64,000 bases of DNA from Escherichia phage vB_EcoM-BECP11, in sequence record MW286157.1; one strand, written 5' to 3'. Positions within the stretch are counted from its first letter, which is position 1; each line of letters starts with the position of its first letter. Positions 1 through 64,000 of the stretch are shown here, one piece after another. A program made the translations under genes and the position numbers. The notes beneath the pieces were generated by a model. The model did no database searches. It saw only the letters and a program-made list of their open reading frames with translations, and had not been told where the DNA came from.

Positions 1-1
1 T

Positions 2-1597
2 AATGTTACCATTAAAAATAATCAGGTGACAGTTGAAGATAACGGTCGCGGTATTCCACAAGCGATGGTTAAAACACCTACTGGTGAAGAAATTCCTGGT
101 CCTGTTGCTGCGTGGACTATTCCAAAAGCAGGTGGTAACTTTGGTGATGATAAAGAACGTGTCACCGGTGGTATGAATGGTGTTGGTTCTAGTTTAACTA
201 ACATTTTTTCTGTGATGTTTGTCGGTGAAACTGGCGATGGTCAAAATAATATTGTAGTTCGTTGTTCAAATGGCATGGAAAATAAATCATGGGAAACTAT
301 TCCAGGAAAATGGAAAGGAACTCGTGTTACTTTCATTCCTGATTTTATGTCATTTGAAACTAATGAGCTGTCCCAAGTTTATCTTGACATTACACTAGAT
401 CGTCTTCAGACACTTGCTGTTGTTTATCCTGATATTCAATTTACTTTTAATGGTAAAAAGGTTCAGGGCAATTTTAAGAAATATGCACGGCAGTATGATG
501 AACATGCTATTGTTCAAGAACAAGAAAATTGTTCTATTGCGGTTGGTCGTTCACCTGATGGTTTTCGTCAATTAACTTATGTGAATAACATTCACACTAA
601 GAATGGTGGCCATCACATTGACTGTGTTATGGATGATATTTGTGAAGACCTTATTCCACAAATCAAACGTAAGTTCAAAATTGATGTAACTAAAGCACGT
701 GTCAAAGAATGTTTGACTATCGTTATGTTTGTTCGTGATATGAAAAACATGCGATTTGATTCTCAAACTAAAGAACGACTTACTTCTCCTTTTGGTGAAA
801 TTCGTAGTCATATTCAACTTGATGCTAAAAAGATTTCACGCGCTATTCTAAATAATGAAGCAATTTTAATGCCGATTATTGAAGCTGCTTTAGCACGTAA
901 ATTAGCAGCAGAAAAAGCAGCAGAAACTAAAGCAGCTAAAAAGGCTTCTAAAGCTAAGGTTCATAAACATATCAAAGCGAATCTTTGCGGTAAAGATGCT
1001 GACACTACTCTTTTCTTGACTGAGGGTGATTCTGCTATCGGATATCTTATTGATGTTCGTGATAAAGAACTTCATGGTGGTTATCCATTGCGTGGTAAAG
1101 TTCTCAACAGTTGGGGTATGTCATATGCTGATATGCTTAAAAACAAAGAACTATTTGATATTTGCGCAATCACTGGATTAGTTCTTGGTGAAAAAGCTGA
1201 AAACTTGAATTATCATAATATTGCTATTATGACCGATGCTGACCATGATGGTTTAGGAAGCATTTATCCTTCTCTGCTCGGATTTTTTAGTAATTGGCCA
1301 GAACTGTTTGAACAAGGAAGAATTCGCTTTGTCAAAACTCCTGTAATCATCGCTCAGGTCGGTAAAAAACAAGAATGGTTTTATACAGTCGCTGAATATG
1401 AGAGTGCCAAAGATGCTCTACCTAAACATAGCATCCGTTATATTAAGGGACTTGGCTCTTTGGAAAAATCTGAATATCGTGAGATGATTCAAAACCCAGT
1501 ATATGATGTTGTTAAACTTCCTGAGAACTGGAAAGAGCTTTTTGAAATGCTCATGGGAGATAATGCTGACCTTCGTAAAGAATGGATGAGCCAGTAG
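2..1597 (+). CDS. 39: DNA topoisomerase II large subunit, C-terminal ~530 aa; 5' end lies outside window; gene-60-equivalent region fused in frame
   Basis: ORF open to window start; GHKL motif DNGRGIP and Toprim motif IAIMTDADHDGLGSIYPSLLGFF; C-terminus matches T4 gp60 as recalled. Confidence 0.9.
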   Translation, partial: NVTIKNNQVTVEDNGRGIPQAMVKTPTGEEIPGPVAAWTIPKAGGNFGDDKERVTGGMNGVGSSLTNIFSVMFVGETGDGQNNIVVRCSNGMENKSWETIPGKWKGTRVTFIPDFMSFETNELSQVYLDITLDRLQTLAVVYPDIQFTFNGKKVQGNFKKYARQYDEHAIVQEQENCSIAVGRSPDGFRQLTYVNNIHTKNGGHHIDCVMDDICEDLIPQIKRKFKIDVTKARVKECLTIVMFVRDMKNMRFDSQTKERLTSPFGEIRSHIQLDAKKISRAILNNEAILMPIIEAALARKLAAEKAAETKAAKKASKAKVHKHIKANLCGKDADTTLFLTEGDSAIGYLIDVRDKELHGGYPLRGKVLNSWGMSYADMLKNKELFDICAITGLVLGEKAENLNYHNIAIMTDADHDGLGSIYPSLLGFFSNWPELFEQGRIRFVKTPVIIAQVGKKQEWFYTVAEYESAKDALPKHSIRYIKGLGSLEKSEYREMIQNPVYDVVKLPENWKELFEMLMGDNADLRKEWMSQ

Positions 1598-1626
1598 TTT
1601 ACTTTACCACAAGGATGTGGTATAAT
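1597..1626 (+). promoter_or_regulatory. T4-type early promoter (GTTTAC, 18 bp, TATAAT) for rIIA.1/rIIA
   Basis: GTTTAC at 1597-1602 and TATAAT at 1621-1626, immediately after the gene 39 stop. Confidence 0.6.
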
Positions 1627-1651
1627 TAATTGGGCAAATGAGGATATTGGA

Positions 1652-1855
1652 ATGAAATCATATAAAGTAAATTTAGAACTTTTTGATAAAGCAGTTCATC
1701 GAGAATATAGAATCATTCAACGCTTTTTCGATATGGGAGAAGCCGAAGAATTTAAAAACCGCTTTAAAGATATTAGAGATAAAATTCAATCCGACACCGC
1801 AACTAAAGATGAACTACTAGAAGTTGCTGAAGTTATTAAGCGTAATATGAATTAA
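1652..1855 (+). CDS. hypothetical small protein (67 aa), in the position of T4 rIIA.1
   Basis: ORF with upstream GAGGA-like RBS, directly downstream of an early promoter; position between 39 and rIIA. Confidence 0.5.
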
Positions 1856-1865
1856 TGAGGAAATT

Positions 1866-4043
1866 ATGATTATCACCACTGAAAAAGAAACAATTCTTGG
1901 TAATGGTTCTAAATCAAAAGCATTTAGCATCACAGCATCTCCTAAAGTATTTAAAATTCTGTCATCTGATTTGTATACAAACAAAATTCGCGCAGTAGTC
2001 CGTGAATTGATTACTAACATGATTGATGCCCATGCACTCAATGGAAATCCTGAAAAATTTATCATTCAAGTTCCTGGACGTTTAGATCCACGATTTGTTT
2101 GCCGAGATTTTGGTCCGGGTATGAGTGATTTTGATATTCAAGGTGATGATAATTCTCCTGGTTTGTATAATTCATACTTCAGTTCATCTAAGGCTGAATC
2201 TAACGATTTCATTGGCGGATTTGGTTTAGGTTCTAAATCTCCGTTTAGTTATACTGATACATTTAGTATTACTTCGTATCATAAAGGTGAAATTCGTGGT
2301 TATGTAGCTTACATGGATGGCGATGGTCCACAAATTAAACCTACATTCGTGAAAGAAATGGGTCCAGATGATAAAACTGGTATTGAAATCGTAGTTCCAG
2401 TTGAAGAAAAAGACTTTAGAAACTTTGCTTATGAAGTTTCTTATATCATGCGACCGTTCAAAGATTTGGCTATCATTAATGGTCTTGACCGCGAAATTGA
2501 TTATTTTCCGGATTTTGATGACTATTACGGTGTAAATCCAGAAAGATACTGGCCAGATCGTGGTGGATTATATGCTATCTATGGCGGTATTGTATATCCT
2601 ATCGATGGCGTTATTAGAGAGCGTAACTGGCTAAGCATTCGCAATGAAGTGAATTACATTAAGTTTCCAATGGGTTCGCTGGATATTGCTCCATCACGCG
2701 AAGCTCTTTCATTAGATGATCGCACTCGTAAAAATATTATTGAACGAGTTAAAGAACTCAGTGAGAAAGCATTTAATGAAGATGTAAAACGATTTAAAGA
2801 ATCTACATCTCCTCGTCATACATATCGTGAATTGATGAAGATGGGGTATTCTGCTCGAGATTATATGATTAGTAATTCAGTCAAATTCACGACTAAAAAT
2901 CTGTCATATAAGAAGATGCAGAGCATGTTTGAACCTGACAGTAAGTTATGCAATGCAGGAGTTGTGTATGAAGTAAATCTTGACCCTCGACTGAAACGCA
3001 TTAAGCAAAGTCATGAAACTTCAGCCGTTGCATCAAGTTATCGTCTGTTTGGCATTAATACAACAAAAATTAATATTGTTATTGATAATATTAAAAATCG
3101 TGTTAATATTGTCCGTGGATTAGCACATGCGCTAGATGATAGTGAATTTAATAACACTTTAAATATTCATCACAATGAGCGTCTTCTGTTTATTAATCCG
3201 GAAGTAGAATCGCAGATTGATTTACTACCTGATATTATGGCAATGTTTGAAAGTGATGAAGTTAACATTCATTATTTGTCAGAAATTGAAGCTTTAGTTA
3301 AAAGCTATATTCCAAAGGTAGTTAAAAGTAAAGCTCCTCGTCCTAAAGCTGCTACAGCATTTAAGTTTGAAATTAAAGATGGGCGATGGGAAAAAGAGGA
3401 ACTATTTACACTTACGTCAGAAGCAGATGAAATTACTGGTTATGTAGCGTACATGCATCGTTCTGATATTTTCTCTATGGATGGTACTACATCGCTTTGT
3501 CATCCATCTATGAATATTTTGATTCGTATGGCTAATCTTATTGGCATTAATGAATTTTATGTTATTCGTCCGCTTTTACAGAAAAAGGTAAAAGAACTCG
3601 GTCAGTGCCAATGTATTTTTGAAGCTTTGCGTGATTTATATGTAGATGCTTTTGATGATGTAGATTATGATAAGTATGTAGGTTATTCAAGTTCAGCTCA
3701 ACGATATATTGATAAAATTATCAAGCATCCTGAATTAGATTTTATGATGAAGTACTTCAGTACAGATGAAGTTTCTGAAGAATATACACGACTCGCTAAT
3801 ATAGTTAGTTCATTGCGCGGTGTATATTTTAATGGTGGAAAAGATACCATCGGTCATGACATCTGGACAGTAACTAATCTTTTTGATGTATTATCAAATA
3901 ATGCTTCAAAAAACAGTGATAAAATGGTTGCTGAGTTTACCAAGAAATTCCGTATTGTTTCCGACTTCATCGGTTATCGCAGCTCTTTAAGCGATGATGA
4001 AGTCTCCCAAATCGCTAAAACTATGAAGGCCCTTGCGGCCTAA
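1866..4043 (+). CDS. rIIA: rIIA membrane-associated protein (725 aa)
   Basis: 725 aa, same length as T4 rIIA; GHKL-ATPase-like N-terminus; RBS GAGGAAATT before ATG; synteny 39-rIIA-rIIB. Confidence 0.9.
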
Positions 4044-4054
4044 TAAGGAAAATT

Positions 4055-4993
4055 ATGTACAATATTAAATGCCTGACCAAAAATGAACAAGCTGAAATTG
4101 TTAAACTGTATTCAAGCGGTAATTATACTCAGCAAGAATTGGCTGATTGGCAAGGTGTATCGGTTGATACAATCCGTCGTGTTTTGAAAAATGCTGAAGA
4201 AGCTAAACACTCTAAAATTACTATTAGCGGTGATATTACAGTTAAAGTTAATAGCGATGCAGTTATTGCTCCAGTTGCTAAATCTGACATTATTTGGAAT
4301 GCATCTAAAAAATTCATTTCGATTACTGTTGATGGTGTAACTTATAATGCAACACCTAATACTCATTCAAACTTCCAGGAAATTCTTAATCTGCTCGTAG
4401 CGGATAAGCTGGAAGAAGCAGCACAAAAAATTAATGTTCGCCGCGCTGTTGAAAAATATATTTCCGGCGATGTTCGAATTGAAGGTGGAAGCTTATTCTA
4501 TCAAAATATTGAATTGCGGTCTGGTTTGGTTGATCGTATTCTTGATTCGATGGAAAAAGGCGAAAACTTTGAATTTTATTTTCCGTTCTTGGAAAATCTG
4601 CTGGAAAATCCAAGCCAGAAAGCGGTATCTCGACTCTTTGATTTCTTGGTAGCAAACGATATTGAAATTACAGAAGATGGTTACTTCTATGCTTGGAAAG
4701 TAGTTCGTAGCAATTACTTTGATTGTCACTCAAACACTTTTGATAACAGTCCTGGTAAAGTAGTTAAAATGCCGCGTACTCGCGTAAATGACGATGATAC
4801 ACAAACTTGTTCTCGCGGTTTGCATGTATGTTCTAAATCTTATATTCGTCACTTCGGTGGTTCAACTAGTCGAGTTGTAAAAGTTAAAGTTCATCCACGT
4901 GATGTAGTATCAATTCCGATTGATTACAACGATGCTAAAATGCGTACCTGCCAATACGAAGTAGTTGAAGACGTTACTGAACAATTTAAATAA
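4055..4993 (+). CDS. rIIB: rIIB protein (312 aa)
   Basis: 312 aa, same length as T4 rIIB; immediately follows rIIA; RBS AAGGAAAAT. Confidence 0.9.
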   Translation: MYNIKCLTKNEQAEIVKLYSSGNYTQQELADWQGVSVDTIRRVLKNAEEAKHSKITISGDITVKVNSDAVIAPVAKSDIIWNASKKFISITVDGVTYNATPNTHSNFQEILNLLVADKLEEAAQKINVRRAVEKYISGDVRIEGGSLFYQNIELRSGLVDRILDSMEKGENFEFYFPFLENLLENPSQKAVSRLFDFLVANDIEITEDGYFYAWKVVRSNYFDCHSNTFDNSPGKVVKMPRTRVNDDDTQTCSRGLHVCSKSYIRHFGGSTSRVVKVKVHPRDVVSIPIDYNDAKMRTCQYEVVEDVTEQFK

Positions 4994-5007
4994 GGGCTTC
5001 GGCCCTT
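4992..5007 (+). promoter_or_regulatory. intercistronic RNA hairpin (UUCG tetraloop) after rIIB
   Basis: AAGGGC-TTCG-GCCCTT. Confidence 0.55.
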
Positions 5008-5021
5008 AACTAAGGAAAATT

Positions 5022-5216
5022 ATGTTAGGTTATCAAGCACGAGTAAAAGAAGAATACGATCAATTAATGCTCAAAATTAATGCACTGAGCAAATTTTTAG
5101 AAAGCACAAAGTTTCTAACAGTTAGTGCAGTTGAGCAAGAATTACTGCTTTCACAGTTCATCTCAATGAAATCTTATGCTGAATGTCTAGAGAAAAGAAT
5201 TGCACAATTCAAATAA
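5022..5216 (+). CDS. hypothetical protein (64 aa)
   Basis: ORF with RBS AAGGAAAAT, bracketed by two GGGCTTCGGCCC hairpins. Confidence 0.4.
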   Translation: MLGYQARVKEEYDQLMLKINALSKFLESTKFLTVSAVEQELLLSQFISMKSYAECLEKRIAQFK

Positions 5217-5218
5217 AT

Positions 5219-5240
5219 AAGGGCTTCGGCCCTTTTGTTT
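5219..5240 (+). terminator. hairpin with U-rich tail (terminator-like)
   Basis: AAGGGC-TTCG-GCCCTT followed by TTGTTTT; same hairpin sequence as 4992-5007. Confidence 0.5.
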
Positions 5241-5252
5241 TAAGGAAAAATT

Positions 5253-5582
5253 ATGATTTATTGTATGAATATCGGCGATTCCGACATAAAAGAGATTAAA
5301 CTGCACGGAAATCATCACGCTAATATTGTGTACTGTAATAAATTTGAGTTTGGTCACGAAAAACTTGGGTTTCTTTACTGTAATGATGTTATAGTCATGG
5401 ATAAAAAGGAGCTCGATGAACTTGACCTCGAGTCTTTAGATGAAAATGACCGAATTTATTATGGTACTCTTAAAGTATATAACGCTTATCTCGGTGGTAA
5501 AAAGGAAAGTCTAAATGCAGAAAACGAATCCGGGTTTACAGAGACTATTTCAGATTCCGACATTTACCCTATCGAACAGTGA
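5253..5582 (+). CDS. hypothetical protein (109 aa)
   Basis: ORF with RBS AAGGAAAAAT; 3' end overlaps the next ORF if that starts at 5515. Confidence 0.4.
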   Translation: MIYCMNIGDSDIKEIKLHGNHHANIVYCNKFEFGHEKLGFLYCNDVIVMDKKELDELDLESLDENDRIYYGTLKVYNAYLGGKKESLNAENESGFTETISDSDIYPIEQ

Positions 5583-6072
5583 TTTGACTAGTGAAATGAA
5601 GGTCAAAATTGCTGATACTGCGAGATACTCTTTAAAACAAAATCCAAACCAGGATAAGGCTGAGGTCATCGAAAGATGTCGTATCGCAGTGTATGCTGAG
5701 TATGTTGTAGCAGATTGGTTAAGTGGGTATGTTAACAAAGGTCAAGAAGACGTCGATGATCCGTATACATATGCATGGGATGTTTTAGCACATCCAAAAT
5801 ACTGCGGGCTTCGGGTAGAAGTTAAAACACACCAAACTGACTCTCGATGGATTTCAGTAACGACAGGACACAGCGGAGAGTATCCATACGGTTCTGGAAT
5901 AAATCTAGGGCCCATTCTAAATCATCAAGTCGCTGACTGTATAATTATATTCAACACTAAAGAAATTCATCCAGGTGTCATCCAGTACACTCCGAAGTTC
6001 ATCGGTGACAGAGAAGACCTTCGTAAGGTTGTAAGAAAAAGCAACTACAACGGATGGTATCTTTCCATTTAA
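5515..6072 (+). CDS. denB: putative endonuclease IV (DenB-like); start uncertain (alternative ATG at 5596)
   Basis: 185-aa ORF, the length I recall for T4 EndoIV, in the expected position between rIIB and ndd; assignment by length and synteny only. Confidence 0.4.
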   Translation: MQKTNPGLQRLFQIPTFTLSNSDLTSEMKVKIADTARYSLKQNPNQDKAEVIERCRIAVYAEYVVADWLSGYVNKGQEDVDDPYTYAWDVLAHPKYCGLRVEVKTHQTDSRWISVTTGHSGEYPYGSGINLGPILNHQVADCIIIFNTKEIHPGVIQYTPKFIGDREDLRKVVRKSNYNGWYLSI

Positions 6073-6091
6073 AAAATTTTTTCACAAAACG

Positions 6092-6121
6092 GTTTACATA
6101 CCACAAGGACCGTGGTACTAT
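6092..6121 (+). promoter_or_regulatory. T4-type early promoter
   Basis: GTTTAC 6092-6097, 18-bp spacer, TGGTACTAT extended -10; AT-rich UP-like tract upstream. Confidence 0.6.
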
Positions 6122-6152
6122 TACCCTATCAACTACGGAGGAGCGGAAAATG
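6111..6152 (+). repeat. promoter-leader repeat, copy 1
   Basis: CGTGGTACTATTACCCTATCAACTACGGAGGA...AAAATG, near-identical to 6617-6658; partial third copy at 27161-27180. Confidence 0.7.
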
Positions 6153-6413
6153 AAATTTAAATTTTATTACGCTAAACATAAAATAACTGATGAGTTTGTG
6201 TCAGTTGAATATTCTAGCGACGATGAAGGTATGATTTATACTCGCTTGGGACTATCGCATTGGGAGTCTGATCAGCCTTATTTTTCAACTCCTGAAGAAA
6301 TTACACGCTTAGTTAGTGGTCATATGAATGACCATTGGAATGTAATTCTTTCAGATAGTCTTAAAGCGGCTATTAATAGTAATGAAATGAAAATCGCTGA
6401 GATTGAGCTGTGA
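6150..6413 (+). CDS. hypothetical protein (87 aa)
   Basis: ATG 8 nt after GGAGGA, downstream of early promoter 6092-6121; the longer upstream ORF start reads through the promoter and is unlikely. Confidence 0.5.
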   Translation: MKFKFYYAKHKITDEFVSVEYSSDDEGMIYTRLGLSHWESDQPYFSTPEEITRLVSGHMNDHWNVILSDSLKAAINSNEMKIAEIEL

Positions 6414-6492
6414 GTTCACTATGGTGGTGTTTTGTTTGGTTAATTAGTATTCCAGTAATTTGTTTAACATTTACTTTTGTAATGAGGTTATT

Positions 6493-6591
6493 ATGAAAAT
6501 TTTGAATTCTGTACTTATTGCTTGCGCGTGGTGGGTTGCACAGGTTTCAGCGGTAGTAGTTGGTATTCACATTTATTACGAATATTTTTAA
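6493..6591 (+). CDS. predicted small hydrophobic peptide (32 aa)
   Basis: RBS GAGG then ATG; MKILNSVLIACAWWVAQVSAVVVGIHIYYEYF has one predicted TM helix. Confidence 0.35.
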   Translation: MKILNSVLIACAWWVAQVSAVVVGIHIYYEYF

Positions 6592-6597
6592 AAAGTT

Positions 6598-6627
6598 GTT
6601 TACAAGACTGTTCTTCCGTGGTACTAT
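6598..6627 (+). promoter_or_regulatory. T4-type early promoter (repeat copy)
   Basis: GTTTAC 6598-6603, 18-bp spacer, TGGTACTAT; the -10 and leader are identical to the copy at 6111-6152. Confidence 0.6.
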
Positions 6628-6658
6628 TACCCTATCAACTACGGAGGAACAGAAAATG
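6617..6658 (+). repeat. promoter-leader repeat, copy 2
   Basis: 32 of 32 nt identical to copy 1, then 2 mismatches up to the ATG. Confidence 0.7.
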
Positions 6659-6769
6659 AAAAAGATTGTTAAAGCTATATGGAATGTAGTTATAATACTA
6701 ATAGTTTTGAGTATATTCCCAATCGTTTTAATGATTGATGTATTAAACGCTTACTTTGGATTTATGTGA
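6656..6769 (+). CDS. predicted small membrane peptide (37 aa)
   Basis: GGAGGA RBS after early promoter 6598-6627; hydrophobic core VVIILIVLSIFPIVLMI. Confidence 0.45.
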   Translation: MKKIVKAIWNVVIILIVLSIFPIVLMIDVLNAYFGFM

Positions 6770-6776
6770 GGAAAAT

Positions 6777-6974
6777 ATGAAGCGTAAACGCAGTGCTTTT
6801 ACATTTATTGAATGGTTTTTCGATAATATTTTTCCGGCTTTATTCATTTTTATGCTGATTTTTGCCTTAGGTTCAGTTGTAGTTGGAATCTATTTGATGA
6901 CAGTAGTCGGAATTGATATTCATCAAAATGGTTTAAAATCTGTGGTTGAAACAATTTGGAATGGTGTAAAATGA
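6777..6974 (+). CDS. predicted small membrane protein (65 aa)
   Basis: RBS GAGGAAAATATG; hydrophobic stretch FPALFIFMLIFALGSVVVGIYLMTVVGI. Confidence 0.5.
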   Translation: MKRKRSAFTFIEWFFDNIFPALFIFMLIFALGSVVVGIYLMTVVGIDIHQNGLKSVVETIWNGVK

Positions 6975-7081
6975 TGAATTTGTTGAGCGGTTGGTTTTAT
7001 ATTCTTATGTTTTACATTGGTGCAAATTTTCCATATTGGATGGGATGGTCAACAACTGCATTCGGATTTTATACTCCTTGA
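6971..7081 (+). CDS. predicted small membrane peptide (36 aa)
   Basis: ATGA overlap with upstream stop; aromatic-rich hydrophobic sequence GWFYILMFYIGANFPYWMGW. Confidence 0.35.
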   Translation: MMNLLSGWFYILMFYIGANFPYWMGWSTTAFGFYTP

Positions 7082-7089
7082 GGTGAATT

Positions 7090-7305
7090 ATGAAAAGTTT
7101 TAAAGATGTAAAAGTTGGTGAAATTTTCTGTTTAGATAACGGTGATCAGTTAATTCGTATTTCACCTCTTAAGAGCACTAGCGAGAAACTGACAGTTAAT
7201 GCTACTTTAGCAAATAACAGTAATGAACGTTTCTGTATTGAAAATGATACTGAAACTTATACTGTAGAAGAGTTTTGGGAATTGAGCGTCGACTGCGACG
7301 ATTAA
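7090..7305 (+). CDS. hypothetical protein (71 aa)
   Basis: RBS GAGGTGAATT before ATG; followed by hairpin 7313-7332. Confidence 0.5.
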   Translation: MKSFKDVKVGEIFCLDNGDQLIRISPLKSTSEKLTVNATLANNSNERFCIENDTETYTVEEFWELSVDCDD

Positions 7306-7312
7306 TTTAATG

Positions 7313-7332
7313 GCCGCGTATTCATGCGGCCT
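7313..7332 (+). promoter_or_regulatory. intercistronic RNA hairpin upstream of ndd
   Basis: GGCCGC-gtattcat-GCGGCC. Confidence 0.5.
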
Positions 7333-7364
7333 TGGAGTAGAAAATAATTTTAGAGGAAATTAAT

Positions 7365-7823
7365 ATGAAATATATGACTGTTACTGATCTGAATAATGCG
7401 GGCGCTACTGTTATTGGTACAATCAAGGGTGGTGAGTGGTTTTTGGGAGTTCCACATAAAGACTTTTTATCTAAACCTGGATTTTACTTTTTAGTGAGTA
7501 AATTAGATGGTCGTCCATTTAGTAATCCATGTGTGTCTGCACGATTTTATGTAGGTAATCAGCGTTCTAAGCAAGGATTCAGCGCGGTTCTAAGTCATAT
7601 TCGTCAACGTCGGTCTCAGCTTGCACGTACTATTGCAAATAACAATGTTCCATACACAGTGTTTTATCTGCCTGCTTCTAAGATGAAACCTCTGACGACG
7701 GGATTTGGAAAAGGACAGTTAGCTTTAGCGTTTACTCGTAATCATCATTCTGAGTATCAAACACTTGAAGAAATGAACCGTATGTTGGCTGATAACTTTA
7801 AATTCGTTTTGCAGGCATATTAA
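7365..7823 (+). CDS. ndd: nucleoid disruption protein Ndd
   Basis: N-terminus [28 protein letters not shown] matches T4 Ndd as recalled; RBS GAGGAAATTAAT. Confidence 0.85.
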
Positions 7824-7903
7824 TGAGTAATTTCCATAACGAACATGTGATGCAGTTCTATCGTAATAATTTTAAAACTAAAGGCGTCTTCGGACGCCAG
7901 TGA
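7823..7903 (+). CDS. stp: Stp peptide (26 aa), activator of the host PrrC anticodon nuclease
   Basis: [26 protein letters not shown] matches the T4 Stp peptide as recalled; start overlaps ndd stop (TAATG). Confidence 0.8.
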
Positions 7904-7910
7904 GGAAAAT

Positions 7911-8063
7911 ATGAAATTTGTTTATGGTATAGCCTTTTTCTGCTGGTCCTTTTTATTCGCCGGAACAGTAATAACTGGAGAAACTTCAGTATTTTTACAA
8001 GCAACAGCTCAAGGCGTATTAGCAATTTTATCATTGTTTTGGCTATTAAATGAAAATGATTAA
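7911..8063 (+). CDS. ac: small membrane protein (50 aa), Ac-like (acridine sensitivity)
   Basis: position stp-ac-52 as in T4; hydrophobic 50-aa product; RBS GAGGAAAATATG. Confidence 0.55.
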   Translation: MKFVYGIAFFCWSFLFAGTVITGETSVFLQATAQGVLAILSLFWLLNEND

Positions 8064-8196
8064 GAAAATCTTGGGCTATTCATTAGCCCTTGCTACTTTA
8101 TTAGTAGCACTATATTATGGAGTAATGTTCGGATTAATTCAAGTCGTGCTTTTCATTTCTGATGTTATTATGGCACTACATTCACTAGTATGGTAA
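8056..8196 (+). CDS. small membrane peptide (46 aa), in the position of T4 52.1
   Basis: ORF overlapping ac stop; product almost entirely hydrophobic. Confidence 0.4.
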   Translation: MIKKILGYSLALATLLVALYYGVMFGLIQVVLFISDVIMALHSLVW

Positions 8197-8200
8197 ATTT

Positions 8201-9529
8201 ATGCAACTGAATAATCGCGATTTAAAAAGTATCATTGATAATGAAGCATTGGCTTATGCTATGTACACGGTTGAAAATCGTGCCATTCCAAATATGATTG
8301 ACGGATTTAAGCCAGTTCAACGATTTGTTATTGCTCGAGCTCTTGATTTGGCACGAGGAAATAAAGATAAGTTTCACAAACTCGCTTCTATTGCAGGTGG
8401 TGTAGCGGACCTTGGATATCACCATGGCGAAAACTCTGCACAAGACGCAGGTGCTTTGATGGCTAACACTTGGAATAATAACTTTCCTCTGTTAGATGGT
8501 CAAGGAAACTTTGGTTCTCGTACCGTCCAAAAAGCAGCAGCAAGTCGTTATATTTTTGCTCGTGTAAGTAAAAATTTCTATAACGTATATAAAGATACTG
8601 AATATGCTCCGGTACATCAAGATAAAGAACACATTCCGCCTGCTTTCTATTTGCCTATTATTCCTACTGTTCTTCTTAATGGTGTTTCCGGTATTGCAAC
8701 TGGTTATGCAACTTACATTCTTCCTCATAGTGTTTCTTCTGTTAAGAAAGCTGTATTACAAGCTCTTCAAGGAAAGAAAGTAACTAAACCGAAGGTAGAA
8801 TTCCCAGAATTTCGTGGTGAAGTCGTTGAGATTGATGGCCAATATGAAATTCGTGGAACATATAAGTTTACTTCACGAACTCAAATGCATATCACTGAGA
8901 TTCCGTATAAGTATGATCGTGAAACTTATGTGAGTAAAATCTTAGACCCACTTGAAGATAAAGGCTTCATTACATGGGATGATGCTTGTGGTGAGCATGG
9001 TTTTGGATTCAAAGTTAAATTCCGTAAAGAATATTCTTTGAGCGATAACGAAGAAGAACGCCATGCAAAAATTATGAAAGACTTCGGGTTGATTGAGCGT
9101 CGTTCTCAGAATATTACGGTTATTAATGAGAAAGGAAAACTACAAGTTTACGATAACGTAGTTGATTTAATTAAAGACTTTGTTGAAGTTCGTAAAACTT
9201 ATGTCCAAAAACGAATTGATAACAAAATCAAAGAAACTGAGTCAGCTTTTCGTTTAGCCTTTGCCAAGGCACATTTCATTAAGAAAGTAATTTCAGGTGA
9301 AATCGTTGTGCAGGGTAAAACTCGCAAAGAACTGACCGAAGAACTTTCGAAAATCGATATGTATTCTTCTTATGTTGATAAACTAGTTGGAATGAATATT
9401 TTTCATATGACTTCCGACGAAGCAAAGAAACTTGCTGAAGAAGCTAAAGCTAAGAAAGAAGAAAACGAATATTGGAAAACTACTAATGTAGTTACCGAAT
9501 ACACTAAAGATTTAGAGGAAATCAAATGA
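8201..9529 (+). CDS. 52: DNA topoisomerase II medium subunit (GyrA-like), 442 aa
   Basis: MQLNNRDLKSIIDNEALAYAMYTVENRAIPNMIDGFKPVQRFV, GyrA N-terminal signature; matches T4 gp52 as recalled. Confidence 0.9.
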   Translation: MQLNNRDLKSIIDNEALAYAMYTVENRAIPNMIDGFKPVQRFVIARALDLARGNKDKFHKLASIAGGVADLGYHHGENSAQDAGALMANTWNNNFPLLDGQGNFGSRTVQKAAASRYIFARVSKNFYNVYKDTEYAPVHQDKEHIPPAFYLPIIPTVLLNGVSGIATGYATYILPHSVSSVKKAVLQALQGKKVTKPKVEFPEFRGEVVEIDGQYEIRGTYKFTSRTQMHITEIPYKYDRETYVSKILDPLEDKGFITWDDACGEHGFGFKVKFRKEYSLSDNEEERHAKIMKDFGLIERRSQNITVINEKGKLQVYDNVVDLIKDFVEVRKTYVQKRIDNKIKETESAFRLAFAKAHFIKKVISGEIVVQGKTRKELTEELSKIDMYSSYVDKLVGMNIFHMTSDEAKKLAEEAKAKKEENEYWKTTNVVTEYTKDLEEIK

Positions 9530-9675
9530 GTCCATTCATAGGTATTACAAGCGCTGCATTAGTATCCGGTAGCATTTTACTGGCGGGTTTAGGTGTTGTT
9601 CCAGCCGTAGCAGGAGGTCTTCTTGCGTTCGGCATTCAACGTGTTATCATGACAGTTATCACAGTCATGCAGTAA
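9526..9675 (+). CDS. small membrane peptide (49 aa)
   Basis: ATGA overlap with gene 52 stop; Gly/Ala-rich hydrophobic product; followed by terminator 9682-9707. Confidence 0.4.
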   Translation: MSPFIGITSAALVSGSILLAGLGVVPAVAGGLLAFGIQRVIMTVITVMQ

Positions 9676-9681
9676 TTTTTA

Positions 9682-9707
9682 GGGAGAGCCTCGGCTCTCC
9701 CTTTTTT
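9682..9707 (+). terminator. rho-independent terminator after gene 52 and the small ORF
   Basis: GGGAGAG-CCTCGG-CTCTCCC hairpin followed by TTTTTT. Confidence 0.7.
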
Positions 9708-9733
9708 ATTTCAAAAATTTTTTTCACAAAACG

Positions 9734-9763
9734 GTTTACAACCAAAGCATACTGTGGTACTAT
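9734..9763 (+). promoter_or_regulatory. T4-type early promoter for motA
   Basis: GTTTAC 9734-9739, 18-bp spacer, TGGTACTAT; follows terminator 9682-9707. Confidence 0.6.
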
Positions 9764-9804
9764 ACAACTATCAACTACTGATACAGAATTACGGAGATTA
9801 GAAA

Positions 9805-10440
9805 ATGTCTAAAGTAACTTACATCATCAAAGCTTCTAACGATGTTCTGAATGAAAAAACTGCTGCGATTTTAATTACTATTGCTAAGAAAGATTTCATT
9901 ACAGCTGCAGAAGTTCGTGAGGTGCATCCAGATTTAGGTAACGCAGTAGTTAATAGTAATATTGGGGTGTTGATTAAAAAAGGCCTGGTGGAGAAATCTG
10001 GTGATGGATTAATCATTACTGGTGAAGCTCAGGATATTATTTCAAACGCAGCAACTTTATACGCACAGGAAAATGCTCCTGAACTGCTGAAAAAACGAGC
10101 AACTCGTAAAGCTCGCGAAATTACTTCTGATATGGAAGAAGATAAAGACTTCATGTTAAAACTTTTAGATGAAAATGGATTTGTTCTTAAAAAGGTTGAA
10201 ACTTATCGTAGTAACTATCTCGCTATTTTAGAAAAACGTACTCACGGAATTCGTAATTTTGAAATTAACAACAATGGAAATATGCGAATTTTTGGATACA
10301 AAATGATGGAACATCATATTCAGAAATTTACTGATATCGGAATGTCATGTAAAATTGCTAAAAACGGTAATGTGTATCTTGACATTAAACGCTCGGAAGA
10401 AAACATTGAAGCAGTAATCACTGTAGCATCTGAACTGTGA
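9805..10440 (+). CDS. motA: MotA middle-transcription activator (211 aa)
   Basis: MSKVTYIIKASNDVLNEKTAAILITIAKKDFITAAEVREVHPDLGNAVVNS matches T4 MotA as recalled; preceded by early promoter. Confidence 0.9.
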   Translation: MSKVTYIIKASNDVLNEKTAAILITIAKKDFITAAEVREVHPDLGNAVVNSNIGVLIKKGLVEKSGDGLIITGEAQDIISNAATLYAQENAPELLKKRATRKAREITSDMEEDKDFMLKLLDENGFVLKKVETYRSNYLAILEKRTHGIRNFEINNNGNMRIFGYKMMEHHIQKFTDIGMSCKIAKNGNVYLDIKRSEENIEAVITVASEL

Positions 10441-10450
10441 GGAATAAATA

Positions 10451-10780
10451 ATGAACAAGTTAGAAATTATCAATGAACTTCGTCGTTGTGCAGAACCTAC
10501 TCAAGAGGGTTGGGATATTTGGTACCATGGAGCTTATCTTGGAACTATTGTAAAGATTAAGACTGGTAAATACATGATTATTCGTGAAAGTAAAGATGCT
10601 CCAGTAGGTATTCGCAATAATTTCATGGCAGCGATAAGTTCCTTTACAGATGCAGCTTACGAAATTTACCTTGCCGATTATAAAGAATTCCAGGAATCTC
10701 AACCAGTTATTCGCTCAATTGGTGTTAACAAAGCTCAACAGAAAACTTTGTGGCAACGTATTAAAGGATGGTTTAAATGA
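10451..10780 (+). CDS. hypothetical early protein (109 aa)
   Basis: RBS GAGGAATAAATA; in the motA-to-arn early block. Confidence 0.5.
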
Positions 10781-11238
10781 ACCCATTTATCAATCGTTTA
10801 AAAATGCTGAATGTTCCTTTATCTCGTGAAACTCCAGAAAGTCTTGCTGAAAAATTTAAAGCGCATGGTTATAAATGCACAGAAGAAGATATTCTAAAAG
10901 AAGTTCCTGAAATATGTTGGCAGACTGCGTATTGGGATGAAAACCAAAAGTATCAGCGACGAATTGTCTGTGCAGCCAACCGTTTTAAATTAAAAGATGG
11001 ACGAACTCTTATTATTCCAGGTGCTCGTCATTATTCTAAAGATATGGCAGAAGTTTTAGATGTAGTTAAACCTCAATTAGTTACTCAACAAGTTTGTGAT
11101 GATGACCAAGGGTTTATTGACCAATATAGTAATTATTGGACACGTGAAGAAGCAATGATTATTGCAACTTACGCTGGACAAGTACGTATTGAACGTGGTG
11201 GTAGTGAAAAAGAACTTTACTCTGAGGACCTTTACTAA
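10777..11238 (+). CDS. hypothetical early protein (153 aa)
   Basis: ATGA overlap with upstream gene; no motif I can assign. Confidence 0.5.
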
Positions 11239-11534
11239 TGAATATTAAAAAGTTTCAAATCGATGGGATTATGAATCAAATTCAGGCACTGGAATATGCC
11301 AATAAAATGATGTCAACTAATTGGGGAATTTATGCGAATGAGCCAGCATTTAAATTTTGTGATATGGAATTTACCAAAAAGCTTGTAGGAAAAGATTATG
11401 TATGCCCATTTAGTTCTCCGGTAAATGGAATGCTAAAACCTGCTTTACGCGATCTTTATATTGCGATGAACGAAGAAATGATAAAAGAATTAAAACGTCA
11501 ACTGAAGGTGATTCAATTTGGCCAGGGAAATTAA
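11238..11534 (+). CDS. hypothetical early protein (98 aa)
   Basis: TAATG overlap with upstream gene (translational coupling). Confidence 0.5.
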   Translation: MNIKKFQIDGIMNQIQALEYANKMMSTNWGIYANEPAFKFCDMEFTKKLVGKDYVCPFSSPVNGMLKPALRDLYIAMNEEMIKELKRQLKVIQFGQGN

Positions 11535-11736
11535 TTCAAAATCTGATTATTTTAATTCTCTCAATGATAAAGATAAAAATCTAATAAGGCATTTTATTGT
11601 TGAGATGGGATATACTGATACACGTGATTTAAGAGAACATATATTTGAATGCGGTGTAGCTAAAAAGTTTTCATTCACATGCAAATGTTTAAGAGAGGTA
11701 ATTCAGCACTATGAACAATTTAGTCGCAAAACATAA
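11518..11736 (+). CDS. hypothetical early protein (72 aa)
   Basis: ORF overlapping the end of the previous gene; Cys-containing C-terminus. Confidence 0.4.
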   Translation: MAREINSKSDYFNSLNDKDKNLIRHFIVEMGYTDTRDLREHIFECGVAKKFSFTCKCLREVIQHYEQFSRKT

Positions 11737-11819
11737 TTTTAATAAAGCTTCTGTTCATAAGGATAAGAAGAAAGCGTTTAAAGAATCTAATCGCAAACAG
11801 AAACATAAGGGGAAGGTCT

Positions 11820-12098
11820 ATGATTATTGATTCTCAGTCTGTGGTTCAATACACAATCAAAATTGATATTCTAGAAAAGCTATATAAGTTTCTACCAAAT
11901 TTATACCACTCAATTGTTAATGAATTAGTTGAAGAACTACATCTCGAGAATAATGATTTCTTGATTGGAACTTATAAAGACCTCTCAAAAGCAGGATATT
12001 TTTACGTAATTCCAGCTCCAGGAAAAAGTATTGATGATGTATTAAAAACTATAATGATTTATGTCCATGATTATGAAATTGAAGATTATTTCGAATGA
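11820..12098 (+). CDS. arn: Arn anti-restriction protein (92 aa; McrBC inhibitor in T4)
   Basis: MIIDSQSVVQYTIKIDILEKLYKF... matches T4 Arn as recalled; RBS AAGGGGAAGG. Confidence 0.85.
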   Translation: MIIDSQSVVQYTIKIDILEKLYKFLPNLYHSIVNELVEELHLENNDFLIGTYKDLSKAGYFYVIPAPGKSIDDVLKTIMIYVHDYEIEDYFE

Positions 12099-12247
12099 GT
12101 CATAATCTTGAAAAAGTAATCGAGCATAATGTAGCTCAGGAACGTGAGTCGTTCAAGGAATTCGTAGAAAAAATTTTTGAAGAAAATAGCACAGACCAGT
12201 TTACAAATCAAACGTCTGATGATATTATAACAAAGTCAACTAATTGA
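12095..12247 (+). CDS. hypothetical small acidic protein (50 aa)
   Basis: ATGA overlap with arn stop; below the ORF-track length cutoff; overlaps the asiA promoter, so uncertain. Confidence 0.3.
   Translation: MSHNLEKVIEHNVAQERESFKEFVEKIFEENSTDQFTNQTSDDIITKSTN
12199..12228 (+). promoter_or_regulatory. T4-type early promoter for asiA
   Basis: GTTTAC 12199-12204, 18-bp spacer, TATTAT 12223-12228. Confidence 0.55.
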
Positions 12248-12259
12248 GTGGTATAGTTA

Positions 12260-12532
12260 ATGAATAAAAATATTGATACAGTTCGTGAAATTATTACTGT
12301 TGCGTCTATTTTGATTAAATTTTCCAGAGAAGATATTGTTGAGAATCGTGCTAATTTTATTGCATTTCTGAATGAGATTGGAGTAACACATGAAGGTAGA
12401 AAATTAAATCAGAATTCATTCCGTAAAATTGTTTCTGAATTAACTCAAGAAGATAAGAAAACCCTCATCGACGAATTCAACGAGGGTTTTGAGGGTGTAT
12501 ATAGATATTTAGAAATGTATACAAACAAATAA
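12260..12532 (+). CDS. asiA: AsiA anti-sigma-70 factor (90 aa)
   Basis: MNKNIDTVREIITVASILIKFSREDIVENRANFIAFLNEIG matches T4 AsiA as recalled; early promoter 12199-12228 upstream. Confidence 0.9.
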   Translation: MNKNIDTVREIITVASILIKFSREDIVENRANFIAFLNEIGVTHEGRKLNQNSFRKIVSELTQEDKKTLIDEFNEGFEGVYRYLEMYTNK

Positions 12533-13189
12533 TTATTTAGCCCTTCCTAATATTCTGGCCGCCTGAGCACATATTGATTCAAGGCGGTCATTACTTATAT
12601 GATCATTTCTATACCAGTACATGGTTATTGTTCCAGCATAGATATTATCCAAATTAAAATATGGACAACTGTACATGTAGTTTATTTCGGGAGTAGGCTT
12701 TTTAGTTGGTAAAAAAGCAAATTTTGAGTTGGAATAATAATGACGTCCATTTAAATGAACTGCATATTCATCCATAGTTTTATCAACAGGATATCCTCCA
12801 AGTGATTTTTCACTTATTGTTGAAGGTAATTTTCCTTCATATGCTATAATATCAACAAAATAGTTTAAGTTTTTAGGGCGGAAAGAATACACCGCACTAA
12901 AGTCTGCCTCAGATGATATGTGAACTATCTGGAGTTGTTCCAGGGCGACAGATTCAAAGCGTGCATTTCTTTCCTTTTCAATAATTTCACTGTATGTTTC
13001 ATACTTTGATTGCTTATAGTACTCAAAGAAACTATCTCCCCTATACCAAACAATCGCCATCATAAACAAAAGAATTACGACAGCTACCCGGGAAGCAAGA
13101 ACTTTCCCGGTAGCGTTATCTTTGAACAAGCGATCTAGAACACCAAATAGAATATCAGAGGGCGAAAATGATATTCTAGGTGCTGCCAT
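12533..13189 (-). CDS. t: holin T (218 aa)
   Basis: 218 aa with one N-terminal TM helix (VAVVILLFMMAIVWY) and a large periplasmic domain; matches T4 holin as recalled. Confidence 0.9.
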   Translation of the reverse strand: MAAPRISFSPSDILFGVLDRLFKDNATGKVLASRVAVVILLFMMAIVWYRGDSFFEYYKQSKYETYSEIIEKERNARFESVALEQLQIVHISSEADFSAVYSFRPKNLNYFVDIIAYEGKLPSTISEKSLGGYPVDKTMDEYAVHLNGRHYYSNSKFAFLPTKKPTPEINYMYSCPYFNLDNIYAGTITMYWYRNDHISNDRLESICAQAARILGRAK

Positions 13190-13219
13190 AGACCCTCCTT
13201 TTAAGGATATTTATTCAAA

Positions 13220-17360
<4,141 letters not shown>

Positions 17361-17368
17361 AAGTCCTC

Positions 17369-18025
17369 TTAATAATAGCCGAAATCTTGAACAGAATCCT
17401 TAATTACGATTTGGTCAAATCGCGGAACATGCGAGGGTTGAGATGCAGGATTCTGTGAAAAAAGGTTTGGCGCAGTTAAATTTCCTGTCATAGTGTCTCC
17501 AGAGCGTAATACTCTAGAGTTTACATTTGTTGTAACAATATTTATTGCTCCATCAACATAATCTTTTCTCGTAAGGTCATAATTATTTACTGGTGATAAC
17601 GAAGTTGCGCGTATTTGTGATGCTTCAATTACACCCTTTGAGCTAATATCTCCGTTTCGTGTGTTAATTACTACAGTTCTACCTGCTGCCCCTTGTGATG
17701 ATTTAAAGCCGATACCATACCATGAAACAATATCCATATTTGTAGTATCATATGTGGCATTATCACCAGGACCGGCAAAAATACCGTTGTCACCTGACCC
17801 AGCACCAGGAACAGTCATTCCTTTATTAAAAATTACTTTATTTAAATATGTACCACCATTAGCTTTAGAAACGAAATCGTTATCAGCAGCTTGTGGTTTA
17901 TTATATTCTGAATATATTTTAAATGATTTATAGAGTACATCGTCACCGGCTGGATTCAATGGAAAATTTCCTTGATGCCAAATGACAGAGCCTCCAGTTG
18001 TTGAACCTACTTTTAAATCAGCCAT
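17369..18025 (-). CDS. 36: long tail fibre distal connector gp36 (218 aa)
   Basis: synteny 34-35-36-37; size close to T4 gp36; late promoter upstream. Confidence 0.85.
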   Translation of the reverse strand: MADLKVGSTTGGSVIWHQGNFPLNPAGDDVLYKSFKIYSEYNKPQAADNDFVSKANGGTYLNKVIFNKGMTVPGAGSGDNGIFAGPGDNATYDTTNMDIVSWYGIGFKSSQGAAGRTVVINTRNGDISSKGVIEASQIRATSLSPVNNYDLTRKDYVDGAINIVTTNVNSRVLRSGDTMTGNLTAPNLFSQNPASQPSHVPRFDQIVIKDSVQDFGYY

Positions 18026-18048
18026 TGTATGCCCCTTTATTTTAATAG

Positions 18049-18056
18049 TATTTATA
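18049..18056 (-). promoter_or_regulatory. late promoter (TATAAATA on minus strand) for gene 36/37
   Basis: plus-strand TATTTATA about 25 nt upstream of the gene 36 start; preceded on the transcript by hairpin 18065-18082. Confidence 0.55.
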
Positions 18057-18064
18057 AAGAAAAA

Positions 18065-18082
18065 GGGAGCCCGAAGGCTCCC
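18065..18082 (-). promoter_or_regulatory. RNA hairpin after gene 35
   Basis: GGGAGCC-UUCG-GGCUCCC on the minus-strand transcript, between the gene 35 stop and the gene 36 late promoter. Confidence 0.55.
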
Positions 18083-18087
18083 TCAAT

Positions 18088-19203
18088 TTAAACTTCTCTA
18101 AATTCTTGCCCAAACACTTTACCAGTTTTAGACGATGCTTGCGTAGGAAGTACCATTATATCTGGAGGTGAAGCAGATTCGCAGATATAATTAACTCGAA
18201 TACCATTGACGCCAAACTCAGCAGGTTTTGAAATGCCGCCATTTCTTGACACTTCAGAAAAGCTTAAATTTCTCATACCGCCTTGACCCGCTTGTGCAGT
18301 TCTCTGTGCGTATATCGTAAATCCTACTGCATTTTCAGGAACAACTACATAATCTTCTTTTAATTCCCAAGACCCAGCTTGTCCGGTAAACTCAGCTTGT
18401 GTCGAGGAAATATATCCATTTGATGCATTATAAAAACGGATAGATATATTTGTAGTTCCAAGAGCAAGTAAATCAGCATCAGCATATAGTTGTGCTTTAA
18501 GATAAAGAACATCTCCAGGAATTAAATTATAGTCAGAAAGTTTACTTATTGCAGATGCTGTAGGTAGACGTGCAATTTCGTTATTAGTTCCACCAACAGC
18601 TGACATAAATTGCTCAACGCTTTCATATGTTCTTTTAGGAAATCCTGTCGCTCCAACATCTTCTAAACTGTCAAATACTACATCTAATATAGTTTGATAG
18701 TCATCTGTGCTTTTTCTGTTACTCAGTTTAACATGCTCTAGTGCGATAGCTCTTTTAGAAGAAGTGTAAAAGGCAGCATATGATACATCAAATCTTGACA
18801 ATAAAGAATCAGATGGAAAAGCAGATGTTCCTGCCGTTCTTAACCAAGATACTACTTCAGGAGGAAAATTAACCTTTCCGCTAGTTAATATGGCAACAAG
18901 TCTATTGCTTGAAAAAGAATTCATGAAACTAACAAAAGCAGCTGATGTAGTATCATTTGAAGTCGAAAAAACATATGACTTACTATCAACCAATGCTCCC
19001 GTGGAAGGGTCAAAAACTCTTAAATGAAGACCTGCACTAAATGTTTGACTTCCTACAGGATTATCCTGAAATTTAACGTATGGTCCTGCGGTAGAAAGCG
19101 GGCAAGAACCCGCTATACTTATTTTATATCTTACTGAATTGCTTTCCGATAAAAATGGCGTTTGGACATATCCTTGTCCAAACTCTGCCATAAATTTTTC
19201 CAT
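18088..19203 (-). CDS. 35: long tail fibre hinge gp35 (371 aa)
   Basis: synteny and size (T4 gp35 is about 372 aa). Confidence 0.85.
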   Translation of the reverse strand: MEKFMAEFGQGYVQTPFLSESNSVRYKISIAGSCPLSTAGPYVKFQDNPVGSQTFSAGLHLRVFDPSTGALVDSKSYVFSTSNDTTSAAFVSFMNSFSSNRLVAILTSGKVNFPPEVVSWLRTAGTSAFPSDSLLSRFDVSYAAFYTSSKRAIALEHVKLSNRKSTDDYQTILDVVFDSLEDVGATGFPKRTYESVEQFMSAVGGTNNEIARLPTASAISKLSDYNLIPGDVLYLKAQLYADADLLALGTTNISIRFYNASNGYISSTQAEFTGQAGSWELKEDYVVVPENAVGFTIYAQRTAQAGQGGMRNLSFSEVSRNGGISKPAEFGVNGIRVNYICESASPPDIMVLPTQASSKTGKVFGQEFREV

Positions 19204-19211
19204 AATACCTC

Positions 19212-22200
19212 TTATTCAACCCATTCAAATTTAACAGTTTTATTCACTGGGTCAGGAATAATGCGAACATTACCAATTCGTAAGAAATCACGAATAGTAA
19301 GATTACCCATTGTAGCATTATCAGATGGTAAAGCACCGATATCAGACGGTTGAGGAGGGTTACCTCCATCAAATACCTGAACAAAACTTGACCAAGAATT
19401 TTTGGTTTTCTGCCATGTACGTGTCCAGCGAGTGGTACGCGCTTCTGGCGTCGTTGGATAAGTAATCCAATCTTGGTAAAGCGAATCAAGTGTGTTACCA
19501 AACTGAGTCAGTGTACCAGGAGATTTAACTTCTTCGCCACGTTCTAAATATGGAAGACCAGTCACTTCATTAGTTTTTTCAACCATTTTAAAATAACCTG
19601 GGAACTGGTTATAAGTAGCTGAATCGTTAATATCAATTGACCAGAATCCTACAGTATCAGATGTTGGCGCACGTGTATATAAGTCAGATGTTTTAGTACC
19701 TTGAGAACGAATTCTCGAGTTAACAGTCAAACCACCTGAATTTATAGTAGCACCTTTGGCAATGATTAAGCCTTCACCAATCGTTACTTGGCCAGATGCA
19801 TTATTAATAGCTAATGGGCGTAATCCATTAAATCCACCAGTCTGATCACCCGATGCAGTAAGCATAAAATTCGTTACTGATCCATCATTGCGAACAATGA
19901 AACCGTAATTTCCGTTAATAGCACGGAAAGCATTTGCGCTTCGAGAAATAATTTCACCAGTTGCAGTGACTGAATTACCAAATGTTGCTACGCCATTTGC
20001 ATTCAATGTTCCTGAAGCATTAACATTTATCGGTGTTACTGTACCGTTGATATTAAATGTTATATTTCCGGCTTTATTGCGCTGAGAATAAAAATGACTA
20101 GATGTTTCATCACTAACTTCAAATACGGTAGAACGTGTTGTATCTAATTCCCCACTAAATTGATTTCCCCACACTCTAACAGTCATCGTTTGGGCTGGGT
20201 TTGTTCCAGTTTGAGGTCCTTTCTCAAAAATCAATCGAGTTGCTGTTCCAGCATTAGAAATAGTTAATGTACTATTTGCTGAAACTGATCCACCGAACGT
20301 AGCAGTACTAGATGATACAAGAGGGGCACTCAGATTCGTTTGTTGAGTTAAGGTTAGTGAACCATTAACCGTCTGCGCAATATCCCTACGAATGAACTGA
20401 GATGAATCTAGACCATCCAATAAATTACTATCTGCAGCTTTTGCTTTTAATGGCAAATAATTTGCTAATACACGGTTTAATTCATATGGTGATACTGCAT
20501 AGCTATTTTTCTCGTATAGCTCTAAGTCCTGAGTAGAACCGGCTGTATCATTACCAACGAATGTAATTGAACCAGATGAAGTTTTAACAAAGCCTCTTAC
20601 TGCAGTAGTAGCTGCCCAAGTAGGTTCACTCTGCACAATCCATTTTAAATTTTTTGGAGATACAGCAGTATTTGCCGATGTTCCAGCAACAGTTTCGGTT
20701 TGTGTTGCAACTTTAATAACACCTTCTTGTGCTTCAGTAGATTTAGTACCTAAAAGCTTTTTAGGAGTTATTAAAACATTATCTAATTTTCCAGCAGCAG
20801 CTTCAACTTGTGTAGCCACACGAAGTGTACCACGTTGTGTCTCATTTGCTTCAAGAATATTAAGGGTATAATGGTCCCAGAGAGTTCCTGATTCAACTAA
20901 TCCAGATAGAGCAACAACAGAAGTACGATCAGTACTATTAAATCTAGTTTTAATTTTTAATGGTGTAGAGATACGAGTATCGTCGACGCCTGCGTCGAAT
21001 TCAACTTGTGTAGCAATTTCAGCTATACCACTTAAACTTTCAGTTGCTCTACGGTCATTTAAAGTTTTAGGAGTGACTGCACGAGTATAATCAGTTCCTG
21101 TATTAACTTCACTTTGCGTAGCAATTTCAATTAAACCAATTCTTCCATCAGTTGATGTCTTTTTGTGTAACGTTTCTGGCGTTACAACCGCATTTGCCCA
21201 TCCTTCTTGACTTTGACCAGCAATTACTTCACTTTCAACTGCTAAAATTACTGCACCTTGCTGTGTTGGAGTAGCTTTATACTGATCCAAGGCTTTAGGT
21301 GAAACAACTAAGTTATTGGTGTTTTTATTATAAACATTCGTACCATTTAATTCGCGGCTAGAAGCTGGAGTAGCTCCTGCAGTAGATACAAAAGTTACAA
21401 TACCAGATAATGATTCAGAACCTTGGCGAGCTTGAAGCTTTTTAGGAGTGATGATTGTCGTATCATCGGTTCCTGCATTAGTTTCTTGCTGCGTAGCAAT
21501 TTCGGCAACACCTCTGCGAGTTTCAGTAGCTGTTCTTTCATTCAGCTTTTTAGGAGTGATGATAATATCATCAGCAAAAGAGAATGTAGTATCCTGGTTA
21601 ACTTGAGCAGTAGTTGCTATTCTTGCAATACCTCTACGAGTTTCTGTAGCAGTACGATTAGCTAACGTTTCTGGAGTAATTGCCAGTTCTTTTTGTGGAG
21701 AATTTTCTAGATCAGCATTAGCTTGAGCCTGTGTAGCTAAAGCAATTACGCCTAATCTTGCTCTAGTAGAATTATTTAAAGAGTCTACTCTTTCTACAGT
21801 TGGAACATTTTGCTGTACAACCCAATATTTTCCATCGGAATCTTCGATATAAGCAAGCTGTAAAACTGGAACATAATTGGTTTCGCCATTAAAAACTAAT
21901 TCTTGAACAGTCACCCATTTAGTTTCAGGTGGGTATTCTGAACGTTTTGGAAATTGCAGCAATTGAACTGAAGAAGCAATTTTATCTTCACCGGCAGCTT
22001 TGATTTTAACTGTTTGTCCTTTTCTCATATAATTCATGGAAATCTTAACAGTATCACCGATAGAAATATCAGTTGGAAGCTGAAGTTCAATTGTTTGGGT
22101 TGTTCCATTATTCGCGCCAAATACCATGACTTCTTCATTTGGACGAATATTAGAATTAGTCGTTATAATGCGTAAACGTGCTTTACTATCCCCGTCAAAC

Positions 22201-23081
22201 AATCTCCACAATTTCTCATTATCATCAAACATTAAGAAACCATCAATAGATGTACGGCCTTCAATAGAATGAGTTCCAACTTCTTGTACTGAAGTCGTTT
22301 CATCGTATGTAGTAACGATAGTATGATATAACGGATTTAATTTATCTAAATCAACAAAATTAATAATATCCCCATGATTAGCAAATCTAGGAAGTTTAAT
22401 ATTAATTGCTGAAGCAGAAGTAAATCTACGCACGATAAAATCGTTTGATTGCGCTTGATAAAGACTTGCTGGTGTTACAACTGCCGCTTCTCTGCTATAA
22501 TCAGCAACATACATTTGCCACAGACGATTACTAAAAATTAAAACTATCTGTGATTTTGGATGAGTCATTAGTACTGAGCGTACTTGTTGACCTCTAAAGT
22601 TTACAATGCTTTGTACCGGAGCTGTAATTAAAACCTGGTTAACTCCAGGTTTTCCTCCAATATCTTGGAGAACGATAGTATCACCATCAATTGGAGAAGA
22701 TGGCAAAGTAAATGTAATGTCATTACCCGCTGCGGTGTTAACTGAAATCGATTCGCCTGATTTTAATTGATAAGGTCCTGACGAAACAGTTGTCCAGTTT
22801 GCATCAGTGCGTAACGCTCTCCATCGTACGCTATTAAAAGCTCCTGCTGGTTTTGGAATATCATTTATAGCAGCCCAAAAGCGGTTATCATAAATGATTA
22901 CAAAATCTTTTAAATATCCACGAGTTGGATCATATTGTTGAACTGTGTTTTCTTGAATTAAGTAATCAACGTTTACACCGTCAGTTCCTACGGCACGATC
23001 AGCTAAAGCTACGTTGATTATTTTATCACCACCTGCGTCCAGACCATCTTCTGCTCTGAACTTTCTTTTAATCTCGGCCAT
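19212..23081 (-). CDS. 34: long tail fibre proximal subunit gp34 (1289 aa)
   Basis: MAEIKRKFRAEDGLDAGGDKIINVALADRAVGTDGVNVDYLIQENTVQQYDPTRGY, near-identical to T4 gp34 as recalled, same length. Confidence 0.95.
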   Translation of the reverse strand: MAEIKRKFRAEDGLDAGGDKIINVALADRAVGTDGVNVDYLIQENTVQQYDPTRGYLKDFVIIYDNRFWAAINDIPKPAGAFNSVRWRALRTDANWTTVSSGPYQLKSGESISVNTAAGNDITFTLPSSPIDGDTIVLQDIGGKPGVNQVLITAPVQSIVNFRGQQVRSVLMTHPKSQIVLIFSNRLWQMYVADYSREAAVVTPASLYQAQSNDFIVRRFTSASAINIKLPRFANHGDIINFVDLDKLNPLYHTIVTTYDETTSVQEVGTHSIEGRTSIDGFLMFDDNEKLWRLFDGDSKARLRIITTNSNIRPNEEVMVFGANNGTTQTIELQLPTDISIGDTVKISMNYMRKGQTVKIKAAGEDKIASSVQLLQFPKRSEYPPETKWVTVQELVFNGETNYVPVLQLAYIEDSDGKYWVVQQNVPTVERVDSLNNSTRARLGVIALATQAQANADLENSPQKELAITPETLANRTATETRRGIARIATTAQVNQDTTFSFADDIIITPKKLNERTATETRRGVAEIATQQETNAGTDDTTIITPKKLQARQGSESLSGIVTFVSTAGATPASSRELNGTNVYNKNTNNLVVSPKALDQYKATPTQQGAVILAVESEVIAGQSQEGWANAVVTPETLHKKTSTDGRIGLIEIATQSEVNTGTDYTRAVTPKTLNDRRATESLSGIAEIATQVEFDAGVDDTRISTPLKIKTRFNSTDRTSVVALSGLVESGTLWDHYTLNILEANETQRGTLRVATQVEAAAGKLDNVLITPKKLLGTKSTEAQEGVIKVATQTETVAGTSANTAVSPKNLKWIVQSEPTWAATTAVRGFVKTSSGSITFVGNDTAGSTQDLELYEKNSYAVSPYELNRVLANYLPLKAKAADSNLLDGLDSSQFIRRDIAQTVNGSLTLTQQTNLSAPLVSSSTATFGGSVSANSTLTISNAGTATRLIFEKGPQTGTNPAQTMTVRVWGNQFSGELDTTRSTVFEVSDETSSHFYSQRNKAGNITFNINGTVTPINVNASGTLNANGVATFGNSVTATGEIISRSANAFRAINGNYGFIVRNDGSVTNFMLTASGDQTGGFNGLRPLAINNASGQVTIGEGLIIAKGATINSGGLTVNSRIRSQGTKTSDLYTRAPTSDTVGFWSIDINDSATYNQFPGYFKMVEKTNEVTGLPYLERGEEVKSPGTLTQFGNTLDSLYQDWITYPTTPEARTTRWTRTWQKTKNSWSSFVQVFDGGNPPQPSDIGALPSDNATMGNLTIRDFLRIGNVRIIPDPVNKTVKFEWVE

Positions 23082-23115
23082 TCTCCCGGGCTCCTATTGT
23101 GTTTTCAATAATAAG

Positions 23116-23123
23116 TATTTATA
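23116..23123 (-). promoter_or_regulatory. late promoter (TATAAATA on minus strand) for gene 34
   Basis: plus-strand TATTTATA about 35 nt upstream of the gene 34 start. Confidence 0.6.
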
Positions 23124-23126
23124 CTT

Positions 23127-23156
23127 GTTTACTTTAAGATTTGGATGGTATATAAT
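23127..23156 (+). promoter_or_regulatory. T4-type early promoter for rnh
   Basis: GTTTAC 23127-23132, 18-bp spacer, TGGTATATAAT. Confidence 0.6.
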
Positions 23157-23185
23157 AGAAATCTCACTAATTGAACGAGGTTCAT

Positions 23186-24103
23186 ATGGATTTAGAAATG
23201 ATGCTGGATGAAGATTACAAAGAAGGAATTTGCTTTATTGACTTTAGTCAAATTGCGCTTTCAACTGCTTTGGTAAACTTTCCAGATAAAGAAAAAATTA
23301 ATTTATCAATGGTTCGTCATTTGATATTGAACTCAATTAAGTTTAATGTCAAAAAAGCAAAAACTCTTGGATACACTAAAATTGTACTGTGTATTGATAA
23401 TGCGAAATCTGGATATTGGCGTCGTGATTTCGCGTATTATTATAAGAAAAACCGTGGAAAAGCACGAGAAGAATCTACTTGGGACTGGGAAGGTTATTTT
23501 GAATCCAGTCATAAAGTTATAGATGAATTGAAAGCTTATATGCCATACATTGTTATGGATATCGATAAGTATGAAGCAGATGACCACATTGCTGTTCTTG
23601 TTAAAAAGTTCTCTTTAGAAGGACACAAGATTTTAATCATTTCATCTGATGGTGACTTTACGCAGCTTCACAAATATCCAAATGTTAAGCAATGGTCACC
23701 GATGCATAAGAAATGGGTTAAAATTAAAAGCGGTTCTGCTGAAATTGACTGTATGACTAAAATCCTTAAAGGTGACAAAAAGGATAACGTTGCTTCAGTT
23801 AAAGTACGATCTGACTTTTGGTTTACCAAAGTTGAAGGTGAACGAACTCCTTCAATGAAAACTTCAATCGTTGAAGCTATTGCTAATGACCGTGAACAAG
23901 CTAAGGTGCTTCTCACAGAATCTGAATATAATCGTTATAAAGAAAATTTAGTTCTAATTGATTTTGATTATATTCCTGATAATATTGCTTCAAACATTGT
24001 GAATTACTATAATTCATATAAATTACCACCGCGTGGCAAAATTTATTCTTATTTTGTAAAATCTGGTCTTTCTAAATTAACTAACAGCATTAATGAATTT
24101 TGA
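23186..24103 (+). CDS. rnh: RNase H / 5'-3' flap exonuclease (305 aa)
   Basis: MDLEMMLDEDYKEGICFIDFSQIALSTALVNFP matches T4 RNase H as recalled; ATG after GAGG RBS (the track start is an upstream TTG). Confidence 0.9.
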   Translation: MDLEMMLDEDYKEGICFIDFSQIALSTALVNFPDKEKINLSMVRHLILNSIKFNVKKAKTLGYTKIVLCIDNAKSGYWRRDFAYYYKKNRGKAREESTWDWEGYFESSHKVIDELKAYMPYIVMDIDKYEADDHIAVLVKKFSLEGHKILIISSDGDFTQLHKYPNVKQWSPMHKKWVKIKSGSAEIDCMTKILKGDKKDNVASVKVRSDFWFTKVEGERTPSMKTSIVEAIANDREQAKVLLTESEYNRYKENLVLIDFDYIPDNIASNIVNYYNSYKLPPRGKIYSYFVKSGLSKLTNSINEF

Positions 24104-24111
24104 GGTGAATA

Positions 24112-24381
24112 ATGGCTAAAAAAGAAATGGTTGAATTTGATGAAGCTATCCATGGCGAAGACTTGGCTAAATTTATTAAAGAAGCATCTGATCATAAACT
24201 GAAAATTTCCGGTTATAATGAACTGATTAAAGATATTCGAATTCGTGCCAAAGATGAACTTGGCGTTGATGGTAAGATGTTTAATCGTCTATTAGCTTTG
24301 TATCATAAAGATAACCGTGATGTGTTTGAAGCTGAAACTGAAGAGGTAGTTGAACTTTATGACACAGTTTTCTCTAAATGA
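24112..24381 (+). CDS. dsbA: DsbA double-stranded DNA-binding protein (89 aa)
   Basis: 89-aa product between rnh and 33, as in T4. Confidence 0.8.
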   Translation: MAKKEMVEFDEAIHGEDLAKFIKEASDHKLKISGYNELIKDIRIRAKDELGVDGKMFNRLLALYHKDNRDVFEAETEEVVELYDTVFSK

Positions 24382-24697
24382 TATTCGTCCGGTCGATGAG
24401 ACCGGTCTTTCAGAAAAAGAACTTTCAATTAAGAAAGAAAAGGATGAAATTGCAAAGCTTCTTGACCGCCAAGAAAATGGATTTATTATTGAAAAAATGG
24501 TAGAAGAGTTTGGAATGAGTTATCTTGAAGCTACGACAGCATTCTTAGAAGAAAATTCTATTCCTGAAACTCAATTTGCTAAATTTATTCCTTCGGGTAT
24601 AATTGAAAAAATTCAGTCAGAAGCTATTGACGAAAATCTTTTACGTCCTTCTGTTGTTCGTTGTGAAAAAACTAATACATTAGATTTTCTACTATGA
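24359..24697 (+). CDS. 33: late transcription co-activator gp33 (112 aa)
   Basis: MTQFSLNDIRPVDETGLSEKELSIKKEKDEIAKLL matches T4 gp33 as recalled; ATG inside the dsbA 3' end. Confidence 0.85.
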   Translation: MTQFSLNDIRPVDETGLSEKELSIKKEKDEIAKLLDRQENGFIIEKMVEEFGMSYLEATTAFLEENSIPETQFAKFIPSGIIEKIQSEAIDENLLRPSVVRCEKTNTLDFLL

Positions 24698-25347
24698 TTA
24701 AACTCCGCATGCCTGCTGGTGGTGAAAGATACATTGATGGTAAATCAGTTTATAAATTATACTTAATGATAAAACAGCATATGAATGGAAAGTATGATGT
24801 TATTAAGTATAATTGGTGCATGCGGGTGTCTGATGCCGCTTATCAAAAGCGAAGGGATAAGTATTTTTTTCAGAAGTTATCAGAAAAATATAAATTAAAG
24901 GAACTTGCTTTAATCTTTATAAGTAATTTGGTTGCTAACCAAGATGCTTGGATTGGTGACATCTCTGACGCTGATGCACTTGTGTTTTATCGTGAATATA
25001 TCGGACGCTTAAAGCAAATTAAATTTAAGTTTGAAGAAGATATTCGCAACATTTATTATTTTAGTAAAAAAGTTGAAGTTTCTGCTTTTAAAGAAATTTT
25101 TGAATATAATCCAAAAGTTCAATCAAGTTATATTTTTAAACTTCTGCAATCGAACATAATTTCGTTTGAGACGTTTATCTTGCTTGATTCATTTTTAAAT
25201 ATAATTGATAAACATGATGAACAAACCGATAATTTAGTTTGGAACAATTATTCTATAAAGTTAAAAGCTTATAGAAAAATTTTAAATATCGATTCACAGG
25301 AAGCTAAAAAAGTTTTTATTGAAACTGTGAAATCTTGTAAGTATTAA
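24694..25347 (+). CDS. 59: helicase loader gp59 (217 aa)
   Basis: MIKLRMPAGGERYIDGKSVYKLYLMIKQHMNGKYD matches T4 gp59 as recalled. Confidence 0.9.
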   Translation: MIKLRMPAGGERYIDGKSVYKLYLMIKQHMNGKYDVIKYNWCMRVSDAAYQKRRDKYFFQKLSEKYKLKELALIFISNLVANQDAWIGDISDADALVFYREYIGRLKQIKFKFEEDIRNIYYFSKKVEVSAFKEIFEYNPKVQSSYIFKLLQSNIISFETFILLDSFLNIIDKHDEQTDNLVWNNYSIKLKAYRKILNIDSQEAKKVFIETVKSCKY

Positions 25348-25355
25348 TTGCTTAT

Positions 25356-25363
25356 TATAAATA
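25356..25363 (+). promoter_or_regulatory. late promoter (TATAAATA) upstream of gene 32
   Basis: exact TATAAATA; a MotA-box-like TGCTTA lies just upstream. Confidence 0.5.
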
Positions 25364-25380
25364 AATTATAATTATCTCAC

Positions 25381-25446
25381 TGACCAGCTATGAGGTCATA
25401 CATCGTCATAGCACCAACTGTTAATTAAATTAAAAAGGAAATAAAA
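25381..25446 (+). promoter_or_regulatory. gene 32 translational operator: 5' pseudoknot plus AU-rich unstructured leader
   Basis: TGACC(25381-85)/GGTCA(25394-98) and GCTATGA(25387-93)/TCATAGC(25406-12) interleave as an H-type pseudoknot, followed by AACTGTTAATTAAATTAAAAAGGAAATAAAAATG. Confidence 0.7.
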
Positions 25447-26355
25447 ATGTTTAAACGTAAATCTACTGCTGAACTCGCTGCACAAATGGCTAAACTGGCT
25501 GGAAATAAAGGTGGTTTTTCTTCTGAAGATAAAGGCGAGTGGAAACTGAAACTCGACAATGCGGGTAACGGTCAAGCAGTAATTCGTTTTCTTCCGTCTA
25601 AAAATGATGAACAAGCACCATTCGCAATTCTTGTAAATCACGGTTTCAAGAAAAATGGTAAATGGTATATTGAAAACTGTTCATCTACCCACGGTGATTA
25701 CGATTCTTGCCCAGTATGTCAGTACATCAGTAAAAATGATCTGTACAACACTGACAATAAAGAGTACGGTCTTGTTAAACGTAAAACTTCTTACTGGGCT
25801 AACATTCTTGTAGTAAAAGACCCAGCTGCTCCAGAAAATGAAGGTAAAGTATTTAAATACCGTTTCGGTAAGAAAATCTGGGATAAAATCAATGCAATGA
25901 TTGCAGTTGATGTTGAAATGGGTGAAACTCCGGTTGATGTAACTTGTCCGTGGGAAGGTGCTAACTTTGTACTGAAAGTTAAACAAGTTTCTGGTTTTAG
26001 TAACTACGACGAATCTAAATTCCTGAATCAATCTGCGATTCCAAACATTGATGATGAATCTTTCCAGAAAGAACTGTTTGAACAAATGGTTGACCTTTCT
26101 GAAATGACTTCTAAAGATAAATTCAAATCGTTTGAAGAACTGAGCACTAAGTTCAGTCAAGTTATGGGAACTGCTGCTATGGGTGGTGCCGCAGCGACTG
26201 CCGCTAAGAAAGCTGATAAAGTTGCTGATGATTTGGATGCATTCAATGTTGATGACTTCAATACAAAAACTGAAGATGATTTTATGAGCTCAAGCTCTGG
26301 CAGTTCATCTAGTGCTGATGACACAGACCTGGATGACCTTTTGAATGACCTTTAA
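25447..26355 (+). CDS. 32: single-stranded DNA-binding protein gp32
   Basis: [50 protein letters not shown]; zinc-site residues; acidic C-terminal tail; matches T4 gp32 as recalled. Confidence 0.95.
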
Positions 26356-26377
26356 TAGATTATATTACTAATTAATT

Positions 26378-26402
26378 GGGGACCCTAGAGGTCCCCTTTT
26401 TT
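26378..26402 (+). terminator. rho-independent terminator after gene 32
   Basis: GGGGACC-CTAGA-GGTCCCC hairpin followed by TTTTTT. Confidence 0.7.
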
Positions 26403-26426
26403 ATTTCAAAAATTTTTCATAAAACG

Positions 26427-26456
26427 GTTTACATCCTTGTCCTTCCATGGTACTAT
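26427..26456 (+). promoter_or_regulatory. T4-type early promoter
   Basis: GTTTAC 26427-26432, 18-bp spacer, TGGTACTAT; follows the gene 32 terminator. Confidence 0.6.
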
Positions 26457-26499
26457 ACAACTATCGGCAATACTGCTGATAATTAAAGAGGAAAATAAT

Positions 26500-26730
26500 A
26501 TGGCTAAAGTTGATATTGACATCGTTGATTTTGAATATATTGAAGAAATTATTCGTAATCGTTATCCTGAACTTAGTATCACAAGTATTCACGATGATCC
26601 CAATTATTGCAATTTTTCTATTGTCATTGAAGGTCCTCTTGAAGACCTCACCCGCTTTATGGCTAATGAATATTGTGATGGTATGGATTCTGAAGACGCA
26701 GAATTTTACATGGGATTGATTGAACAATAA
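26500..26730 (+). CDS. hypothetical protein (76 aa)
   Basis: ATG after RBS AAGAGGAAAATAAT, downstream of early promoter 26427-26456; the longer track start reads through the promoter. Confidence 0.5.
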
Positions 26731-26737
26731 TTATCAA

Positions 26738-26755
26738 GGGGCTATTACAAGCCCC
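26738..26755 (+). promoter_or_regulatory. intercistronic RNA hairpin
   Basis: GGGGC-tattacaa-GCCCC. Confidence 0.45.
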
Positions 26756-26775
26756 GTTAAAATGAGGAAAACGTA

Positions 26776-27141
26776 ATGTATATTGGCAAAAAGTATGAGC
26801 TTGTTCCAAGACTTATTGATACATTTATTAATTATCGCCCACGTTCTAATTCATCAATAGTTAAAATTATTCAAGAAAATGGTGGATGGTTTGAAGTTAA
26901 AGAAGCTTTCTTTGTTGATGGATTTAGAGTAATAAAACACATTGAATGCGCAAATGGAAAGCATTTTTACTTTAACGTTTGTGAAGACGAATTTCATTGT
27001 TTCCGCGAATATAAAGAACCTACTTCTGAAGAGGATGAAGTTAAAGACAAGGTTTCTGGCGTAACAAAAATTCACTGCATTGTTGACGAAAATAATGTAG
27101 ATGAAATCATTGAACTTTTGCGAAAAACTTTCAAAAAGTAG
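26776..27141 (+). CDS. hypothetical protein (121 aa)
   Basis: RBS GAGGAAAACGTA; preceded by hairpin 26738-26755. Confidence 0.5.
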   Translation: MYIGKKYELVPRLIDTFINYRPRSNSSIVKIIQENGGWFEVKEAFFVDGFRVIKHIECANGKHFYFNVCEDEFHCFREYKEPTSEEDEVKDKVSGVTKIHCIVDENNVDEIIELLRKTFKK

Positions 27142-27170
27142 TTTACAACAGGGTAGTAGTGTGATACTAT
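27141..27170 (+). promoter_or_regulatory. T4-type early promoter
   Basis: GTTTAC 27141-27146, 18-bp spacer, TGATACTAT; shares the TACTATTACCCTATCAA leader with the copies at 6111 and 6617. Confidence 0.55.
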
Positions 27171-27200
27171 TACCCTATCAAAACTAATGGAGAAAAGAAA

Positions 27201-27269
27201 ATGTTCGCACCTTATATTATGGCAGCAGTTATGTTGGTCTGTTTATATCTTTTGATTAAAGCTTGCTAA
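27201..27269 (+). CDS. possible micro-ORF, hydrophobic peptide (22 aa)
   Basis: ATG after GGAGAAAAGAAA, downstream of early promoter 27141-27170; MFAPYIMAAVMLVCLYLLIKAC. Confidence 0.25.
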   Translation: MFAPYIMAAVMLVCLYLLIKAC

Positions 27270-27279
27270 GGAGAATAAA

Positions 27280-27522
27280 ATGAGATTACAACGCCAGAGC
27301 ATCAAAGATTCAGAAGTTAAAGGTAAATGGTATTTTAATATCATCGGTAAAGATTCTGGGCTTGTTGAAAAAGCTGAACATCTTTTACGCGATATGGGGT
27401 GGGAAGATGAATGTGATGGATGTCCTCTTTATGAAGACGGAGAAAGCGCAGGATTCTGGATTTATCATTCTGATGTTGATCAGTTTAAAGCTGATTGGAA
27501 AATTGTGAAAAAGTCTGTTTGA
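27280..27522 (+). CDS. hypothetical protein (80 aa)
   Basis: RBS AAGGAGAATAAA. Confidence 0.5.
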   Translation: MRLQRQSIKDSEVKGKWYFNIIGKDSGLVEKAEHLLRDMGWEDECDGCPLYEDGESAGFWIYHSDVDQFKADWKIVKKSV

Positions 27523-27532
27523 GGAAAATAAT

Positions 27533-27865
27533 ATGTCTGACATTCATGTAACTGGAATTGCTCAAGTAAACATCCGCTGCCAATTTAAAACTGTACCTGG
27601 GGTGACTCATATTACTTTATCACACGACCCATATTCTCGTGGAAGACAGTTAACTGGTGTAATTAAGTTTTTCGGTGGAATTGGTGGTAATGAATTTACT
27701 ATAGGCGATGAAGAAATTGTTGGATGTAAATTAAAAGTTCAGAAGGGCGTGTTAGAACTTTTTAGTGATGAAGTTTTTGATGAAATCTCACGAGCAGTTA
27801 ACAAAGGAATGTTAACGTTAATTAAAATGATTAAAGCTAGCGGATATGTTCCTGATCCTTTTTAA
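27533..27865 (+). CDS. hypothetical protein (110 aa)
   Basis: RBS GAGGAAAATAAT. Confidence 0.5.
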   Translation: MSDIHVTGIAQVNIRCQFKTVPGVTHITLSHDPYSRGRQLTGVIKFFGGIGGNEFTIGDEEIVGCKLKVQKGVLELFSDEVFDEISRAVNKGMLTLIKMIKASGYVPDPF

Positions 27866-27876
27866 TAGGAGATAAT

Positions 27877-29073
<1,197 letters not shown>

Positions 29074-29118
29074 TTATTTAGCTTCATAAAATGTATTATA
29101 ATTTATATAAGGTACTAA

Positions 29119-29979
29119 ATGAAACAATACCAAGATTTAATTAAAGACATTTTTGAAAATGGCTATGAAACCGATGATCGCACAGGCACAGGAACAATTG
29201 CTCTGTTCGGTACTAAATTGCGTTGGGATTTAACTAAAGGCTTTCCTGCAGTAACAACTAAAAAGCTCGCCTGGAATGCATGCATTGCTGAGCTAATATG
29301 GTTTTTATCAGGAAGCACAAATGTCAATGATTTGCGATTAATTCAACATGATTCATTAATTCAAGGCAAAACAGTCTGGGATGAAAATTACGAAAATCAA
29401 GCAAAAGATTTAGGATACCATAGCGGTGAACTTGGTCCAATTTATGGAAAACAGTGGCGTGATTTTGGCGGTGTAGATCAAATTATAGAAGTTATTGATC
29501 GTATTAAAAAACTGCCAAATGATAGGCGTCAAATTGTTTCTGCGTGGAATCCAGCTGAACTTAAATATATGGCATTACCGCCTTGTCATATGTTCTATCA
29601 GTTTAATGTGCGTAATGGATACCTTGACCTTCAGTGGTATCAACGTTCGGTAGATGTTTTCCTCGGTCTTCCATTTAATATTGCATCATATGCTACGTTA
29701 GTTCATATTGTAGCTAAAATGTGTAATCTTATTCCTGGAGATTTGATATTTTCTGGTGGTAATACTCATATCTATATGAATCACGTAGAACAATGTAAAG
29801 AAATTTTACGCCGTGAACCTATGGATTTATGCGAATTACAATTAAAATTTCCAGATGAATTTGATGAATGGGACACAGAATCGCAGGTATTTTGGTTGAG
29901 TCAATTTGCAAAGCCTCATAATTTTGTTCTTAACAACTATGTATCTCATCCGTCAATTAAAGGAAAGATGGCGGTATAA
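29119..29979 (+). CDS. td: thymidylate synthase (286 aa), uninterrupted, no intron
   Basis: MKQYQDLIKDIFENGYETDDRTGTGTIALFG ... ALPPCHMFYQF ThyA motifs; single continuous ORF. Confidence 0.95.
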   Translation: MKQYQDLIKDIFENGYETDDRTGTGTIALFGTKLRWDLTKGFPAVTTKKLAWNACIAELIWFLSGSTNVNDLRLIQHDSLIQGKTVWDENYENQAKDLGYHSGELGPIYGKQWRDFGGVDQIIEVIDRIKKLPNDRRQIVSAWNPAELKYMALPPCHMFYQFNVRNGYLDLQWYQRSVDVFLGLPFNIASYATLVHIVAKMCNLIPGDLIFSGGNTHIYMNHVEQCKEILRREPMDLCELQLKFPDEFDEWDTESQVFWLSQFAKPHNFVLNNYVSHPSIKGKMAV

Positions 29980-30002
29980 TTTTAATTTAATTGAGAGGAT
30001 AT

Positions 30003-30266
30003 ATGATTTTACGATTTAAAGATACTTCTGGTGTAGTTCTTTTTACACTTCCTAATCCAAGTGAGTTAGAAGTTCCAGGACCAAATCAGCCTATTATCAT
30101 TTATGGCAAAAAATATTATACTCATAAAATGACTCGTGAGTATTTTGATAATAAAATTTCCACAGTTAAAACTTCTTCTGACTGTTACTACGATATTACT
30201 GTTTTAACGGAAGAACAATATGAACACCTACAACCGCGCAGGCCGTATATGCCGAGTAGTGAATAA
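30003..30266 (+). CDS. hypothetical protein (87 aa)
   Basis: ATG after GAGAGGATAT (the track start is an upstream TTG). Confidence 0.5.
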
Positions 30267-30546
30267 ATATAAATCCGACTTTGATGTTAATATTCACCGT
30301 GGTACATTTTGGGGAAATTACGTCGGTAAAGATGCTGGCAGCCGGGAGGCTGCCATTGAATTATTCAAAAAAGATTTTATACGTCGAATTAAATCCGGAG
30401 AAATAACTAAAGCACATTTAGAGCCTTTACGTGGAATGAGGCTAGGATGCACATGTAAACCAAAGCCGTGTCATGGTGATATAATAGCTCATATAGTTAA
30501 CCGATTGTTTAAAGACGATTTTCAAGTTGAGGACTTATGCAATTAA
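30220..30546 (+). CDS. hypothetical protein (108 aa), DUF4326-like by motif
   Basis: motif [23 protein letters not shown] resembles the Cys-x-Cys...CHGD signature of DUF4326 as recalled. Confidence 0.5.
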
Positions 30547-32801
30547 TTAATGTTATCAAAAGTAGTGGTGTTTCTCAGAGCTTTGACCCGCAAAAAATTA
30601 TTAAAGTTTTATCCTGGGCAGCTGAAGGAACATCTGTAGATCCTTATGAATTATATGAAAATATTAAATCATATCTCCGTGATGGAATGACCACTGATGA
30701 CATTCAAACCATTGTAATTAAGGCTGCTGCGAATTCGATTTCAGTTGAAGAGCCTGATTATCAATACGTAGCCGCTCGCTGTTTAATGTTTGCTCTTCGT
30801 AAGCATGTTTACGGACAATATGAACCACGTTCATTTATTGACCATATTTCTTACTGTGTAAATGAAGGTAAATATGACCCTGAACTGCTGTCAAAATATT
30901 CAGCAGAAGAAATTACATTTTTAGAATCAAAAATTAAGCACGAGCGGGATATGGAATTTACTTATTCCGGGGCGATGCAATTAAAAGAAAAATATCTAGT
31001 TAAAGATAAAACCACTGGTCAAATTTATGAAACTCCTCAGTTTGCATTTATGACTATTGGAATGGCATTGCATCAAGATGAACCTGTTGATAGATTAAAA
31101 CATGTTATTCATTTTTATGAAGCAGTATCTACTCGACAGATTTCACTGCCAACCCCTATTATGGCTGGTTGCCGTACTCCAACTCGGCAGTTTAGTTCAT
31201 GCGTTGTTATTGAGGCAGGTGATTCATTAAAGTCTATCAATAAGGCTTCTGCTTCAATTGTTGAATATATCTCCAAACGCGCTGGAATTGGTATTAACGT
31301 TGGTATGATTCGTGCCGAAGGTTCTAAGATTGGAATGGGTGAAGTGCGTCATACTGGTGTTATTCCTTTTTGGAAACATTTTCAGACTGCAGTTAAATCA
31401 TGTTCACAGGGTGGAATTCGTGGCGGCGCTGCTACTGCTTATTATCCTATTTGGCATTTGGAAGTTGAAAATCTTCTCGTTTTGAAAAATAACAAAGGTG
31501 TAGAAGAAAACCGTATCCGTCATATGGATTATGGCGTCCAGCTGAATGATTTGATGATGGAACGATTCGGAAAGAATGATTACATTACTTTGTTCAGTCC
31601 GCATGAAATGGGTGGCGAACTTTATTATTCTTATTTTAAAGACCAAGACCGTTTCCGTGAATTATACGAAGCCGCAGAAAAAGACCCTAATATTCGTAAA
31701 AAGCGTATTAAAGCCCGTGAACTGTTTGAATTACTCATGACTGAACGCTCAGGAACAGCAAGGATTTATGTGCAGTTCATTGATAATACGAATAACTATA
31801 CGCCATTTATTCGTGAAAAGGCACCTATTCGTCAGAGTAACTTGTGTTGTGAAATTGCTATTCCAACAAATGATGTGAATAGTCCTGATGCTGAAATTGG
31901 ATTGTGCACGTTATCTGCATTTGTGTTAGATAACTTCGATTGGCAAGACCAAGATAAAATTAATGAATTGGCAGAAGTCCAAGTTCGTGCTCTTGATAAT
32001 CTTTTGGACTACCAAGGATATCCAGTTCCTGAAGCAGAAAAAGCTAAAAAGCGTCGAAACCTTGGCGTAGGTGTTACTAACTATGCAGCTTGGCTGGCAA
32101 GTAATTTTGCTTCTTATGAAGATGCTAACGATTTAACACATGAACTATTTGAGAGATTACAGTATGGACTCATTAAAGCATCCATTAAGCTCGCCAAAGA
32201 AAAAGGACCTTGCGAATATTATTCAGACACTCGTTGGTCTCGAGGCGAATTACCTATCGACTGGTACAATAAAAAGATTGACCAAATCGCAGCTCCAAAA
32301 TACGTTTGTGACTGGTCGTCGCTGCGGGAAGACCTTAAGCTCTTTGGCATCCGTAATAGCACATTATCAGCACTTATGCCATGTGAGTCATCTTCCCAAG
32401 TTTCTAACAGTACAAACGGTATCGAGCCTCCACGTGGACCAGTCTCTGTTAAAGAATCAAAAGAGGGCTCCTTTAATCAAGTCGTGCCCAATATTGAGCA
32501 TAACATAGACCTCTATGATTATACATGGAAATTAGCTAAGAAAGGTAATAAACCTTATCTTACGCAGGTAGCTATTATGCTGAAATGGGTATGTCAATCA
32601 GCTTCAGCGAATACATATTATGACCCGCAGATTTTTCCAAAAGGAAAGGTTCCAATGTCAATAATGATTGATGACCTTTTATATTTTTGGTATTTTGGCG
32701 GAAAAAATTTCTATTATCATAATACACGCGACGGTTCTGGTACTGATGATTATGAAATAGAAACTCCAAAAGCTGAAGATTGTTCATCCTGTAAATTATG
32801 A
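30537..32801 (+). CDS. nrdA: aerobic ribonucleotide reductase large subunit (754 aa)
   Basis: ATP-cone N-terminus, active-site region NLCCEIAIP and C-terminal Cys pair; same length as T4 NrdA. Confidence 0.95.
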   Translation: MQLINVIKSSGVSQSFDPQKIIKVLSWAAEGTSVDPYELYENIKSYLRDGMTTDDIQTIVIKAAANSISVEEPDYQYVAARCLMFALRKHVYGQYEPRSFIDHISYCVNEGKYDPELLSKYSAEEITFLESKIKHERDMEFTYSGAMQLKEKYLVKDKTTGQIYETPQFAFMTIGMALHQDEPVDRLKHVIHFYEAVSTRQISLPTPIMAGCRTPTRQFSSCVVIEAGDSLKSINKASASIVEYISKRAGIGINVGMIRAEGSKIGMGEVRHTGVIPFWKHFQTAVKSCSQGGIRGGAATAYYPIWHLEVENLLVLKNNKGVEENRIRHMDYGVQLNDLMMERFGKNDYITLFSPHEMGGELYYSYFKDQDRFRELYEAAEKDPNIRKKRIKARELFELLMTERSGTARIYVQFIDNTNNYTPFIREKAPIRQSNLCCEIAIPTNDVNSPDAEIGLCTLSAFVLDNFDWQDQDKINELAEVQVRALDNLLDYQGYPVPEAEKAKKRRNLGVGVTNYAAWLASNFASYEDANDLTHELFERLQYGLIKASIKLAKEKGPCEYYSDTRWSRGELPIDWYNKKIDQIAAPKYVCDWSSLREDLKLFGIRNSTLSALMPCESSSQVSNSTNGIEPPRGPVSVKESKEGSFNQVVPNIEHNIDLYDYTWKLAKKGNKPYLTQVAIMLKWVCQSASANTYYDPQIFPKGKVPMSIMIDDLLYFWYFGGKNFYYHNTRDGSGTDDYEIETPKAEDCSSCKL

Positions 32802-32852
32802 TATAATTTGACTCACGGACGAGTCACTATCTATTAACTAAGCGGAAAATTT

Positions 32853-34031
32853 ATGAGCACAGTTTTTAATACAAATCCAGTTGATGTTTTAAAAGAACCT
32901 ATGTTCTTCGGTTCAGGTCTTGGTATTGCGCGTTATGATATTCAACGTCATAAAGTTTTTGAAGATTTAACCGAAAAGCAATTGTCATTTTTCTGGCGTC
33001 CTGAAGAAGTAAACTTGATGATGGATGCTGCACAATTTAACAAGCTTCCCCAGTATCAGCAAGATATTTTTACTAATAACTTGAAGTATCAATCACTTCT
33101 AGATAGCATTCAGGGTCGTGCACCGTCTGCTGTACTTATGTCATTAATTTCAGACCCAAGCCTTGATACATGGGTTGCTACATGGACTTTTAGTGAAACT
33201 ATTCACAGTCGTTCATACACTCATATTATGCGGAATCTTTATACTGATCCGTCAAAGGTATTTGATGAGATTGTATTAGATAAAGCTATCATGAAACGTG
33301 CTGAATCTATTGGTCGTTATTATGATGATGTTATTAAGAAAACTAGATATTGGCAGAATGCTAAAGCTGATATTGAGTACCAAAAAGAAATTAACGCAGA
33401 CGAAGATGATATTAAAGATGCCATAGAGCATGAAATGTATTGGAAACGTGAACTAATGCGCTCTCTTTACCTCTGCCTGCACGTAATCAACGCATTGGAA
33501 GCTATTCGTTTTTATGTATCTTTCGCATGTACCTTTAACTTCCATAAAAACATGGAAATCATGGAAGGTAATGCCAAGATTATGAAGTTCATTGCACGTG
33601 ATGAGCAGCTTCACCTTAAAGGCACCCAATATATTATTCGTCAACTTCAACTTGGCACTGATGGTGATGAATGGGTTAAAATCGCCCAAGAGTGTGAACA
33701 AGAAGCAGTTGATATTTTCATGGAAGTTAACCGCCAAGAAAAAGATTGGGCAGTTCATTTATTTAAAGATGGCGATGTTCCTGGATTAAATACAAATAGC
33801 ATGTGGAGCTTTATTGATTACTTAACTGTATCTCGTATGAAACAGTGCGGTCTTCCATGCCCAATTACCGATGCTCCGGTTAAACATCCGTATCCTTGGA
33901 TTCGTGAATATCTTAATTCTGATAATGTTCAATCCGCGCCACAAGAAGTAGAACTATCATCTTACCTTGTAGCACAGATTGATAATGATGTTGATGATAA
34001 AGTTATGATGAGTTTTAAAAAATATTTTTAA
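32853..34031 (+). CDS. nrdB: ribonucleotide reductase small subunit (392 aa), uninterrupted
   Basis: di-iron/tyrosyl-radical ferritin-like motifs; single continuous ORF with no intron. Confidence 0.95.
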   Translation: MSTVFNTNPVDVLKEPMFFGSGLGIARYDIQRHKVFEDLTEKQLSFFWRPEEVNLMMDAAQFNKLPQYQQDIFTNNLKYQSLLDSIQGRAPSAVLMSLISDPSLDTWVATWTFSETIHSRSYTHIMRNLYTDPSKVFDEIVLDKAIMKRAESIGRYYDDVIKKTRYWQNAKADIEYQKEINADEDDIKDAIEHEMYWKRELMRSLYLCLHVINALEAIRFYVSFACTFNFHKNMEIMEGNAKIMKFIARDEQLHLKGTQYIIRQLQLGTDGDEWVKIAQECEQEAVDIFMEVNRQEKDWAVHLFKDGDVPGLNTNSMWSFIDYLTVSRMKQCGLPCPITDAPVKHPYPWIREYLNSDNVQSAPQEVELSSYLVAQIDNDVDDKVMMSFKKYF

Positions 34032-34036
34032 GGAGT

Positions 34037-34050
34037 GGGCCGCAAGGCCC
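34037..34050 (+). promoter_or_regulatory. RNA hairpin (GNRA loop) between an SD-like AGGAG and the denA start codon
   Basis: AGGAG(34031-35), 1 nt, GGGCC-GCAA-GGCCC, 8 nt, ATG(34059). Confidence 0.5.
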
Positions 34051-34058
34051 ATTTTATT

Positions 34059-35646
<1,588 letters not shown>

Positions 35647-35649
35647 GCT

Positions 35650-35679
35650 GTTTACAAGTCCCTCGTGTTGTGTTATAGT
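35650..35679 (+). promoter_or_regulatory. T4-type early promoter for alc
   Basis: GTTTAC 35650-35655, 18-bp spacer, TGTTATAGT. Confidence 0.55.
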
Positions 35680-35703
35680 AATCTTACTGACATAACATGA
35701 GGA
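35650..35703 (+). repeat. 54-bp promoter-leader repeat, copy A (upstream of alc)
   Basis: GTTTACAAGTCCCTCGTGTTGTGTTATAGTAATCTTACTGACATAACATGAGGA. Confidence 0.7.
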
Positions 35704-35707
35704 CTTT

Positions 35708-36214
35708 ATGATGGATTTGCAGCTTATTACTACTGAGATGGTCGTTGAAGCATACGGTGATACTACAGATGGGATTTCTGTATTTAAAGGAAATCGTCGA
35801 GTTGGATATATCACCGATCTTAAGAAAGATTTAGCTAAGCAAGTCAAGCGGAAAACGACCATTAAAGAATATCGAAATCGTCGTCTTGAGCAAGCCCGTG
35901 ATATGCTTCCTGATGCGGTTGAGGAGATGAAAGTCTTTTTAGAAAATCAGCTTGCGAAATATGATTGTGATGTGTTCATTAATCAGACTCAACCTAATGT
36001 TCATATTAACAACTGTAAATGCTATATCATCGTTAATCCTTTAACGGGAAAACATCGTCTTGGAATTAGTAATCCAAATCGTAGCGCATCAGATATGGCA
36101 GAAGATGTTGAGGCATGCTTTAAAATTTCTAAATCTCCAGCTGAACATCATATTTTAATTAACGGTCTTTCTCAAGACGATATTATAGAGGTTATTAAAA
36201 CTTTATGCAATTAA
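35708..36214 (+). CDS. alc: Alc, inhibitor of host transcription on cytosine-containing DNA
   Basis: MMDLQLITTEMVVEAYGDTTDGISVFKGNRRVGYIT matches T4 Alc as recalled; early promoter 35650-35679 upstream. Confidence 0.85.
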   Translation: MMDLQLITTEMVVEAYGDTTDGISVFKGNRRVGYITDLKKDLAKQVKRKTTIKEYRNRRLEQARDMLPDAVEEMKVFLENQLAKYDCDVFINQTQPNVHINNCKCYIIVNPLTGKHRLGISNPNRSASDMAEDVEACFKISKSPAEHHILINGLSQDDIIEVIKTLCN

Positions 36215-36558
36215 GTAATACGACAACAGGCTTGCTATTAATTGTAATTGCATTGGGCGGAACTTCTTTAATTTTAAAAGATAAAATTGAAAGATTAGAA
36301 ACGTCTGTTGTAGAAATTACAAAAACGGCCAATGAAAACGCTTTAGCATTAAATAATTTGCGAATTCAGTATAATTATATTGATGCGATGAATAATAAAA
36401 ATCGTGAGGCAATTGCTGCTATTGAGCGTGAAAATGAAAAACTGTGCAAAGACGCAAAGAAGGCGGATGTGGTGGCTCATAAGCCAGGATTGGTTGAAAA
36501 ACAAATCAACAACTCCTTCAACAAGTTCGCAGAAGACATCCAGGACCTTTCTAAATGA
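36205..36558 (+). CDS. pseT.3: inner-membrane spanin (i-spanin, Rz-like; T4 pseT.3 position)
   Basis: N-terminal TM helix TGLLLIVIALGGTSLIL then a coiled-coil-like periplasmic domain; paired with a downstream lipoprotein ORF. Confidence 0.7.
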   Translation: MQLSNTTTGLLLIVIALGGTSLILKDKIERLETSVVEITKTANENALALNNLRIQYNYIDAMNNKNREAIAAIERENEKLCKDAKKADVVAHKPGLVEKQINNSFNKFAEDIQDLSK

Positions 36559-36854
36559 TTAAACTGTCGGCAGTAATATTATCTATTGGTCTTCTAGTTG
36601 GTTGTTCGACAAAGCCTCTAGAAGTAAAGAAAGAAACAGTTCATCCTAATTGGCCAGTACAAATAAAGTCATATGATGAAGCTAAACTATCCTGGCAAGT
36701 TAAAGTTATTGATGGTAAAGCTTGGGTCGGTATGCTATTCGAAGATTCCCAGGAATTTCGTATTTGGCTTAATGATGTAAAACGATATGTACATGACCAG
36801 AAAACTATGATATGTTATTATCGCCAAGAGTTAAAAGAGGATAAATGCAAATGA
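36555..36854 (+). CDS. pseT.2: outer-membrane spanin lipoprotein (o-spanin, Rz1-like; T4 pseT.2 position)
   Basis: signal peptide with lipobox MIKLSAVILSIGLLVGC-S; ATGA overlap with the i-spanin gene. Confidence 0.7.
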   Translation: MIKLSAVILSIGLLVGCSTKPLEVKKETVHPNWPVQIKSYDEAKLSWQVKVIDGKAWVGMLFEDSQEFRIWLNDVKRYVHDQKTMICYYRQELKEDKCK

Positions 36855-37075
36855 TTTCATGGCATCAATTTGAACATCTCAAAGGATTGATTTATGAATC
36901 CGAGATGGCTGCAATGATTTACGGACGCCAGATTCAGCGGTTAGAATCTTTACCTCCAACTAATGATGTTTTATTAGCTCAATCACGTGCTAATCTTAAA
37001 AATGAATACCAAAATAAGTGGGGCAAAGCATCTAAAGACCTGCATGATTATATTCAATCATTGGTTGAGAAATAA
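36845..37075 (+). CDS. hypothetical protein (76 aa)
   Basis: ORF overlapping the upstream stop. Confidence 0.45.
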   Translation: MQMISWHQFEHLKGLIYESEMAAMIYGRQIQRLESLPPTNDVLLAQSRANLKNEYQNKWGKASKDLHDYIQSLVEK

Positions 37076-37078
37076 TAA

Positions 37079-38300
<1,222 letters not shown>

Positions 38301-38301
<1 letters not shown>

Positions 38302-38498
38302 TGGCGTGGCATCATGAAACTTGGGCTATTATTATTGTAAATAGTGGTTTAGTCGGTACTAGTAATGGGCAATTTTGTGTATTCACTAGTGAAATCAGAG
38401 CTTGGGAGGAATGCCTTAAATTAAGAGAAAAGAATCCTGATGTTGAACTAACAGTAAAGAAAACTAAACTGCCTTTACCATGGAAAACTTATGAATAA
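38301..38498 (+). CDS. hypothetical protein (65 aa)
   Basis: TAATG overlap with pseT stop. Confidence 0.4.
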
Positions 38499-38691
38499 CA
38501 TAGAAAAGATTTATCGTCTTTGTGATAAAATTGAAAAAGAAAAGAAATATCTATTTTGTTTATGGCCTATTGTTGATGGAAGAGTAGGCTTAGATGTTCT
38601 TGATTATGAAACAGAAGACAAAGTAGATGGTTCAACTTTTGATAATGCGTTGGATGTTATTGATTGGCTCGAAGAAAATTATGTGAGGTAA
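38491..38691 (+). CDS. hypothetical protein (66 aa)
   Basis: ORF overlapping the upstream gene. Confidence 0.4.
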   Translation: MNNIEKIYRLCDKIEKEKKYLFCLWPIVDGRVGLDVLDYETEDKVDGSTFDNALDVIDWLEENYVR

Positions 38692-38693
38692 AT

Positions 38694-38969
38694 ATGTTTC
38701 CGACTTATTCTAAAATTGTAGAAGTAGTGTTTAGTCAAATTATCGCTAATAATATGTTTGAAAAGCTTGATAACGCAGCCGAGCTTCGAATTCATGCTCA
38801 AGTGACTCATGTATTGAACACTTTGCTTCCAGACCAGGTGGATTCTGTTGCCATCACGTTGTATCCAGGTTCCGCGCATATCATTGTTGTATTCGGTCTT
38901 GATGCTGAGCTAGTTATCAAAGGCGACATTCGTTTTGAATCACAGACATCAGAATTCAAAGCAATTTAA
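38694..38969 (+). CDS. hypothetical protein (91 aa)
   Basis: ATG after GAGGTAAAT; the longer track start overlaps the upstream gene. Confidence 0.45.
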   Translation: MFPTYSKIVEVVFSQIIANNMFEKLDNAAELRIHAQVTHVLNTLLPDQVDSVAITLYPGSAHIIVVFGLDAELVIKGDIRFESQTSEFKAI

Positions 38970-38971
38970 TA

Positions 38972-39001
38972 GTTTACTTTACGGTAGAGTTGTGATATTA
39001 T
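38972..39001 (+). promoter_or_regulatory. T4-type early promoter
   Basis: GTTTAC 38972-38977, 18-bp spacer, TGATATTAT. Confidence 0.5.
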
Positions 39002-39032
39002 AGCTCTACCAAAAACAAACGAGGAAATTGAA

Positions 39033-39560
39033 ATGAGCGAATGGTTTGAAGAAGATAAGGTTTATCGCTTTAAAACTGGGTATAAAGATATTTTTAATGA
39101 AACTTGCGGGGCTAATAAACGAATTGCCCAGTTTATTGGGGAAAATTCATTTAAAGTAAAAATAGATCCTGCGAAAAATGTTATTAGCATTAAACGCGAA
39201 ATTGATGACTGTTGGTATAAAGCTGTTGATGTAATGGGCGAATCCTATAAAGTTAGCCCGTTATTTTCAATTGCTTATATGTTAGAATATTCTTTTTTCG
39301 AAGAAGTTCAAAAAGATGATTCTGTCAGTAAATTTGAAATTAAAACTGATAAAGAAATTAAGTGGAAAGTAGTAGGTATTACTGGTTGTATGTTTTATAT
39401 CTATGCTCAAACTGATACGAAGGAAGAAGCTAAAAAGAAAGCTCTAGAATATCTTGAAGAGTATGAAGAAGGTCCAGTAATGATTACCCAAGATGCTGAA
39501 TTAGTTTCTGTCAAATTAGTTAAAAACGTTGAAAGTAAGGAGCTGGGATCAACATGCTAA
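39033..39560 (+). CDS. hypothetical protein (175 aa)
   Basis: RBS GAGGAAATTGAA, downstream of early promoter 38972-39001. Confidence 0.5.
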   Translation: MSEWFEEDKVYRFKTGYKDIFNETCGANKRIAQFIGENSFKVKIDPAKNVISIKREIDDCWYKAVDVMGESYKVSPLFSIAYMLEYSFFEEVQKDDSVSKFEIKTDKEIKWKVVGITGCMFYIYAQTDTKEEAKKKALEYLEEYEEGPVMITQDAELVSVKLVKNVESKELGSTC

Positions 39561-39790
39561 GTGAAAAACCAATTACTGTTAAAGAATTTCAAGAAAAAGT
39601 TAAACTATTTGCGCAGGAATTAGTAAATAAGGTTTCTGAACGATTTCCTGAAACATCGGTTCGTGTTATTACCGAAACTCCTCGTTCAGTATTAGTAATT
39701 GTGAATCCAGGTGATGGCGATCAAATATCGCATCTTAAATTGGATTTTGATGGATTAGTTGAAGCACAAAGGGTGTATGGCGTACTATGA
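39554..39790 (+). CDS. hypothetical protein (78 aa)
   Basis: ORF overlapping the upstream stop. Confidence 0.45.
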   Translation: MLSEKPITVKEFQEKVKLFAQELVNKVSERFPETSVRVITETPRSVLVIVNPGDGDQISHLKLDFDGLVEAQRVYGVL

Positions 39791-40125
39791 TGAATTTAAC
39801 TGATATAATTGATAATTGTCTTGAAAATGATACTGGCGATCATAGAGCGCTTGACTCTGAAACAGCACAGTTCATTAGAATAACTTTAATGAATGACACT
39901 CTGGTAAATAGTATTCATCCTTCTGTATATGATGCTATTATTGTGACGAAGTATCCAGTTGAGCTTCACAAAAAGATGGTTGGTGCAATTTTTATTGATA
40001 AGAAAAACCGCTTTAAAGATGGGCAGAATATAATTAGTTCTGTTATTAAAAGTATAACTAAACTTCGTCACGAAATTTATCGTGTTGAAACTGCTAAATC
40101 TGCTTATCTGGTGATTATGAAATGA
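39787..40125 (+). CDS. hypothetical protein (112 aa)
   Basis: ATGA overlap on both sides. Confidence 0.5.
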   Translation: MMNLTDIIDNCLENDTGDHRALDSETAQFIRITLMNDTLVNSIHPSVYDAIIVTKYPVELHKKMVGAIFIDKKNRFKDGQNIISSVIKSITKLRHEIYRVETAKSAYLVIMK

Positions 40126-40703
40126 AAGCGAGTACAGTACTTCAAATTGCATATTTAGTATCGCAGGAATCAAAATGTTGCTCCTGGAAGGTAGGAGCAG
40201 TAATTGAAAAGAATGGACGTATTATTTCTACCGGATATAATGGTTCACCTGCTGGTGGTGTGAACTGTTGTGATTATGCTGCTGAGCAAGGTTGGTTGCT
40301 GAATAAGCCTAAACATACTATCATCCAAGGTCATAAGCCCGAATGTGTATCATTTGGTTCAACTGATCGTTTTGTCTTGGCAAAAGAACACCGGAGCGCT
40401 CACTCTGAATGGTCGTCTAAAAATGAAATTCATGCTGAACTAAATGCAATTTTGTTTGCTGCACGAAATGGTTCTTCTATTGAAGGTGCTACTATGTATG
40501 TAACACTTTCTCCTTGTCCAGATTGTGCAAAAGCGATAGCTCAATCTGGTATTAAAAAACTGGTTTATTGCGAAACATACGATAAAAATAAACCTGGCTG
40601 GGATGATATTCTGCGAAATGCGGGTATTGAAGTGTTTAATGTTCCTAAGAAAAACTTAAATAAGTTAAATTGGGAAAATATCAACGAATTCTGTGGTGAA
40701 TAA
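40122..40703 (+). CDS. cd: dCMP deaminase (193 aa)
   Basis: zinc-binding deaminase motifs HAELNAILFAA and SPCPDCAKAI; same length as T4 Cd. Confidence 0.9.
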   Translation: MKASTVLQIAYLVSQESKCCSWKVGAVIEKNGRIISTGYNGSPAGGVNCCDYAAEQGWLLNKPKHTIIQGHKPECVSFGSTDRFVLAKEHRSAHSEWSSKNEIHAELNAILFAARNGSSIEGATMYVTLSPCPDCAKAIAQSGIKKLVYCETYDKNKPGWDDILRNAGIEVFNVPKKNLNKLNWENINEFCGE

Positions 40704-40939
40704 TGAAATTTCGTTTGGTACAGCTCACAGCAATTAGTTCTTATTCTAACGAGAACATTTCATTTGCTGTAGAGTATAAGAAATATTTTTTCTCTAAATG
40801 GAAGCAGTATTATAAGTCAGAATGGGTTTGTATTGATAGACCGTATAGTTGGAAATCTGATTTAGAAAAATGCCAAAAATTGCTTTCCACTCTTAAAGAA
40901 CGTGGAACAACCCATATTAAAACTGTAATAGGTAAATAA
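40703..40939 (+). CDS. hypothetical protein (78 aa)
   Basis: TAATG overlap with cd stop. Confidence 0.45.
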   Translation: MKFRLVQLTAISSYSNENISFAVEYKKYFFSKWKQYYKSEWVCIDRPYSWKSDLEKCQKLLSTLKERGTTHIKTVIGK

Positions 40940-41248
40940 ATGAAATTGACAACTGAACAGAAAGTAGCAATTCGTGAAATTTTGAAAACTAAATTGTCCA
41001 TGGGTATTTCAAACGTGGTTTTTGAAAAGTCTGATGGTACTATTCGTACTATGAAAGGCACTCGTGATGCTGACTTTATGCCAACTATGCAAACCGGTAA
41101 ATTGACTGAATCTACTCGGAAAGAATCTACTGATATGATTCCGATATTTGATGTTGAACTCGGTGCATGGCGAGGTTTTTCTATTGACAAATTGATTTCT
41201 GTTAATGGTATGAAAGTTGAGCATTTACTCCAATTTATTGGTAAATAA
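40940..41248 (+). CDS. hypothetical protein (102 aa)
   Basis: ORF immediately after the upstream stop. Confidence 0.5.
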   Translation: MKLTTEQKVAIREILKTKLSMGISNVVFEKSDGTIRTMKGTRDADFMPTMQTGKLTESTRKESTDMIPIFDVELGAWRGFSIDKLISVNGMKVEHLLQFIGK

Positions 41249-41304
41249 ATGCTTTAAGAATTATTTGTTATTATTAATTCATCTGTTAACAAAAAGGAAA
41301 AACG

Positions 41305-41640
41305 ATGTCTGAAGTACAACAGCTACCAATTCGTGCTGTCGGTGAATATGTTATTTTAGTTTCTGAACCTGCACAAGCCGGTGATGAAGAAGTTACAGAA
41401 TCAGGACTTATTATTGGTAAACGTGTCCAAGGTGAAGTTCCTGAACTGTGTGTAGTTCACTCTGTTGGTCCTGATGTTCCTGAAGGTTTCTGCGAAGTCG
41501 GTGATTTGACTTCTCTTCCAGTTGGTCAAATTCGAAATGTTCCGCATCCTTTTGTAGCTCTGGGTCTTAAGCAGCCAAAAGAAATTAAACAAAAATTCGT
41601 CACTTGCCACTATAAAGCTATTCCATGTCTTTATAAGTGA
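41305..41640 (+). CDS. 31: co-chaperonin gp31 (GroES analogue, 111 aa)
   Basis: [39 protein letters not shown] matches T4 gp31 as recalled. Confidence 0.9.
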
Positions 41641-41648
41641 TATAAATA
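41641..41648 (+). promoter_or_regulatory. late promoter (TATAAATA) between 31 and rIII
   Basis: exact TATAAATA immediately after the gene 31 stop. Confidence 0.45.
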
Positions 41649-41787
41649 ATAATATGAATTGGGTGTCGGAATAATAAGTTAACCGAACAATTCTATGTGG
41701 TAGTCTACAACTGAGAGATCTGTCGAAAGAAGATGAAATTCAGAAGAACGTGACTACCGAGTTTTAATCTCTAACGAGAATTTTTAA

Positions 41788-42036
41788 ATGATTAAACAAT
41801 TACAACACGCTCTTGAACTGCAACGAAACGCATGGAATAATGGTCACGAAAACTATGGCGCATCTATTGATGTTGAAGCCGAAGCTCTTGAAATCCTGCG
41901 TTATTTCAAACATCTAAATCCTGCTCAAACTGCATTAGCTGCTGAGCTTCAGGAAAAAGATGAACTTAAGTATGCTAAGCCTCTGGCTTCTGCTGCACGA
42001 AAAGCAGTTCGTCACTTTGTGGTAACATTGAAGTAA
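41788..42036 (+). CDS. rIII: rIII lysis-inhibition accessory protein (82 aa)
   Basis: MIKQLQHALELQRNAWNNGHENYG... matches T4 RIII as recalled. Confidence 0.85.
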   Translation: MIKQLQHALELQRNAWNNGHENYGASIDVEAEALEILRYFKHLNPAQTALAAELQEKDELKYAKPLASAARKAVRHFVVTLK

Positions 42037-42281
42037 TTTATTGGAGATTCACTGCCTTAGTGTGAGCTAAAATCGAGGAGCCATCGAACTGTCTGATTAA
42101 TGATTTGCGAATCATTATAGTTTTAAGACCCCGGCAGTTTTATGGTGTACCTCTTGAATGTGAATGATGACGGGTTTATGGTTATCCTGGTCGTTAAATA
42201 CCCAAAAACCTATGTTCCCCTTAAGGGCTTGCGCAGGCAATGCCAATAAGTCCTGCATTTTCATTTAAAAGAGAATTTATA

Positions 42282-42458
42282 ATGGCAAAACAAGCTAAAG
42301 CAAAGAAAGCAGTTGAAAAGAAAGTTGGTGATTCTAAACGCGCTGGCTACAAGCGTGGGTCGAACTCTCGTATCAATCAAACTGTTGAGAAGATCATGCG
42401 CCGAGCACGTGCGGTTCTTCGAGATGATGCTTCTCGTTTTGGTAAGCAGAAAGCATAA
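42282..42458 (+). CDS. small highly basic protein (58 aa); alternative start 42240
   Basis: MAKQAKAKKAVEKKVGDSKRAGYKRGSNSRINQ... Lys/Arg-rich; followed by terminator 42465-42488. Confidence 0.45.
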   Translation: MAKQAKAKKAVEKKVGDSKRAGYKRGSNSRINQTVEKIMRRARAVLRDDASRFGKQKA

Positions 42459-42464
42459 GTTGAG

Positions 42465-42488
42465 GACTCCTTCGGGAGTCCTTTTTTA
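42465..42488 (+). terminator. rho-independent terminator
   Basis: GGACTCC-TTCG-GGAGTCC hairpin followed by TTTTTT. Confidence 0.7.
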
Positions 42489-42512
42489 TTTTCCAAAGAT
42501 TGCATAAAGTTG

Positions 42513-42542
42513 TTTACAGTATGGTTCCTTTGTGATAGTATT
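42513..42542 (+). promoter_or_regulatory. T4-type early promoter
   Basis: GTTTAC 42513-42518, 18-bp spacer, TGATAGTAT; follows terminator 42465-42488. Confidence 0.5.
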
Positions 42543-42568
42543 ATCTTACACAAACAAAGGAGAATAAA

Positions 42569-42901
42569 ATGAAAACGATTAATCTGAACGCTGCAGTTAA
42601 AGCTAAATGCTTCAATGGTGAATATAACGAAACTATGTGGTTCTTAATGGCAGTTGAAGGTGATATTATTGAAGTAGAAACAACAGAAGGTATGGGAACA
42701 GATTTCACCTTTACAATTCAAGTTCATAATTTCTTTACTGGTTGGATTTATGAATTGAATACAGTAATCGTTGGAAAAATTGAACAAAATGAATTAGGTG
42801 AATGGTATTATGTTACAGCTCGCCAACGTGCCGAACGCTTAATTGAGAAGATGAAAAAAGTCGGTAAACTTGACATGAAGCACTGGAAAGTAGTAAAATA
42901 A
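42569..42901 (+). CDS. hypothetical protein (110 aa)
   Basis: RBS AAGGAGAATAAA after early promoter 42513-42542. Confidence 0.5.
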   Translation: MKTINLNAAVKAKCFNGEYNETMWFLMAVEGDIIEVETTEGMGTDFTFTIQVHNFFTGWIYELNTVIVGKIEQNELGEWYYVTARQRAERLIEKMKKVGKLDMKHWKVVK

Positions 42902-42903
42902 TT

Positions 42904-42932
42904 GTTTACTTTGGTACAGGATATGATATTAT
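42904..42932 (+). promoter_or_regulatory. T4-type early promoter
   Basis: GTTTAC 42904-42909, 17-bp spacer, TGATATTAT. Confidence 0.5.
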
Positions 42933-42969
42933 ATACCTGTACCGCAATTAAACATCTCGGAGAACAAAA

Positions 42970-43335
42970 ATGAACTACATCAACTTTGAACGTAAATATG
43001 TTTCTAATGGTATTGCAGGTTCTATTGATACTATTTGCCTTTGGAAACATCAAAATGGATCAGTATGCGAAATTGAACAGTATATGACTCCTAACTACGT
43101 TTATATGCGATTTGAAAATGGCATCACGGTTTCAATCACAATGGAAGGTTCAAATTTTAAAATCGCTTTAGATGATGATTTTCGTCAACGCGATTTAGGG
43201 ACTCATCCTTGCTGGAATGGTGATAATCGCAAGCTTTTGGTTAAAACTTGGATTCGTCATATTCTGAGTAACAGAGCTAAACCTGAGCATCTTGAAGCAA
43301 TCTTTGATGTAGTTCTTAACGAATTTGATATTTAA
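42970..43335 (+). CDS. hypothetical protein (121 aa)
   Basis: RBS GGAGAACAAAA after early promoter 42904-42932. Confidence 0.5.
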   Translation: MNYINFERKYVSNGIAGSIDTICLWKHQNGSVCEIEQYMTPNYVYMRFENGITVSITMEGSNFKIALDDDFRQRDLGTHPCWNGDNRKLLVKTWIRHILSNRAKPEHLEAIFDVVLNEFDI

Positions 43336-43345
43336 AATAAAATGA

Positions 43346-43359
43346 GGGGCTTCGGCCCC
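43346..43359 (+). promoter_or_regulatory. intercistronic RNA hairpin
   Basis: GGGGC-TTCG-GCCCC followed by RBS. Confidence 0.5.
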
Positions 43360-43376
43360 TTACTGAGGAAAATATT

Positions 43377-43664
43377 ATGTTTATGACTACTTATTTTGAC
43401 ACCCGCAAAAATTTTTGTGAAGTGGTTTTCTCAAAGGCACCTAAAGACCTTCCTGCTCATTTGCAGCCTACCAGTGAATCGATTAAAAATTACGTTGATG
43501 TGGTTTGTCCTTTAGAATTCCGTACAGTAAATGGGCGTGATACTTTAGCTATCGCTAAACTTAATCGTGAAATTGACATTGACCCTTCAATTGCGCGTGA
43601 AATTAATATTTCTGATATTGGCGGCGGTAATGTTAAATCGCATGGTCTTCAGATGAGGTTCTAA
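43377..43664 (+). CDS. hypothetical protein (95 aa)
   Basis: RBS GAGGAAAATATT after hairpin 43346-43359. Confidence 0.5.
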   Translation: MFMTTYFDTRKNFCEVVFSKAPKDLPAHLQPTSESIKNYVDVVCPLEFRTVNGRDTLAIAKLNREIDIDPSIAREINISDIGGGNVKSHGLQMRF

Positions 43665-43861
43665 TGAAATTCTTTTTAGGTCAAACTGTTGAATTAAAGG
43701 GAGTTGGTATACCTGGATTAATTTCTAAGGTTCTACCTCCATTTAAATGGAGTGGTGTTCAAATAAAAGAGGCTTATATTGTTTCCTGGGTAGATGGAAA
43801 TGAAGACCTTCGTATGGGTGATGAATTGTCTCCTATTTACGGATTAAAGGAATTAGTATGA
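43664..43861 (+). CDS. hypothetical protein (65 aa)
   Basis: TAATG overlap with upstream gene. Confidence 0.4.
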   Translation: MKFFLGQTVELKGVGIPGLISKVLPPFKWSGVQIKEAYIVSWVDGNEDLRMGDELSPIYGLKELV

Positions 43862-44064
43862 ATATAATTAATAAGATTTTTGGAATTCAGTACATTAAGG
43901 TCACATATAAAGTAACAGATAAAAATCCATATACTGATGAACATGAAGAACCACAAGTTGAGTCTATTATATTAGAAAAGGACCCTAACTGGCCAGTTGA
44001 ATTTCGTCTTCCTTGCTATGGTCATTGGGCTGATGTTGAAATTATAAGTATTGAAAATGTCTGA
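43858..44064 (+). CDS. hypothetical protein (68 aa)
   Basis: ATGA overlap with upstream gene. Confidence 0.4.
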   Translation: MNIINKIFGIQYIKVTYKVTDKNPYTDEHEEPQVESIILEKDPNWPVEFRLPCYGHWADVEIISIENV

Positions 44065-44515
44065 GTTAGAGATTAGAAGCAATTTTAGATGGCCATCGTG
44101 TGCATTAAGTAATTTCGCCCAATGGCCTTTCGTCATGGATGGTATTCAATTCGGAGGTCTTGAAGGATTCCTCCAAGGATGCAAGGTGAAAAATGTTGAA
44201 CAACAAAAACGTATATTTGGGCTCTCCGGCTTGGCCGCCCAGCAAAGTGGAAGAGCTTATGCAAGAGCTGCGGACCGTGGGACGCTTTTCTGGCTTGGAA
44301 TTCCCTTTTCAAGATACTCTGCAGCATGGAAAGAGTTGTATACAAATGCATATTTTGAAGCAGCGATTCAAAACAAGGGGTTTCGTGATGCCTTACAAGC
44401 CTCTAAAGGAAAAATTTTGAAGCATAGCATGGCTAGTGGTCTAACAAAAGATGATACAATACTAACCGAAGCTGAATTTATTGATGTGTTAAACCTATTA
44501 AGAGACTCTCTATGA
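44051..44515 (+). CDS. NADAR-like (DUF1768/YbiA-like) protein (154 aa), assigned by motif only
   Basis: LSNFAQWPFVMDGIQFGGLEGFLQGCKV resembles the YbiA/NADAR signature FSNFAAWP..DG..........E.YFQA.K as I recall it; locally GC-richer codon usage. Confidence 0.45.
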   Translation: MKMSELEIRSNFRWPSCALSNFAQWPFVMDGIQFGGLEGFLQGCKVKNVEQQKRIFGLSGLAAQQSGRAYARAADRGTLFWLGIPFSRYSAAWKELYTNAYFEAAIQNKGFRDALQASKGKILKHSMASGLTKDDTILTEAEFIDVLNLLRDSL

Positions 44516-45348
44516 AGCCTACTATTTTGACTGATATTGACGGGGTGTGTTTAAGCTGGCAATCGGGCCTTCCTTATTTTGCCCAAAAATATAATCTTCC
44601 GTTGGAACATATTTTAAAAATGATTCAGGACGAAAAATTTATTTCTCCTGGTAAGCTCTTTAATTGCGATGAAGAACTTGGTGTTAAATTAATCGAAAAG
44701 TATAATCGTTCAGATTTTATTCGCTATTTGTCTCCATATAAAGATGCCCTGTGTGTAATTAACAAATTAAAAGAAGATTATAATTTTGTAGCTGTTACAG
44801 CACTGGGTGATTCTATTGACGCTCTGCTGAATCGTCAATTTAATTTGAATGCTCTTTTTCCTGGTGCCTTCTCAGAAGTATTGATGTGTGGTCATGATTC
44901 TTCAAAAGAAGAGTTGTTCAAAAAGGCAAAAGAGAAATATAACGTAATTTGTTATATTGACGATCTCGCTCACCACTGCGATCATGCGAGTGAAATATTA
45001 AATGTTCCTGTTTATTGGATGGCTCGAGGGGAGCGTGACAGTATTCCAAAAACTGCACAGCGAGTTTATACATGGAATGATGTAGAGAATAAGCTTTTTC
45101 CATCGAATGAAAATAAAGAAAGTTTTGATAGTGAAAAAGCTATAAAAGATGTAATTGAAAAGATGATTAAAAATGATTCTTTTCCTTGGAACACTACCTG
45201 GAGAACTCCTGGATTTAATCCTTATAATCTATATCATCCATATCAGACGCATCCGTTTCAGACATGGAACTATATTAAACCCGGTGGCATAGAGTATTTG
45301 TATAATAGACCTACTAGTGGTGATAATATTTTCCAAGGAGCATTCTAA
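44512..45348 (+). CDS. HAD-superfamily phosphatase-like protein (278 aa), putative nucleotidase
   Basis: N-terminal HAD motif I ILTDIDGV and a later acidic motif ICYIDDLAHH; function inferred from motifs only. Confidence 0.5.
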   Translation: MKPTILTDIDGVCLSWQSGLPYFAQKYNLPLEHILKMIQDEKFISPGKLFNCDEELGVKLIEKYNRSDFIRYLSPYKDALCVINKLKEDYNFVAVTALGDSIDALLNRQFNLNALFPGAFSEVLMCGHDSSKEELFKKAKEKYNVICYIDDLAHHCDHASEILNVPVYWMARGERDSIPKTAQRVYTWNDVENKLFPSNENKESFDSEKAIKDVIEKMIKNDSFPWNTTWRTPGFNPYNLYHPYQTHPFQTWNYIKPGGIEYLYNRPTSGDNIFQGAF

Positions 45349-45617
45349 TGTTTGTCGTTCACACTATTTATGAAAATGAAGGTAATACTACACGTGATTA
45401 CGGTCACGTAAATCAATTTTTTAGATGCAATCCAGAATTCCGAGCTCAAAAAGACGAACGAATTTTTAAAAAATGTGTAGAGCAAGGTTTCATTTACGTC
45501 AAGCACTGGATGCAAGGAAATAAAGTTAGAACCACGTACCACAGGTCTTTGACTGAGCTTAATGATGAATTGATTTATAATAGAGCTGTAAACCAAACTC
45601 TAAAGGATGAACAATGA
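45348..45617 (+). CDS. hypothetical protein (89 aa)
   Basis: TAATG overlap upstream; ATGA overlap with gene 30. Confidence 0.45.
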   Translation: MFVVHTIYENEGNTTRDYGHVNQFFRCNPEFRAQKDERIFKKCVEQGFIYVKHWMQGNKVRTTYHRSLTELNDELIYNRAVNQTLKDEQ

Positions 45618-47077
45618 TTCTTAAAATTCTGAATGAAATAGCATCTATTGGTTCAACTAAGCAAAAGCAAGCAATTCTTGAAAAGAATAAAGATAATGAA
45701 TTGCTCAAACGAGTATATCGTCTGACTTATTCTCGTGGGTTACAGTATTATATCAAGAAATGGCCTAAACCTGGTATTGCTACCCAGAGTTTTGGAATGT
45801 TGACTCTTACCGATATGCTTGACTTCATTGAATTCACATTAGCTACTCGGAAATTGACTGGAAATGCGGCAATTGAGGAATTAACTGGATATATTACTGA
45901 CGGTAAAAAAGATGATGTTGAAGTTTTGCGTCGGGTGATGATGCGAGACCTTGAATGCGGTGCATCAGTATCTATTGCAAACAAAGTTTGGCCAGGTTTA
46001 ATTCCTGAACAACCTCAAATGCTGGCAAGTTCTTATGATGAAAAAGGCATTAATAAGAATATCAAATTTCCAGCCTTTGCCCAATTAAAAGCTGATGGAG
46101 CTCGGTGCTTTGCTGAAGTCAGAGGTGATGAATTAGATGATGTTCGTCTTTTATCACGAGCTGGTAATGAATATCTAGGATTAGATCTTCTCAAGGAAGA
46201 GTTAATCAAAATGACTGCAGAAGCTCGCCAGATTCATCCAGAAGGTGTGTTAATTGATGGCGAATTGGTATACCATGAGCAAGTTGAAAAGGAGCCAGAA
46301 GGCCTAGATTTTCTTTTTGATGCTTATCCTGAAATTAGTAAAGCTAAAGAATTCGCCGAAGTAGCTGAATCACGTACTACTTCTAATGGAATCGCTAATA
46401 AATCTTTAAAGGGAACTATTTCAGAAAAAGAAGCTCAATGCATGAAGTTTCAGGTCTGGGATTATGTTCCGTTGGTAGAAATATACGGTCTTCCGGCGTT
46501 TCGTTTAAAATATGATGTACGTTTTTCTAAACTAGAACAAATGACATCAGGCTATGATAAAGTAATTTTAATTGAAAACCAAGTAGTAAATAACCTAGAT
46601 GAAGCTAAGGTAATTTACAAAAAGTATATTGACCAAGGTCTTGAAGGTATTATTCTCAAAAATATCGATGGATTATGGGAAAATGCTCGTTCAAAAAATC
46701 TTTATAAATTTAAAGAAGTAATTGATGTTGATTTAAAAATTGTAGGAATTTATCCTCACCGTAAAGACCCTACTAAAGCAGGTGGTTTCATTCTTGAATC
46801 AGAGTGTGGAAAAATTAAAGTAAATGCTGGTTCAGGCTTAAAAGATAAAGCCGGCGTAAAATCACATGAACTTGACCGTACTCGCATTATGGAAAACCAA
46901 AATTATTATATTGGAAAAATTCTAGAGTGCGAATGCAACGGCTGGGTAAAATTAGATGGACGTACTGATTACGTTAAGCTATTTCTTCCAATTGCAATTC
47001 GTTTACGTGAAGATAAAACTAAAGCTAATACGTTCGAAGATGTATTTGGCGATTTTCATGAGGTAACTGGTTTATGA
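45614..47077 (+). CDS. 30: ATP-dependent DNA ligase (487 aa)
   Basis: adenylation motif KADGAR (FAQLKADGARCFAEV); near-identical to T4 DNA ligase as recalled, same length. Confidence 0.95.
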   Translation: MILKILNEIASIGSTKQKQAILEKNKDNELLKRVYRLTYSRGLQYYIKKWPKPGIATQSFGMLTLTDMLDFIEFTLATRKLTGNAAIEELTGYITDGKKDDVEVLRRVMMRDLECGASVSIANKVWPGLIPEQPQMLASSYDEKGINKNIKFPAFAQLKADGARCFAEVRGDELDDVRLLSRAGNEYLGLDLLKEELIKMTAEARQIHPEGVLIDGELVYHEQVEKEPEGLDFLFDAYPEISKAKEFAEVAESRTTSNGIANKSLKGTISEKEAQCMKFQVWDYVPLVEIYGLPAFRLKYDVRFSKLEQMTSGYDKVILIENQVVNNLDEAKVIYKKYIDQGLEGIILKNIDGLWENARSKNLYKFKEVIDVDLKIVGIYPHRKDPTKAGGFILESECGKIKVNAGSGLKDKAGVKSHELDRTRIMENQNYYIGKILECECNGWVKLDGRTDYVKLFLPIAIRLREDKTKANTFEDVFGDFHEVTGL

Positions 47078-47259
47078 AAGCTTACTTAGAAACAATTGTC
47101 GTGGCTCAAAAAGAAGGTGGAGATGTTTCCACTGCGGTATCGCAGGTTATTCTTGAATTCCCAGATAAACTAGCATATGATGAATTCACGGAAAGATTTG
47201 ATCCATATGAAAAAGGTCCAAAGTTTGAAGTATATCGTACTCTTTTAGCTCTCTATTAA
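47074..47259 (+). CDS. hypothetical protein (61 aa)
   Basis: ATGA overlap with ligase stop; followed by hairpin 47263-47278. Confidence 0.4.
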   Translation: MKAYLETIVVAQKEGGDVSTAVSQVILEFPDKLAYDEFTERFDPYEKGPKFEVYRTLLALY

Positions 47260-47262
47260 TTA

Positions 47263-47278
47263 AAGGCCTTCGGGCCTT
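47263..47278 (+). promoter_or_regulatory. intercistronic RNA hairpin upstream of alt
   Basis: AAGGCC-TTCG-GGCCTT. Confidence 0.5.
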
Positions 47279-47315
47279 TAATTTTATAAATAGAATAAAC
47301 ACTAGAGAGGATAAC

Positions 47316-49409
47316 ATGGAACTTATTACAGAATTATTTGACGAAGATACTACTCTTCCGATTACAAACTTAAATCCAAAGAAGAAAATACCACAAATTT
47401 TTTCAGTTCATGTTGATGATGCAATTGAACAACCAGGCTTTCGTTTATGTACCTATACATCTGGAGGTGATACTAATCGCGATTTAAAGATGGGCGATAA
47501 AATGATGCATATTGTTCCTTTTACATTAACTGCTAAAGGCTCAATTGCTAAATTAAAAGGTCTTGGTCCAAGCCCAATTAATTATATCAATTCAGTTTTT
47601 ACTGTTGCAATGCAAACGATGCGTCAATATAAAATTGATGCCTGCATGCTTCGTATTCTTAAGTCTAAAACTGCTGGCCAAGCTCGACAAATTCAAGTTA
47701 TTGCTGATAGACTTATCCGTAGTCGTTCAGGTGGCAGATACGTCCTTCTTAAGGAACTCTGGGATTACGATAAAAAGTATGCATATATTCTTATACATCG
47801 CAAAAATGTATCATTAGAAGACATTCCAGGAGTTCCAGAAATTAGCACTGAACTCTTTACTAAAGTTGAATCGAAGGTCGGTGATGTTTATATCAATAAA
47901 GATACTGGAGCTCAAGTAACTAAAAATGAAGCAATTGCAGCATCTATTGCACAAGAAAATGATAAACGTTCTGACCAAGCTGTAATCGTTAAAGTTAAAA
48001 TTTCCCGTAGAGCAATTGCACAAAGTCAGTCATTGGAATCTTCTAGATTTGAAAGTGAATTATTCCAGAAGTATGAATCTACAGCAGCCAATTTTAATAA
48101 ACCAGCTACTGCACCTTTAATTCCCGAAGCAGAAGAAATGAAAATTGGAATTAATTCATTAGCTTCTAAAACAAAGGCAGCAAAAATTATTGCTGAAGGA
48201 ACGGCAGATGAACTTCACTATGATTATAAATTCTTTCCAATGAGTCAAGTCGGTGAAGTTTCAGAAAAAATTAAAGAAGTAATTTTTAATGCAATTAAAA
48301 ATGAACCAACTACTTCAATAAAATGTTTAGAGAAATACGCAGCAGCTGTAAATCAATTCTTTGAAGATTATAAAGATAAATGGCTTGCTAATCATAATAA
48401 AAATCGTAAAGGACAACCAGATGAAGTCTGGGAAGAAATAACTAAAAATTCCTGGAACGCAGCAAAAACTAAATTCCTCAAACGAATGATTTACAGTTTT
48501 TCTGGAATTGGTGCTGGTCCAATGATTGATATTACTATTGCCCGCGATGGTTCTAAATATACTCCATCACAAAAGCGTGGCATTAGAGAATATTGCGGTT
48601 CAGGATATACTGACATCAATAATCTTCTTTTAGGTCGTTACAATCCAGAACGATACGATGTAATGAGTGAAAAAGAAATTGAATCTGCTATAAATAACTT
48701 AGATTCAGCTTTTGAAAATGGTGACCGTATACCAGAAGGCATTACAGTTTATCGTGCTCAAAGTATGACTGCTCCTATATATGAAGCGTTAGTTAAAAAT
48801 AAAGTGTTCTACTTCAGAAATTTTGTATCTACTTCTTTAACTCCTATCATTTTTGGACGTTTTGGAATCACACATGCTGGTATTGGTCTTTTAGAACCAG
48901 AAGCTCGCAATGAATTAACAGTTGATAAAAATGAAGAAGGAATAACTATTAATCCAAACGAAATAAGAGCGTATAAAGAAAATCCTGAATATGTTAAAGT
49001 TCAAATAGGATGGGCAATTGATGGAGCTCATAAAGTTAATGTTGTATATCCAGGAAGTCTCGGAATAGCAACAGAAGCTGAAGTTATTCTACCACGCGGA
49101 TTGATGGTCAAGGTTAATAAAATAACTGATGCTTCTAATAATGACGGAACAACATCTAATAATACAAAACTCATTCAAGCTGAAGTTATGACCACGGAAG
49201 AGCTCACCGAATCGGTAATCTATGATGGAGACCATTTAATGGAAACTGGTGAATTGGTTGCAATGACAGGTGATATTGAAATAGAAGACAGAGTTGACTT
49301 TGCATCATTTGTTTCATCAAATATTAAACAGAAAGTAGAATCATCTCTTGGAATTATTGCGTCTTGCATAGATATTACAAACATGCCTTACAAGTTCGTT
49401 CAAGGATAA
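47316..49409 (+). CDS. alt: Alt, capsid-packaged mono-ADP-ribosyltransferase (697 aa)
   Basis: N-terminus MELITELFDEDTTLPITNLNPKKKIPQIFSVHVDD matches T4 Alt as recalled; ART motifs YRAQ, FVSTSL, EAEVILPRG. Confidence 0.9.
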   Translation: MELITELFDEDTTLPITNLNPKKKIPQIFSVHVDDAIEQPGFRLCTYTSGGDTNRDLKMGDKMMHIVPFTLTAKGSIAKLKGLGPSPINYINSVFTVAMQTMRQYKIDACMLRILKSKTAGQARQIQVIADRLIRSRSGGRYVLLKELWDYDKKYAYILIHRKNVSLEDIPGVPEISTELFTKVESKVGDVYINKDTGAQVTKNEAIAASIAQENDKRSDQAVIVKVKISRRAIAQSQSLESSRFESELFQKYESTAANFNKPATAPLIPEAEEMKIGINSLASKTKAAKIIAEGTADELHYDYKFFPMSQVGEVSEKIKEVIFNAIKNEPTTSIKCLEKYAAAVNQFFEDYKDKWLANHNKNRKGQPDEVWEEITKNSWNAAKTKFLKRMIYSFSGIGAGPMIDITIARDGSKYTPSQKRGIREYCGSGYTDINNLLLGRYNPERYDVMSEKEIESAINNLDSAFENGDRIPEGITVYRAQSMTAPIYEALVKNKVFYFRNFVSTSLTPIIFGRFGITHAGIGLLEPEARNELTVDKNEEGITINPNEIRAYKENPEYVKVQIGWAIDGAHKVNVVYPGSLGIATEAEVILPRGLMVKVNKITDASNNDGTTSNNTKLIQAEVMTTEELTESVIYDGDHLMETGELVAMTGDIEIEDRVDFASFVSSNIKQKVESSLGIIASCIDITNMPYKFVQG

Positions 49410-49412
49410 ATC

Positions 49413-51470
49413 ATGGAACTTATTACAGAATTATTTGACGGCGCTTCGGCGCCGGTTGTTAACTTAAATCCTAAGCATAAAATACCTCAAATTTTTGCTA
49501 TTCAAGCAGGTGAAGAAAGCGTGCTTCCTGGATTTAGATTTTGTACATACACCTCTGGCGGTGATACGAATAAAAACGTTAAGCCAGGCGACAAAATGAT
49601 GCATATCGTAATGATAGGTGTTAATGAGAAACTATCATTAGTTAAGCTTAAAAACTTGGGTGGAAATCCAATTGGCGTCATTAATGCTGTTTTTGATACT
49701 GCTCTTCAAACAATGAAGCAGTATAAAATTGATGCATGCCTATTCCGCGTACTAAAAAGTAAAACAAATGGCGCAGCTCGTCAAATGCAAGTTATTGCTG
49801 ACCGTTTAGTACGTACTAAAGGAGCAGGTCGATATGTTCTTTTAAAGGAAATCTGGGATTATGATAAAAAGTACGCATATATTATGGTTTACCGTAAAAA
49901 TGCCAATTTAGAAGACATTCCAGGTGTACCTCCTATTTCAACCGAGTTATTCACAAAAGTTGAATCAAAGGTTGGTGATGTTTATGTAGACGTTAAAACA
50001 GGTAATGCTGTTCCTAAAGCTGTTGCTGTTGCTGCTTCTATTGCTTTAGAAAATGATAAGCGCACGGATCAAGCTGTTATTCAGAAAACTAAAATTAGTC
50101 GTCGATTAGCAGCACAAGCTCAATATTCTACTGTTGATGCTTCACTTCAGGGTGATAGCTTCGCTGCTAAGAAATATCAAGAGTTTGAATCTAAAGTTCC
50201 GGTATATAAAGCAGAAGGACCAATGAACTCTGGCGTTATTCAGGTTGGTTCAAACTTTAGCAAAGGAGCTATCGGTGGTATGAGAAGTGCTTCTCGTTTT
50301 AAATCTAGTGATTATGAACTCGAAAGCTTCCGAAATCATATTGCATTGGCCCATGCACGTTTACGCGATCCATCTATCAAGCTGCAGAGCGATATAACAT
50401 ATCAAGGTTCTCAAGAATATTTAAAGAATAAAGAATTCTTTGATTATAAAACTGATAAAATTTTAAGCGATCTTGCTGACATTAATATTTCTAATAGCTT
50501 TGATGTTATTAAGAAAATTGTCAATGATTTAGTTAAAGGTTCTAAAGCTACACCAGATGAAAAGACAGCTATTATTCAATTTGTAATGAACGGAATTTAT
50601 AAATTAATTGATGAATCTGCTGCTCAGGCATATGAATATGCAAGCACTGAAGTAACTCCAAAAGGATTAACTCAGGCTGAGTCTGATGTAATTGAAGATT
50701 ATTGCGCAGATTCATATGTTGAAATGAACTCGTTCCTTCTAGGTAAACCTGATTCTACCCGTGAAGAATATATGGAACGAGCTATTAAACATATTGAGAC
50801 GCTGGATTCTGCATTTTCTAAAGGTTCAGTTCTTCCTCCAGGAACTACTCTTTATCGTGGGCAAGAAGTTACCTTTAAAACTTTACGTCATAATATAGAA
50901 AATAAAATGTTCTATTTCAAGAACTTTGTATCTACTTCACTCAAGCCAAATATCTTCGGTGAATATGGTAAAAATTATATGGCCTTAGATGATTCCGGAG
51001 CAGTATTTTCTGGTGAAGGAGAAGGTTCAGTTGATGCTGAAGATTTAATGCATATGGGTAGTCATTCTACATATGCGAATGAAGACGCTGAAACTAATGT
51101 AGGTATGGTAATTAAAGGAGCTGAACGAGTTAAAGTTATCGTTCCAGGTCATTTATCAGGATTTCCATCCGAAGCTGAAGTTATTTTGCCGCGTGGAATT
51201 TTACTGAAGATTAATAAAGTAAGTACGTACATGATGAAAGAAACTGCTTATAACAAGTATCTAATCGAAGGTACAATCGTTCCTCCTTCTGAACAATTAG
51301 AAGAATCAGTATATGATGGCGACCATCTGATGGAAACTGGTGAAGTTCGTCCAATGGCTGGATTTAATCAATTCCTTGTAGAAGAATCAAAAGAAGAGGA
51401 AAACGAAGTTTCTCAAATCTTAGCTTCTTTGGTTAACATCAACGGAATGTCTAAAAAGTTCAAAATGTAG
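49413..51470 (+). CDS. second Alt-like ADP-ribosyltransferase, tandem paralogue (685 aa)
   Basis: MELITELFDGASAPVVNLNPKHKIPQIF...; retains YRGQ, FVSTSL and EAEVILPRG motifs; central region diverges from the first copy. Confidence 0.8.
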   Translation: MELITELFDGASAPVVNLNPKHKIPQIFAIQAGEESVLPGFRFCTYTSGGDTNKNVKPGDKMMHIVMIGVNEKLSLVKLKNLGGNPIGVINAVFDTALQTMKQYKIDACLFRVLKSKTNGAARQMQVIADRLVRTKGAGRYVLLKEIWDYDKKYAYIMVYRKNANLEDIPGVPPISTELFTKVESKVGDVYVDVKTGNAVPKAVAVAASIALENDKRTDQAVIQKTKISRRLAAQAQYSTVDASLQGDSFAAKKYQEFESKVPVYKAEGPMNSGVIQVGSNFSKGAIGGMRSASRFKSSDYELESFRNHIALAHARLRDPSIKLQSDITYQGSQEYLKNKEFFDYKTDKILSDLADINISNSFDVIKKIVNDLVKGSKATPDEKTAIIQFVMNGIYKLIDESAAQAYEYASTEVTPKGLTQAESDVIEDYCADSYVEMNSFLLGKPDSTREEYMERAIKHIETLDSAFSKGSVLPPGTTLYRGQEVTFKTLRHNIENKMFYFKNFVSTSLKPNIFGEYGKNYMALDDSGAVFSGEGEGSVDAEDLMHMGSHSTYANEDAETNVGMVIKGAERVKVIVPGHLSGFPSEAEVILPRGILLKINKVSTYMMKETAYNKYLIEGTIVPPSEQLEESVYDGDHLMETGEVRPMAGFNQFLVEESKEEENEVSQILASLVNINGMSKKFKM

Positions 51471-51499
51471 TTTACAAGTCCCTCGTATTGTGTTATAGT
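51470..51499 (+). promoter_or_regulatory. T4-type early promoter (repeat of the alc promoter-leader)
   Basis: GTTTAC 51470-51475, 18-bp spacer, TGTTATAGT; about 54 bp near-identical to 35650-35703. Confidence 0.55.
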
Positions 51500-51523
51500 A
51501 GTTTTACTGACATAACATGAGGA
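51470..51523 (+). repeat. 54-bp promoter-leader repeat, copy B (downstream of the alt pair)
   Basis: GTTTACAAGTCCCTCGTATTGTGTTATAGTAGTTTTACTGACATAACATGAGGA, about 4 mismatches to copy A. Confidence 0.7.
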
Positions 51524-51530
51524 ACACAAA

Positions 51531-51821
51531 ATGAAATCTTCTTTGCGCTTTTTAGGTCAAGAACTCGTCGTTGAAGGCGTTATTCCCGCTGATAACGCTT
51601 TCAATGAAGCAGTTTATGATGAATTTATTAAAATTTTCGGAACCGATAAAAAGTTTGGAATTTTTCCTTCTGAAAATTTTTCAAAGCCAGAACAGACTGA
51701 AAGTATTTTCCAAGGTGTAGTAACAGGTAAATTTGAGTCAGAAGCTCCGGTAAAAATTGAGGTTTATATTGAAGAAACCTCTGTTGCTTCAGTTGCTGCT
51801 TTTATTTCATTCCGTAAATAA
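51531..51821 (+). CDS. hypothetical protein (96 aa), in the position of T4 alt.-1
   Basis: RBS GAGGAACACAAA after early promoter 51470-51499; followed by hairpin 51828-51845. Confidence 0.5.
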   Translation: MKSSLRFLGQELVVEGVIPADNAFNEAVYDEFIKIFGTDKKFGIFPSENFSKPEQTESIFQGVVTGKFESEAPVKIEVYIEETSVASVAAFISFRK

Positions 51822-51827
51822 AAATAT

Positions 51828-51845
51828 GGGGACCTTTCGGTCCCC
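51828..51845. promoter_or_regulatory. hairpin between convergent genes (ORF 51531-51821 and gene 54)
   Basis: GGGGACC-TTTC-GGTCCCC. Confidence 0.5.
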
Positions 51846-51849
51846 ATTG

Positions 51850-52815
51850 TTATATTGCTCCTAATATTTTACTCTGCGAATTGACAATTCCTGTCATAGT
51901 ATTAATATTTGAAATGCTTCCTGCAGTTCCCCCTAATCTACTAAGTCGTGAAAGCGAATTAGATAGTCCAGTAACACCTCCACTATTTCCGAGAACGCTT
52001 TGAATACCATTTATAGTAGCAGATTCAAGCCATTCAAGGGCAGCTTGTCTATCAACTGCTCCAGCCTGCATCACTCTATACGCAAAAGTAACGTCAAATG
52101 TAGTTATTTGGTTATCTCCATCATATGATAACTCAGGAGCGCTCACTGATATTGGAATGCATCCAGTGAACATCACCGCAGTATGAGGTAATCCATTACG
52201 AGCATGAAGATTAACCTGAATATCTGCCTCGACATCTTGCGGTAAAGCACGCAATCCAGTTACTGGGTCTTGAACAGCGTTAACCCAGTCTTGCATTGCA
52301 CGATAGTTACAAGCTTCTGAATCCATTCTGAATGAAATAACCAAAGGGTCTAATTCTCTTCCAGTTATACGAATATTAGGAGAATTATAGTTCCAGTCAG
52401 TTTCATAGGATAATCTATTCTCTGGCATTTTTACAGAGTATATCATCAATCCAGATGAGTTATATGCCATGTTAAAGAAGTCAATTAAATATGTACCAAC
52501 TGTAAATGAGCCTAATAAACTCTGAACAGTACGCTGACTCATAGCTCCAATAAGATATTTACTGACTCCCGATTTTCTTATTAGTTTTTGTGTGCCAGCG
52601 GTAATTAGCGTGGTAATTCCCTGATTAATATCACCTTGAGTTAATCCCAACCAATCTGAATTTAGACCCAAGTTATTATAAGCAAAGTTACTAATTGAGC
52701 TTATTAACGATGAGCTTTTAGTTGATGGAGTTGTAGCAAAAACACAGCTGAACATATTATTACGTTGGAAGTCTGCGTTTATTGCTTGATTATTAAATTC
52801 CTCTAAAGAATACAT
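51850..52815 (-). CDS. 54: baseplate tail-tube initiator gp54 (321 aa)
   Basis: synteny 51-27-28-29-48-54 and size (T4 gp54 about 320 aa). Confidence 0.85.
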   Translation of the reverse strand: MYSLEEFNNQAINADFQRNNMFSCVFATTPSTKSSSLISSISNFAYNNLGLNSDWLGLTQGDINQGITTLITAGTQKLIRKSGVSKYLIGAMSQRTVQSLLGSFTVGTYLIDFFNMAYNSSGLMIYSVKMPENRLSYETDWNYNSPNIRITGRELDPLVISFRMDSEACNYRAMQDWVNAVQDPVTGLRALPQDVEADIQVNLHARNGLPHTAVMFTGCIPISVSAPELSYDGDNQITTFDVTFAYRVMQAGAVDRQAALEWLESATINGIQSVLGNSGGVTGLSNSLSRLSRLGGTAGSISNINTMTGIVNSQSKILGAI

Positions 52816-53909
52816 TAGAAAGTCCCCGTATATAAAGAAGCACGGTTTAACGTAATAATCTCTCTCATAGTAATCTCGAGTGTAAAAGAACTTGGAAGGT
52901 TAGGAGCAATAGCTAATCCATTAAAGTTACCATTTGGTGTTTTATCAAATCTAATACTCTGTATTTGGCATGGACCGAATACTTCAGTCTTTCCATCAAA
53001 TTTAGAAGTTGCACCAAAGTTTTTCACCATCCAAATTGTCGGGTTTGAAACTACAAGAACGTTCGTTAAACTCGATGTCATTTTTTCAAATAACGTCTTG
53101 TTTTTAATCGCGTCTTCTGGCGTTAATGGTTCAATAAATGTAGAACGATACCACTCATCTAAATATCCTTTTATTTCAGCAGCATATTGAGATTTACCAG
53201 TTTCACCGTAAGAAAAATAGTTAAAATACTGATAGATATTAATAATAGCCATTAAATCTTCTGTTGAGCGCGGAGTTAAATCCCAGGTGAACACTTTAGT
53301 TCTATTTTCAGCACCGCCGTACATGCTTCTAGCTGTTGTATAGATCTGTTCATTATTATCAGCCATTATACCTTGTGTTATACTTTCCAACGCTCCAAAT
53401 ACTGCGGTTGAAGCCATATTGCTTAGCACACCAGTAGCAGTACCTCCGCCTTTTGTAATAAGACTATCTTGAACATCATTAAATCTATGTGATGACGTAT
53501 CGACGTCAGATTTAGATCTAGGTAAAAGAATATTTGCAACAGGAACTTTACTTATTGTTCCTGAATTATTATCTGATATTAGTCCATTTGATAGTTTTGA
53601 TACTGTATTACTGATAGTGTTTCTGGCTGTACGTAAAATACTCGAAGATGAAGAAGAGTAGTTAGATCTCATCGTTCTAAGACTTCCAGAATCCCTAGAT
53701 GACATATTGTATGCAGTAAATAATAATCCATTCTTATATAGATCTGTTACCTGGAAGTCCCCTGTAGTGTCATTACCACTAGCACGCCCAGTTGGAAACT
53801 GGGCTGTGTATGTTTTAGTTCCTACTTCTGATTTAGTACTCTGTCCGGCTGAAATTGTTTCACCGGACTTTTTAATTAAATCAGCAGTTATTTCTTTAAC
53901 AATTGCCAT
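52815..53909 (-). CDS. 48: baseplate tail-tube junction protein gp48 (364 aa)
   Basis: synteny and same length as T4 gp48. Confidence 0.85.
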   Translation of the reverse strand: MAIVKEITADLIKKSGETISAGQSTKSEVGTKTYTAQFPTGRASGNDTTGDFQVTDLYKNGLLFTAYNMSSRDSGSLRTMRSNYSSSSSSILRTARNTISNTVSKLSNGLISDNNSGTISKVPVANILLPRSKSDVDTSSHRFNDVQDSLITKGGGTATGVLSNMASTAVFGALESITQGIMADNNEQIYTTARSMYGGAENRTKVFTWDLTPRSTEDLMAIINIYQYFNYFSYGETGKSQYAAEIKGYLDEWYRSTFIEPLTPEDAIKNKTLFEKMTSSLTNVLVVSNPTIWMVKNFGATSKFDGKTEVFGPCQIQSIRFDKTPNGNFNGLAIAPNLPSSFTLEITMREIITLNRASLYTGTF

Positions 53910-53917
53910 ATTATTCC

Positions 53918-55690
53918 TTAATTAACTCCCGTCGCGCCAAATACACCAGGAGCAGTTGTGCTTGTGACAGGTGTCATATTATGAACGACAGTATTTTTCT
54001 TAATAACATTATTAGTATTATTGATTGAAGGAGATGCTTGTTGAACAGGAGCTTGTTGTGCTTTGTTCTTTTCAATCACCTGGACCTGTTTTGCTTCTGG
54101 TGATTTAGCAGAAGTTTCAGGTTTTGCTTCAGGTTGATTTTTCTTGAGCTCTTGATAAGTGGCATCAATTTTAGCAAATCTAGAAGCAAGTTCTTTTTTA
54201 ACTGCTGGTGAATTATTTAAATCCGGATCATTCATTCGTTTTTTAAGGTCTTCATGAGCAGCTTCAATTGATTTAACTGTCGAGTCTTTGCTCATATCAG
54301 CTGAATCAGCGTATTTTTCAAAACGAATCATCGCAGCACGAGCTTCATTAGCTTTCATTAAAGCATTTTTTCTTTCTTCCGGTGAAAGTTGTTTTAATTT
54401 TTCTTCTTCTGCTGCACGTTCTTCGTCAGTAGTCAATGCTTCTTTATTATCTACACCACGAATCCAGTTAGATGCACGAGTTTTCCAGTTCGCAATTTTG
54501 TCTAATCCTTTTGCTATTGGGCCAAGATCATCATTCATTCGTTTATCTTGATAATTTGCTACTTTTTCTTGGTCTTCTTTATTAAGAGATGCTCCAGTAG
54601 AATTTTGGAAATTTTCTAATGCTCTTCCTTCTACTTCATCAGCAGTATCCTTCATGCCAGGAATGACTCGAAGAATTGCTGCAGATAATTTAGCCATACC
54701 TAATTGAATAAGCTCTCCTAAATTATAAAGAACACTTCCAAGCCCTTCAACAATAGCTGCTGTTAATCCGCCCCAATCTCCAGCTTCCCAAAGTTGTTTA
54801 ATTTTATCAATAGAATCAAAGATGCTCTGTAATAAAGGACCCCATGTTCCAGTTTCGTTAGAGAATTTAGTAAAATTAGTACCAAATAAATCCCAGGCTT
54901 TTGAAAATTTATCTGACCAGTATTTAAAATGAACCATCAGCAGGTCTATTCCAATAACAACAGCCATTATCAATGCAACCATTTTAGCAGCTTCAATAGC
55001 AGCACTGACGGTATACTTAAATAGCATGCTAGATATTTTATCAGTAATTGAAATAGATTTCTTAAATCCGAAATCAACTGTCTTTGTTAATTTATCTAAT
55101 GCATTAGATATTTTTAAGTTAAATGCGTCTCTTTTTTGCTTCTCTTCTGGAGACTCTTGTTTTGGTTCAATTGGCTGAGGAGTAGGGAAAAAATCAGCAT
55201 CAGGATCATTATTAACTGCTTCAGGAGCCGGTAATAAAGGACCCACAGATTCAGCTGTATCATCCTCGACGACTTTAACAGGAATAGCATTTTCGACTAT
55301 TGCTAAACTCGTTCCAGTTTGCTGAATTCCAGCTGTCTGAATTTTTTGTTCCAGTAAACTTGTTAATTTATCTAATTTGCTTCCGAGCGATTCACCGATT
55401 TCTTTATTAATATTGTTGCCAATTTCAACAGTTTCAGCAATTAACTCAGAACCGGCAGTAGTATCACTTACTGCGCTTTCAACGTTATCAATTGCTCCAA
55501 CTATTTCATTCGATTTTTCTTCGACAGTTTGAGCTATTAATTCAGAGGCAGCTTGAGCATCATCCAATTTCGTAGATATGTCATTAAGTCCAGATAAAGT
55601 GTTAGAAGCGGATTTAGCCGCTTCCTGTGTTGGTTTATTATCTGAAATAATTTTTCTACGCATCGTTTGCATTTCTTGTGGCTTTTTCAT
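53918..55690 (-). CDS. 29: baseplate hub / tail-length determinator gp29 (590 aa)
   Basis: synteny and same length as T4 gp29; extended helical and low-complexity regions. Confidence 0.85.
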   Translation of the reverse strand: MKKPQEMQTMRRKIISDNKPTQEAAKSASNTLSGLNDISTKLDDAQAASELIAQTVEEKSNEIVGAIDNVESAVSDTTAGSELIAETVEIGNNINKEIGESLGSKLDKLTSLLEQKIQTAGIQQTGTSLAIVENAIPVKVVEDDTAESVGPLLPAPEAVNNDPDADFFPTPQPIEPKQESPEEKQKRDAFNLKISNALDKLTKTVDFGFKKSISITDKISSMLFKYTVSAAIEAAKMVALIMAVVIGIDLLMVHFKYWSDKFSKAWDLFGTNFTKFSNETGTWGPLLQSIFDSIDKIKQLWEAGDWGGLTAAIVEGLGSVLYNLGELIQLGMAKLSAAILRVIPGMKDTADEVEGRALENFQNSTGASLNKEDQEKVANYQDKRMNDDLGPIAKGLDKIANWKTRASNWIRGVDNKEALTTDEERAAEEEKLKQLSPEERKNALMKANEARAAMIRFEKYADSADMSKDSTVKSIEAAHEDLKKRMNDPDLNNSPAVKKELASRFAKIDATYQELKKNQPEAKPETSAKSPEAKQVQVIEKNKAQQAPVQQASPSINNTNNVIKKNTVVHNMTPVTSTTAPGVFGATGVN

Positions 55691-56220
55691 TCAAATAATC
55701 CAATAATATTGCCAATTCCGGTTATTGGACCATTAGGACCAGGAATTGCTAAAGTTGTAGAAATATCATTTGCCCATTTTAAAACAAATGCTGGCATCTC
55801 AAGAAAATTAATTTCTTTAACTTCATCATTGACCTTAAGCAAGCATTTGGATAACATATCGCTTACAGTTAAAAATTGTTCAAATTTTCCAGGAGGTCTA
55901 AAATAAAATGTATTTCCTTGGTATTGAAATTCCAATCTTTGACATACATAAACGTCATTAATATCATAAGTATAACCATCTATTTCTTTACGAGATTTAA
56001 TCTTTCCATTAAATTCTAGCAAATGAATAGAAACGAAATCAACTTCTGCCGGTGATAAATTTGGACAAATAGAATCAATAAGAAGCTTTAAATTTTCATC
56101 AGGACCTTTAACATCTTTTAAAATGTTATAATGTTTAAGACCCATCTTAGGAATAGAAACTTCTTTATTACTTATCGGAAGAACTACTTTCTTCAGTGGT
56201 AGTATCAGTTTTAAATTCAT
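55687..56220 (-). CDS. 28: baseplate hub distal subunit gp28 (177 aa)
   Basis: start set at the internal Met [11 protein letters not shown] to give 177 aa (T4 gp28 length as recalled); the longer track start overlaps gene 27 by 95 nt. Confidence 0.8.
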
Positions 56221-57340
56221 TTTTAACCTTAACTGGGTCAATTGTTTCCAGTTTCGTTGCATTAGTGAACATATAAAGATGAGTTACGGAATTATTATTT
56301 GATAATTCGTGAATAACTTCATCAACGTAAAATTCTGTTTTAAATTGGTTTTTACTATCATTAAAAATAATTTTAACGCCAGGAGTCAAGTTAAAATTAC
56401 CGACAGTAGAACATTTAGCGTAACCATCATACTGCGCCATAGTCTGAAGACGAATAGCTTCTTCATATCCATTTCTATAAGTCATTTCAGAATAAGCACC
56501 TGACCTTGACACTACAATAGAGTTTTCACCCTTTCCTGTAGTAATCATTGGTAATGAAGAATCTAAAAATGAATGAGCATAGATAGTAGCATTTTTCATT
56601 GGATCACGTTTATGCGGGTTTGATTTAGTCAACCAAACAAAATCATATGCTAATGGATATTTCAATTCTTGGACGAATTGACCTATTAAAGTTGGCTCAC
56701 CTACAATCATTGGATATGGTTCTTGATTTATCATCATATCATAGTCCATCATGTTAACTCCCATGATGTCTTGCCATACAAATACGAACTTATCGCTTCC
56801 TACCGCTAGAGCAACTTCTCTTACATATGACAAATAGTTTTCAAATGTGCTAGTCCATGGAATATCAGGAACATAAGCATTTATAGCATTTATTGCTGGA
56901 GTTAATAATGTGCGGTCTTGATAAATGACACCAAGCATTTCCTTTATAGATTCCCCGGCATCAGGGAAAAATGGTCTACCAAATTTAAGATTTTCTATAG
57001 AATGAATAGTTCCCAATTCAATAGCAATGATGTTATCGCCTTTTGAATCTACTGACACGGAAAAATGCTTGCATCCATAAATTCGTGTTTTAACATTATT
57101 AATATCGTTTGCATTAGCTACAGAAATCTGAATTATTTCATTTCCATCCATTTTTGTATGAATGTTTTTAGAATCATAAAATTGTAGCATTCCTTCATTT
57201 CGACCATAAAGAGAGTCACGCATAGTTAATGTGGTAATAGTAGCAGCTAATTCAACAAATCTATTATTACTCCAAGCGTCATAACTCTCAAATAATTTAA
57301 CGCTGAGATTTGGATATCCGGGGCGTTGCAACATACTCAT
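56168..57340 (-). CDS. 27: baseplate hub subunit gp27 (390 aa)
   Basis: synteny and size (T4 gp27 about 391 aa). Confidence 0.85.
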
Positions 57341-58089
57341 TATTGTTTATCCTTCTCAATCAGTTTTAATACGAATCCGCGCTCGGCAGGAATCATTTTC
57401 ATTATTGAATTTAAGCTATAATTACTTTTTACAAGCGTGTGATTAATTTGATAAAAAGTAAATATCTCATCTGGATTAACTAATAGCTTAAACACATCTA
57501 CTATATCAGTGTATTTTTTAATGTACTTATCACAACACGACATGTGCAATGTTAAATTAATAGGATTCATTGCATCGAGAATTTTTTCTAATGTTTCTAT
57601 CTCGATGGCGTCAACAAGTTCTATTTGACTTGATTCACTAATTTCCTTCCAATCATACCACATTTCATCGACTTGAACAGAATGAATATTTTCAGTAATC
57701 ATCTTTGCTTTATTTTCATAAAACTCAGAAGGAAAATTTAATTTAATTTTAACATTAGCTACATCAAAAATAGGTTCCTTTAATTCTTTTTGATATATTT
57801 CAAATGGAACTGTCTTTTCTTTTTTACATTTTGGACATACAAATGTGACTGGTACTTTAGTTTTACCTATTGAACCTACAAATACCTGCAAAAATATAAA
57901 TGGTTGCCAAGTCTTTGGATAGTCTCCAAAATAATCAGCAATTAAATCAGCAATTACTTCTTTTTGTTCTTGTGATGACCGATGTTCTATATCGTTTCGA
58001 ACTAACAAAAAATCTCGATAATCTTCTACCGTAAATGGTTTAAAACGATGAACACCATCAGGTAATTTACAACGAATAATGTTTGCCAT
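57340..58089 (-). CDS. 51: baseplate hub assembly catalyst gp51 (249 aa)
   Basis: synteny and same length as T4 gp51; AAGGAG RBS; late promoter upstream. Confidence 0.8.
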
Positions 58090-58106
58090 AGATGCTCCTT
58101 TTATTC

Positions 58107-58118
58107 TATTTATAAATA
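58107..58118. promoter_or_regulatory. palindromic divergent late-promoter pair for gene 51 (leftward) and gene 26 (rightward)
   Basis: TATTTATAAATA is its own reverse complement: TATAAATA on minus (58114 to 58107) and on plus (58111 to 58118), between divergent genes 51 and 26. Confidence 0.6.
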
Positions 58119-58139
58119 TGATAAATAAAGGAGCTAAAT

Positions 58140-58766
58140 ATGTATGAATACAAATTTGACGTGAGAGTTGGTTCTAAAATAATCAACTGTCGTGCATTTA
58201 CTCTTAAAGAATATCTAGAACTTATTACTGCCAAAAATAATGGTTCCGTAGAAGTAATTGTTAAAAAGCTAATCAAAGACTGCACAAATGCAAAAGATTT
58301 AAACCGCCAAGAATCAGAACTATTACTGATTCATTTATGGGCGCATTCTCTTGGAGAAGTTAATCACGAAAACTCCTGGAAGTGCACCTGTGGAACTGAA
58401 ATACCAACCCATATAAATCTATTACATACACAAATAGATGCACCAGAAGACCTCTGGTATACACTGGGTGACATTAAAATTAAATTCCATTACCCTAAAA
58501 TTTTTGATGATAAAAATATAGCCCACATGATAGTATCATGTATAGAAACGATTCATGCTAACGGTGAAAGCATTCCAGTTGAAGACTTAAATGAAAAAGA
58601 ATTGGAAGATTTATATTCTATCATCACAGAGTCAGATATTGTAGCTATAAAAGATATGCTTTTAAAGCCTACTGTTTATTTGGCTGTTCCAATTAAATGT
58701 CCAGAGTGTGGAAAAACCCACGCTCATGTAATAAGAGGACTCAAAGAATTCTTTGAGCTATTGTAA
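58140..58766 (+). CDS. 26: baseplate hub subunit gp26 (208 aa)
   Basis: divergent from gene 51; same length as T4 gp26; late promoter TATAAATA upstream. Confidence 0.8.
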
Positions 58767-59164
58767 TGGCAAATATTAATAAGCTTTATTCTGATATTGA
58801 CCCAGAGATGAAAATGGATTGGAACAAAGACGTTTCAAGATCACTTGGATTAAGGTCAATTAAAAATAGTCTTTTAGGAATTATTACAACAAGAAAAGGT
58901 TCAAGACCGTTTGACCCTGAATTTGGATGCGATTTATCTGACCAACTTTTTGAGAATATGACTCCTCTTACTGCTGACACGGTTGAGCGTAATATCGAAA
59001 GCGCAGTAAGAAACTATGAGCCACGTATTGATAAATTAGCAGTTAATGTAATACCGGTTTATGATGATTATACTTTGATAGTAGAAATACGCTTTTCAGT
59101 CATCGATAACCCTGATGATATTGAGCAGATAAAACTACAACTGGCTTCCAGTAATAGAGTATAA
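58766..59164 (+). CDS. 25: baseplate wedge protein gp25 (132 aa)
   Basis: [54 protein letters not shown] matches T4 gp25 as recalled. Confidence 0.85.
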   Translation: MANINKLYSDIDPEMKMDWNKDVSRSLGLRSIKNSLLGIITTRKGSRPFDPEFGCDLSDQLFENMTPLTADTVERNIESAVRNYEPRIDKLAVNVIPVYDDYTLIVEIRFSVIDNPDDIEQIKLQLASSNRV

Positions 59165-59190
59165 TGCTTCACGTATAAACGTGGTATAAT
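59165..59190 (+). promoter_or_regulatory. putative MotA-dependent middle promoter for uvsY
   Basis: TGCTTCA 59165-59171, 13 bp, TATAAT 59185-59190. Confidence 0.45.
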
Positions 59191-59230
59191 GAATTTAAGT
59201 CCATCCAATAACAATTGAATAGAGAACAAT

Positions 59231-59644
59231 ATGAGATTAGAAGATCTTCAAGAAGAATTGAAGAAAGATGTGTTTATAGATTCGACTAAATTACAGTATG
59301 AAGCAGCTAATAATGTGATGTTATATAGTAAATGGCTTAATAAGCATTCAAGTATTAAAAAGGAAATGCTTAGAATTGAAGCACAGAAAAAAGTTGCTCT
59401 TAAAGCTAAATTAGACTACTACTCGGGACGAGGAGATGGTGATGAATTTAGTATGGATCGTTACGAGAAATCAGAAATGAAAACAGTTCTATCAGCTGAT
59501 AAGGATGTTTTAAAGGTTGATACTTCATTACAATATTGGGGAATTTTATTAGATTTCTGTAGCGGAGCTCTTGATGCTATCAAATCACGCGGATTTGCTA
59601 TTAAGCATATTCAAGACATGCGGGCATTTGAGGCTGGAAAATAA
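59231..59644 (+). CDS. uvsY: UvsY recombination mediator (137 aa)
   Basis: MRLEDLQEELKKDVFIDSTKLQYEAANNVMLYSKWLNK matches T4 UvsY as recalled; middle promoter upstream. Confidence 0.9.
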   Translation: MRLEDLQEELKKDVFIDSTKLQYEAANNVMLYSKWLNKHSSIKKEMLRIEAQKKVALKAKLDYYSGRGDGDEFSMDRYEKSEMKTVLSADKDVLKVDTSLQYWGILLDFCSGALDAIKSRGFAIKHIQDMRAFEAGK

Positions 59645-59871
59645 TGAGATATAACATTGATGATGCTTTTAATTATGAAGAAGAATTTGAAACTGAGATT
59701 CAATTCTTAATGAAAAAGCATAATCTTAAGCGTCAGGATATTCGTATCCTGGCCGACCATCCATGCGGTGAAGATGTTCTTTATATTAAAGGAAAATTTG
59801 CCGGATATCTTGATGAATATTTTTATTCTAAAGATATGGGCATTGATATGCATATGAGAGATATGGGGTAA
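59644..59871 (+). CDS. hypothetical protein (75 aa), in the position of T4 uvsY.-1
   Basis: TAATG overlap with uvsY. Confidence 0.5.
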   Translation: MRYNIDDAFNYEEEFETEIQFLMKKHNLKRQDIRILADHPCGEDVLYIKGKFAGYLDEYFYSKDMGIDMHMRDMG

Positions 59872-59873
59872 AT

Positions 59874-59966
59874 ATGACAAATTATAAAGAAGTATTTAGA
59901 CTTTTAGCAGAAATGGAAGCATGTTTAAAGCGTGTACAAGAAATGCGCTTTAAGATGGGGTTATAA
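59874..59966 (+). CDS. possible micro-ORF (30 aa), in the position of T4 uvsY.-2
   Basis: ATG 2 nt after upstream stop; weak RBS. Confidence 0.35.
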   Translation: MTNYKEVFRLLAEMEACLKRVQEMRFKMGL

Positions 59967-59969
59967 ATA
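59962..59969 (+). promoter_or_regulatory. late promoter (TATAAATA)
   Basis: exact TATAAATA about 25 nt before the RBS of ORF 59995-60162. Confidence 0.4.
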
Positions 59970-59994
59970 GATATATAATTCAGAGGAGACAAGC

Positions 59995-60162
59995 ATGTCA
60001 GATAAGATTTGTGTTGTCTGTAAAACTCCAATCGATTCTGCATTGGTTGTTGAAACAGACAAAGGTCCTGTACATCCTGGGCCTTGCTATAATTACATTA
60101 AAGAACTACCAGTTTCAGAAAGTTCGGAAGAACAATTAAATGAAACACAACTTTTGCTATAG
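59995..60162 (+). CDS. hypothetical small Cys-containing protein (55 aa)
   Basis: RBS AGAGGAGACAAGC then ATG; CVVC...GPVHPGPC pattern; late promoter TATAAATA 59962-59969 upstream. Confidence 0.4.
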   Translation: MSDKICVVCKTPIDSALVVETDKGPVHPGPCYNYIKELPVSESSEEQLNETQLLL

Positions 60163-60185
60163 TGTGACCTTTAGTCTATAGTTTT

Positions 60186-60216
60186 GGCCCTTCCTTTTTT
60201 GGTTGGGCCTTTTTTA
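60186..60216 (+). terminator. putative terminator between convergent genes
   Basis: GGCCC ... GGGCC stem followed by TTTTTT, between ORF 59995-60162 (+) and the 60219-60449 ORF (-); large loop, so weak. Confidence 0.35.
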
Positions 60217-60218
60217 AT

Positions 60219-60449
60219 TTAAAAGCTTTCTTCTACTTCATCGTCTGAATCTTCTAATTCAGCTCTTTTTCCTGCCAAAGCATCTCTGACTGAGATGTCA
60301 TCAGTATCTTTTAATTCAGTTTCTTTAACTCTTTTCTTATAATAAGCTTCAAGTTCTTCTAAACCTTCTATCGTTTGGCAAGAGGCAATTTTACCCATAA
60401 ATTCATCAATAGAAGCTTCATAAAGAAATTGTTTAAATTCTAGTAACAT
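60219..60449 (-). CDS. hypothetical acidic protein (76 aa), in the position of T4 uvsW.1
   Basis: GGAG RBS after hairpin 60463-60474, then ATG at 60449 (the track start is an upstream TTG). Confidence 0.5.
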   Translation of the reverse strand: MLLEFKQFLYEASIDEFMGKIASCQTIEGLEELEAYYKKRVKETELKDTDDISVRDALAGKRAELEDSDDEVEESF

Positions 60450-60462
60450 CTTTTTCTCCAAA

Positions 60463-60474
60463 GGGCCGAAGCCC
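60463..60474 (-). promoter_or_regulatory. intercistronic RNA hairpin between uvsW and the downstream ORF
   Basis: GGGCUUCGGCCC on the minus-strand transcript, followed by GGAG RBS. Confidence 0.5.
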
Positions 60475-61986
60475 TTATAAATTAACTGTTTTCATTACGT
60501 AATTAAATTTTTCATCTGCGTAGCGCTGAATACGATCAATGCCGTGTTTTAAAAGATAGTTCAAATGAACATATTTCTTTTTCGTATTAGCAGATTTTGG
60601 CTTAACACCACAATCATCTATGAGGTCCCAGACTGTTGCTATTGTCTTAGAACCATGCTTACGTAATACACGACCGATTGTTTGTAATACAATGATTTTT
60701 GATTTAACACCGTGCGCTAAAACAACGTGATGCAGATTTTTAACTGAAATACCAGTAGAAAATACACCATAACTAGCTACTATAATTATTCCTTTACCAT
60801 TTTCAGCTAAGGTTTTCATTATATTGCGGGTTTCGGTATCAACTTCCCCTGATACGTAATAAACTTTATCGTATTCATTTTTAATTAAATCGAAAATAGC
60901 TTTACCATGCGATACATGTTTAAACATGACAAAAGCGTTTTCATCTTTTTGCGCAAGTTTAATAGCTAATTTAGCGATCCATTTATTTCTTTTACTGAGC
61001 CCAGTAATAATTTTTATTTCTTCTTGGTAAGTTTTTCCCTTTAATTTGGTAGTGAATTCATCGGGATAGCGAAGAAAAATACTATTAATTTTTAGCTCAG
61101 TTACTTGTCCATCTTCCATTAATTTAGAAGTCGTTACTGGCTTAAATATTTCACCAAACATTCCAACATACTGCATGATATTGGCTTTGCCATCACGTAA
61201 TGAACCAGATAGACCAAATTTGAACATGCAGTTATTTAAACCTGATATGATAGATGAAATACTTTTTCCTGTAGCAAGATGGCATTCATCATTCATCATC
61301 ATTCCAAACTGTGAGAACCATTCTTTTGGCTGTTTTACTACAGTTTGCCATGTACCAACAATGACTGGTGCATCATTTTTATATTTATCATCTTTTGATG
61401 CTCCGCCACCAATTTTCTTTATCATTGCATGACTGAATAAACGATAGTCAACGAAGTCATCAGCCATCTGAGTTGTTAGAGCAGTTGTTGGAACAATGAT
61501 AAGAATTTTACCTTCATAATTTTCCAAATAATAACGTGCAAGCAAAGCTTGAATTAAAGATTTACCTGCGGATGTTGGAAGATTAAGAATTCTACGACGA
61601 TTAACTAATCCTTCGAACACTGCATCTTTTTGATACCAGTGTGGTTCAATTCTTTTATTTCCTGAATAGATTTCTAATTTAGAAAGCCATTCATCAAAAT
61701 CTTTTCTTGATAATTCTTCTTTTTCGTTAATTTGTGGGTCAATCCAGGCTTTATAGCCAAAGTTATCACAGAACTTTTTAATTTGCCCGACTAAGCCGAA
61801 TGGAAGAAGACGATTATAATCTAAAAGACGGATTCGTCCATCCCAGTGGCCATATTTGTATTTCGGATTAAAACGATACCCATCAGCTTCAAAGCTAAAG
61901 AAATCACGGAGTTCATGAAATGTACTTTCTTCACAATCAATTCTCACGTGACTAAAATCATAAAAATGTACTTTAATGTCAGTCAT
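60475..61986 (-). CDS. uvsW: UvsW DNA/RNA helicase (503 aa)
   Basis: SF2 helicase motifs LNLPTSAGKS (Walker A) and DECH box MMNDECHLATG; near-identical to T4 UvsW as recalled. Confidence 0.95.
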   Translation of the reverse strand: MTDIKVHFYDFSHVRIDCEESTFHELRDFFSFEADGYRFNPKYKYGHWDGRIRLLDYNRLLPFGLVGQIKKFCDNFGYKAWIDPQINEKEELSRKDFDEWLSKLEIYSGNKRIEPHWYQKDAVFEGLVNRRRILNLPTSAGKSLIQALLARYYLENYEGKILIIVPTTALTTQMADDFVDYRLFSHAMIKKIGGGASKDDKYKNDAPVIVGTWQTVVKQPKEWFSQFGMMMNDECHLATGKSISSIISGLNNCMFKFGLSGSLRDGKANIMQYVGMFGEIFKPVTTSKLMEDGQVTELKINSIFLRYPDEFTTKLKGKTYQEEIKIITGLSKRNKWIAKLAIKLAQKDENAFVMFKHVSHGKAIFDLIKNEYDKVYYVSGEVDTETRNIMKTLAENGKGIIIVASYGVFSTGISVKNLHHVVLAHGVKSKIIVLQTIGRVLRKHGSKTIATVWDLIDDCGVKPKSANTKKKYVHLNYLLKHGIDRIQRYADEKFNYVMKTVNL

Positions 61987-62015
61987 GTCTAAATACCATG
62001 TAATAAATATATCTA

Positions 62016-62023
62016 TATTTATA
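62016..62023 (-). promoter_or_regulatory. late promoter (TATAAATA on minus strand) for uvsW
   Basis: plus-strand TATTTATA about 30 nt upstream of the uvsW start. Confidence 0.5.
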
Positions 62024-62036
62024 CTGAGGAAATATT

Positions 62037-62717
62037 ATGATAGATAAAGATTATATTGCAGAGCTGAAGGCTCTTGATGATAATAAAGAAGCTAAAGCTA
62101 AATTAGCTGAATATGCTGAACAGTTTGGTATAAAGGTCAAAAAGAATAAATCTTTTGATAATATCGTTGTTGATATTGAAGAAGCCCTCCAGAAGCTCGC
62201 TAGTGAACCTATGCCAGAGACTGATGGGTTATCTATTAAAGACTTAATTGATGCTGCTGATGCTGCAGAGGGATTAAAATATGACGATGAAGAAGTTAAT
62301 CCAGAAGCAGCACTTCTGATTGATTCTCCAGTTAAATCTGATATTAAAATTGAAGTGGTAGAAACGGATAAAATTCCTGAAAATACTGATGTTTTGATTG
62401 AAGACACTCCTTTTGTTGAAGAAAAGTTTGAACAAGCTATAGCTGAGATTATTGAATCTGAAAAGCCGTCTGTATTTACTCTTCCGGAAAACTTTAGCCC
62501 GAATCTTCAATTATTGGGGAAAAATCCAGGATTCTGTACGGTTCCTTGGTGGATTTATCAATGGATTGCTGAAACTCCTGATTGGAAATCTCATCCAACT
62601 AGTTTTGAACACGCGTCAGCACACCAAACTTTGTTTAGCTTAATTTATTACATTAATCGCGACGGATCAGTTTTAATTCGTGAAACACGCAATTCTTCTT
62701 TCGTAACATTAAAATAA
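62037..62717 (+). CDS. inh: putative Inh (prohead protease inhibitor, 226 aa); assigned by position and size only
   Basis: 226-aa acidic protein between uvsW and hoc, where I recall T4 inh lying; RBS GAGGAAATATT. Confidence 0.5.
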   Translation: MIDKDYIAELKALDDNKEAKAKLAEYAEQFGIKVKKNKSFDNIVVDIEEALQKLASEPMPETDGLSIKDLIDAADAAEGLKYDDEEVNPEAALLIDSPVKSDIKIEVVETDKIPENTDVLIEDTPFVEEKFEQAIAEIIESEKPSVFTLPENFSPNLQLLGKNPGFCTVPWWIYQWIAETPDWKSHPTSFEHASAHQTLFSLIYYINRDGSVLIRETRNSSFVTLK

Positions 62718-62726
62718 GGATAACTT

Positions 62727-64000
62727 ATGGCTTTTACAGTTGATATAACTCCTAAAACACCGACAGGGGTTATTGATGAAACCAAGCAGTTTACTGCTGC
62801 ACCCAGTGGTGAAACTGGAGGTGGAACTATTACTTATGCTTGGAGTGTAGATAATGCTCCACAAGATGGGTCTGAAGCAACTTTTGATTATGTATTAAAA
62901 GGTCCTGCTGGTCAAAAGACTATTAAAGTTGTTGCAACAAATACAGTTCCAGAATCTGAAGCTGAAACAGCAGAAGCTACTACAACTATCACAGTCAAAA
63001 ACAAAACTCAGACAACTACATTGGCAGTAACTCCCAATAGTCCCGCTGCTGGAGTAATCGGAACAGCTGTTAAATTTACTGCTGCCTTAGCTTCGCAGCC
63101 ATCAGGTGCATCTGCTACGTATCAATGGTACGTTGACGATTCTCCTGTAGACGAAGCGACTTCTGCTACATTTAATTACACTCCTGCCGCCAGCGGAGTT
63201 AAAAAAATCAAGTGTGTAGCTCAAGTAACCGCGACAAATTATGATGAAAAAACCGTTACTTCGAATGAAGTATCACTGACTGTTAATAAAAAGACACAGA
63301 CAACTACATTGGCAGTAACTCCTAATAGTCCTCCAGCAGGAGTAATTGGAACCCCAGTTCAATTTACTGCTACCTTAGCTTCTCAACCTGATGGAGCGTC
63401 TGCTACATATAAATGGTATGTAGATGATTCTCAAGTTGGTGGAGAAACTAACTCTACATTTAGCTATACTCCAACTACAAGTGGGGTAAAAAGAATTAAA
63501 TGCGTAGCCCAAGTAACAGCAGAAAATTACAATGAAAAGGAAGTTACTTCGAATGAAGTATCACTGACTGTTAATAAAAAGACAATGAATCCACAGGTTA
63601 CATTGACTCCTCCTTCTATTAACGTTCAGCAAGATGCTTCGGCTACATTTACTGCTAATGTCACTGATGCTCCAGAAGAAGCGCAAATTACTTATTCATG
63701 GAAGAAAGATTCTTCTCCTGTAGAAGGGTCAACTAACGTATATACTGTTGATACCTCATCTGTTGGAAGTCAAACTATTGAAGTTACTGCTGTCGTTACA
63801 GCAACTGACTATGATAGCAAAACAGTTAAAACAACAGGTCAAGTTCAGGTAACTGATAAAGTTGCTCCGGAACCAGAAGGTGAATTGCCTTATGTTCATC
63901 CTCTTCCACATCGTACTTCAGCTTATATCTGGTGCGGTTGGTGGGTTATGGATGAAATCCAAAAAATGACTGAAGAAGGTAAAGATTGGAAAACTGAAGA
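62727..64000 (+). CDS. hoc: Hoc outer capsid protein with tandem Ig-like domains; 3' end outside window
   Basis: MAFTVDITPKTPTG... followed by repeated ~95-aa Ig-like units (TLAVTPNSP.AGVIGT...WYVDDS...SLTVNKK); ORF open to window end. Confidence 0.8.
   Translation, partial: MAFTVDITPKTPTGVIDETKQFTAAPSGETGGGTITYAWSVDNAPQDGSEATFDYVLKGPAGQKTIKVVATNTVPESEAETAEATTTITVKNKTQTTTLAVTPNSPAAGVIGTAVKFTAALASQPSGASATYQWYVDDSPVDEATSATFNYTPAASGVKKIKCVAQVTATNYDEKTVTSNEVSLTVNKKTQTTTLAVTPNSPPAGVIGTPVQFTATLASQPDGASATYKWYVDDSQVGGETNSTFSYTPTTSGVKRIKCVAQVTAENYNEKEVTSNEVSLTVNKKTMNPQVTLTPPSINVQQDASATFTANVTDAPEEAQITYSWKKDSSPVEGSTNVYTVDTSSVGSQTIEVTAVVTATDYDSKTVKTTGQVQVTDKVAPEPEGELPYVHPLPHRTSAYIWCGWWVMDEIQKMTEEGKDWKTE
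63006..63581 (+). repeat. tandem direct repeat of about 288 bp inside hoc (duplicated Ig-like domain)
   Basis: unit boundaries share identical stretches AGACAACTACATTGGCAGTAACTCC and GTTACTTCGAATGAAGTATCACTGACTGTTAATAAAAAGACA; unit interiors are more diverged. Confidence 0.75.

Follow-up and report, generated by a model that had tools for sequence, protein, structure and literature searches.

Two T4-type early promoters in the denB–ndd region of a Tequatrovirus and the probable copying of a leader between them

How do two early promoters that head different genes come to share a leader almost letter for letter? The question is raised by the denB–ndd region of Escherichia phage vB_EcoM-BECP11 (record MW286157.1), of which we analysed a stretch of 64,000 nucleotides, here called the window. 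A first-pass annotation had described a 42-bp unit of -10 element, leader and start codon at 6111-6152 and again at 6617-6658, and this proved essentially right. Direct reading of the window gives 33 identical nucleotides, CCGTGGTACTATTACCCTATCAACTACGGAGGA, in the two copies (Table 1), and the likeness runs on to 6158 and 6664, that is over 49 nt with only two mismatches (GCGG vs ACAG), so that both start codons (ATG at 6150-6152 in copy 1 and at 6656-6658 in copy 2) lie inside. By our own estimate, chance would not yield an exact repeat of 33 nt in 64 kb. The repeat is real and has an ordinary explanation: it belongs to two T4-type early promoters with their leaders, which we call P1 and P2. 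We propose, with a probability of about 0.8, that P1 took some 30 bases of the P2 leader by short-patch recombination.

Promoters and genes of the denB–ndd region

A megablast search with 5000-8000 returned 556 phage records, nearly all of them Tequatrovirus (T4-like), the best match being Escherichia phage Ec_O157kw at 98%. The window is thus a Tequatrovirus genome, and its + strand has the direction of early transcription in T4. The genes follow one another in the order rIIB, denB.1, an ORF of 109 aa, denB, an ORF of 87 aa (ORF87), ndd.6, ndd.5 and ndd.4, followed by ndd.2a, ndd.2, ndd.1, ndd (7365-7823), stp, ac and gene 52.

Table 1. Promoter modules, repeat copies and neighbouring genes in the window
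Feature	Coordinates	Strand	Remarks
denB	5515-6072	+	stop codon 6070-6072
P1 A/T-rich upstream (UP-like) region, TTTAAAAAATTTTTTCACAAAACG type	6062-6091	+	overlaps denB stop
P1 core early promoter	6092-6121	+	-35 GTTTAC(A) 6092-6098, 17-nt spacer, TGn 6113-6115, -10 TACTAT 6116-6121
Repeat copy 1	6110-6142	+	end of spacer, -10, discriminator TACCCT, ATCAACTAC, SD GGAGGA
ORF87	6150-6413	+	87 aa; PST ORF268; PHROG 2390, function unknown
ndd.6 homologue	6410-6496	+	28 aa; PHROG 8851; T4 annotation
ndd.5 homologue	6493-6591	+	32 aa; PHROG 5011; T4 annotation
P2 core early promoter	6598-6627	+	-35 GTTTAC 6598-6603, -10 TACTAT 6622-6627
Repeat copy 2, probable donor of the shared tract	6616-6648	+	identity to copy 1; comparative table of genomes
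ndd.4 homologue	6656-6769	+	37 aa, membrane peptide; PHROG 3098
Third, partial copy, early promoter	27141-27170	+	same -10 and discriminator type as P1/P2
22-codon ORF	27201-27269	+	headed by third copy; no PHROG match

A different small ORF does stand behind each copy, as had been noted, but those behind P1 and P2 are not novel: all are members of described families without an assigned function (PHROGs 2390, 8851, 5011 and 3098). ORF87 occurs in three allelic types with conserved ends and is missing from T4, RB32 and T2. Its stop codon overlaps the GTG start of ndd.6, which in turn overlaps ndd.5 by ATGA. A Pfam search with ORF87, ORF68 (see below) and ndd.4 gave no match, and a literature search on ndd.4, ndd.5 and ndd.6 found nothing useful. 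The annotation "type IC restriction inhibitor", considered for one of the small ORFs, was rejected; it denotes Stp, downstream of ndd. The ORF of 109 aa (5253-5582) between denB.1 and denB, which overlaps denB if the long reading of its start is taken, is missing from T4, relative to which it forms a 195-nt insertion, and is present in T6, RB32-like and O157 phages.

T4 early promoters form a 'UP/-35/TGn/-10' class served by the host sigma-70 RNA polymerase (PMC2988021). A strict scan of the window for GTTTAC-N16-18-TAnnnT found 13 matches, all on the + strand, the strand of early, counter-clockwise transcription, and the family can be described as GTTTAC-N17-TAnnnT, strand-specific and with 13 members in the window. 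Twelve of the 13 could be placed at T4 sites with the same motif; the remaining one, at 1597, lies outside the T4 segment compared. P1, downstream of denB, is orthologous to the T4 site with -35 start 167086, P2, upstream of ndd.4, to that with -35 start 166807, and the third copy to that with -35 start 146143, between frd.2 and frd.1. All three show the A/T-rich upstream region (in P2 GAATATTTTTAAAAAGTT), TTTACA, a 17-nt spacer, TGn and TACTAT, with TGG as the TGn of P1 and P2. The two promoters thus resemble the T4 early promoters in GTTTAC(A), 17-nt spacer, TGn, TAnnAT and A/T-rich upstream region, in their restriction to the early strand and in their position; P1 of the window departs from its T4 counterpart only downstream of the -10, where the leader is swapped, and in the gene that it heads, and is of the same kind. 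The P1 spacer, ATACCACAAGGAC(C/T)GTGG, is invariant in 24 genomes, and P1 is annotated as 'promoter' in phage Lutter. The spacers of P1 (6099-6115) and of the 1597 promoter (1603-1620) share ACCACAAGGA...GTGG, which holds a small inverted repeat (CCAC...GTGG). An Rfam search over 5800-7000 found no family at E values up to 1.

Consensus and orthology with T4 sites suggest that P1 and P2 are active, with transcription probably starting near A6128 and A6634; in each case the leader has 22 nt with a GGAGG SD and is followed by the ATG. P1 (6062-6149) and P2 (about 6570-6655) would then be sigma-70-dependent early promoters of T4 type with GGAG-containing SDs, which in the dispensable denB–ndd region would serve immediate-early transcription, P1 driving ORF87, ndd.6 and ndd.5 and P2 driving ndd.4 and what follows. 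Since no terminator lies between the two, transcription from P1 is expected to continue into the genes behind P2. The earlier view of this stretch as early promoter, leader and start-codon modules in a variable region is well supported.

The partial third copy at 27161-27180 (GTGATACTATTACCCTATCA) is also there, with 19 of 20 positions matching. The extended -10 and the sequence to about +8 (TGnTAnTAT, TACCCT/ACAACT, ATCAA) are a family consensus, common to other early promoters of the window and to distant relatives, and for this reason the third copy is a family resemblance and not a copy of the P1/P2 pair; downstream of the -10 it matches P2 at only 18 of 33 nt. What is specific to P1 and P2 is only the tract that continues to the SD. 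A 16-mer of the leader, searched with up to two mismatches, is found at the P1 and P2 sites only, where 0.02 chance matches are expected. The 22-codon ORF behind the third copy encodes a hydrophobic peptide, MFAPYIMAAVMLVCLYLLIKAC, has a good SD and is kept in T4 between frd.2 and frd.1, with the same start region, where it is unannotated.

A chimeric P1 and a mosaic of leaders

Each of the 78 promoter pairs was compared separately for its upstream, spacer and downstream segments. P1 and P2 agree at 14 of 30 upstream positions and at 8 of 18 spacer positions, near the family means of 12.0 and 7.1. Downstream of the -10 they agree at 31 of 33 positions, which is the top value of the 78 pairs and lies 4.7 sd above the mean of 12.3 (sd 4.0). 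The upstream region of P1 is closest to that of the motA promoter (9704-9733; promoter at 9734), with 25 of 30 positions identical. As judged from these alignments, P1 is a chimera of a motA-like upstream region, a locus-specific spacer and a P2-like tract from -10 to SD. The GCGG before its ATG is found neither at P2, which has ACAG, nor in the other states of P1, which have GAGT/GTAA, and needs at least two further substitutions or another donor. An assembly artefact was considered and rejected, the chimeric P1 being identical in independent isolates (AR1, Ec_O157kw).

The denB–ndd.4 interval was then inspected in 24 genomes, of which 21 were tabulated and three came from a metagenome scan; the latter agree with the P1/P2 pattern of the former. 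P2 hardly varies: in 18 of the 21 the -10 and the sequence behind it read TACTAT-TACCCTATCAACTACGGAGGAACAGAAAATG, exactly or with very small changes, and the gene that follows is ndd.4 throughout. At P1 all genomes have the spacer peculiar to this promoter, and the variation lies downstream of the -10. Eleven of the 21, including T4, PST, UFV09, RB32, T2, T6 and PYPS2T, carry at P1 what we call leader A, ACAACTATCAACT(ACT)GATACGGATTTGGAGAATAAAATG, or in full ACAACT ATCAACT(ACT)GATACGGATTTGGAGA(A/G)TAAAATG. P2-like tracts of varying extent stand at P1 in CrRp10, O157tp7, phiD1, e11/2, NIC06P2, Lutter, CM8, UViG_2932 and the window with Ec_O157kw. They comprise only the core ATCAACTACGGAGGA in CrRp10, O157tp7 and phiD1, an ATCAGCT variant of the core in Lutter, CM8 and others, the core and its continuation as far as the ATG in e11/2, the core with the TACCCT discriminator in the window and Ec_O157kw, and all of these together (core, TACCCT and tract to the ATG) in NIC06P2. 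The window state is rare, with eight records matching the 69-nt module at 99% or more, and a P2-like tract is found in a minority of genomes.

Two features of this mosaic bear directly on its origin. CrRp10 differs from leader A by exactly two 3-nt changes, both of which give the P2 sequence, and one patch would be more parsimonious here than two independent indels. The discriminator (TACCCT or ACAACT, four differences) and the allele of SD spacer and ORF87 occur in all four combinations (window, O157tp7, NIC06P2, e11/2). The two sites are only about 20 nt apart, and such a pattern requires recombination within the module. General concerted evolution, which Lutter with ACAACT at both P1 and P2 might suggest, was rejected, as CM8, L033 and L036 have the same P1 with a TACCCT P2. 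A module resembling P1 (64 of 69 nt, 81-83% identity) is found beside cef in many Klebsiella T4-like phages, so that the same type of promoter and leader heads other genes in another genus.

Could the likeness have arisen without any exchange? Selection for strong early promoters and for ribosome binding might have made the leaders alike: the consensus does pass the -10, with T at +6 in 11 of 13 promoters, an ATCAA-like start in most and SDs of the GGAG type, and the same discriminator and type of start recur in relatives whose DenB is 45-62% identical. We nevertheless regard this as extremely unlikely, given the excess of P1–P2 identity over the family mean and the different leader that the orthologous P1 carries in 11 of 21 genomes; the four-combination pattern, which cannot come from recurrent mutation, already contradicts it. 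The chances are slimmer still, in our judgement close to nil, for a tandem duplication of a whole promoter–gene cassette that left ORF87 and ndd.4 as diverged paralogues and the repeat as the best-preserved remnant. It is true that both proteins begin MK(F/K)K and that the genome holds other duplications, such as the two probable alt paralogues described below. Against this, ORF87 and ndd.4 have no detectable similarity, and their being unrelated rules out such a duplication; moreover, between P1 and P2 the upstream regions and spacers resemble each other no more than in random promoter pairs, and the shared tract is missing from P1 in most genomes.

An exchange between the two copies is therefore supported, in the form of a conversion: tracts of varied length that resemble P2 stand at P1. 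We suggest, as the most parsimonious account, that P1 received from the stable P2, which lies 506 bp further downstream, a tract of 21-33 nt that reaches from the -10 region as far as the SD. The tract would have replaced the ancestral leader A, and the likely route was non-reciprocal homologous recombination (short-patch conversion). The direction from P2 to P1 is suggested by the conservation of P2 and not by a rooted phylogeny. After the copying of a patch, ordinary allelic recombination may have spread pieces of it; alternatively, conversion may not have recurred at all, and the mosaic could go back to one ectopic event whose product was then reshuffled by ordinary allelic recombination between phages infecting the same cell. 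We consider it very unlikely that the process is targeted and integron-like, with the tract from -10 to SD (...TACTAT-NNNNCT-ATCAACTAC-GGAG...) as a dedicated site. If it were, leaders together with their downstream cassettes would be swapped among dispersed early promoters, and accessory genes would thereby be re-tuned in their ribosome binding and in their sensitivity to RegB.

The gene slot behind P1 and the idea of promoter cassettes

Gene-content differences among the relatives begin at the 3' edge of the P1 module (24 genomes). The slot behind the P1 leader is hyperplastic, with at least eight states in the 24 genomes. It holds ORF68 and ORF87 in PST (where they are ORF269 and ORF268) and UFV09, ORF87 alone in the window and most others, ORF68 alone in RB32 and T2, and neither in T4. 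In T4 the ATG of ORF68 is fused at AAATG to the last eight codons of ORF87, with loss of both genes. In the loss of ORF87, the junctions of RB32 and T2 are 5 nt away from each other, and in the loss of ORF68 L003-type genomes have one junction and L006 another; as the junctions differ, the losses are independent events. The junctions lie in repeats of 2-8 nt, namely AAATG, AATGAAAT, AAATGAAA, TAAAATG and GA. In T4, microhomology-mediated deletions at short repeats are familiar from the rII deletion literature. The losses of ORF68 and ORF87 resemble these in their short repeats and differ in that the microhomologies are A-rich translation-initiation contexts. Deletions of genes are consequently clean, extending between two start codons or between a start codon and an internal ATG that lies eight codons before the stop. 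The slot directly behind the P1 leader is an indel hotspot, with genes gained or lost through A-rich SD/ATG microhomologies.

All three deletions of ORF87 keep its eight-codon tail, whose stop overlaps the start of ndd.6. This suggests selection for translational coupling, and it could equally reflect a hotspot of microhomology. In T4 the remnant is an unannotated mini-ORF of eight codons, MKIAEIEL, at 167019-166996, with its stop overlapping the ndd.6 start. Among more distant phages, relatives with a DenB of about 62% identity have a homologue of ORF68 (63% identity) behind the equivalent promoter, and a promoter-headed homologue of ndd.4 (58%) is found in the distant relative L010, with DenB 45% identical. 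Leader A with ORF68, and P2 with ndd.4, are accordingly old associations, and leader A with ORF68 is likely to be the ancestral state.

These observations have to be seen against the promoter-early-stem-loop (PeSL) elements, which consist of an A/T-rich region, an early promoter, SD and ATG with a stem-loop terminator just upstream, and which have been proposed to recombine and shuffle ORFs (PMC2839356, PMC4122927). They were described in RB49/phi1 (PMC2839356) and in PST/T4 and nt-1/KVP40, with the consensus TTTACW-N17-TAYWAT for PST/T4 (PMC4122927). The match suggested by the earlier reading of this locus stands in part. P1 and P2 do have the A/T-rich region, early promoter, SD and ATG, they lie in a hyperplastic region beside variable small ORFs, and the locus is itself a published example: Fig. 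6A of PMC4122927 uses denB–ndd to illustrate an 'exchange of ndd.4/.5 in T4 for ORF268/269 in PST'. The tract exchanged between P1 and P2 also falls between -10 and SD/ATG, the zone to which the minicircle crossovers of RB49 were mapped (PMC2839356). The stem-loop, by contrast, is missing at P1, P2 and 27141, where upstream hairpins are no better than in shuffled sequence (z +0.41, -0.71 and +1.05) and no terminator-like site is found. A GC-rich hairpin with a T-run does lie upstream of the promoters at 9734 (z -4.7), 42512 (z -2.7) and 26427.

The PeSL account would have a crossover between the direct repeats excise ORF87-ndd.6-ndd.5 as a minicircle, or delete, duplicate or swap these genes, and so shape the locus. 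The 33-nt identity is within the range usable in T4, where recombination can use identities under 50 bp (cited in PMC2839356); the agreement with the RB49 crossover tract and the published Fig. 6A speak for the same idea. Nonetheless, no natural crossover between the copies was seen. The distance from P1 to P2 is 279, 488-493, 504-516 or 725 nt and never collapsed in the genomes examined. As a BLAST search with synthetic P1xP2 deletion and duplication junctions gave 100% coverage also for undeleted genomes, the pieces being joined, it was replaced by a sample of spans and by pattern scans. Among 60 records spaced evenly through 498, the span was about 800, 1016, 780 or 570 nt, and none of the 60 had the span of about 295 nt expected of a P1xP2 deletion. 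A gapped-pattern scan of viral and metagenome collections gave nine hits, all of P1 leading into ORF87 and none of P1 leading into ndd.4. The suggestion that the repeats mediate deletion or duplication thus found no variant at the repeat boundaries in the 24 genomes, the 60 sampled records or the nine hits. Nor do the observed indel junctions correspond to P1xP2 crossovers: each of those sequenced lies within the P1 slot at a microhomology of SD/ATG type, and P2 was never a breakpoint in the genomes examined. The published exchange itself has a simpler reading. Since ndd.6 and ndd.5 are intact in PST, the difference between T4 and PST is a microhomology deletion on the T4 side and not an exchange of ndd.4/.5 for ORF268/269. 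In PST (a Yersinia phage, L016) the two genes lie at 1671-1912 and are unannotated.

The wider window gives the PeSL crossover slight further weight. Counting indels and replacements of at least 40 bp against T4, we found 15 events, among them five T4 homing-endonuclease or intron insertions and one replacement at the tail-fibre genes 37/38. In three of the 15, a breakpoint falls inside an early-promoter module (6139, 39035 and 51451). That three of 30 breakpoints lie in promoter modules, where 2.5% are expected, is a modest enrichment (P about 0.04 under a uniform null), which would weaken under a null of intergenic sites only. With these points on both sides, and with the missing stem-loops, we hold a PeSL-type crossover as the force shaping the locus to be unlikely.

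Other modules of the window and the link to RegB

Several other early-promoter modules differ from T4 or are repeated. At 38972-39560, an extra ORF of 173 aa (about 39033-39554, MSEWFEEDKVYRF...) stands between a leader of the T4 Pe133.3 type and cd.3; it is missing from T4, both junctions are at start codons, and the arrangement mirrors the slot after P1. The promoter at 26427-26456, after the gene 32 terminator (T4 -35 start 146875, heading frd.3), has the spacer ATCCTTGTCCTTCCATGG in place of T4 AAGCATAAAGCTTTATGG; its -35, its -10 and both flanks are conserved, so that the replacement is internal to the promoter. A second and longer duplicate of promoter and leader, 54 nt with 94% identity including the spacer, is found at 35650-35703 and 51470-51523. 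These modules correspond to the T4 sites with -35 starts 136336 (upstream of alc) and 123093 (upstream of alt.-3), and the T4 pair is identical at 53 of 54 positions. Between 47315 and 51450, repeats at a spacing of about 2094 nt suggest two full-length tandem paralogues of alt (ADP-ribosyltransferase), where T4 has one alt besides the remnants alt.-1 and alt.-2. The T4-side deletion here ends on its right directly beside the upstream region of the promoter at 51470. Near the window end, 62991-63566 is a tandem direct repeat of 288 nt in two copies with 76% identity.

A functional side of the leader swap is suggested by RegB, an endoribonuclease whose strong sites in early-gene SDs follow the consensus GG*AGRAYARAA (PMC3014915). 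The SD of every leader treated here contains GGAG. Agreement with the consensus is complete in leader A (GGAGAATAAAA; 11 of 11 positions), and the P1 and P2 leaders of the window reach only 8-9 of 11. With the leader swapped, the mRNA may therefore differ in RegB sensitivity, in its inactivation and in ribosome binding.

In summary, the promoters, the plasticity of the region and the idea of cassette shuffling are all already published for the denB–ndd locus, and the significance of our findings outside the T4 field is small. What they offer is a refinement. Short-patch conversion of leaders together with microhomology deletions at start codons is favoured over cassette crossovers, and the published T4/PST 'exchange' becomes a simple T4 deletion. 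The leader swap, in turn, shifts the match to the RegB cleavage consensus, and such a change might give the phage a cheap way to alter the expression of its accessory genes.

Follow-up and report, generated by a model that had tools for sequence, protein, structure and literature searches.

Five conserved ndd micro-genes of a T4-like Escherichia phage, probably encoding accessory single-pass inner-membrane micro-proteins

AcrZ, MgrB, MgtS and KdpF are single-pass peptides of 30–50 aa that each bind a specific larger membrane protein; the E. coli small proteins AcrZ, MgrB and MgtS tune host inner-membrane machinery by such binding. Among phages, HK97 achieves exclusion through gp15, which spans the inner membrane once and whose escape mutants fall in the tape-measure protein, and T4 already owes exclusion to Sp and to Imm, a small membrane protein that excludes superinfecting phage. 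The T4 D region, which is variable and shuffled by way of promoter cassettes (PMC4122927), holds a further set of very small genes beside ndd.

The DNA analysed here (64,000 nt of Escherichia phage vB_EcoM-BECP11, record MW286157.1; hereafter the window) is that of a T4-like phage, a Tequatrovirus. On sequence comparison, its segment 6493–7081 corresponds to the T4 genes ndd.5, ndd.4, ndd.2a and ndd.2, which are already annotated in the T4 reference (Table 1). A sequence-only reading of the window had described this segment as a tandem array of four small ORFs; all four exist, with 6971 or 6974 as the start of the last, but a fifth member, ndd.6, was overlooked, so that the array comprises five micro-genes. 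T4 (NC_000866, T4p270–T4p275) carries these genes in an identical order, preceded by denB and followed by ndd.1 and ndd, at about 97% nucleotide identity. BECP11 differs from T4 in three respects: ndd.2a is intact; ndd.6 starts with GTG; and an 87-aa ORF lies between denB and ndd.6, whereas T4 lacks this ORF and retains an 8-codon remnant (MKIAEIEL and a stop) that keeps an ATGA overlap with ndd.6. Given the T4 reference annotation and the PHROG and Pfam membership of the ndd ORFs, the five are genuine genes but previously known, and constitute no new finding.

Table 1. Positions of the array, its flanking genes and promoter cassettes, and other small ORFs in the window.
Feature	Position	Strand	Product or content	Family or match
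Early-promoter cassette, copy 1	6068..6139	+	ahead of 87-aa ORF, ndd.6 and ndd.5	
87-aa ORF, RB14ncORF269c / RB69ORF270c-like	6150..6413	+	87 aa, soluble	phrog_2390
ndd.6	6410..6496	+	28 aa, hydrophobic, GTG start	phrog_8851, E 1.6e-17
ndd.5	6493..6591	+	32 aa, MKILNSVLIACAWW...	phrog_5011, E 3.6e-26
Early-promoter cassette, copy 2	6574..6645	+	ahead of ndd.4, ndd.2a, ndd.2, ndd.1 and ndd	
ndd.4	6656..6769	+	37 aa, MKKIVKAIWN..VLSIFPIVLMID..	phrog_3098
ndd.2a, full length	6777..6974	+	65 aa	Pfam DUF7248 (PF23906), 68 bits vs cutoff 27; phrog_2401
ndd.2	6971..7081	+	35/36 aa, ..FYIGANFPYWMGW..	phrog_4135, E 1.7e-24
ndd.1	7090..7305	+	71 aa, acidic, soluble; GRAVY -0.47, net charge -8	phrog_2183
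ndd	7365..7823	+	nucleoid disruption protein; downstream synteny anchor	annotation of homologous records
ac	7911-8063			PHROG match
52.1	8050-8196			PHROG match, Pfam DUF7396
motA.1	9526-9675			PHROG match
22-aa ORF	27201-27269		in frd.2-frd.1 spacer	unannotated in records examined

The claim that such ORFs are routinely missed by annotation holds for public records, in which coverage is uneven: in the closest record, PV857777, ndd.6 and ndd.4 are absent, and several others are short of between one and three genes. It does not hold for the T4 reference, which has ndd.2, ndd.2a/ndd.3, ndd.4, ndd.5 and ndd.6. GenBank labels such as “outer membrane protein”, “periplasmic protein” and “naphthalene 1,2-dioxygenase” were rejected as prediction or propagation artefacts; an outer-membrane, periplasmic or lipoprotein class was likewise set aside from the sequences, as the peptides are 28–36 aa long (65 aa for Ndd.2a) and essentially one hydrophobic helix. 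A lipobox-like L-I-A-C occurs in Ndd.5 only, after a 10-residue leader, and the stretch that follows it is hydrophobic too.

The description of the products as single-helix hydrophobic peptides was borne out: Kyte-Doolittle profiles give one hydrophobic stretch each (best 19-residue mean 2.17 for Ndd.5, 3.06 for Ndd.4, 2.71 for Ndd.2a and 1.17 for Ndd.2). All five peptides match PHROG families over their whole length (E 1.6e-17 to 3.5e-29). The window contains seven ORFs of 25–70 aa that combine a Shine-Dalgarno sequence with a transmembrane-grade segment, against 1.06 +/- 0.98 expected from 100 dinucleotide shuffles of the window, and a same-strand cluster of three small hydrophobic ORFs within 600 nt arose in none of 100 such shuffles.

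Absence from related phages was part of what the sequence-only reading had named as speaking against its proposal; instead, the block is present in about 490 Tequatrovirus records at 93% identity or more and has homologues in other genera. Among 23 genomes the ORFs are unbroken in 21–23, and changes fall mainly at third codon positions (1/1/10 at codon positions 1, 2 and 3 for ndd.5 and 8/5/26 for ndd.2a). The pN/pS ratio is 0.12 for ndd.6, 0.08 for ndd.5, 0.085 for ndd.2a and 0.09 for ndd.2 (0.08–0.12 overall), compared with 0.6 to 9 in alternative frames of these genes; for ndd.6, the two other frames give 0.62 and an undefined value (no synonymous changes). Within Tequatrovirus, ndd.4 shows 9 changes at a pN/pS of 0.64, too few for judging selection, so the case for this gene comes from comparison between genera, where uncorrected pN is 0.24 against a pS of about 0.7. 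Protein homologues of Ndd.4, Ndd.6, Ndd.2a and, more weakly, Ndd.2 occur in Dhakavirus, Gaprivervirus, Kanagawavirus and Winklervirus, and between genera the protein is conserved despite near-saturated synonymous change. The micro-genes are under purifying selection. Gene order from denB to ndd is kept in T4, RB14 and 20 other Tequatrovirus loci; the homologues in the loci read, including those of MX01, JS10, SP18, IME523 and CHI14, are placed between denB and ndd. A scan of viral contigs returned 5 loci, all near-identical.

The array is divided between two polycistronic units, each preceded by one copy of an early-promoter cassette from a 72-nt direct-repeat family (copies in the window at 6068, 6574 and 9710). 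Copy 1 has TTTACA and TACTAT separated by 17 nt, a TG before the −10 hexamer and the leader CCTATCAACTACGGAGG, with a promoter-like site at 6093–6121; the site in copy 2 lies at 6599–6627. In T4D (record X75802), promoters are annotated at two sites here, before ndd.6 and within the array, and Dhakavirus phages, IME523 and Serratia phage CHI14 have the same promoter-plus-leader layout ahead of their ndd.4 homologues. Starts in the array have either a Shine-Dalgarno sequence (GAGG for ndd.5) or an overlap with the preceding stop codon: the 87-aa ORF runs into ndd.6 through GTGA, ndd.6 into ndd.5 through ATGA, and ndd.2a into ndd.2 through ATGATG. These overlaps, together with the Shine-Dalgarno sequences, suggest translational coupling; a start of ndd.6 over the upstream stop is also seen in JS10, SP18 and IME523. 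Downstream, ndd.1 shares the early transcription unit of ndd.4, ndd.2a and ndd.2 and encodes no membrane peptide. A 119-aa form of the upstream ORF (6054–6413), taken from a mechanical list, was rejected as over-extended, for it runs through the promoter.

Each peptide has features of its own. Ndd.4 is the member with the widest conservation: a search with a profile of its homologues gave 28 matches, nearly all 37–43 aa long (the exceptions being three of 69 aa and one of 62 aa) and nearly all bearing a precomputed PF26889, with Escherichia, Shigella, Enterobacter, Edwardsiella, Pectobacterium and Serratia as hosts; its conserved motif is KAIWN..SIFP..MID. Ndd.6 is marked by WC..SIP.IC and starts with GTG in BECP11 but with ATG in all 22 further genomes of the comparison, and its homologues in JS10, SP18, MX01 and IME523 start with ATG, GTG or TTG. 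Ndd.5 consists of an N-terminal MK, one hydrophobic helix with the pattern A12xxxA16xxxA20xxxG24 and the tail HIYYEYF; no homologue beyond Tequatrovirus was found among the matches listed. Ndd.2 has no charged residues, is 34% aromatic and conserves N-F-P-Y-W-M-G; of its two possible start codons, the second ATG alone is conserved in relatives. Candidate homologues of Ndd.2 are IME523 gp152 (shared motif, by eye) and a Klebsiella phage protein (E 0.009).

Ndd.2a carries a KRKR N-terminus, a transmembrane helix and the conserved tail NGLKSVVETIWNGVK. AlphaFold2 predicts an almost entirely helical protein (helices 3–17 and 19–64; mean pLDDT 80.6), and a search of solved structures up to E 1 yielded nothing related to Ndd.2a or Ndd.4. 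In a family alignment of 22 sequences, G52, K54, W61 and G63 are invariant; the membrane helix varies freely, whereas the tail GLKxVVExIWxG is nearly invariant. Natural in-frame chimeras join the Ndd.2a tail to the membrane helix of Ndd.4 or Ndd.5. The same combination of variable helix and conserved tail characterises DUF7248/PHROG 2401 (47–76 aa), with members in T4-like phages of Serratia and Shigella and in metagenomes; a word-indexed protein search with Ndd.2a returned close relatives, truncations and chimeras only. One metagenomic DUF7248 member adjoins a putative DNA cytosine methyltransferase (by eye), so the family may extend past T4-like phages. Genes ndd.4 and ndd.2a co-occur in three genera, Tequatrovirus, Gaprivervirus and Winklervirus. 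In T4, a 1-nt deletion breaks ndd.2a into “ndd.3” (26 aa) and “ndd.2a” (40 aa), and a T2 stock carries a nonsense codon in the gene; as the common laboratory T4 has a broken ndd.2a, T4 experiments are uninformative on it. A literature search by the gene name ndd.2a gave no match.

The Ndd.2a tail, GLKSVVETIWNG, resembles a single tape-measure repeat unit, GMKSVVETIWQG (10/14 identical). A search with a profile built from Ndd.2a sequences alone recovers tape-measure proteins (E 1.2e-6 to 2.5e-4) in which the repeats match the tail, and PF10145 was confirmed in two of them; in tape-measure proteins with this domain, the repeats come after hydrophobic segments, as does the Ndd.2a tail. With 65 aa, one repeat-like unit and no PF10145 domain, however, Ndd.2a is not a tape-measure protein and has the motif alone in common with them. 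Reciprocally, DUF7248 scores these proteins at about 18 bits, under its cutoff of 27. Outside T4-like phages, the matches listed are nearly all tape-measure genes from phages that infect Gram-positive bacteria, with no coliphage among them; the query for that search, a synthetic two-unit tail with a tape-measure-like linker, is biased and shows only where the repeat occurs. Within BECP11, Ndd.2a alone has the motif, which is absent from the other ORFs. The likeness may reflect convergence on an amphipathic helix. It is improbable that Ndd.2a is an inner-membrane-anchored, periplasm-facing copy of a tape-measure repeat that disturbs genome delivery by other phages or engages a repeat-recognising host protein, with the other ndd peptides acting as similar single-target decoys; if true, this would establish a class of phage exclusion micro-proteins that is widespread yet unrecognised.

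The sequence-only reading also pointed to similar tiny membrane ORFs elsewhere in the window. Three of these, ac, 52.1 and motA.1, are T4 genes with PHROG matches, and the fourth, at 27201–27269, is unannotated in the records examined. Ac, gp52.1 and MotA.1 are hydrophobic products of 48–50 aa from the same region as the ndd peptides; neither they nor Imm have sequence similarity to these peptides, and among the four a phenotype is assigned to Ac (acridine) and Imm only.

The sequence of BECP11 contains the early-promoter cassettes; the early class itself was measured in T4, where transcripts of the ndd micro-genes are so classed (PMC9697503 Table S2). The micro-peptides were undetected in the accompanying time-course shotgun proteome (PMC9697503 Table S2), whereas Ndd.1 was detected as an early protein (PMC9697503). 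In our assessment, tryptic shotgun mass spectrometry is ill-suited to such small hydrophobic peptides; a literature search for T4 ribosome profiling found none. The deletion sa-delta-9, which runs from 52.1 through denB and includes ndd.1–ndd.6, still allows a phage yield at 50% of wild type and loses the stimulation of phosphatidylglycerol synthesis, the sole phenotype mapped to the region (PMC6071114). Among the genes it takes out are denB, ndd, stp, ac and 52.1, and a denB-deficient multiple mutant, in which dCTPase and Alc are missing as well, shows no stimulation either (PMC6071114). By CRISPRi-ART, ndd.2 to ndd.6 were scored “Not Fit” (PMC11879866 supplement), which we take to mean that knockdown leaves fitness unchanged. 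Deletion or knockdown of the array is tolerated in laboratory E. coli.

Our analysis identifies the array as the T4 D-region set, which probably encodes single-pass inner-membrane micro-proteins that bind partners and serve as conditional accessory modules. Each product is predicted to span the inner membrane once, and for Ndd.5, Ndd.4 and Ndd.2a the basic N-terminus is predicted to be cytoplasmic and the short C-tail periplasmic. Given the peptide-specific motifs and the variable Ndd.2a helix with its near-invariant tail, specific contacts with envelope partner proteins are most likely, rather than bulk membrane damage. The peptides would be separable modules with no core role in host takeover, useful only under particular conditions: when other phages compete, against host defences linked to the membrane, or in certain hosts or physiological states. 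This putative mode of action is likened to that of AcrZ, MgrB, MgtS and KdpF; partners are known for the bacterial regulators, and searches of Pfam and NCBIfam show no homology of the ndd peptides to them. Nor did matches in Pfam, NCBIfam or PADLOC lend support to the roles suggested by the sequence-only reading, namely superinfection exclusion, membrane depolarisation and inhibition of host transporters.

There is some chance that the peptides are instead modulators of host physiology, tuning transporters, lipid-synthesis enzymes, proteases or sensor kinases in every infection and, in the case of one or more of them, underlying the T4-induced phosphatidylglycerol stimulation. The early transcripts agree with this, motifs specific to each peptide would suit defined partners, and sa-delta-9 both abolishes the stimulation and halves the yield (PMC6071114). 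However, the lipid phenotype is unmapped to any ndd.x gene and is shared by the denB-deficient multiple mutant (PMC6071114); single knockdowns have no fitness effect; and patchy presence among related genera is not what a core takeover function usually shows. Such patchiness, like neutrality in laboratory strains, would suit counter-defence, in which the peptides neutralise membrane-embedded abortive-infection or other defence effectors by analogy with the neighbouring rIIA/rIIB, which counter RexAB. The neighbours rIIB, denB, ndd and stp lie in the same variable, cassette-shuffled region (PMC4122927), and ndd.2a has been lost in long-propagated T4 and a T2 stock. We nevertheless consider counter-defence rather unlikely: no anti-defence family was matched; the one suggestive hit, a weak match of Ndd.4 to a membrane-spanning segment of KwaA from the Kiwa system (PADLOC, E 0.008), was rejected as what chance gives for a hydrophobic helix and five queries; and the main texts of two phage gene-function papers, the HIDEN-SEQ preprint and the anti-defence screen of Ojima et al., do not mention the ndd micro-genes.

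Superinfection exclusion, a role that the sequence-only reading had raised and in which chiefly Ndd.2a, as an anchored copy of a tape-measure repeat, would stop entry of a second genome, is unlikely. Early transcripts, a predicted periplasmic tail, dispensability in single infection, patchy distribution and the tape-measure repeats found by the Ndd.2a profile are what it would lead one to expect, with HK97 gp15 as precedent. Against it, the matches listed outside T4-like phages (from a biased query) come almost wholly from phages of Gram-positive hosts and include no coliphage, the motif in BECP11 is confined to Ndd.2a, DUF7248 scores tape-measure proteins under its cutoff, Pfam, PHROG and PADLOC give the ndd peptides no family match to known exclusion proteins, and T4 is already equipped with Imm and Sp. 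Very improbable, in turn, is a pore-forming or depolarising action, type I toxin- or holin-like, that harms the host membrane. Size, hydrophobicity and a single helix are compatible with it, and the small-xxx-small ladder of Ndd.5 (A12, A16, A20, G24) is of the kind seen in self-associating helices; but the genes are transcribed within the first minutes of every infection, and T4 requires an energised membrane after the early phase. Moreover, conservation extends to specific motifs beyond mere hydrophobicity, no toxin or holin family was matched in Pfam or NCBIfam (the latter gave no match at all), and Rfam has no family in the array or in 5000–10500 and no antitoxin-type RNA there, with chance-level matches only elsewhere. 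That the ORFs are accidents of T-rich DNA, which easily yields Phe, Leu and Ile, or a non-coding RNA or promoter spacer, is barely conceivable: the failure of mass spectrometry to detect the peptides (PMC9697503) would fit, but third-position polymorphism is confined to the annotated frames, the ORFs stay unbroken in nearly all of the 23 genomes, the protein is conserved between genera where synonymous sites are near-saturated, count and clustering exceed those of shuffled sequence, and Rfam is silent in the region.

In conclusion, as a discovery the array is minor: the genes are annotated in T4, belong to PHROG and Pfam families, and are listed as of “unknown function” in recent genome-wide T4 studies. 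They nonetheless give the best-studied lytic phage five membrane micro-proteins that are conserved and transcribed early, and the comparative data give experimental handles on them: the constrained residues, the broken ndd.2a of T4, the joint recurrence of ndd.4 and ndd.2a, and the tape-measure-like tail.

The micro-ORFs between denB and ndd.1 are already known genes: they are phage T4 ndd.5, ndd.4, ndd.2a and ndd.2, found where the sequence-only reading had put a tandem array of four, although the array has a fifth member, ndd.6, that this reading lacked. Profile match and synteny make them members of the T4 Ndd.x families; each of the five peptides matches a PHROG family, and Ndd.2a also falls in Pfam DUF7248. 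About 500 Tequatrovirus (T4-like) phages match the region, the closest being Escherichia phage Ec_O157kw (99.4% identity); T4 is about 97% identical, its minus strand corresponding to the plus strand of the window. The local order is rIIB, denB.1, denB, the small ORFs, ndd.1, ndd, stp, ac, 52.1, gene 52, motA.1 and motA, and cassette exchange via promoter elements is known to concentrate here (PMC4122927). denB.1 (5744-5938 in T4 NC_000866; window homologue upstream of 5253) matches Pfam PF21825, labelled 'crAss001_48 related protein' in the local library but 'Sequestin' in the precomputed annotation.

Coordinates of the array, its neighbours, the promoter cassettes and other small hydrophobic ORFs
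Feature	Position	Strand	Length
candidate small ORF	1933-1817	-	
denB	5515-6072		
cassette copy 1	6068-6139		72 nt
87-aa ORF	6150-6413	+	87 aa
ndd.6	6410-6496		28 aa
ndd.5	6493-6591		32 aa
cassette copy 2	6574-6645		72 nt
ndd.4	6656-6769		37 aa
ndd.2a	6777-6974		65 aa
ndd.2	6971/6974-7081		36/35 aa
ndd.1	7090-7305		
ndd	7365-7823		
cassette copy 3	9710-9781		72 nt
candidate small ORF	14674-14570	-	
candidate small ORF	21451-21606	+	
putative ORF, frd.2-frd.1 spacer	27201-27269		22 aa

In a hydropathy scan, one hydrophobic stretch dominates each of the five peptides, in agreement with the single-helix character first proposed; the best 19-residue hydropathy is 2.2-3.1 in four of them and 1.2 in Ndd.2, which is 34% aromatic and has no charged residue. 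The AlphaFold2 model of Ndd.2a has helices at 3-17 and 19-64 (mean pLDDT 80.6). Clustering of such micro-ORFs exceeds chance: the window has seven small ORFs that combine a Shine-Dalgarno sequence with a transmembrane-grade segment, vs. 1.06 +/- 0.98 in 100 dinucleotide shuffles, none of which placed three within 600 nt. Ndd.5 also shows a lipobox-like L8-I9-A10-C11, preceded by only a few leader residues, and along one face of its helix a small-xxx-small ladder (A12, A16, A20, G24); neither feature varies among the 23 aligned genomes. Elsewhere, the putative hydrophobic ORF in the frd.2-frd.1 spacer (MFAPYIMAAVMLVCLYLLIKAC) immediately follows an early-promoter cassette and a GGAG Shine-Dalgarno. 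T4 has it unchanged, none of the records examined annotates it, and T2 lacks it cleanly owing to an indel of roughly 85 nt, which fits the many records that cover only about 70-85% of this query. A whole-window scan gave the three candidate small ORFs of the table, each of which pairs a Shine-Dalgarno-like sequence with a segment of strong hydrophobicity.

Alignment of the block from 23 genomes (93-99.6% identity) identifies the ORFs, on comparative sequence evidence, as real genes under purifying selection. Each ORF is unbroken in at least 21 of the 23 genomes, and in all 23 at most; only in the annotated frames does polymorphism fall mostly at third codon positions; and pN/pS is 0.12 for ndd.6, 0.08 for ndd.5, 0.085 for ndd.2a and 0.09 for ndd.2, compared with 0.6 to 9 in the two other frames of these genes. 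ndd.4 has 9 changes within the genus (pN/pS 0.64), a variation too low to judge selection. The end of ndd.6 carries a 2-nt insertion in one metagenomic phage, and phage a51 has a 12-nt deletion at the ndd.2a/ndd.2 junction. Of the 23 genomes only this phage starts ndd.6 with GTG, the other 22 having ATG; for ndd.2 the first ATG reads ATA in several relatives, which leaves the second as the conserved start. Taken together, coding-frame constraint, intact ORFs, cross-genus homologues and the absence of any Rfam family within the array exclude both chance ORFs and a role that is purely non-coding. Conservation in relatives, whose absence the sequence-only reading had named, along with that of translation, as refuting its proposal, holds within the genus and, for most of the array, beyond it.

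Judging from the homologues found, ndd.4 is the most widespread array member, with clear relatives in Dhakavirus (MX01, JS10, UP19), Gaprivervirus (SP18), Kanagawavirus (IME523) and Winklervirus (Serratia phage CHI14). Across these genera uncorrected pS is about 0.7 (synonymous sites near saturation) and pN 0.24, and the motif K-A-I-W-N ... V-L-S-I-F-P-I-V-x-M-I-D persists. Searching with a profile built from these homologues returned 28 proteins, nearly all of 37-43 aa and carrying the precomputed Pfam label PF26889, the named sources being phages of Escherichia, Shigella, Enterobacter, Edwardsiella, Pectobacterium and Serratia. JS10, SP18, MX01 and IME523 also have Ndd.6 homologues, which start with ATG, GTG or TTG; in JS10, SP18 and IME523 the start overlaps the upstream ORF stop. 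Ndd.2a homologues occur in SP18 and CHI14; candidates for Ndd.2 are an IME523 ORF recognised by eye from a common motif and a Klebsiella phage match (E 0.009); and Ndd.5 had no match outside Tequatrovirus among the rows inspected. ndd.4 and ndd.2a recur jointly in three genera, as the distant CHI14 keeps the common layout of early promoter, Ndd.4-like ORF, DUF7248 ORF and ndd.

The T4 genes 'ndd.3' (26 aa) and 'ndd.2a' (40 aa) together represent a single 65-aa DUF7248 gene that a 1-nt deletion immediately behind the ATG has broken in two; NC_000866 and T4D record X75802, which is independent of it, share the deletion. In T2 stock PV958097 a nonsense codon interrupts the gene at Gly45. Neither standard laboratory T4 nor this T2 stock can therefore report on ndd.2a function. 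Natural in-frame deletions join the Ndd.2a tail, the conserved segment after the membrane helix, to the membrane helix of Ndd.4 in Shigella phage Sf25 gp120 and to that of Ndd.5 in T4 derivative MZ375356; these chimeras fit a putative shared orientation and anchor-plus-tail design. A five-sequence Ndd.2a profile found 27 matches among 1.84 billion representative proteins. About 22 are 47-76-aa proteins with a highly variable N-terminal hydrophobic helix and a nearly invariant tail, G-L-K-x-[VI]-[VI]-E-x-[IV]-W-x-G, in which G52, K54, W61 and G63 are invariant across 22 sequences; most have a basic N-terminus, and therefore the N-terminus is predicted inside and the tail outside. Four matches are 820-976 aa long, and both of those tested carry the tape-measure domain PF10145, with tandem repeats that match the tail (e.g. 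GMKSVVETIWQG vs. GLKSVVETIWNG). Pfam DUF7248 scores about 18 bits on these proteins against a cutoff of 27, and the reverse test is weak. Among the matches listed for a deliberately repeat-like synthetic query, nearly all tail-motif matches outside T4-like phages were tape-measure genes, from phages of Gram-positive hosts; among this phage's own ORFs the motif occurs in Ndd.2a only. We take this likeness as a lead, a resemblance at the level of the motif, and do not claim homology.

The three 72-nt cassettes (72-78% identical) have TTTACA, a 17-nt spacer, TG before TACTAT and the leader CCTATCAACTACGGAGG, which by sequence is the T4 early-promoter form; in T4D record X75802 two promoter sites are annotated here, one in front of ndd.6 and one within the array. 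Copy 1 would drive the 87-aa ORF, ndd.6 and ndd.5, and copy 2 ndd.4, ndd.2a, ndd.2, ndd.1 and ndd; copy 3 sits ahead of motA. Cassettes of this type have been proposed to mediate shuffling among T4-like genomes. Mechanical ORF calls run through the cassette and give over-long forms of the 87-aa ORF (119 aa) and ndd.4 (69 aa), the latter present in some public records too. GAGG or GGAGG Shine-Dalgarno sequences precede ndd.5, ndd.4, ndd.2a and ndd.1; ndd.6 and ndd.2 lack one of that strength and their starts overlap the preceding stop, while the ndd.6 stop overlaps the ndd.5 start. The soluble 87-aa ORF ends ...KIAEIEL* over the ndd.6 start (window 6395-6413). T4 lacks this ORF and has an 8-codon one (MKIAEIEL*) with a strong Shine-Dalgarno; this remnant keeps the ATGA overlap, which suggests that ndd.6 may be translated by coupling to the preceding ORF.

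The proposal that such genes are missed by annotation is only partly borne out: annotation is patchy, but ndd.2, ndd.2a, ndd.3, ndd.4, ndd.5 and ndd.6 already have entries in the T4 reference genome, where their products are predicted to be membrane or periplasmic. As GenBank labels, 'outer membrane protein' and 'periplasmic protein' are unfit for 28-36-aa peptides made of one hydrophobic helix, and 'naphthalene 1,2-dioxygenase' on Ndd.4, Ndd.2 or Ndd.1 in several GenBank/RefSeq records is an obvious propagation error. A time-resolved T4 study found early ndd.2 to ndd.6 transcripts with their proteins undetected, and detected Ndd.1 and Ndd early (PMC9697503 Table S2). The literature searched assigns no function to any of ndd.2 to ndd.6.

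We consider it likely that these are membrane-inserted, partner-binding peptides with conditional accessory roles. They would insert into the inner membrane in the opening minutes of infection, the Lys/Arg-rich N-termini of Ndd.5, Ndd.4 and Ndd.2a probably staying cytoplasmic, and may bind specific envelope partners rather than damage the bilayer, because each peptide conserves its own short motif and in the Ndd.2a family constraint is confined to the tail. Conditional accessory roles, with phage competition, membrane-linked defences or particular hosts as candidate settings, are suggested because the genes are patchy among genera, lie in a cassette-shuffled region next to rII, are neutral in laboratory hosts and decay in old laboratory stocks. 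Pore formation seems very improbable. Superinfection exclusion is a doubtful alternative, and Pfam, NCBIfam and PADLOC profile searches matched none of the five peptides to a toxin, holin, exclusion or defence family; no solved-structure relatives of Ndd.2a or Ndd.4 were found at E up to 1. Counter-defence is also improbable. The PADLOC match of Ndd.4 to a transmembrane stretch of KwaA (Kiwa; E 0.008, 13.8 bits) probably reflects chance between hydrophobic helices.

Modulation of host physiology is possible, if unlikely. The T4 deletion sa-delta-9 takes out 52.1, ac, stp, ndd, ndd.1-ndd.6 and denB; the mutant still produces phage, at half the wild-type rate, but the deletion abolishes T4-induced stimulation of phospholipid (phosphatidylglycerol) synthesis; its authors describe the ndd.1-ndd.6 products as unknown and report that a denB-deficient multiple mutant likewise lacks the stimulation (PMC6071114). 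Genome-wide knockdown scored ndd.2, ndd.2a, ndd.3, ndd.4, ndd.5 and ndd.6 all 'Not Fit' (PMC11879866 supplement), which we read as knockdown without fitness effect in the laboratory host; by these T4 data the genes are dispensable under laboratory conditions. The interest of the array lies in what its peptides do and in the DUF7248 tail with its likeness to tape-measure repeats.

Follow-up and report, generated by a model that had tools for sequence, protein, structure and literature searches.

A close described counterpart of this locus is the arn operon of phage T2 (Collins et al., bioRxiv 10.64898/2026.06.19.733364), in which arn.4 to arn form one five-gene transcript that depends on ArcZ and RNase E. 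In phage T4, arn.4, arn.3 and arn.2 are classed as early RNA and early protein, and arn.1 as early RNA but middle protein (PMC9697503 supplement). The existence of uncharacterised early genes beside arn in T-even phages is already known, and a counter-defence role for genes of the arn operon was speculated upon in the 2026 T2 preprint.

We analysed a stretch of 64,000 nucleotides of Escherichia phage vB_EcoM-BECP11 (record MW286157.1), referred to here as the window, which is a Tequatrovirus sequence with 99% identity to phage CAM-21. The region downstream of motA is the promoter-proximal portion of the T-even arn operon, with the order arn.4-arn.3-arn.2-arn.1-DUF7230 mini-gene and then arn (Table 1); the four names are those used in the annotations of relatives. 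It is the same five-gene unit as in T2, and both CCAGGGAAAT, the target of ArcZ, and GCAUU occur at the corresponding positions. The T4 orthologues, likewise uncharacterised, are 97-98% identical in protein and have the same gene order and the same motA and arn flanks.

A preliminary description of this DNA had recognised four ORFs in a neighbourhood marked by motA, arn and asiA. All four are present, and the flanks were confirmed by Pfam matches for MotA (E 1e-61 to 1e-66 over its two families), AsiA (E 1e-42) and Arn (Table 1). Nevertheless, motA and arn are separated by five ORFs, not four, the 39-aa DUF7230 cistron having been missed. Since the four ORFs gave full-length PHROG family matches (E 1e-39 to 1e-74) and each was detected by tblastn in 807-1552 phage genomes, they are genes and not chance frames. 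The identity and expression of the cassette, taken jointly as described here, are close to certain.

Table 1. Features of the motA-asiA region (positions in the window)
Feature	Position	Strand	Remarks
Intrinsic terminator-like hairpin	9681-9702	+	9-bp stem with 6 G-C pairs, then T-run; closes the preceding gene 52/motA.1 unit
Early sigma-70 promoter 5' of motA (consensus match)	9735-9763	+	TTTACA-17-TACTAT with upstream TG
motA, activator of middle transcription	9805-10440	+	PF09114, PF09158, phrog_1345
arn.4	10451-10780	+	109 aa; phrog_1594; T4-like phages only
arn.3	10777-11238	+	153 aa; T4-like-specific N-terminal helical extension; widespread phage domain at ~residues 60-153
arn.2	11238-11534	+	98 aa; phrog_1844, E 3.8e-51; T4-like phages only
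Shine-Dalgarno-like AAGGTG	11505-11510	+	7 nt 5' of the arn.1 TTG start
arn.1	11518-11736	+	72 aa, TTG start; phrog_4452; T4 annotates the last 43 aa only
CCAGGGAAAT, complementary to the E. coli ArcZ seed over 10 nt without mismatch	11522-11531	+	Over the last arn.2 codons and arn.1 codons 2-5
GCAUU, proposed RNase E site in T2	11589-11593	+	Within arn.1 codons R24-H25-F26
DUF7230 fifth cistron	11711-11830	+	39 aa; PF23876, phrog_1359; overlaps the arn.1 end and the arn start
arn, DNA-mimic McrBC inhibitor	11820-12098	+	Last gene of the operon; PF22134, E 4e-54
asiA.1	12095-12247	+	Between arn and asiA
asiA	12260-12532	+	PF09010; own early-type promoter at 12200-12228

The early promoter proposed for the cassette is real as a consensus match, located upstream of motA and just 3' of the terminator-like hairpin, and no terminator was found on the + strand between this promoter and asiA. 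Given that the promoter matches the consensus, that no terminator follows it and that the T4 genes are classed as early RNA, the cassette would be transcribed in the first minutes from this sigma-70 promoter, the likely source of an early transcript reading through arn.4 to arn. The early status attributed to the genes agrees with T4 omics data, which give early RNA for all four (PMC9697503). A MotA-box middle promoter in the 3' end of motA (TGCTAAA, 12 nt, TATCTT, 10356-10380) was also considered and dropped, the box matching at 5 of 7 positions and the pattern occurring at chance frequency.

Tight coupling of the four ORFs by ATGA or TAATG overlaps had also been proposed. This holds for arn.4/arn.3 (ATGA) and arn.3/arn.2 (TAATG), but not for arn.2/arn.1, which overlap by 17 nt, with the TTG start placed after AAGGTG. 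Further downstream, arn.1 and DUF7230 overlap by 26 nt, and DUF7230 and arn by 11 nt. By these junctions the cistrons are translationally coupled throughout.

Scans of all ORFs against Pfam, NCBIfam, PADLOC and PHROGs returned no functionally annotated family for the four genes, and no known anti-restriction or anti-defence family was matched in Pfam, NCBIfam or PHROGs. Sequence, profile and fold searches left the four genes as the preliminary description had, without an assigned function. Sub-threshold matches to Prok-E2_B, REase_II, PD-T4-9_B, the Nif11 leader and SPP1 GP23.1 were judged to be noise, and the PDB matches (TNFSF14, eL18, PYR1 and a glycosyltransferase) were at chance level. 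The products are four small soluble proteins, unrelated to one another, for which searches of Pfam, NCBIfam and the PDB detected no relative.

Arn.4 matched its PHROG family over residues 1-109 (E 1.8e-54), and the precomputed Pfam entry PF26821 was found on 56 of 56 homologues. The gene lies between motA and arn.3 in 51 of 51 T4-like loci and is absent from non-T4-like loci. Its start codon is ATG in the window and ATA in the T4 reference; the correct protein is the 109-aa one. Because of the ATA, arn.4 may be poorly expressed in the T4 reference strain, which bears on the reading of T4 null phenotypes. Over residues 1-83 Arn.4 is modelled as an alpha-beta(5)-alpha-alpha domain, with marginal matches to RWD/UBC-like alpha+beta scaffolds and to YkuJ of Bacillus subtilis at 3-11% sequence identity. 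However, the invariant Cys13 lies away from the catalytic position of E2 enzymes, and no function follows for Arn.4 from these matches. For its part, Arn.2 matched its PHROG family over residues 1-97 and carries the precomputed Pfam entry PF26819, and gave no match in our Pfam and PDB searches.

Arn.3 (phrog_839, E 2.6e-74; precomputed Pfam PF26092) carries a C-terminal domain of ~90 aa that matched 3,423 cluster representatives at E<=1e-3, which sets the size of the family at no fewer than 3,400 clusters at 50% identity. The window protein has every core motif of the domain (R-H-x-S, Q-G-F-x-D, R-x-E-A, Q and a C-terminal L-x-S-E-D-L-Y). Phages that encode the domain are T4-like, Vi1-like, rV5-like, jumbo or small environmental ones. 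It is mostly a free-standing protein of 83-100 aa; it is always C-terminal and ends in LFSEDLY. Proteins with the domain were stand-alone in 80 of 80 IMG/VR loci (87-173 aa), and the few fusions reach up to 434 aa. Ten longer proteins (225-434 aa) all map to phrog_839, labelled 'unknown', and no Pfam domain was found in their extra regions. Among 185,579 bacterial species genomes only three matches were obtained, all on MAG contigs. The domain is thus a self-sufficient module almost confined to phages, and Arn.3 offers a tractable entry, in a model phage, into one of the larger phage protein families of unassigned function.

Outside T4-like phages the neighbourhoods of the domain are heterogeneous. 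No gene family was common to more than 5 of 63 locus groups (1,964 neighbour ORFs in 158 loci), the recurrent neighbours being DUF4326, a helicase, DUF551 and unknowns, and a Pfam scan of 139 neighbour genes gave nothing usable. The predicted model of Arn.3 is confident (pLDDT 90), and no PDB fold match to it was found; PDB sequence and profile searches with Arn.3 and with the minimal domain gave chance-level matches only. A match to the prokaryotic E2 family B (PF14461) scored under the Pfam gathering threshold and was rejected. When the core was compared with BFVD by Foldseek, uncharacterised viral proteins were retrieved, together with three weak matches (E 7e-3 to 6e-2) to segments of viral 'large polyvalent protein associated domain-containing' proteins, aligned over 92-143 columns at 20-25% identity. 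Unlike these, the relatives of Arn.3 are nearly all stand-alone, and none of the Pfam LPD models matched Arn.3. The arn genes are not mentioned by Iyer et al. 2017, who described the class (PMC5512222).

The invariant residues in the family alignment are polar, and a putative site would be formed by R84-H85, Q111-G112-F113-x-D115, R123, Q135 and the C-terminal S149-E150. From this conservation pattern, Arn.3 may tentatively be viewed as a small enzyme or as a binder of a nucleotide-like ligand. The widespread anti-defence enzymes and sponges Acb1/57B, Acb2/vs.4, Tad1 and Tad2 are likewise small free-standing domains. Like Arn.3, they recur in phage groups and hosts that are unrelated, their polar residues are strongly conserved, and they need no particular partner gene. 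The likeness to Arn.3 is one of distribution only, no sequence or fold similarity between them having been detected.

The comparison of presence and absence across phages showed that the four genes are far more widespread than arn. In INPHARED, arn.4 was found in 997 records, arn.3 in 1552, arn.2 in 940 and arn.1 in 807, against 484 for arn, all of them at least 90% identical; motA was found in 1143. The order motA, arn.4, arn.3, [arn.2], [arn.1], orf39 ... asiA is kept throughout the Tevenvirinae. These loci were gathered via Arn.3, so that its ubiquity among T4-like phages is biased, a bias from which the INPHARED counts are free. Because of the difference in counts, the cassette is older than arn, with arn as the newcomer and motA and asiA as the constant neighbours.

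None of the four proteins resembles Arn. With Arn they share the transcript, early expression, small size and dispensability, but Arn is acidic, is confined to close Tequatrovirus relatives and has no sequence similarity to them. The DM_Arn model (PF22134) gave no match on the four ORFs at E<=1. Their calculated net charges, from arn.4 to arn.1, are +4, -4, +3 and +2, versus -9 for Arn, and their pI values range from 5.3 to 9.2, versus 4.55, so that they are not acidic DNA mimics.

The four genes are not housekeeping genes. In T4, transposon mutants in all of them were classed as Non-essential (HIDEN-SEQ), and Cas13 knock-down guides against them as 'Not Fit' (CRISPRi-ART). The insertions were also neutral on K-12, a host with McrBC and RnlAB (published data), and on the uropathogenic strain CFE299 (HIDEN-SEQ data), a host on which insertions in nrdC.1, cef and cd.4 drop 8- to 28-fold (-4.8 log2 for nrdC.1). 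Hence, in the T4 literature data, a conditional requirement on defence-carrying hosts was not seen on either strain. The neutrality of these mutants fits redundancy and the lack of a defence role equally well. We consider that the four proteins are dispensable early host-interaction factors, acting in host takeover or in conditional counter-defence, with a probability of about 0.75. Arn.4, Arn.2 and Arn.1 probably have targets that are conserved across the Enterobacteriaceae, and Arn.3 probably has one conserved in a wide range of Gram-negative hosts. Taken as a whole, the explanation that joins identity, expression, the host-interaction role and the reading of Arn.3 is one that we hold to be somewhat better than an even bet.

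A narrower version, along the lines of the preliminary description, is unlikely; it casts the four proteins as dedicated inhibitors of individual defence systems, anti-restriction or other, grouped with arn in an anti-defence island. In its favour, the genes are early and dispensable, they are transcribed together with arn, the loss of which renders T2 sensitive to McrBC (bioRxiv 10.64898/2026.06.19.733364), and the fold of Arn.3 recurs, at the weak E values given above, in polyvalent proteins of viruses, which have been linked to counter-defence (PMC5512222). Nevertheless, clustering with arn is a weak argument and no sign of shared origin, since arn is a late addition. Neither Arn nor any family in the libraries searched is similar to the four proteins, which also lack the acidic character of Arn. 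In addition, the T4 insertions were neutral on both K-12 and CFE299, the latter a uropathogenic strain on which mutants in true anti-defence genes such as nrdC.1 are strongly affected, and none of the four genes was flagged by the HIDEN-SEQ authors. Conservation alone does not argue against an anti-defence role, because T4 has widely conserved small anti-defence proteins, namely Acb1/57B and Acb2/vs.4. A specifically anti-restriction role is improbable.

It is improbable that the conserved core (arn.4, arn.3 and DUF7230) works instead with motA and asiA, tuning host RNA polymerase, RNA decay or translation at the early-to-middle switch. Such a partnership would agree with the invariant synteny between motA and asiA across the Tevenvirinae, with the restriction of Arn.4 to MotA-bearing phages (997 versus 1143 records), with the wiring of the operon into host Hfq, ArcZ and RNase E described in the T2 preprint, and with the very basic DUF7230 peptide, a property of nucleic-acid or ribosome binders. 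However, the four genes are fully dispensable, unlike motA and asiA, which mutant data class as essential or nearly so; the Arn.3 domain is abundant in phages that have neither MotA nor AsiA, and every fold similarity obtained was below significance.

The extent of arn.1 bears on how the operon is controlled. The long form matched its PHROG family over residues 1-72 (E 4.9e-39), including the N-terminal DYFNSLN segment; the family label 'anti-restriction nuclease' is the gene name propagated, and a PDB profile search with Arn.1 gave chance-level matches only. Relatives with 47-72% identity keep the N-terminal motif DYFNSLN..K..I..FI.E.GY and have ATG or GTG at the position aligned to the TTG of the window, preceded by AAGGA, GAAGGTGA or AAGGAAG at the position aligned to AAGGTG. 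The Met annotated as the start in T4 is Leu in most distant relatives. Of 807 phage matches, 802 span at least 80% of the 72 aa, and pN/pS is 0.35 in frame versus 0.94 and 1.20 out of frame. From these comparisons, the 72-aa form with the TTG start appears to be right and the 43-aa T4 annotation wrong. It is scarcely credible that arn.1 has 43 aa, as in the T4 and CAM-21 annotations, and is preceded by a 70-nt regulatory spacer that is not translated and carries the RNase E site, since this stretch is conserved as protein down to 47% identity, the junction of arn.2 and arn.1 shows no excess folding energy (z -0.24) and matches no Rfam family at its threshold, and the T2 reporter deletions of the 70 nt, which alter Arn.2 levels (bioRxiv 10.64898/2026.06.19.733364), are explained equally well by removal of a translated region.

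Thus, with arn.1 starting at the TTG, the stretch between arn.2 and the annotated arn.1 that the T2 preprint treats as a 70-nt intergenic region would be the coding sequence of the arn.1 N-terminus; the ArcZ site would then pair beside the start codon, on codons 2-5, and GCAUU would lie inside codons, 11 nt 5' of the T4-annotated ATG. The F26 residue encoded within the latter is invariant in the alignment. The ArcZ complement CCAGGGAAAT, which was located by the exact seed match alone (ArcZ from NC_000913), as duplex predictions over long windows gave unrealistic long-range duplexes, occurs in two copies in the window versus 0.11 expected. Its coordinates at arn.1 agree with the +285..+294 site of the T2 preprint, and it is limited to close Tequatrovirus loci, which share the TTG start. 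Because the site covers codons 2-5, ArcZ-Hfq would act at a translation-initiation region and not at an untranslated spacer. The re-annotation would therefore change the reading of ArcZ-RNase E control, with both proposed RNA sites translated and one of them abutting the start codon. As a rule, translation is repressed when a small RNA pairs with the first five codons. In T2, ArcZ stabilises the arn transcript (bioRxiv 10.64898/2026.06.19.733364), a direction that the initiation-region reinterpretation does not yet explain. A bolder pair of proposals is rather unlikely: that a very large family, almost confined to phages and without a solved fold relative, has in Arn.3 its founding member, encoded by T4, and that Arn.3 is a previously unrecognised enzyme or sponge whose target, destroyed or sequestered by it, is a conserved host molecule derived from a nucleotide (an alarmone or an immune second messenger, for example); and, separately, that ArcZ controls initiation at the weak arn.1 TTG and does not merely shield a spacer from RNase E.

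The fifth cistron matched DUF7230 (E 1.2e-11 to the Pfam family and 5e-23 to the PHROG family) and encodes a protein with a pI of 10.2. No papers were found in the literature under the Pfam accessions or DUF7230. The ORF has no annotation in T4 or CAM-21; it is thus missing from the T4 reference annotation and hence from the genome-wide screens that rely on it. Its own start codon and Shine-Dalgarno sequence are conserved in T4-like loci, and it is present in 1196 phage records.

The cassette between motA and arn was recovered as the preliminary description had it, with the four ORFs at exactly the coordinates and lengths given there and the flanks confirmed by Pfam (MotA, DNA mimic Arn and AsiA), but one gene had been missed and one junction misdescribed. 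All four ORFs matched PHROG families of unknown function over their full length (E of 1e-39 to 1e-74); the label "anti-restriction nuclease" on phrog_4452 and some GenBank records is a propagated gene name only. The missed gene encodes a 39-aa, very basic protein belonging to Pfam DUF7230 (E of 1.2e-11; phrog_1359), and overlaps the neighbouring genes on both sides (3' end of arn.1, 5' end of arn). It carries no annotation in T4 and CAM-21, its own start codon and Shine-Dalgarno sequence are kept in almost all T4-like loci, and it occurs in 1196 phage genomes, over double the number for arn. The window phage belongs to Tequatrovirus and has a gp38 adhesin of T2 type, and positions 9700-12600 showed 99.0% identity to Escherichia virus CAM-21 and 97-98% to many T2/T4-like phages. 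Its gp38 is a 263-aa glycine-rich protein of the T2/T6 type, not the 183-aa T4-type assembly chaperone, which implies T2-style receptor recognition.

Features of the motA-asiA region and related sites, with records matched by tblastn against 50,697 phage genomes
Feature	Position	Strand	Records	Remarks
Early-type promoter	9735-9763			TTTACA-17-TACTAT with TG
MotA			1143	
Possible MotA-box promoter	10356-10380	+		TGCTAAA, 12 nt, TATCTT
arn.4	10451-10780	+	997	
arn.3	10777-11238	+	1552	
arn.2	11238-11534	+	940	
arn.1	11518-11736	+	807	72-aa form
ArcZ site, CCAGGGAAAT	11522-11531			
GCAUU	11589-11593			
DUF7230 ORF	11711-11830	+		
Arn			484	all at least 90% identical
asiA own promoter	12200-12228			
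Hairpin, T-rich tail	12458-12490	-		14-bp hairpin
gp38	13220-14011	-		
Gene 37	14031-17360	-		long-tail-fibre gene
Second CCAGGGAAAT copy	17223-17232	-		

The coupling of the ORFs by ATGA or TAATG overlaps held for arn.4/arn.3 (ATGA) and arn.3/arn.2 (TAATG), but not for arn.2/arn.1, where the 72-aa arn.1 ORF opens at a TTG codon 17 nt before the arn.2 stop and 7 nt 3' of AAGGTG. The T4 and CAM-21 annotations include only the last 43 aa of arn.1, from an internal ATG. Five lines of sequence evidence indicate that the long form is the correct one. The N-terminal segment (DYFNSLN..K..I..FI.E.GY) is kept in relatives down to 47% identity, and contains the protein's longest stretch of invariant residues. 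In these relatives the start at the aligned upstream position is ATG or GTG and comes with a Shine-Dalgarno sequence, and most of them have Leu at the site of the annotated initiator Met of T4. The pN/pS ratio was 0.35 in the extension versus 0.39 in the accepted part, the other two frames giving 0.94 and 1.20. Finally, at least 80% of the 72 residues were aligned in 802 of the 807 phage genomes with a match.

This re-annotation bears on the regulation described for T2 in a June 2026 preprint (bioRxiv 10.64898/2026.06.19.733364). There, a single transcript runs from arn.4 to arn, the host sRNA ArcZ pairs with arn.2 at +285 to +294 and shields the transcript from RNase E, whose proposed target is a GcAUU motif of a "70-nt intergenic region"; arn.1 to arn.4 are described there as genes of unknown function. 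Both the ArcZ target and the GCAUU motif are also present in the window, the former (CCAGGGAAAT) being fully complementary to the ArcZ seed of E. coli, with 2 copies in the window versus 0.11 expected. With the corrected start, the ArcZ site corresponds to arn.1 codons 2-5 and GCAUU to codons 24-26, and therefore the stretch taken as intergenic in T2 is translated arn.1 sequence. In this stretch no RNA-structure signal was detected (z of -0.24), and an Rfam search gave no match at threshold. Only the close Tequatrovirus loci carry the ArcZ site, together with the TTG start of arn.1 and the arn gene; in more distant relatives the site is missing and the start is ATG or GTG. ArcZ would thus act at the translation-initiation region of arn.1; the sequence does not explain why pairing at this place would stabilise the transcript instead of repressing translation. 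Published T4 omics place arn.4, arn.3 and arn.2 in the early class for both RNA and protein, and arn.1 in the early class for RNA but the middle class for protein (PMC9697503 supplement), a delay compatible with ArcZ action at that region. The second perfect copy of CCAGGGAAAT falls in gene 37, in sense orientation, ~130 nt into the ORF.

The start of arn.4 also differs from the T4 annotation. The real form is that of 109 aa, whose residues 1-41 are the best-conserved part among 55 homologues. Its ATG is present in the window phage and its relatives, and the T4 reference (NC_000866) has ATA at the aligned position (~162957); the short 68-aa T4 annotation is therefore an artefact of this change, and T4 may naturally carry a weak or null arn.4 allele.

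The early promoter proposed upstream was corroborated by a good early-type match 3' of a terminator and before motA, and no + strand terminator was found between it and asiA. A possible weak MotA-box middle promoter in the 3' end of motA, ~70 nt upstream of arn.4, would suit the "middle-gene cluster" wording of the T2 preprint for the arn cluster, but patterns of this kind occur in the window at chance frequency. The hairpin in the 3' end of asiA follows the convergent holin gene t, whose terminator it probably is; that terminator would then lie within the coding sequence of asiA.

The interpretation of the four genes as early, unknown and accessory was right, but their probable anti-restriction role, deduced from the position next to arn, was not supported by phyletic pattern, protein properties or the available mutant data, though such a role may still exist. 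In IMG/VR loci, T4-like phages throughout share the order motA, arn.4, arn.3, [arn.2], [arn.1], DUF7230 ... asiA, t, and only the closest relatives also have arn and asiA.1. The cassette thus predates arn, and nearness to arn says little about its function. None of the four proteins is an acidic DNA mimic, and sequence searches against Pfam, NCBIfam, PADLOC and PDB gave no match; the Arn.4 model reached a pLDDT of 84. In T4, CRISPRi-ART guides for all four genes were "Not Fit" (PMC11879866 supplement), and HIDEN-SEQ put all four in its Non-essential class (13/13, 21/22, 33/34 and 16/16 TA sites hit). On uropathogenic CFE299 their HIDEN-SEQ log2 fold-changes were -0.08 to +0.07 (adjusted p = 1), in an experiment where nrdC.1, a Septu inhibitor according to the HIDEN-SEQ authors, cef and cd.4 fell by 2.9-4.8 log2 units (bioRxiv 10.1101/2025.11.20.689424). 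These genes are therefore not housekeeping, and are dispensable against the defences of the tested hosts; as a caveat, the arn.4 start codon is damaged in the T4 reference, and the screens relied on uncorrected annotation. In the K-12 versus CFE299 comparison (HIDEN-SEQ Extended Data Table 6), T4 cef (-3.99 log2), cd.4 (-2.93) and dsbA (-2.0) are, like nrdC.1, strongly depleted on the uropathogenic strain, and are candidate conditional genes outside the present question. The four genes were already known and the counter-defence speculation is already in print; what is of interest is the re-annotation of arn.1, with its bearing on ArcZ control, and Arn.3 as a way into a large orphan phage family.

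The core of Arn.3 (approximately residues 60-153) belongs to a very large family, with 3,423 cluster representatives at E<=1e-3 and 1,405 at E<=1e-10. In most cases the domain stands alone as a protein of 83-100 aa, and it is always C-terminal and ends in LFSEDLY; no recognisable extra domains were found in longer members. It was seen in T4-like, Vi1-like, rV5-like, jumbo and small environmental phages and, among 185,579 bacterial species genomes, in three MAG contigs only. Invariant or near-invariant polar residues are R84-H85, Q111-G112-F113-x-D115, R123, Q135 and S149-E150, and each neighbour gene family was shared by 5 of 63 locus groups at most. Judging from conservation, this pattern would fit a small module, either enzymatic or ligand-binding, that is sufficient by itself. 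Foldseek against viral models gave weak matches to "large polyvalent protein" segments (E of 7e-3 to 6e-2). Neighbour clustering placed DUF4326 genes near the domain in three unrelated non-T4 locus groups (e.g., 1858-2481 in locus L078), and a separate Pfam scan of neighbours gave two DUF4326 matches and one NADAR match, a count too low for an association and the sole hint towards NAD/ADP-ribose biology.

Follow-up and report, generated by a model that had tools for sequence, protein, structure and literature searches.

In phage T4, the genes e, soc, 49 and I-TevI have the SD and/or the AUG held in a helix of long transcripts that start upstream; the DNA for the 5' strand of this helix contains a promoter, and the proximal transcripts made from it, which do not include that strand, are translated (PMC3014915). 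The internal promoter of these hairpins is a late one (TATAAATA), and translation is delayed until late in infection. The PeSL (promoter-early stem-loop) elements of RB49/phi1, PST/T4 and nt-1/KVP40 also join an intergenic early promoter, an SD and a stem-loop in a repeated unit. The promoter consensus of the PST/T4 PeSLs is TTTACW-N17-TAYWAT (PMC4122927). In RB49, crossovers have been observed that fall between the -10 and the SD/ATG (PMC2839356). Here we describe a 54-bp repeat pair in a 64-kb stretch of DNA (the window) from a Tequatrovirus, a close relative of T4, and compare it with both systems.

The two copies of the 54-mer, A and B, are identical at 51 of 54 bases (94.4%), with mismatches at repeat positions 18, 32 and 34, which bears out the identity of about 93% given in the first-pass annotation. 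They are the only matches in the window at up to 3 mismatches, and no match was found in 100 dinucleotide shuffles of it. An independent repeat search recovered the same pair as family D11, with a spacing of 15,820. The copies had been described as beginning right at the stop codon of the upstream gene; this is exact for copy B, which starts at the G of TAG (51468-51470), and approximate for copy A, which starts 3 nt past TAA (35644-35646). Identity between the copies stops abruptly at both edges, and its 3' limit is GAGGA. The coding sequences upstream (rnlA at A, the second alt paralogue at B) are unrelated, as are the genes downstream (alc and alt.-3). Gene duplication was ruled out as the origin of the repeat, since BLASTP of Alc against Alt.-3 gave no match and the identity ends at GAGGA. 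The coordinates of all features are given in Table 1.

Table 1. Features of the two repeat copies and their surroundings in the window; gene identities around the repeats are taken from the RB14/T4 annotation.
Feature	Position	Strand	Basis or remark
rnlA (gene 63), transcripts predicted to run into copy A	34522-35646	+	annotation
Copy A of the 54-mer	35650-35703	+	rnlA (gene 63)-alc intergenic region
Copy A promoter	35651-35679	+	10/12 consensus matches, TG present; -35 TTTACA 35651-35656, 17-bp spacer, TG-extended -10 TATAGT 35674-35679
Copy A predicted +1	near A35686	+	from the usual distance of 6-7 nt
Copy A hairpin	35656-35706	+	folding; 5' arm AAGUCC(C)UCGUGUUGUGUUAU spans spacer and -10; apical stem-loop; 3' arm ACAUAACAUGAGGACUU includes SD GAGGA 35699-35703
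alc, inhibitor of host transcription	35711-36214	+	start per T4/RB14 annotation; additional in-frame ATG at 35708
T4 late-promoter motif TATAAATA just 5' of alt	47285-47292	+	motif scan
Tandem alt paralogues upstream of copy B	47316-51470	+	repeat families D3, D8, D9, D17; alt 47316-49409, alt.-2 49413-51470
Copy B of the 54-mer	51470-51523	+	between alt.-2 (second alt paralogue) and alt.-3
Copy B promoter, TTTACA-17-TATAGT with TG	51471-51499	+	predicted +1 near A51506
Copy B hairpin	51478-51525	+	folding; arms as in A; SD GAGGA 51519-51523
alt.-3, 96-aa conserved hypothetical protein, served by copy B	51531-51821	+	
Bidirectional terminator-like hairpin, alt.-3/convergent gene 54	51826-51847	.	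ends the copy B transcription unit

Each copy carries a promoter, then an SD, then a gene. The GTTTAC, the extended -10 TGTTATAGT and the GAGGA RBS reported previously are present in both, and TTTACA-17-TATAGT plus TG matches the T4-type early (sigma-70) promoter at 10 of 12 positions in A and in B. A motif scan found no late-promoter motif TATAAATA within either copy. T4 early promoters share with the repeat the GTTTAC/TTTACA -35, the 17-bp spacer, the TG-extended -10 and the SD leader, as well as an upstream stop codon that adjoins or overlaps the -35. Many such relatives occur in the window (repeat families D2, D4 and D10). In generic members of the family, the spacer forms a short CCAC...GTGG hairpin and the leader is CTATCAAC; in the repeat, both give way to a long arm that can pair with its own SD. 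Other early promoters have only the consensus positions in common, unlike the two copies of the 54-mer subtype, which are 94-100% identical to one another. At the promoters at 38973 and 42905 in the window, a long hairpin surrounds the -10 and leaves the SD uncovered.

Expression classes in T4, which resolve genes and not start sites, place alc and alt.-3 among genes with early RNA and early protein, rnlA among those with early RNA and late protein, alt.-1/alt.-2 in the middle RNA class, and alt in the late class (PMC9697503). The downstream genes are thus early, while the upstream genes are middle or late in RNA or protein class, which fits independent early promoters at both sites. A literature search found no genome-wide map of T4 5' ends. 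The good sigma-70/T4-early matches and the early class of alc and alt.-3 in T4 agree with the first-pass reading of both copies as early promoters.

That reading was incomplete, however, because it overlooked that the promoter spacer and the -10 pair with the leader and SD. In Tequatrovirus, each copy forms a nearly perfect hairpin of 22-24 bp in this way. The fold of copy A has an energy of -23.9 kcal/mol (z = -7.0), and none of 200 shuffles was equally stable. Copy B folds at -16.8 kcal/mol (z = -3.5) in this genome, where two mismatches weaken its stem, an A.C created by G18A and a C.A with the 3' flank at this site; the T4-type copy B folds at -23.0 kcal/mol. Both minimum free energy hairpins enclose GAGGA, so the SD of upstream-initiated RNA is predicted to lie in a stable helix. 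Since the -10 hexamer is within the 5' arm, any transcript that starts downstream of the -10 leaves this arm out. A search of Rfam gave no family at the site; the only nearby hit was a chance one to snoR121 (E = 0.53).

We compared the cost of opening the RBS in read-through RNA and in RNA from the embedded promoter. In the short transcript of copy B the SD is mostly paired in a weak local helix, yet it is cheap to open; because of this helix the unpaired probability of the SD discriminates poorly for copy B, and opening energy was adopted in its place. The predicted cost was 11-16 kcal/mol in read-through RNA and 1-4 kcal/mol in own-promoter RNA (own transcript vs read-through: 3.8 vs 14.8 kcal/mol for copy A and 2.1 vs 11.3 for copy B of the window; 3.0 vs 12.2 for copy A and 0.9 vs 15.0 for copy B of T4). 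For the generic early promoters at 1598 and 23128, used as controls, it shifted by at most 2 kcal/mol.

Taken together, these data indicate that the 54-mer is probably a composite cassette, in which an early promoter sits inside an RBS-masking hairpin, which is ancestral at alc and which was copied once to alt.-3. The promoter's own spacer and -10 would supply the 5' strand of the hairpin, and the leader and SD of the next gene its 3' strand. RNA initiated upstream, in rnlA and earlier genes for copy A and in the alt genes (middle or late) for copy B, would contain both strands, fold and hide the RBS; RNA from the embedded promoter, which would begin in the loop or the 3' strand, would lack the 5' strand and keep the SD open. 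Our scan found no terminator-like site between rnlA and the hairpin of copy A, and only weak plus-strand terminator-like matches from the late motif at 47285 to copy B; the TATAAATA motif upstream of alt, a gene of the late class in T4, is a likely source of late read-through RNA that would reach copy B. We infer that essentially all translation of alc and alt.-3 would come from RNA of their own early promoters, in the first minutes of infection, despite later read-through.

An intrinsic terminator was ruled out as the function of the hairpin; neither stem is followed by a U-tract (the tails are CUUUAUGAUG at A and ACACAAAAUG at B), and none was called by the scan. This result bears on whether the repeat could be a mobile PeSL cassette of the type described by Arbiol, Comeau and Krisch, which would terminate or attenuate upstream transcription and shuffle the flanking ORFs. 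Like a PeSL, each copy belongs to a repeated intergenic unit with a T4-type promoter and with the SD and ATG at its 3' end (PMC4122927), and the cassette-sized replacement at site B, described below, resembles the exchanges that PeSLs are proposed to mediate. A/T-rich tracts are present too, upstream and inside the preceding coding sequence, outside the repeat. However, the stem-loop of a PeSL lies 5' of the promoter as a terminator, whereas the stem of the repeat is built of promoter and SD, and in the other genera, too, it is not followed by a U-tract, the tails there being A-rich. A genuine terminator-then-promoter layout is found elsewhere in the window (42462-42541) and provides a contrast. 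Moreover, PeSLs cluster in hyperplastic regions beside indels, whereas the repeat occupies the same two syntenic sites, without variable ORFs or ORF swaps alongside, in 499 records. We regard a PeSL as quite improbable here.

These 499 phage records matching the 54-mer hold 997 copies, two per genome, and the sole record with a single copy is partial; 445 records cover 80% or more of the 20-kb interval. Across the 499 genomes, the two sites keep their synteny and their gene content does not vary. In T4 itself, copies A and B match at 53 of 54 bases. The 54-mer flags two predicted transcription-unit starts in each Tequatrovirus genome, which may be of use in annotation.

The first-pass annotation had also proposed that the pair is a recombination substrate for the intervening 15.8 kb, and had suggested a search of related genomes for breakpoints in the 54-mer. 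Stated in full, this alternative would make the repeat a duplicated strong early promoter and leader with an incidental palindrome, the pair serving mainly for homologous recombination that deletes or duplicates the 15.8-kb segment. The promoter consensus is indeed good at both sites, and T4 recombination can use homology patches shorter than 50 bp according to Singer et al. (1982), as quoted in PMC2839356. However, the 499 records showed no junction-type rearrangement and no breakpoint in the 54-mer, and none had one or three copies except for the partial record. The 15.8-kb interval contains genes 30 (DNA ligase) and 31 (head assembly co-chaperone), both essential in T4. The polymorphisms G16A, C11T, T27C and G32A were found at both sites, and CJY920 has the C11T+G16A haplotype at site A while LF73P1 has it at site B, which could point to exchange between the copies; however, these are structure-preserving transitions that could recur independently. 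The A-B distance in 15 genomes was 2.27 within and 2.28 between genomes (P = 0.54), and concerted evolution or ongoing gene conversion was not detectable in this set.

Upstream of alc, the design is found again in many T4-like lineages, with arms that differ in sequence but remain complementary to each other. Single-protein locus searches of IMG/VR yielded 5-6 Tequatrovirus loci each, and alignment-based searches were needed for wider sampling. Of 32 distinct sequences upstream of alc, drawn from diverse T4-like contigs, 23 pair at least 3 SD bases with the pre-start spacer, with z values between -3.4 and -7. The site has at least 10 different arm pairs among T4-like lineages, for example TCTCCGTTTAGTT/AACTAAACGGAGA, TCCTCATCAG/CTGATGAGGA and CCTCTCGTTTTTG/CAAAAACGAGAGG. 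MAFFT and RNAalifold found no consensus structure for 25 alc-upstream sequences because the register of the 3' arms shifts from lineage to lineage; an alignment-free test of cognate against non-cognate spacer-leader duplexes was therefore used. The mean energy was -13.97 kcal/mol for cognate and -7.38 kcal/mol for non-cognate duplexes, and none of 100,000 permutations reached the cognate value. Covarying arms in many lineages amount to phylogenetic proof of the structure. Since complementarity between spacer and SD is kept with differing sequences across many lineages, the palindrome is not incidental, and the duplicated-promoter alternative is largely refuted; overall we consider it very unlikely.

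Not all lineages have the hairpin at alc. It was absent from the Mosigvirus-like contigs L055 and L069, from L068 and L054, and from the Acinetobacter phage L073, and in L050, L067 and L057 a long hairpin around the -10 ends just before the SD. Masking of the SD may thus not be the only property under selection. One possibility is that the hairpin was selected for RNA processing or stability in read-through RNA, for example as an RNase III-type site or a protective structure. The near-perfect stem of 22-24 bp in Tequatrovirus is long enough for RNase III, and the three lineages just named, like the promoters at 38973 and 42905, retain a hairpin that spares the SD. However, the conserved core that pairs with the SD in most lineages is 9-14 bp, less than RNase III requires, and in the 23 sequences counted above the SD is part of the 3' arm. 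In addition, the RegB target GGAG is absent from the GAGGA of the repeat, and RNase III goes unmentioned in a review of T4 post-transcriptional control (PMC3014915). Selection for processing or stability is therefore unlikely in our estimation.

Alternatively, the inverted repeat could work as DNA: a dimeric regulator might bind it as an operator, or it might modulate the promoter by forming a cruciform or a single-strand structure. Its centre lies at the -10 and the start site, and the arms outside Tequatrovirus are perfect palindromes of which either strand folds equally well. We compared G.U with A.C appositions and sense with antisense stability, a strand test that is informative for Tequatrovirus only and equivocal elsewhere. 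In Tequatrovirus, G.U pairs and a bulge in the arms make the sense RNA far more stable than the antisense RNA (-24.4 vs -15.4). Outside it, stems are nearly all Watson-Crick (16 G.U vs 5 A.C appositions in total), so that G.U content cannot separate sense RNA from antisense RNA or DNA, and the sense strand was more stable in 8 of 21 sequences. An operator also fits poorly with arms that differ almost wholly in sequence between lineages, with a variable distance between the arms, and with conserved complementarity to the SD, for which it has no need. Finally, the substitutions seen interconvert G.U, A-U and G-C pairs. A DNA-level element thus appears highly improbable.

These substitutions within Tequatrovirus preserve the structure of the stem. 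G16A turns a G.U into an A-U pair, C11T mends the C.A mismatch of site B, and in copy B of phage GBLB0003 C15T is accompanied by G50A, which changes a C-G pair to U-A. The apical loop is freely variable.

At site B, the hairpin was found in none of 14 loci (9 distinct sequences) outside Tequatrovirus, and those loci retain TAG-TTTACA... and ...ATGAGGA. Because the site-B hairpin is confined to Tequatrovirus, copy B is most simply explained, on sequence grounds, as a copy of the alc cassette. The cassette, with its covarying arms in many T4-like lineages, would be ancestral at alc, and in an ancestor of Tequatrovirus it would have taken the place of an ordinary early promoter before alt.-3, which created the 54-bp repeat. 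This replacement was probably a short-patch conversion between two motifs that the promoters already had in common, GTTTACA(AG) at the left edge and ACATGAGGA at the right. If so, it would be a clean natural transplant of a regulatory element between unrelated genes, and it suggests that alt.-3 and alc are required simultaneously.

The T4 protein Alc shuts off host transcription from DNA that contains cytosine. Gating of alc by its own promoter would explain strictly early Alc in a phage with long overlapping transcripts. More tentatively, masking of the SD by the promoter spacer might be a general way of controlling early genes that has not been catalogued before. Such gates would confine certain immediate-early proteins (Alc, Alt.-3, gp30.8 and possibly others) to the first minutes regardless of read-through RNA, and would be portable cassettes transplanted by short-patch conversion, as proposed for alc and alt.-3; this wider view is possible but leaves room for considerable doubt.

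A targeted search of the openly accessible literature turned up no description of a hairpin in the alc leader. The T4 review cited above (PMC3014915) does not have alc, alt.-3 or 30.8 among its examples, and 'alc' is nowhere mentioned in it. The repeat and the e/soc/49/I-TevI hairpins are alike in geometry and predicted energetics, and both copies have a promoter, with a predicted start, embedded in the hairpin in the same manner. By this analogy, the repeat appears to be the e/soc/49/I-TevI mechanism with a different class of promoter. The promoter inside it is of the early sigma-70 type and not late, so the predicted effect is reversed; translation would be confined to early infection and read-through RNA would be silenced. 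A classic T4 device documented for late promoters would then extend to early ones, with the opposite temporal outcome.

The 54-mer occurs in the window in two copies, one upstream of alc (copy A, site A) and one upstream of alt.-3 (copy B, site B). Direct comparison found 51 of 54 bases identical, bearing out the repeat pair described in the first-pass annotation, and a search of the window allowing up to 3 mismatches returned no further match (0 in 100 dinucleotide shuffles). An independent repeat search recovered the same pair as family D11. The shared stretch runs from the G of GTTTAC to GAGGA, and the flanks on either side are unrelated. The window is from a Tequatrovirus (over 20 kb, 97% identity with Shigella phage Sf23 and 95.7% with RB14), and its + strand is the early-transcribed strand of T4. 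Both copies are also present in T4, where they are 53/54 identical to one another. The 54-mer was found at 997 places in 499 phage records, two per genome, with a partial record as the sole exception; all matches were at least 92.6% identical and came from close relatives of T4. The copies are 13.2 kb apart in T4 and 15.8 kb apart in the window because T4 keeps only remnants (alt.-1 and alt.-2) of the second alt paralogue. Downstream of copy B come alt.-3, a terminator, and then convergent gene 54, and the annotations of Salmonella phage Melville and Klebsiella phage PhiKpNIH-6 also place a terminator at the corresponding position. At the alt.-3 site, and at the alc site too in many genera, the TAG stop codon of the upstream gene overlaps the -35 element (the window and comparison loci L014, L026-L030, L038 and L050-L067), which is conserved genome compaction.

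Both copies score as sigma-70 promoters, with 17 bp between TTTACA and TATAGT and a TG ahead of the latter. In the time-resolved transcriptome and proteome of T4, alc and alt.-3 are early as both RNA and protein, rnlA is early as RNA and late as protein, alt.-1 and alt.-2 are middle RNAs, and alt is late. Early alt.-3 lies directly 3' of middle and late genes and therefore needs an early promoter of its own, which copy B provides. The promoter and expression data support the earlier reading of both copies as early promoters.

Each 54-mer is also a long imperfect palindrome. In the RNA, AAGUCC(C)UCGUGUUGUGUUAU pairs with ACAUAACAUGAGGACUU, with a small apical stem-loop between them. The folding energy is -23.9 kcal/mol for copy A (z = -7.0), -16.8 kcal/mol for copy B (z = -3.5), and -23.0 kcal/mol for the T4-type copy B. 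The 5' arm of the hairpin consists of the promoter spacer and the -10 hexamer, and the 3' arm consists of the leader and the Shine-Dalgarno (SD) sequence GAGGA. Because the -10 lies within the 5' arm, transcripts from the cassette's own promoter necessarily lack that arm, whereas any RNA reading in from upstream would carry both. Opening the ribosome-binding site (RBS) was computed to cost more in read-through than in own-promoter transcripts for both copies in the window and in T4, and nearly the same in either for two ordinary early promoters of the window (see table). A scan for terminator-like sites found none between rnlA and copy A and only weak + strand matches upstream of copy B. There was no U-tract after the hairpin and no Rfam family at the site.

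Positions, pairing arms and computed RBS opening costs (kcal/mol) of the features discussed; positions are on the window unless another source is named
Feature	Position	Setting or sequence	Own-promoter RNA	Read-through RNA
Copy A	35650-35703	between rnlA (gene 63) and alc	3.8	14.8
Copy B	51470-51523	between second alt paralogue (alt.-2) and alt.-3	2.1	11.3
T4 copy A			3.0	12.2
T4 copy B			0.9	15.0
Ordinary early promoters	1598; 23128		near-equal	near-equal
Stop/-35 overlap, alt.-3 site	51468-51476	TAG/TTTACA		
Late-promoter motif	47285-47292	TATAAATA, just upstream of alt		
Two full-length tandem alt paralogues	47316-51470	697 and 685 aa; segments 72-80% identical in DNA		
Bidirectional terminator-like hairpin	51826-51847	ATGGGGACC..GGTCCCCAT, between alt.-3 and convergent gene 54		
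Gelderlandvirus alc-upstream arms		TCTCCGTTTAGTT / AACTAAACGGAGA		
Karamvirus alc-upstream arms		TCTCCATTTG / CAAATGGAGA		
Jiaodavirus alc-upstream arms		TCCTCATCAG / CTGATGAGGA		
Dhakavirus alc-upstream arms		TCTCCTCAT / ATGAGGAGA		
VR7 extra ORF (ORF243c)	L015 (VR7 locus), 18689-19003	77 aa, between rnlA and alc; annotated Alc-like		
Gene 30.8 promoter	42462-42571 (TTTACA at 42513, ATG at 42569)	spacer TTCCTTTGT, SD region ACAAAGGAG	0.4	10.4
Strong terminator hairpin	42462-42483	ahead of gene 30.8 promoter		
Early-type promoter in long hairpin	38973-39035	arms GGTAGAGTTGTG..ATAGCTCTACC		
Early-type promoter in long hairpin	42905-42972	arms GGTACAGGATATG..ATATACCTGTACC		
Generic early-promoter family	6068-6139; 6574-6645; 9710-9781; 26403-26474; 27117-27188	leader CTATCAAC(T)AC		
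Promoter	6093		7.6	13.6
Tandem direct repeat	62991-63566	288 nt, two copies, 76% identical		
Terminator-like hairpin, three copies	4983-5020; 5210-5247; 43336-43373	AAGGGCTTCGGCCCTT (or GGGGCTTCGGCCCC)		

Homologues of alc and alt.-3 occur in other T4-like genera, conserved at amino-acid identities below 60%. A blastn search found no 54-mer outside the close relatives of T4; syntenic intergenic regions in these genera were read directly. Upstream of alc the order was again GTTTACA, an arm complementary to the SD region, the -10, and a leader with the SD arm, in differing sequences. We extended the sample to 43 IMG/VR loci, which gave 32 distinct upstream sequences. At least 3 SD bases were paired with bases 5' of the predicted start in 23 of the 32 (z from -3.4 to -7), with at least 10 different arm pairs. 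MAFFT alignment of the arms failed, as they were too divergent, and an alignment-free duplex test was therefore used, in which every spacer was paired with every leader of 17 lineage representatives, hairpin-less ones included. Cognate duplexes averaged -13.97 kcal/mol compared to -7.38 kcal/mol for non-cognate duplexes, and the cognate sum was reached by 0 of 100,000 permutations. This covariation means that the spacer-leader pairing at the alc site is itself under selection. SD pairing at alc was absent in Mosigvirus-like phages, in loci L054 and L068, and in one Acinetobacter phage, and in three further loci (L050, L067, and L057) a long hairpin around the -10 ended just short of the SD. 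Taken together, the comparisons support a hairpin predicted to mask the RBS around an early promoter as the conserved, principal feature of the 54-mer, one overlooked in the first-pass annotation.

In Gaprivervirus, of which Escherichia phage VR7 is an example, an additional ORF lies between rnlA and alc; loci L041, L042, and L071 also have an extra ORF there. The VR7 ORF is preceded by a GGGG...CCCC hairpin with a -35-like TGTACAAG in its loop, followed by a -10. This hairpin is an element like the promoter-early stem-loop (PeSL) cassette, and it occupies the position of the SD-masking hairpin of other genera.

Outside Tequatrovirus, the alt.-3 upstream region held an ordinary early promoter in 14 loci (nine distinct sequences, at least 5 genera). 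These promoters begin on the stop codon (TAG/TTTACA...), have a short spacer hairpin, and end in ...ATGAGGA. SD-spacer pairing was found in 0 of the 14, which restricts the long hairpin to Tequatrovirus at this site; the hairpin at site A is ancestral. Gene duplication was rejected as the origin of the repeat, since the Alc and Alt.-3 proteins are unrelated. The simplest history would be that, in the ancestor of Tequatrovirus, the inner part of the alt.-3 promoter was exchanged for the alc cassette. GTTTACA(AG) and ACATGAGGA, motifs common to both promoters beforehand, would have marked the limits of the exchange.

Variation was assessed in 30 copies of the 54-mer from 15 Tequatrovirus genomes. 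The apical loop (repeat positions 32-34) was freely variable, and stem changes mostly preserved or strengthened pairing: G16A (G.U to A-U, four occurrences at each site), G40A (U.G to U-A), T27C (an extra C-G pair), C11T (the site-B-specific C.A mismatch to U-A), and, in GBLB0003, C15T with G50A, a double change from C-G to U-A. In one contig, the stem of copy B is perfect because three 5'-arm changes together match it to the local GAGGAAC flank (-25.7 kcal/mol). A few changes weakened the stem, including G18A in copy B of the window. Pairwise differences averaged 1.54 among A copies and 2.97 among B copies, which makes copy A the better conserved. Concerted evolution was not detectable among the 15 genomes, the A-B distance being 2.27 within and 2.28 between genomes (P = 0.54). 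The identity of the copies is thus explained by shared origin and constraint, not by ongoing homogenisation.

The repeats had also been proposed as substrates for rearrangement. A homology of 54 bp is about the size usable by T4 recombination. No genome across the 499 records had a deletion, a duplication, or an extra copy, and this proposal was not supported. Within the 15.8-kb interval lie gene 30, for DNA ligase, and gene 31, for the head assembly co-chaperone, both essential in T4. The putative ancient replacement at site B is the sole recombination-like event that the data support.

Other promoters in the window have related layouts. At gene 30.8, the promoter spacer pairs with the SD region, and the strong terminator hairpin ahead of it gives a PeSL-like layout. 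The arms at this site in VR7 (TCCAGTG/CACTGGA) differ yet are complementary; thus, the pairing covaries. With the same logic at a second promoter and covariation in another genus, promoter-embedded RBS masking may be a more general early-gene device. In two further early-type promoters within long hairpins, the arms flank the -10 and stop short of the SD, as upstream of alc in L050, L057, and L067. Members of a generic early-promoter family have much more in common than the hexamers: GTTTACA follows an A/T-rich tract, the spacer forms a short CCAC...GTGG hairpin, and TACTAT and a conserved leader come next. At the promoter at 6093, too, RBS opening was computed to be costlier in read-through than in own-promoter RNA. 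The three copies of a terminator-like hairpin lie in different intergenic regions with similar flanks. The 288-nt tandem repeat, within a + strand reading frame open to the window end, looks like a repeated protein domain of about 96 aa.

We found no paper on the alc leader hairpin and no start-site map or translation assay covering either copy, and a review of T4 post-transcriptional control does not mention alc (PMC3014915); older subscription literature was outside the search, and a prior description is possible. PeSL cassettes (RB49/phi1, PST/T4, nt-1/KVP40 type) have in common with the 54-mer a repeated promoter and SD unit. However, their defining features are a stem-loop upstream of the promoter that terminates transcription and adjoining indels (PMC2839356, PMC4122927); the 54-mer has neither. 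The predicted mechanism is the same as that of T4 e, soc, 49, and I-TevI, in which long transcripts keep the translation initiation region sequestered, and short, translatable ones start at a promoter located in the DNA for the 5' strand (PMC3014915). The promoters of those genes are late, and translation is postponed (PMC3014915). In contrast, the promoter of the 54-mer is early, and the predicted outcome is therefore translation confined to the early period.

Follow-up and report, generated by a model that had tools for sequence, protein, structure and literature searches.

The open reading frame studied here is the ortholog of T4 gene 30.3, now named adfN, and occupies positions 44057..44515 on the plus strand of a 64,000-nucleotide stretch of DNA from Escherichia phage vB_EcoM-BECP11 (MW286157.1; hereafter the window). 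It very probably encodes a functional AdfN, a guanine-ADP-ribose hydrolase that would reverse DarT1 lesions on phage DNA. The orthology, synteny, fold, conserved residues and intactness of AdfN are established in this analysis, while the enzymology and the anti-DarTG1 phenotype come from published work on the 95%-identical T4 protein, and we infer that the same properties hold for this allele. AdfN is already known from T4, and the present findings add no new biology beyond the literature of 2023-2025.

In the mechanism that these data and publications would support, infection of a host carrying DarTG1 unleashes DarT1, whose ADP-ribosylation of guanines in phage DNA would block replication; AdfN would then hydrolyse the guanine-ADP-ribose bond, so restoring the base and allowing replication to proceed. 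Its target would be the DNA lesion itself, with no binding of the toxin. Catalysis is predicted to depend on Glu36 and Lys43, within a conserved EGFLQxxK segment, together with a residue of the last strand that is His123 in this phage clade, and the C-terminal helix would be required for full activity. The enzyme would be specific for guanine-ADP-ribose, leaving the thymidine-modifying DarTG2 uncountered, and would be expected to function fully only in T-even infection.

Locus and boundaries of adfN

The window derives from a T4-like (Tequatrovirus) phage genome and runs in reverse relative to the T4 reference. A 2.5-kb region surrounding adfN has 99.9% DNA identity to Escherichia phage vb_EcoM_bov9_1, where the AdfN protein is 100% identical, and more than 700 T-even records match this region. 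The gene order 30.6, 30.5, 30.4, 30.3, 30.2, 30.1, 30 (ligase), alt.1, alt is the same as in T4, and tblastn of all the genes neighbouring adfN gave 97-99% identity to their T4 counterparts. adfN holds the orthologous T-even position, with 30.4 before it, 30.2 after it and DNA ligase further downstream. The 30.4 ortholog (43858..44064, +) ends in a TGA stop at 44062-44064, giving an 8-nt overlap with the start of adfN, as in T4, and the 30.2 ortholog (44512..45348, +), which carries HAD-phosphatase-like motifs, begins with an ATG overlapping the adfN stop (ATGA). The initial annotation had described the reading frame as lying upstream of DNA ligase (gene 30, 45614-47077, with a PF01068 match), which is correct, but genes 30.2 and 30.1 intervene.

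The reading frame had originally been delimited as 44051-44515 (+), with a 154-aa product. It is present on that strand, and both quoted strings, LSNFAQWPFVMDG and EGFLQGCKV, occur in its product, but the length and start require correction. TTG 44051 is merely the first ATG, GTG or TTG after a stop in the list of open reading frames, and gives 154 aa; ATG 44057 gives 152 aa followed by a TGA stop, and matches the start of the annotated T4 30.3 CDS exactly (459 bp, 152 aa), with the N-termini of homologs also beginning at this MSELEI/MDIGS position. The true start of adfN is almost certainly ATG 44057 rather than TTG 44051, and the in-frame TTG-AAA that precedes it (44051..44056, +) probably contributes nothing to the translated protein.

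Within adfN, in another frame, lies a 75-aa ORF (44193-44420, +) that corresponds to the T4-annotated 30.3' ('internal translation in a different reading frame'). We rejected it as a second product of the locus: its identity to T4 is 71%, against 95% for the AdfN frame, the differences in its frame are nonsynonymous in 24 cases and synonymous in 8, and it was not found in an ortholog of 58% identity. Rather than a gene, 30.3' is probably a side effect of a GC-rich sequence with few stop codons.

Scanning the complete window for Rfam families and tRNAs gave no matches. A strong terminator-like hairpin at 42462-42483 (+), GAGGACTCC-TTCG-GGAGTCCTT followed by a T run, lies just 3' of a 30.9-like ORF, and a near-consensus promoter-like site (42870-42899, +; TTGACA-18-TAAAAT) lies at the end of 30.8; the two could mark the bounds of a transcription unit that includes adfN. 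A sigma-70 promoter scan of 41.5-47.5 kb found 24 sites against 22.2 +/- 5.4 in shuffled sequences, and since this is no enrichment we draw no claim about transcription units from the scan.

Further downstream, two full-length Alt-type ADP-ribosyltransferase genes stand in tandem at 47316-49409 and 49413-51470 (+), encoding 697 and 685 aa, both with matches to PF03496. Identity between the two proteins is 42%, and that of the first to T4 Alt only 71%. In the second, the 116 N-terminal aa share 95-98% identity with the small T4 ORFs alt.-1 and alt.-2, and by this sequence match alt.-1 and alt.-2 are identified as remnants of a second Alt paralog that has been lost from T4.

Family, fold and catalytic residues

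AdfN matches Pfam PF08010 (Phage_30_3) with an E-value of 3.6e-67 over positions 1-138 of the 138-position profile, and with 225 bits against a cut-off of 36 bits the reading frame is far beyond chance. It also matches PHROG 652, a family without an assigned function. Searched alone, the protein found no match in NCBIfam, PADLOC (including DarG) or a single-sequence search of the PDB. Nor did it match PF08719 (NADAR) at E<=1, so that the direct profile match anticipated by the initial annotation did not materialise; Pfam places the protein in the separate family PF08010.

Because these direct single-protein searches were empty, the link to NADAR enzymes runs through the family profile, transitive matches and a structure model. 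Among 61 full-length homologs of 35-89% identity, 23 also match PF08719, with a best E-value of 1.5e-7. The AdfN family profile searched against the PDB has E. coli YbiA (2b3w) as its sole meaningful match (E 0.007), in an alignment that pairs the SNFA segment and the E-x-x-x-Q-x-x-K segment of the two families. An AlphaFold2 model of AdfN built on the family alignment reached a pLDDT of 92.9 and a pTM of 0.88, and the top three Foldseek matches to this model are all NADARs, namely YbiA (E 9.6e-5, the best match), Phytophthora nicotianae 8bau and Geobacter lovleyi 8bat, with nothing beyond them below E = 1. AdfN as modelled is a single-domain protein with the NADAR fold, and its placement in the NADAR superfamily, by profile and model and despite the lack of a direct PF08719 match, is solid. 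The NADAR-like character proposed for the product at the outset is thus borne out, as is its likeness to YbiA in the structural comparison.

Comparison of AdfN with T4 gp30.3 is gapless, with 144 of 152 residues identical (95%). The eight substitutions, given from the window to T4, are K51R, S64A, A67S, A72Q, I82V, A89P, I120V and M125I, none of which falls at an invariant or a conserved catalytic position. E36, Q40 and K43 of the E-x-x-x-Q-x-x-K motif are all present and align to YbiA SEHYFQAQK. The predicted catalytic Glu36 (codon GAA, 44162..44164, +) is invariant in the 61 homologs and aligns with the Glu of SEHYFQAQK, and Lys43 (codon AAG, 44183..44185, +), predicted to be catalytic or to contact ADP-ribose, is conserved in at least 90% of them and aligns with the Lys of QAQKF. 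His123 (codon CAT, 44423..44425, +) lies in the last beta-strand of the model (E120-123) and is likewise invariant in the 61 homologs; a His in this strand is the published signature of the phage NADARs (PMC11125620). The C-terminal alpha-helix, residues 138-151 (44468..44509, +; H138-151 in the model), is intact, the C-terminus being identical to that of T4, and the protein is full length, with the frameshift of the RB69 type absent. The likeness to T4 gp30.3/AdfN therefore extends from the position of the gene and its overlaps with 30.4 and 30.2 to E36, K43, H123 and the C-terminal helix.

Other NADARs and anti-DarT factors differ from AdfN. DarG1, of which the Geobacter lovleyi NADAR 8bat is an example ('BC4488 family'), adjoins darT1, whereas AdfN is flanked by the orthologs of T4 30.4 and 30.2, and searches of the flanking genes with Pfam and PADLOC gave no match to DarT or any other defence system. 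DarG1 also has an N-terminal extension (219 aa in 8bat) that the 152-aa AdfN lacks, and has Asp in the last strand where AdfN has His123; in uninfected cells T4 AdfN is no substitute for it. YbiA (2b3w; PF08719 NADAR/DUF1768) is about 20% identical to AdfN and has a last-strand Glu in place of His123; it is encoded by a chromosomal housekeeping, riboflavin-linked gene in a LexA operon, while AdfN is phage-borne and without a direct PF08719 match. AdfN-Bas32 (Markadamsvirinae) and AdfN-Bas60 (Vequintavirinae) are, like the T4 type, phage NADARs that reverse DarTG1 defence, but they belong to other, independently acquired NADAR clades and, unlike the T4 type, act on any phage and neutralise DarT1 without infection. 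Two further T-even anti-DarT factors are of a different kind: AdfA (T4 61.2) is not an enzyme and, unlike AdfN, binds DarT1, and AdfM (T4 tk.4) is a macrodomain protein aimed at the thymidine-modifying DarTG2.

Function and competing explanations

Schuller et al. 2023 are cited as having listed T4 30.3 among the phage NADARs. Cihlova et al. 2024 (Toxins, PMC11125620) characterise the gp30.3 group by its last-strand His, a position held by Glu in YbiA and by Asp in DarT1-linked NADARs, and report that the T4 protein hydrolyses guanosine-ADPr in vitro, has no activity on thymidine-ADPr, and gives E. coli no protection against DarT1. The Methods of that paper (section 4.2) name the construct 'gp30.3; residues 1-208', which is at odds with the 152 aa of T4 gp30.3. 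This mismatch suggests that the protein studied may not have been the T4 sequence itself, or that the numbering may include tags. Some metagenomic AdfN homologs are 201 aa long (P0030, P0031, P0036).

Phage crosses traced the DarTG1 resistance of T-even phages to 30.3 (Johannesman et al., bioRxiv 2024, PMC11257639; Nat Commun 2025, PMC11825919), and the gene was there renamed adfN, for 'anti-DarT factor NADAR'. T4 AdfN is both necessary and sufficient against DarTG1 (PMC11825919). Once adfN is deleted, T4 and T2 become more sensitive to DarTG1 by about 4 logs; ectopic AdfN rescues RB69, a DarTG1-sensitive phage in whose own allele a frameshift has removed the last 15 residues (PMC11257639, PMC11825919). 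The same reports show that DarT1-modified DNA loses its ADP-ribose to purified T4 AdfN, that a two-hybrid assay detects no AdfN-DarT1 association, and that DarTG2 is not countered. E36A, K43A and truncation of the C-terminus each impair T4 AdfN, with partial rescue retained in E36A and K43A (PMC11825919). In a T4 transposon screen, insertions in 30.3/adfN were lost specifically on DarTG1 hosts (bioRxiv 10.1101/2025.11.20.689424). The role in counter-defence against DarT that the initial annotation had proposed is accordingly a published one for the 95%-identical T4 ortholog (PMC11825919, PMC11125620, bioRxiv 10.1101/2025.11.20.689424).

Without infection, T4 AdfN does not neutralise DarT1 in E. 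coli, and phages outside the T-even group gain hardly any benefit from it (PMC11825919, PMC11125620), indicating that a phage factor or context is needed and that the mechanism is incomplete. Full activity is seen only during T-even infection, and as DNA modification is not the reason, a further T-even factor is implied (PMC11825919). The adjoining gene 30.2 is a candidate for such a factor, and its product might process ADP-ribose once it is released, or an intermediate of the reaction, or it might stabilise AdfN, although we give this proposal very little credence. The invariant residues of gp30.2 (D8-x-D10, T96, K132 and D150-D151) fit the four HAD-phosphatase motifs, and weak matches were found to PF00702 (E 0.0025, in two of five orthologs), NT5C (E 0.044) and a 5'(3')-deoxyribonucleotidase in the PDB (E 0.16). 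The C-terminal ~80-100 aa are variable or absent in other genera, and a single-sequence AlphaFold model has a pLDDT of 38. The ATGA overlap of the 30.2 start with the adfN stop suggests that the two genes may be translationally coupled. Homologs of 30.2 occur in 1452 phage records, against 1510 for adfN, with nearly the same distribution over genera, and 30.2 adjoins adfN in Acinetobacter phage Tonic and stands two small genes away in Klebsiella phage PMBT1. As a conserved partner of adfN it was nevertheless rejected, the adjacency, or near-adjacency, in Escherichia, Acinetobacter and Klebsiella Straboviridae being explained by synteny alone; no 30.2 was found in the flanks (4-6 kb, less in cut contigs) of adfN in Aeromonas avDM1, Sinorhizobium phiM12, Rhizobium RHph_I34 or the two groups of metagenomic contigs L004-L009. 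The main text of the T4 transposon screen does not mention 30.2 (bioRxiv 10.1101/2025.11.20.689424), and a literature search found the term 'gp30.2' in no paper.

Of the other functions that could be assigned to AdfN, one alone keeps some weight, and it is compatible with the reversal of DarT1 lesions. The natural substrate could be broader than, or other than, these lesions, comprising marks left by other host ADP-ribosyltransferases or off-target products of the phage enzymes Alt, ModA and ModB, with DarTG1 as one case; we consider this unlikely. A NADAR would act on its mark whichever toxin had placed it and may detoxify other ADP-ribosylating defences, and the exchange of Glu or Asp for His may have shifted its specificity (PMC11825919). 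The two Alt-type genes (PF03496) stand 2.8-7 kb downstream of adfN in the same orientation, and alt stays near adfN in other Straboviridae, but this linkage is plain T4 synteny and no alt lies near AdfN homologs outside Straboviridae. Alt, ModA and ModB are known for modifying proteins and RNA ends rather than guanine bases. The genome-wide screen also gave a phenotype for adfN only on DarTG1 (bioRxiv 10.1101/2025.11.20.689424).

The structural likeness to YbiA, which is both the best Foldseek match (E 9.6e-5) and the only profile match in the PDB, and the naming of some homologs as 'YbiA' in databases, would suit a housekeeping N-glycosidase acting on intermediates of the riboflavin pathway and not on DNA. 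Such a role is highly improbable here: the last-strand Glu that defines the YbiA subfamily is invariantly replaced by His, at position 123, ADP-ribosylated DNA is a substrate of the T4 ortholog, whose phenotype is anti-DarTG1, and the published phylogeny sets the T4 clade nearest to the DarT1-linked NADARs and not to YbiA (PMC11825919). Just as improbable is a counter-defence without catalysis, in which AdfN would bind a defence protein or an ADP-ribosylated ligand. It has a precedent in another phage NADAR that acts non-enzymatically on Retron-Eco1, as cited in PMC11825919 (its ref. 37), and could account for the partial rescue still given by E36A and K43A (PMC11825919). Against it, the two-hybrid assay found no association with DarT1, the catalytic mutants are impaired, the purified enzyme strips ADP-ribose from DNA, and the catalytic residues are kept family-wide (E36 invariant and K43 in at least 90% of the 61 homologs). 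Hydrolysis of guanine-ADP-ribose on phage DNA is by far the most probable activity of the protein encoded here.

GC content, distribution and annotation

The adfN CDS has a GC content of 41.6% against 35.6% for the window. Among 459-bp sliding windows (sd 3.2%) this ranks at the 96th percentile, and among the 47 plus-strand ORFs of at least 100 aa it is second highest; the immediate neighbours of adfN have 31-38%. Second codon positions (0.43, against 0.26-0.37) and third ones (0.33, against 0.18-0.29) account for the excess, and AdfN is rich in Ala, Gly and Arg. The locally GC-richer patch remarked upon in the initial annotation is therefore real, but modest. The window's most GC-rich stretch lies elsewhere, at 12889-14989 (up to 53%), in the minus-strand genes 13220-14011 and 14031-17360; it comprises a gp38 tail-fibre adhesin of the T2/T6 type (PF05268, PF21721) together with the C-terminal region of gp37, including a Peptidase_S74 chaperone domain, and adjoins the holin t gene (12533-13189).

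The GC content had also been read as consistent with separate acquisition, and this part does not stand. That this phage gained adfN recently and separately by horizontal transfer is quite improbable, although the gene has, besides its overall excess, the highest GC3 among its 12 neighbours, and an ancient descent from DarG1-like NADARs has been proposed (PMC11825919). Divergence from T4 is also centred on the middle of the gene, with nucleotide differences at 32 of 228 positions in the central part and 8 of 231 at the ends, which suggests a patch of local recombination between T-even alleles, as in ordinary T-even mosaicism. Against a recent gain, the place of adfN is unchanged in T4, in the Straboviridae of Acinetobacter and Klebsiella and in a metagenomic T4-like contig with only 58% identity in AdfN, and homologs are found in as many as 1510 phage records. 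In that contig, too, adfN exceeds the other genes compared in GC (43.5% against 39.7%), and since the excess recurs in so distant an ortholog it carries no information on recent acquisition. It is in part a matter of amino-acid composition (Ala 11.2% against 6.5%), and is a conserved property of the gene with no sign of recent acquisition.

NADARs of the gp30.3 type that carry the invariant His are found beyond T4-like synteny as well (L004-L006, L007-L009 and L011), where no darT-like neighbour was evident from Pfam labels. L004-L006 are metagenomic contigs; for L004 the sampled contig is 308 kb and the locus has 55% GC. One such gene belongs to very large, gene-dense contigs and is close to NUDIX and Thg1-like genes. 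Another is located in 82-kb contigs, with GGDEF and SprT-like genes nearby, and in Aeromonas phage avDM1 it is embedded in a tRNA gene cluster.

Annotation of adfN orthologs lags behind the functional work of 2024-2025, one being labelled 'swarming motility YbiA-like protein' and one 'prohead core protein' (from an overlapping feature). The chief value of the present assignment lies in annotation, as the roughly 1500 deposited phage genomes that carry the gene mostly label it 'hypothetical protein'. An intact, full-length adfN with E36, K43 and H123 predicts resistance to guanine ADP-ribosylation of the DarTG1 type, and this predicted resistance would be relevant to the choice of T4-like phages for therapy.
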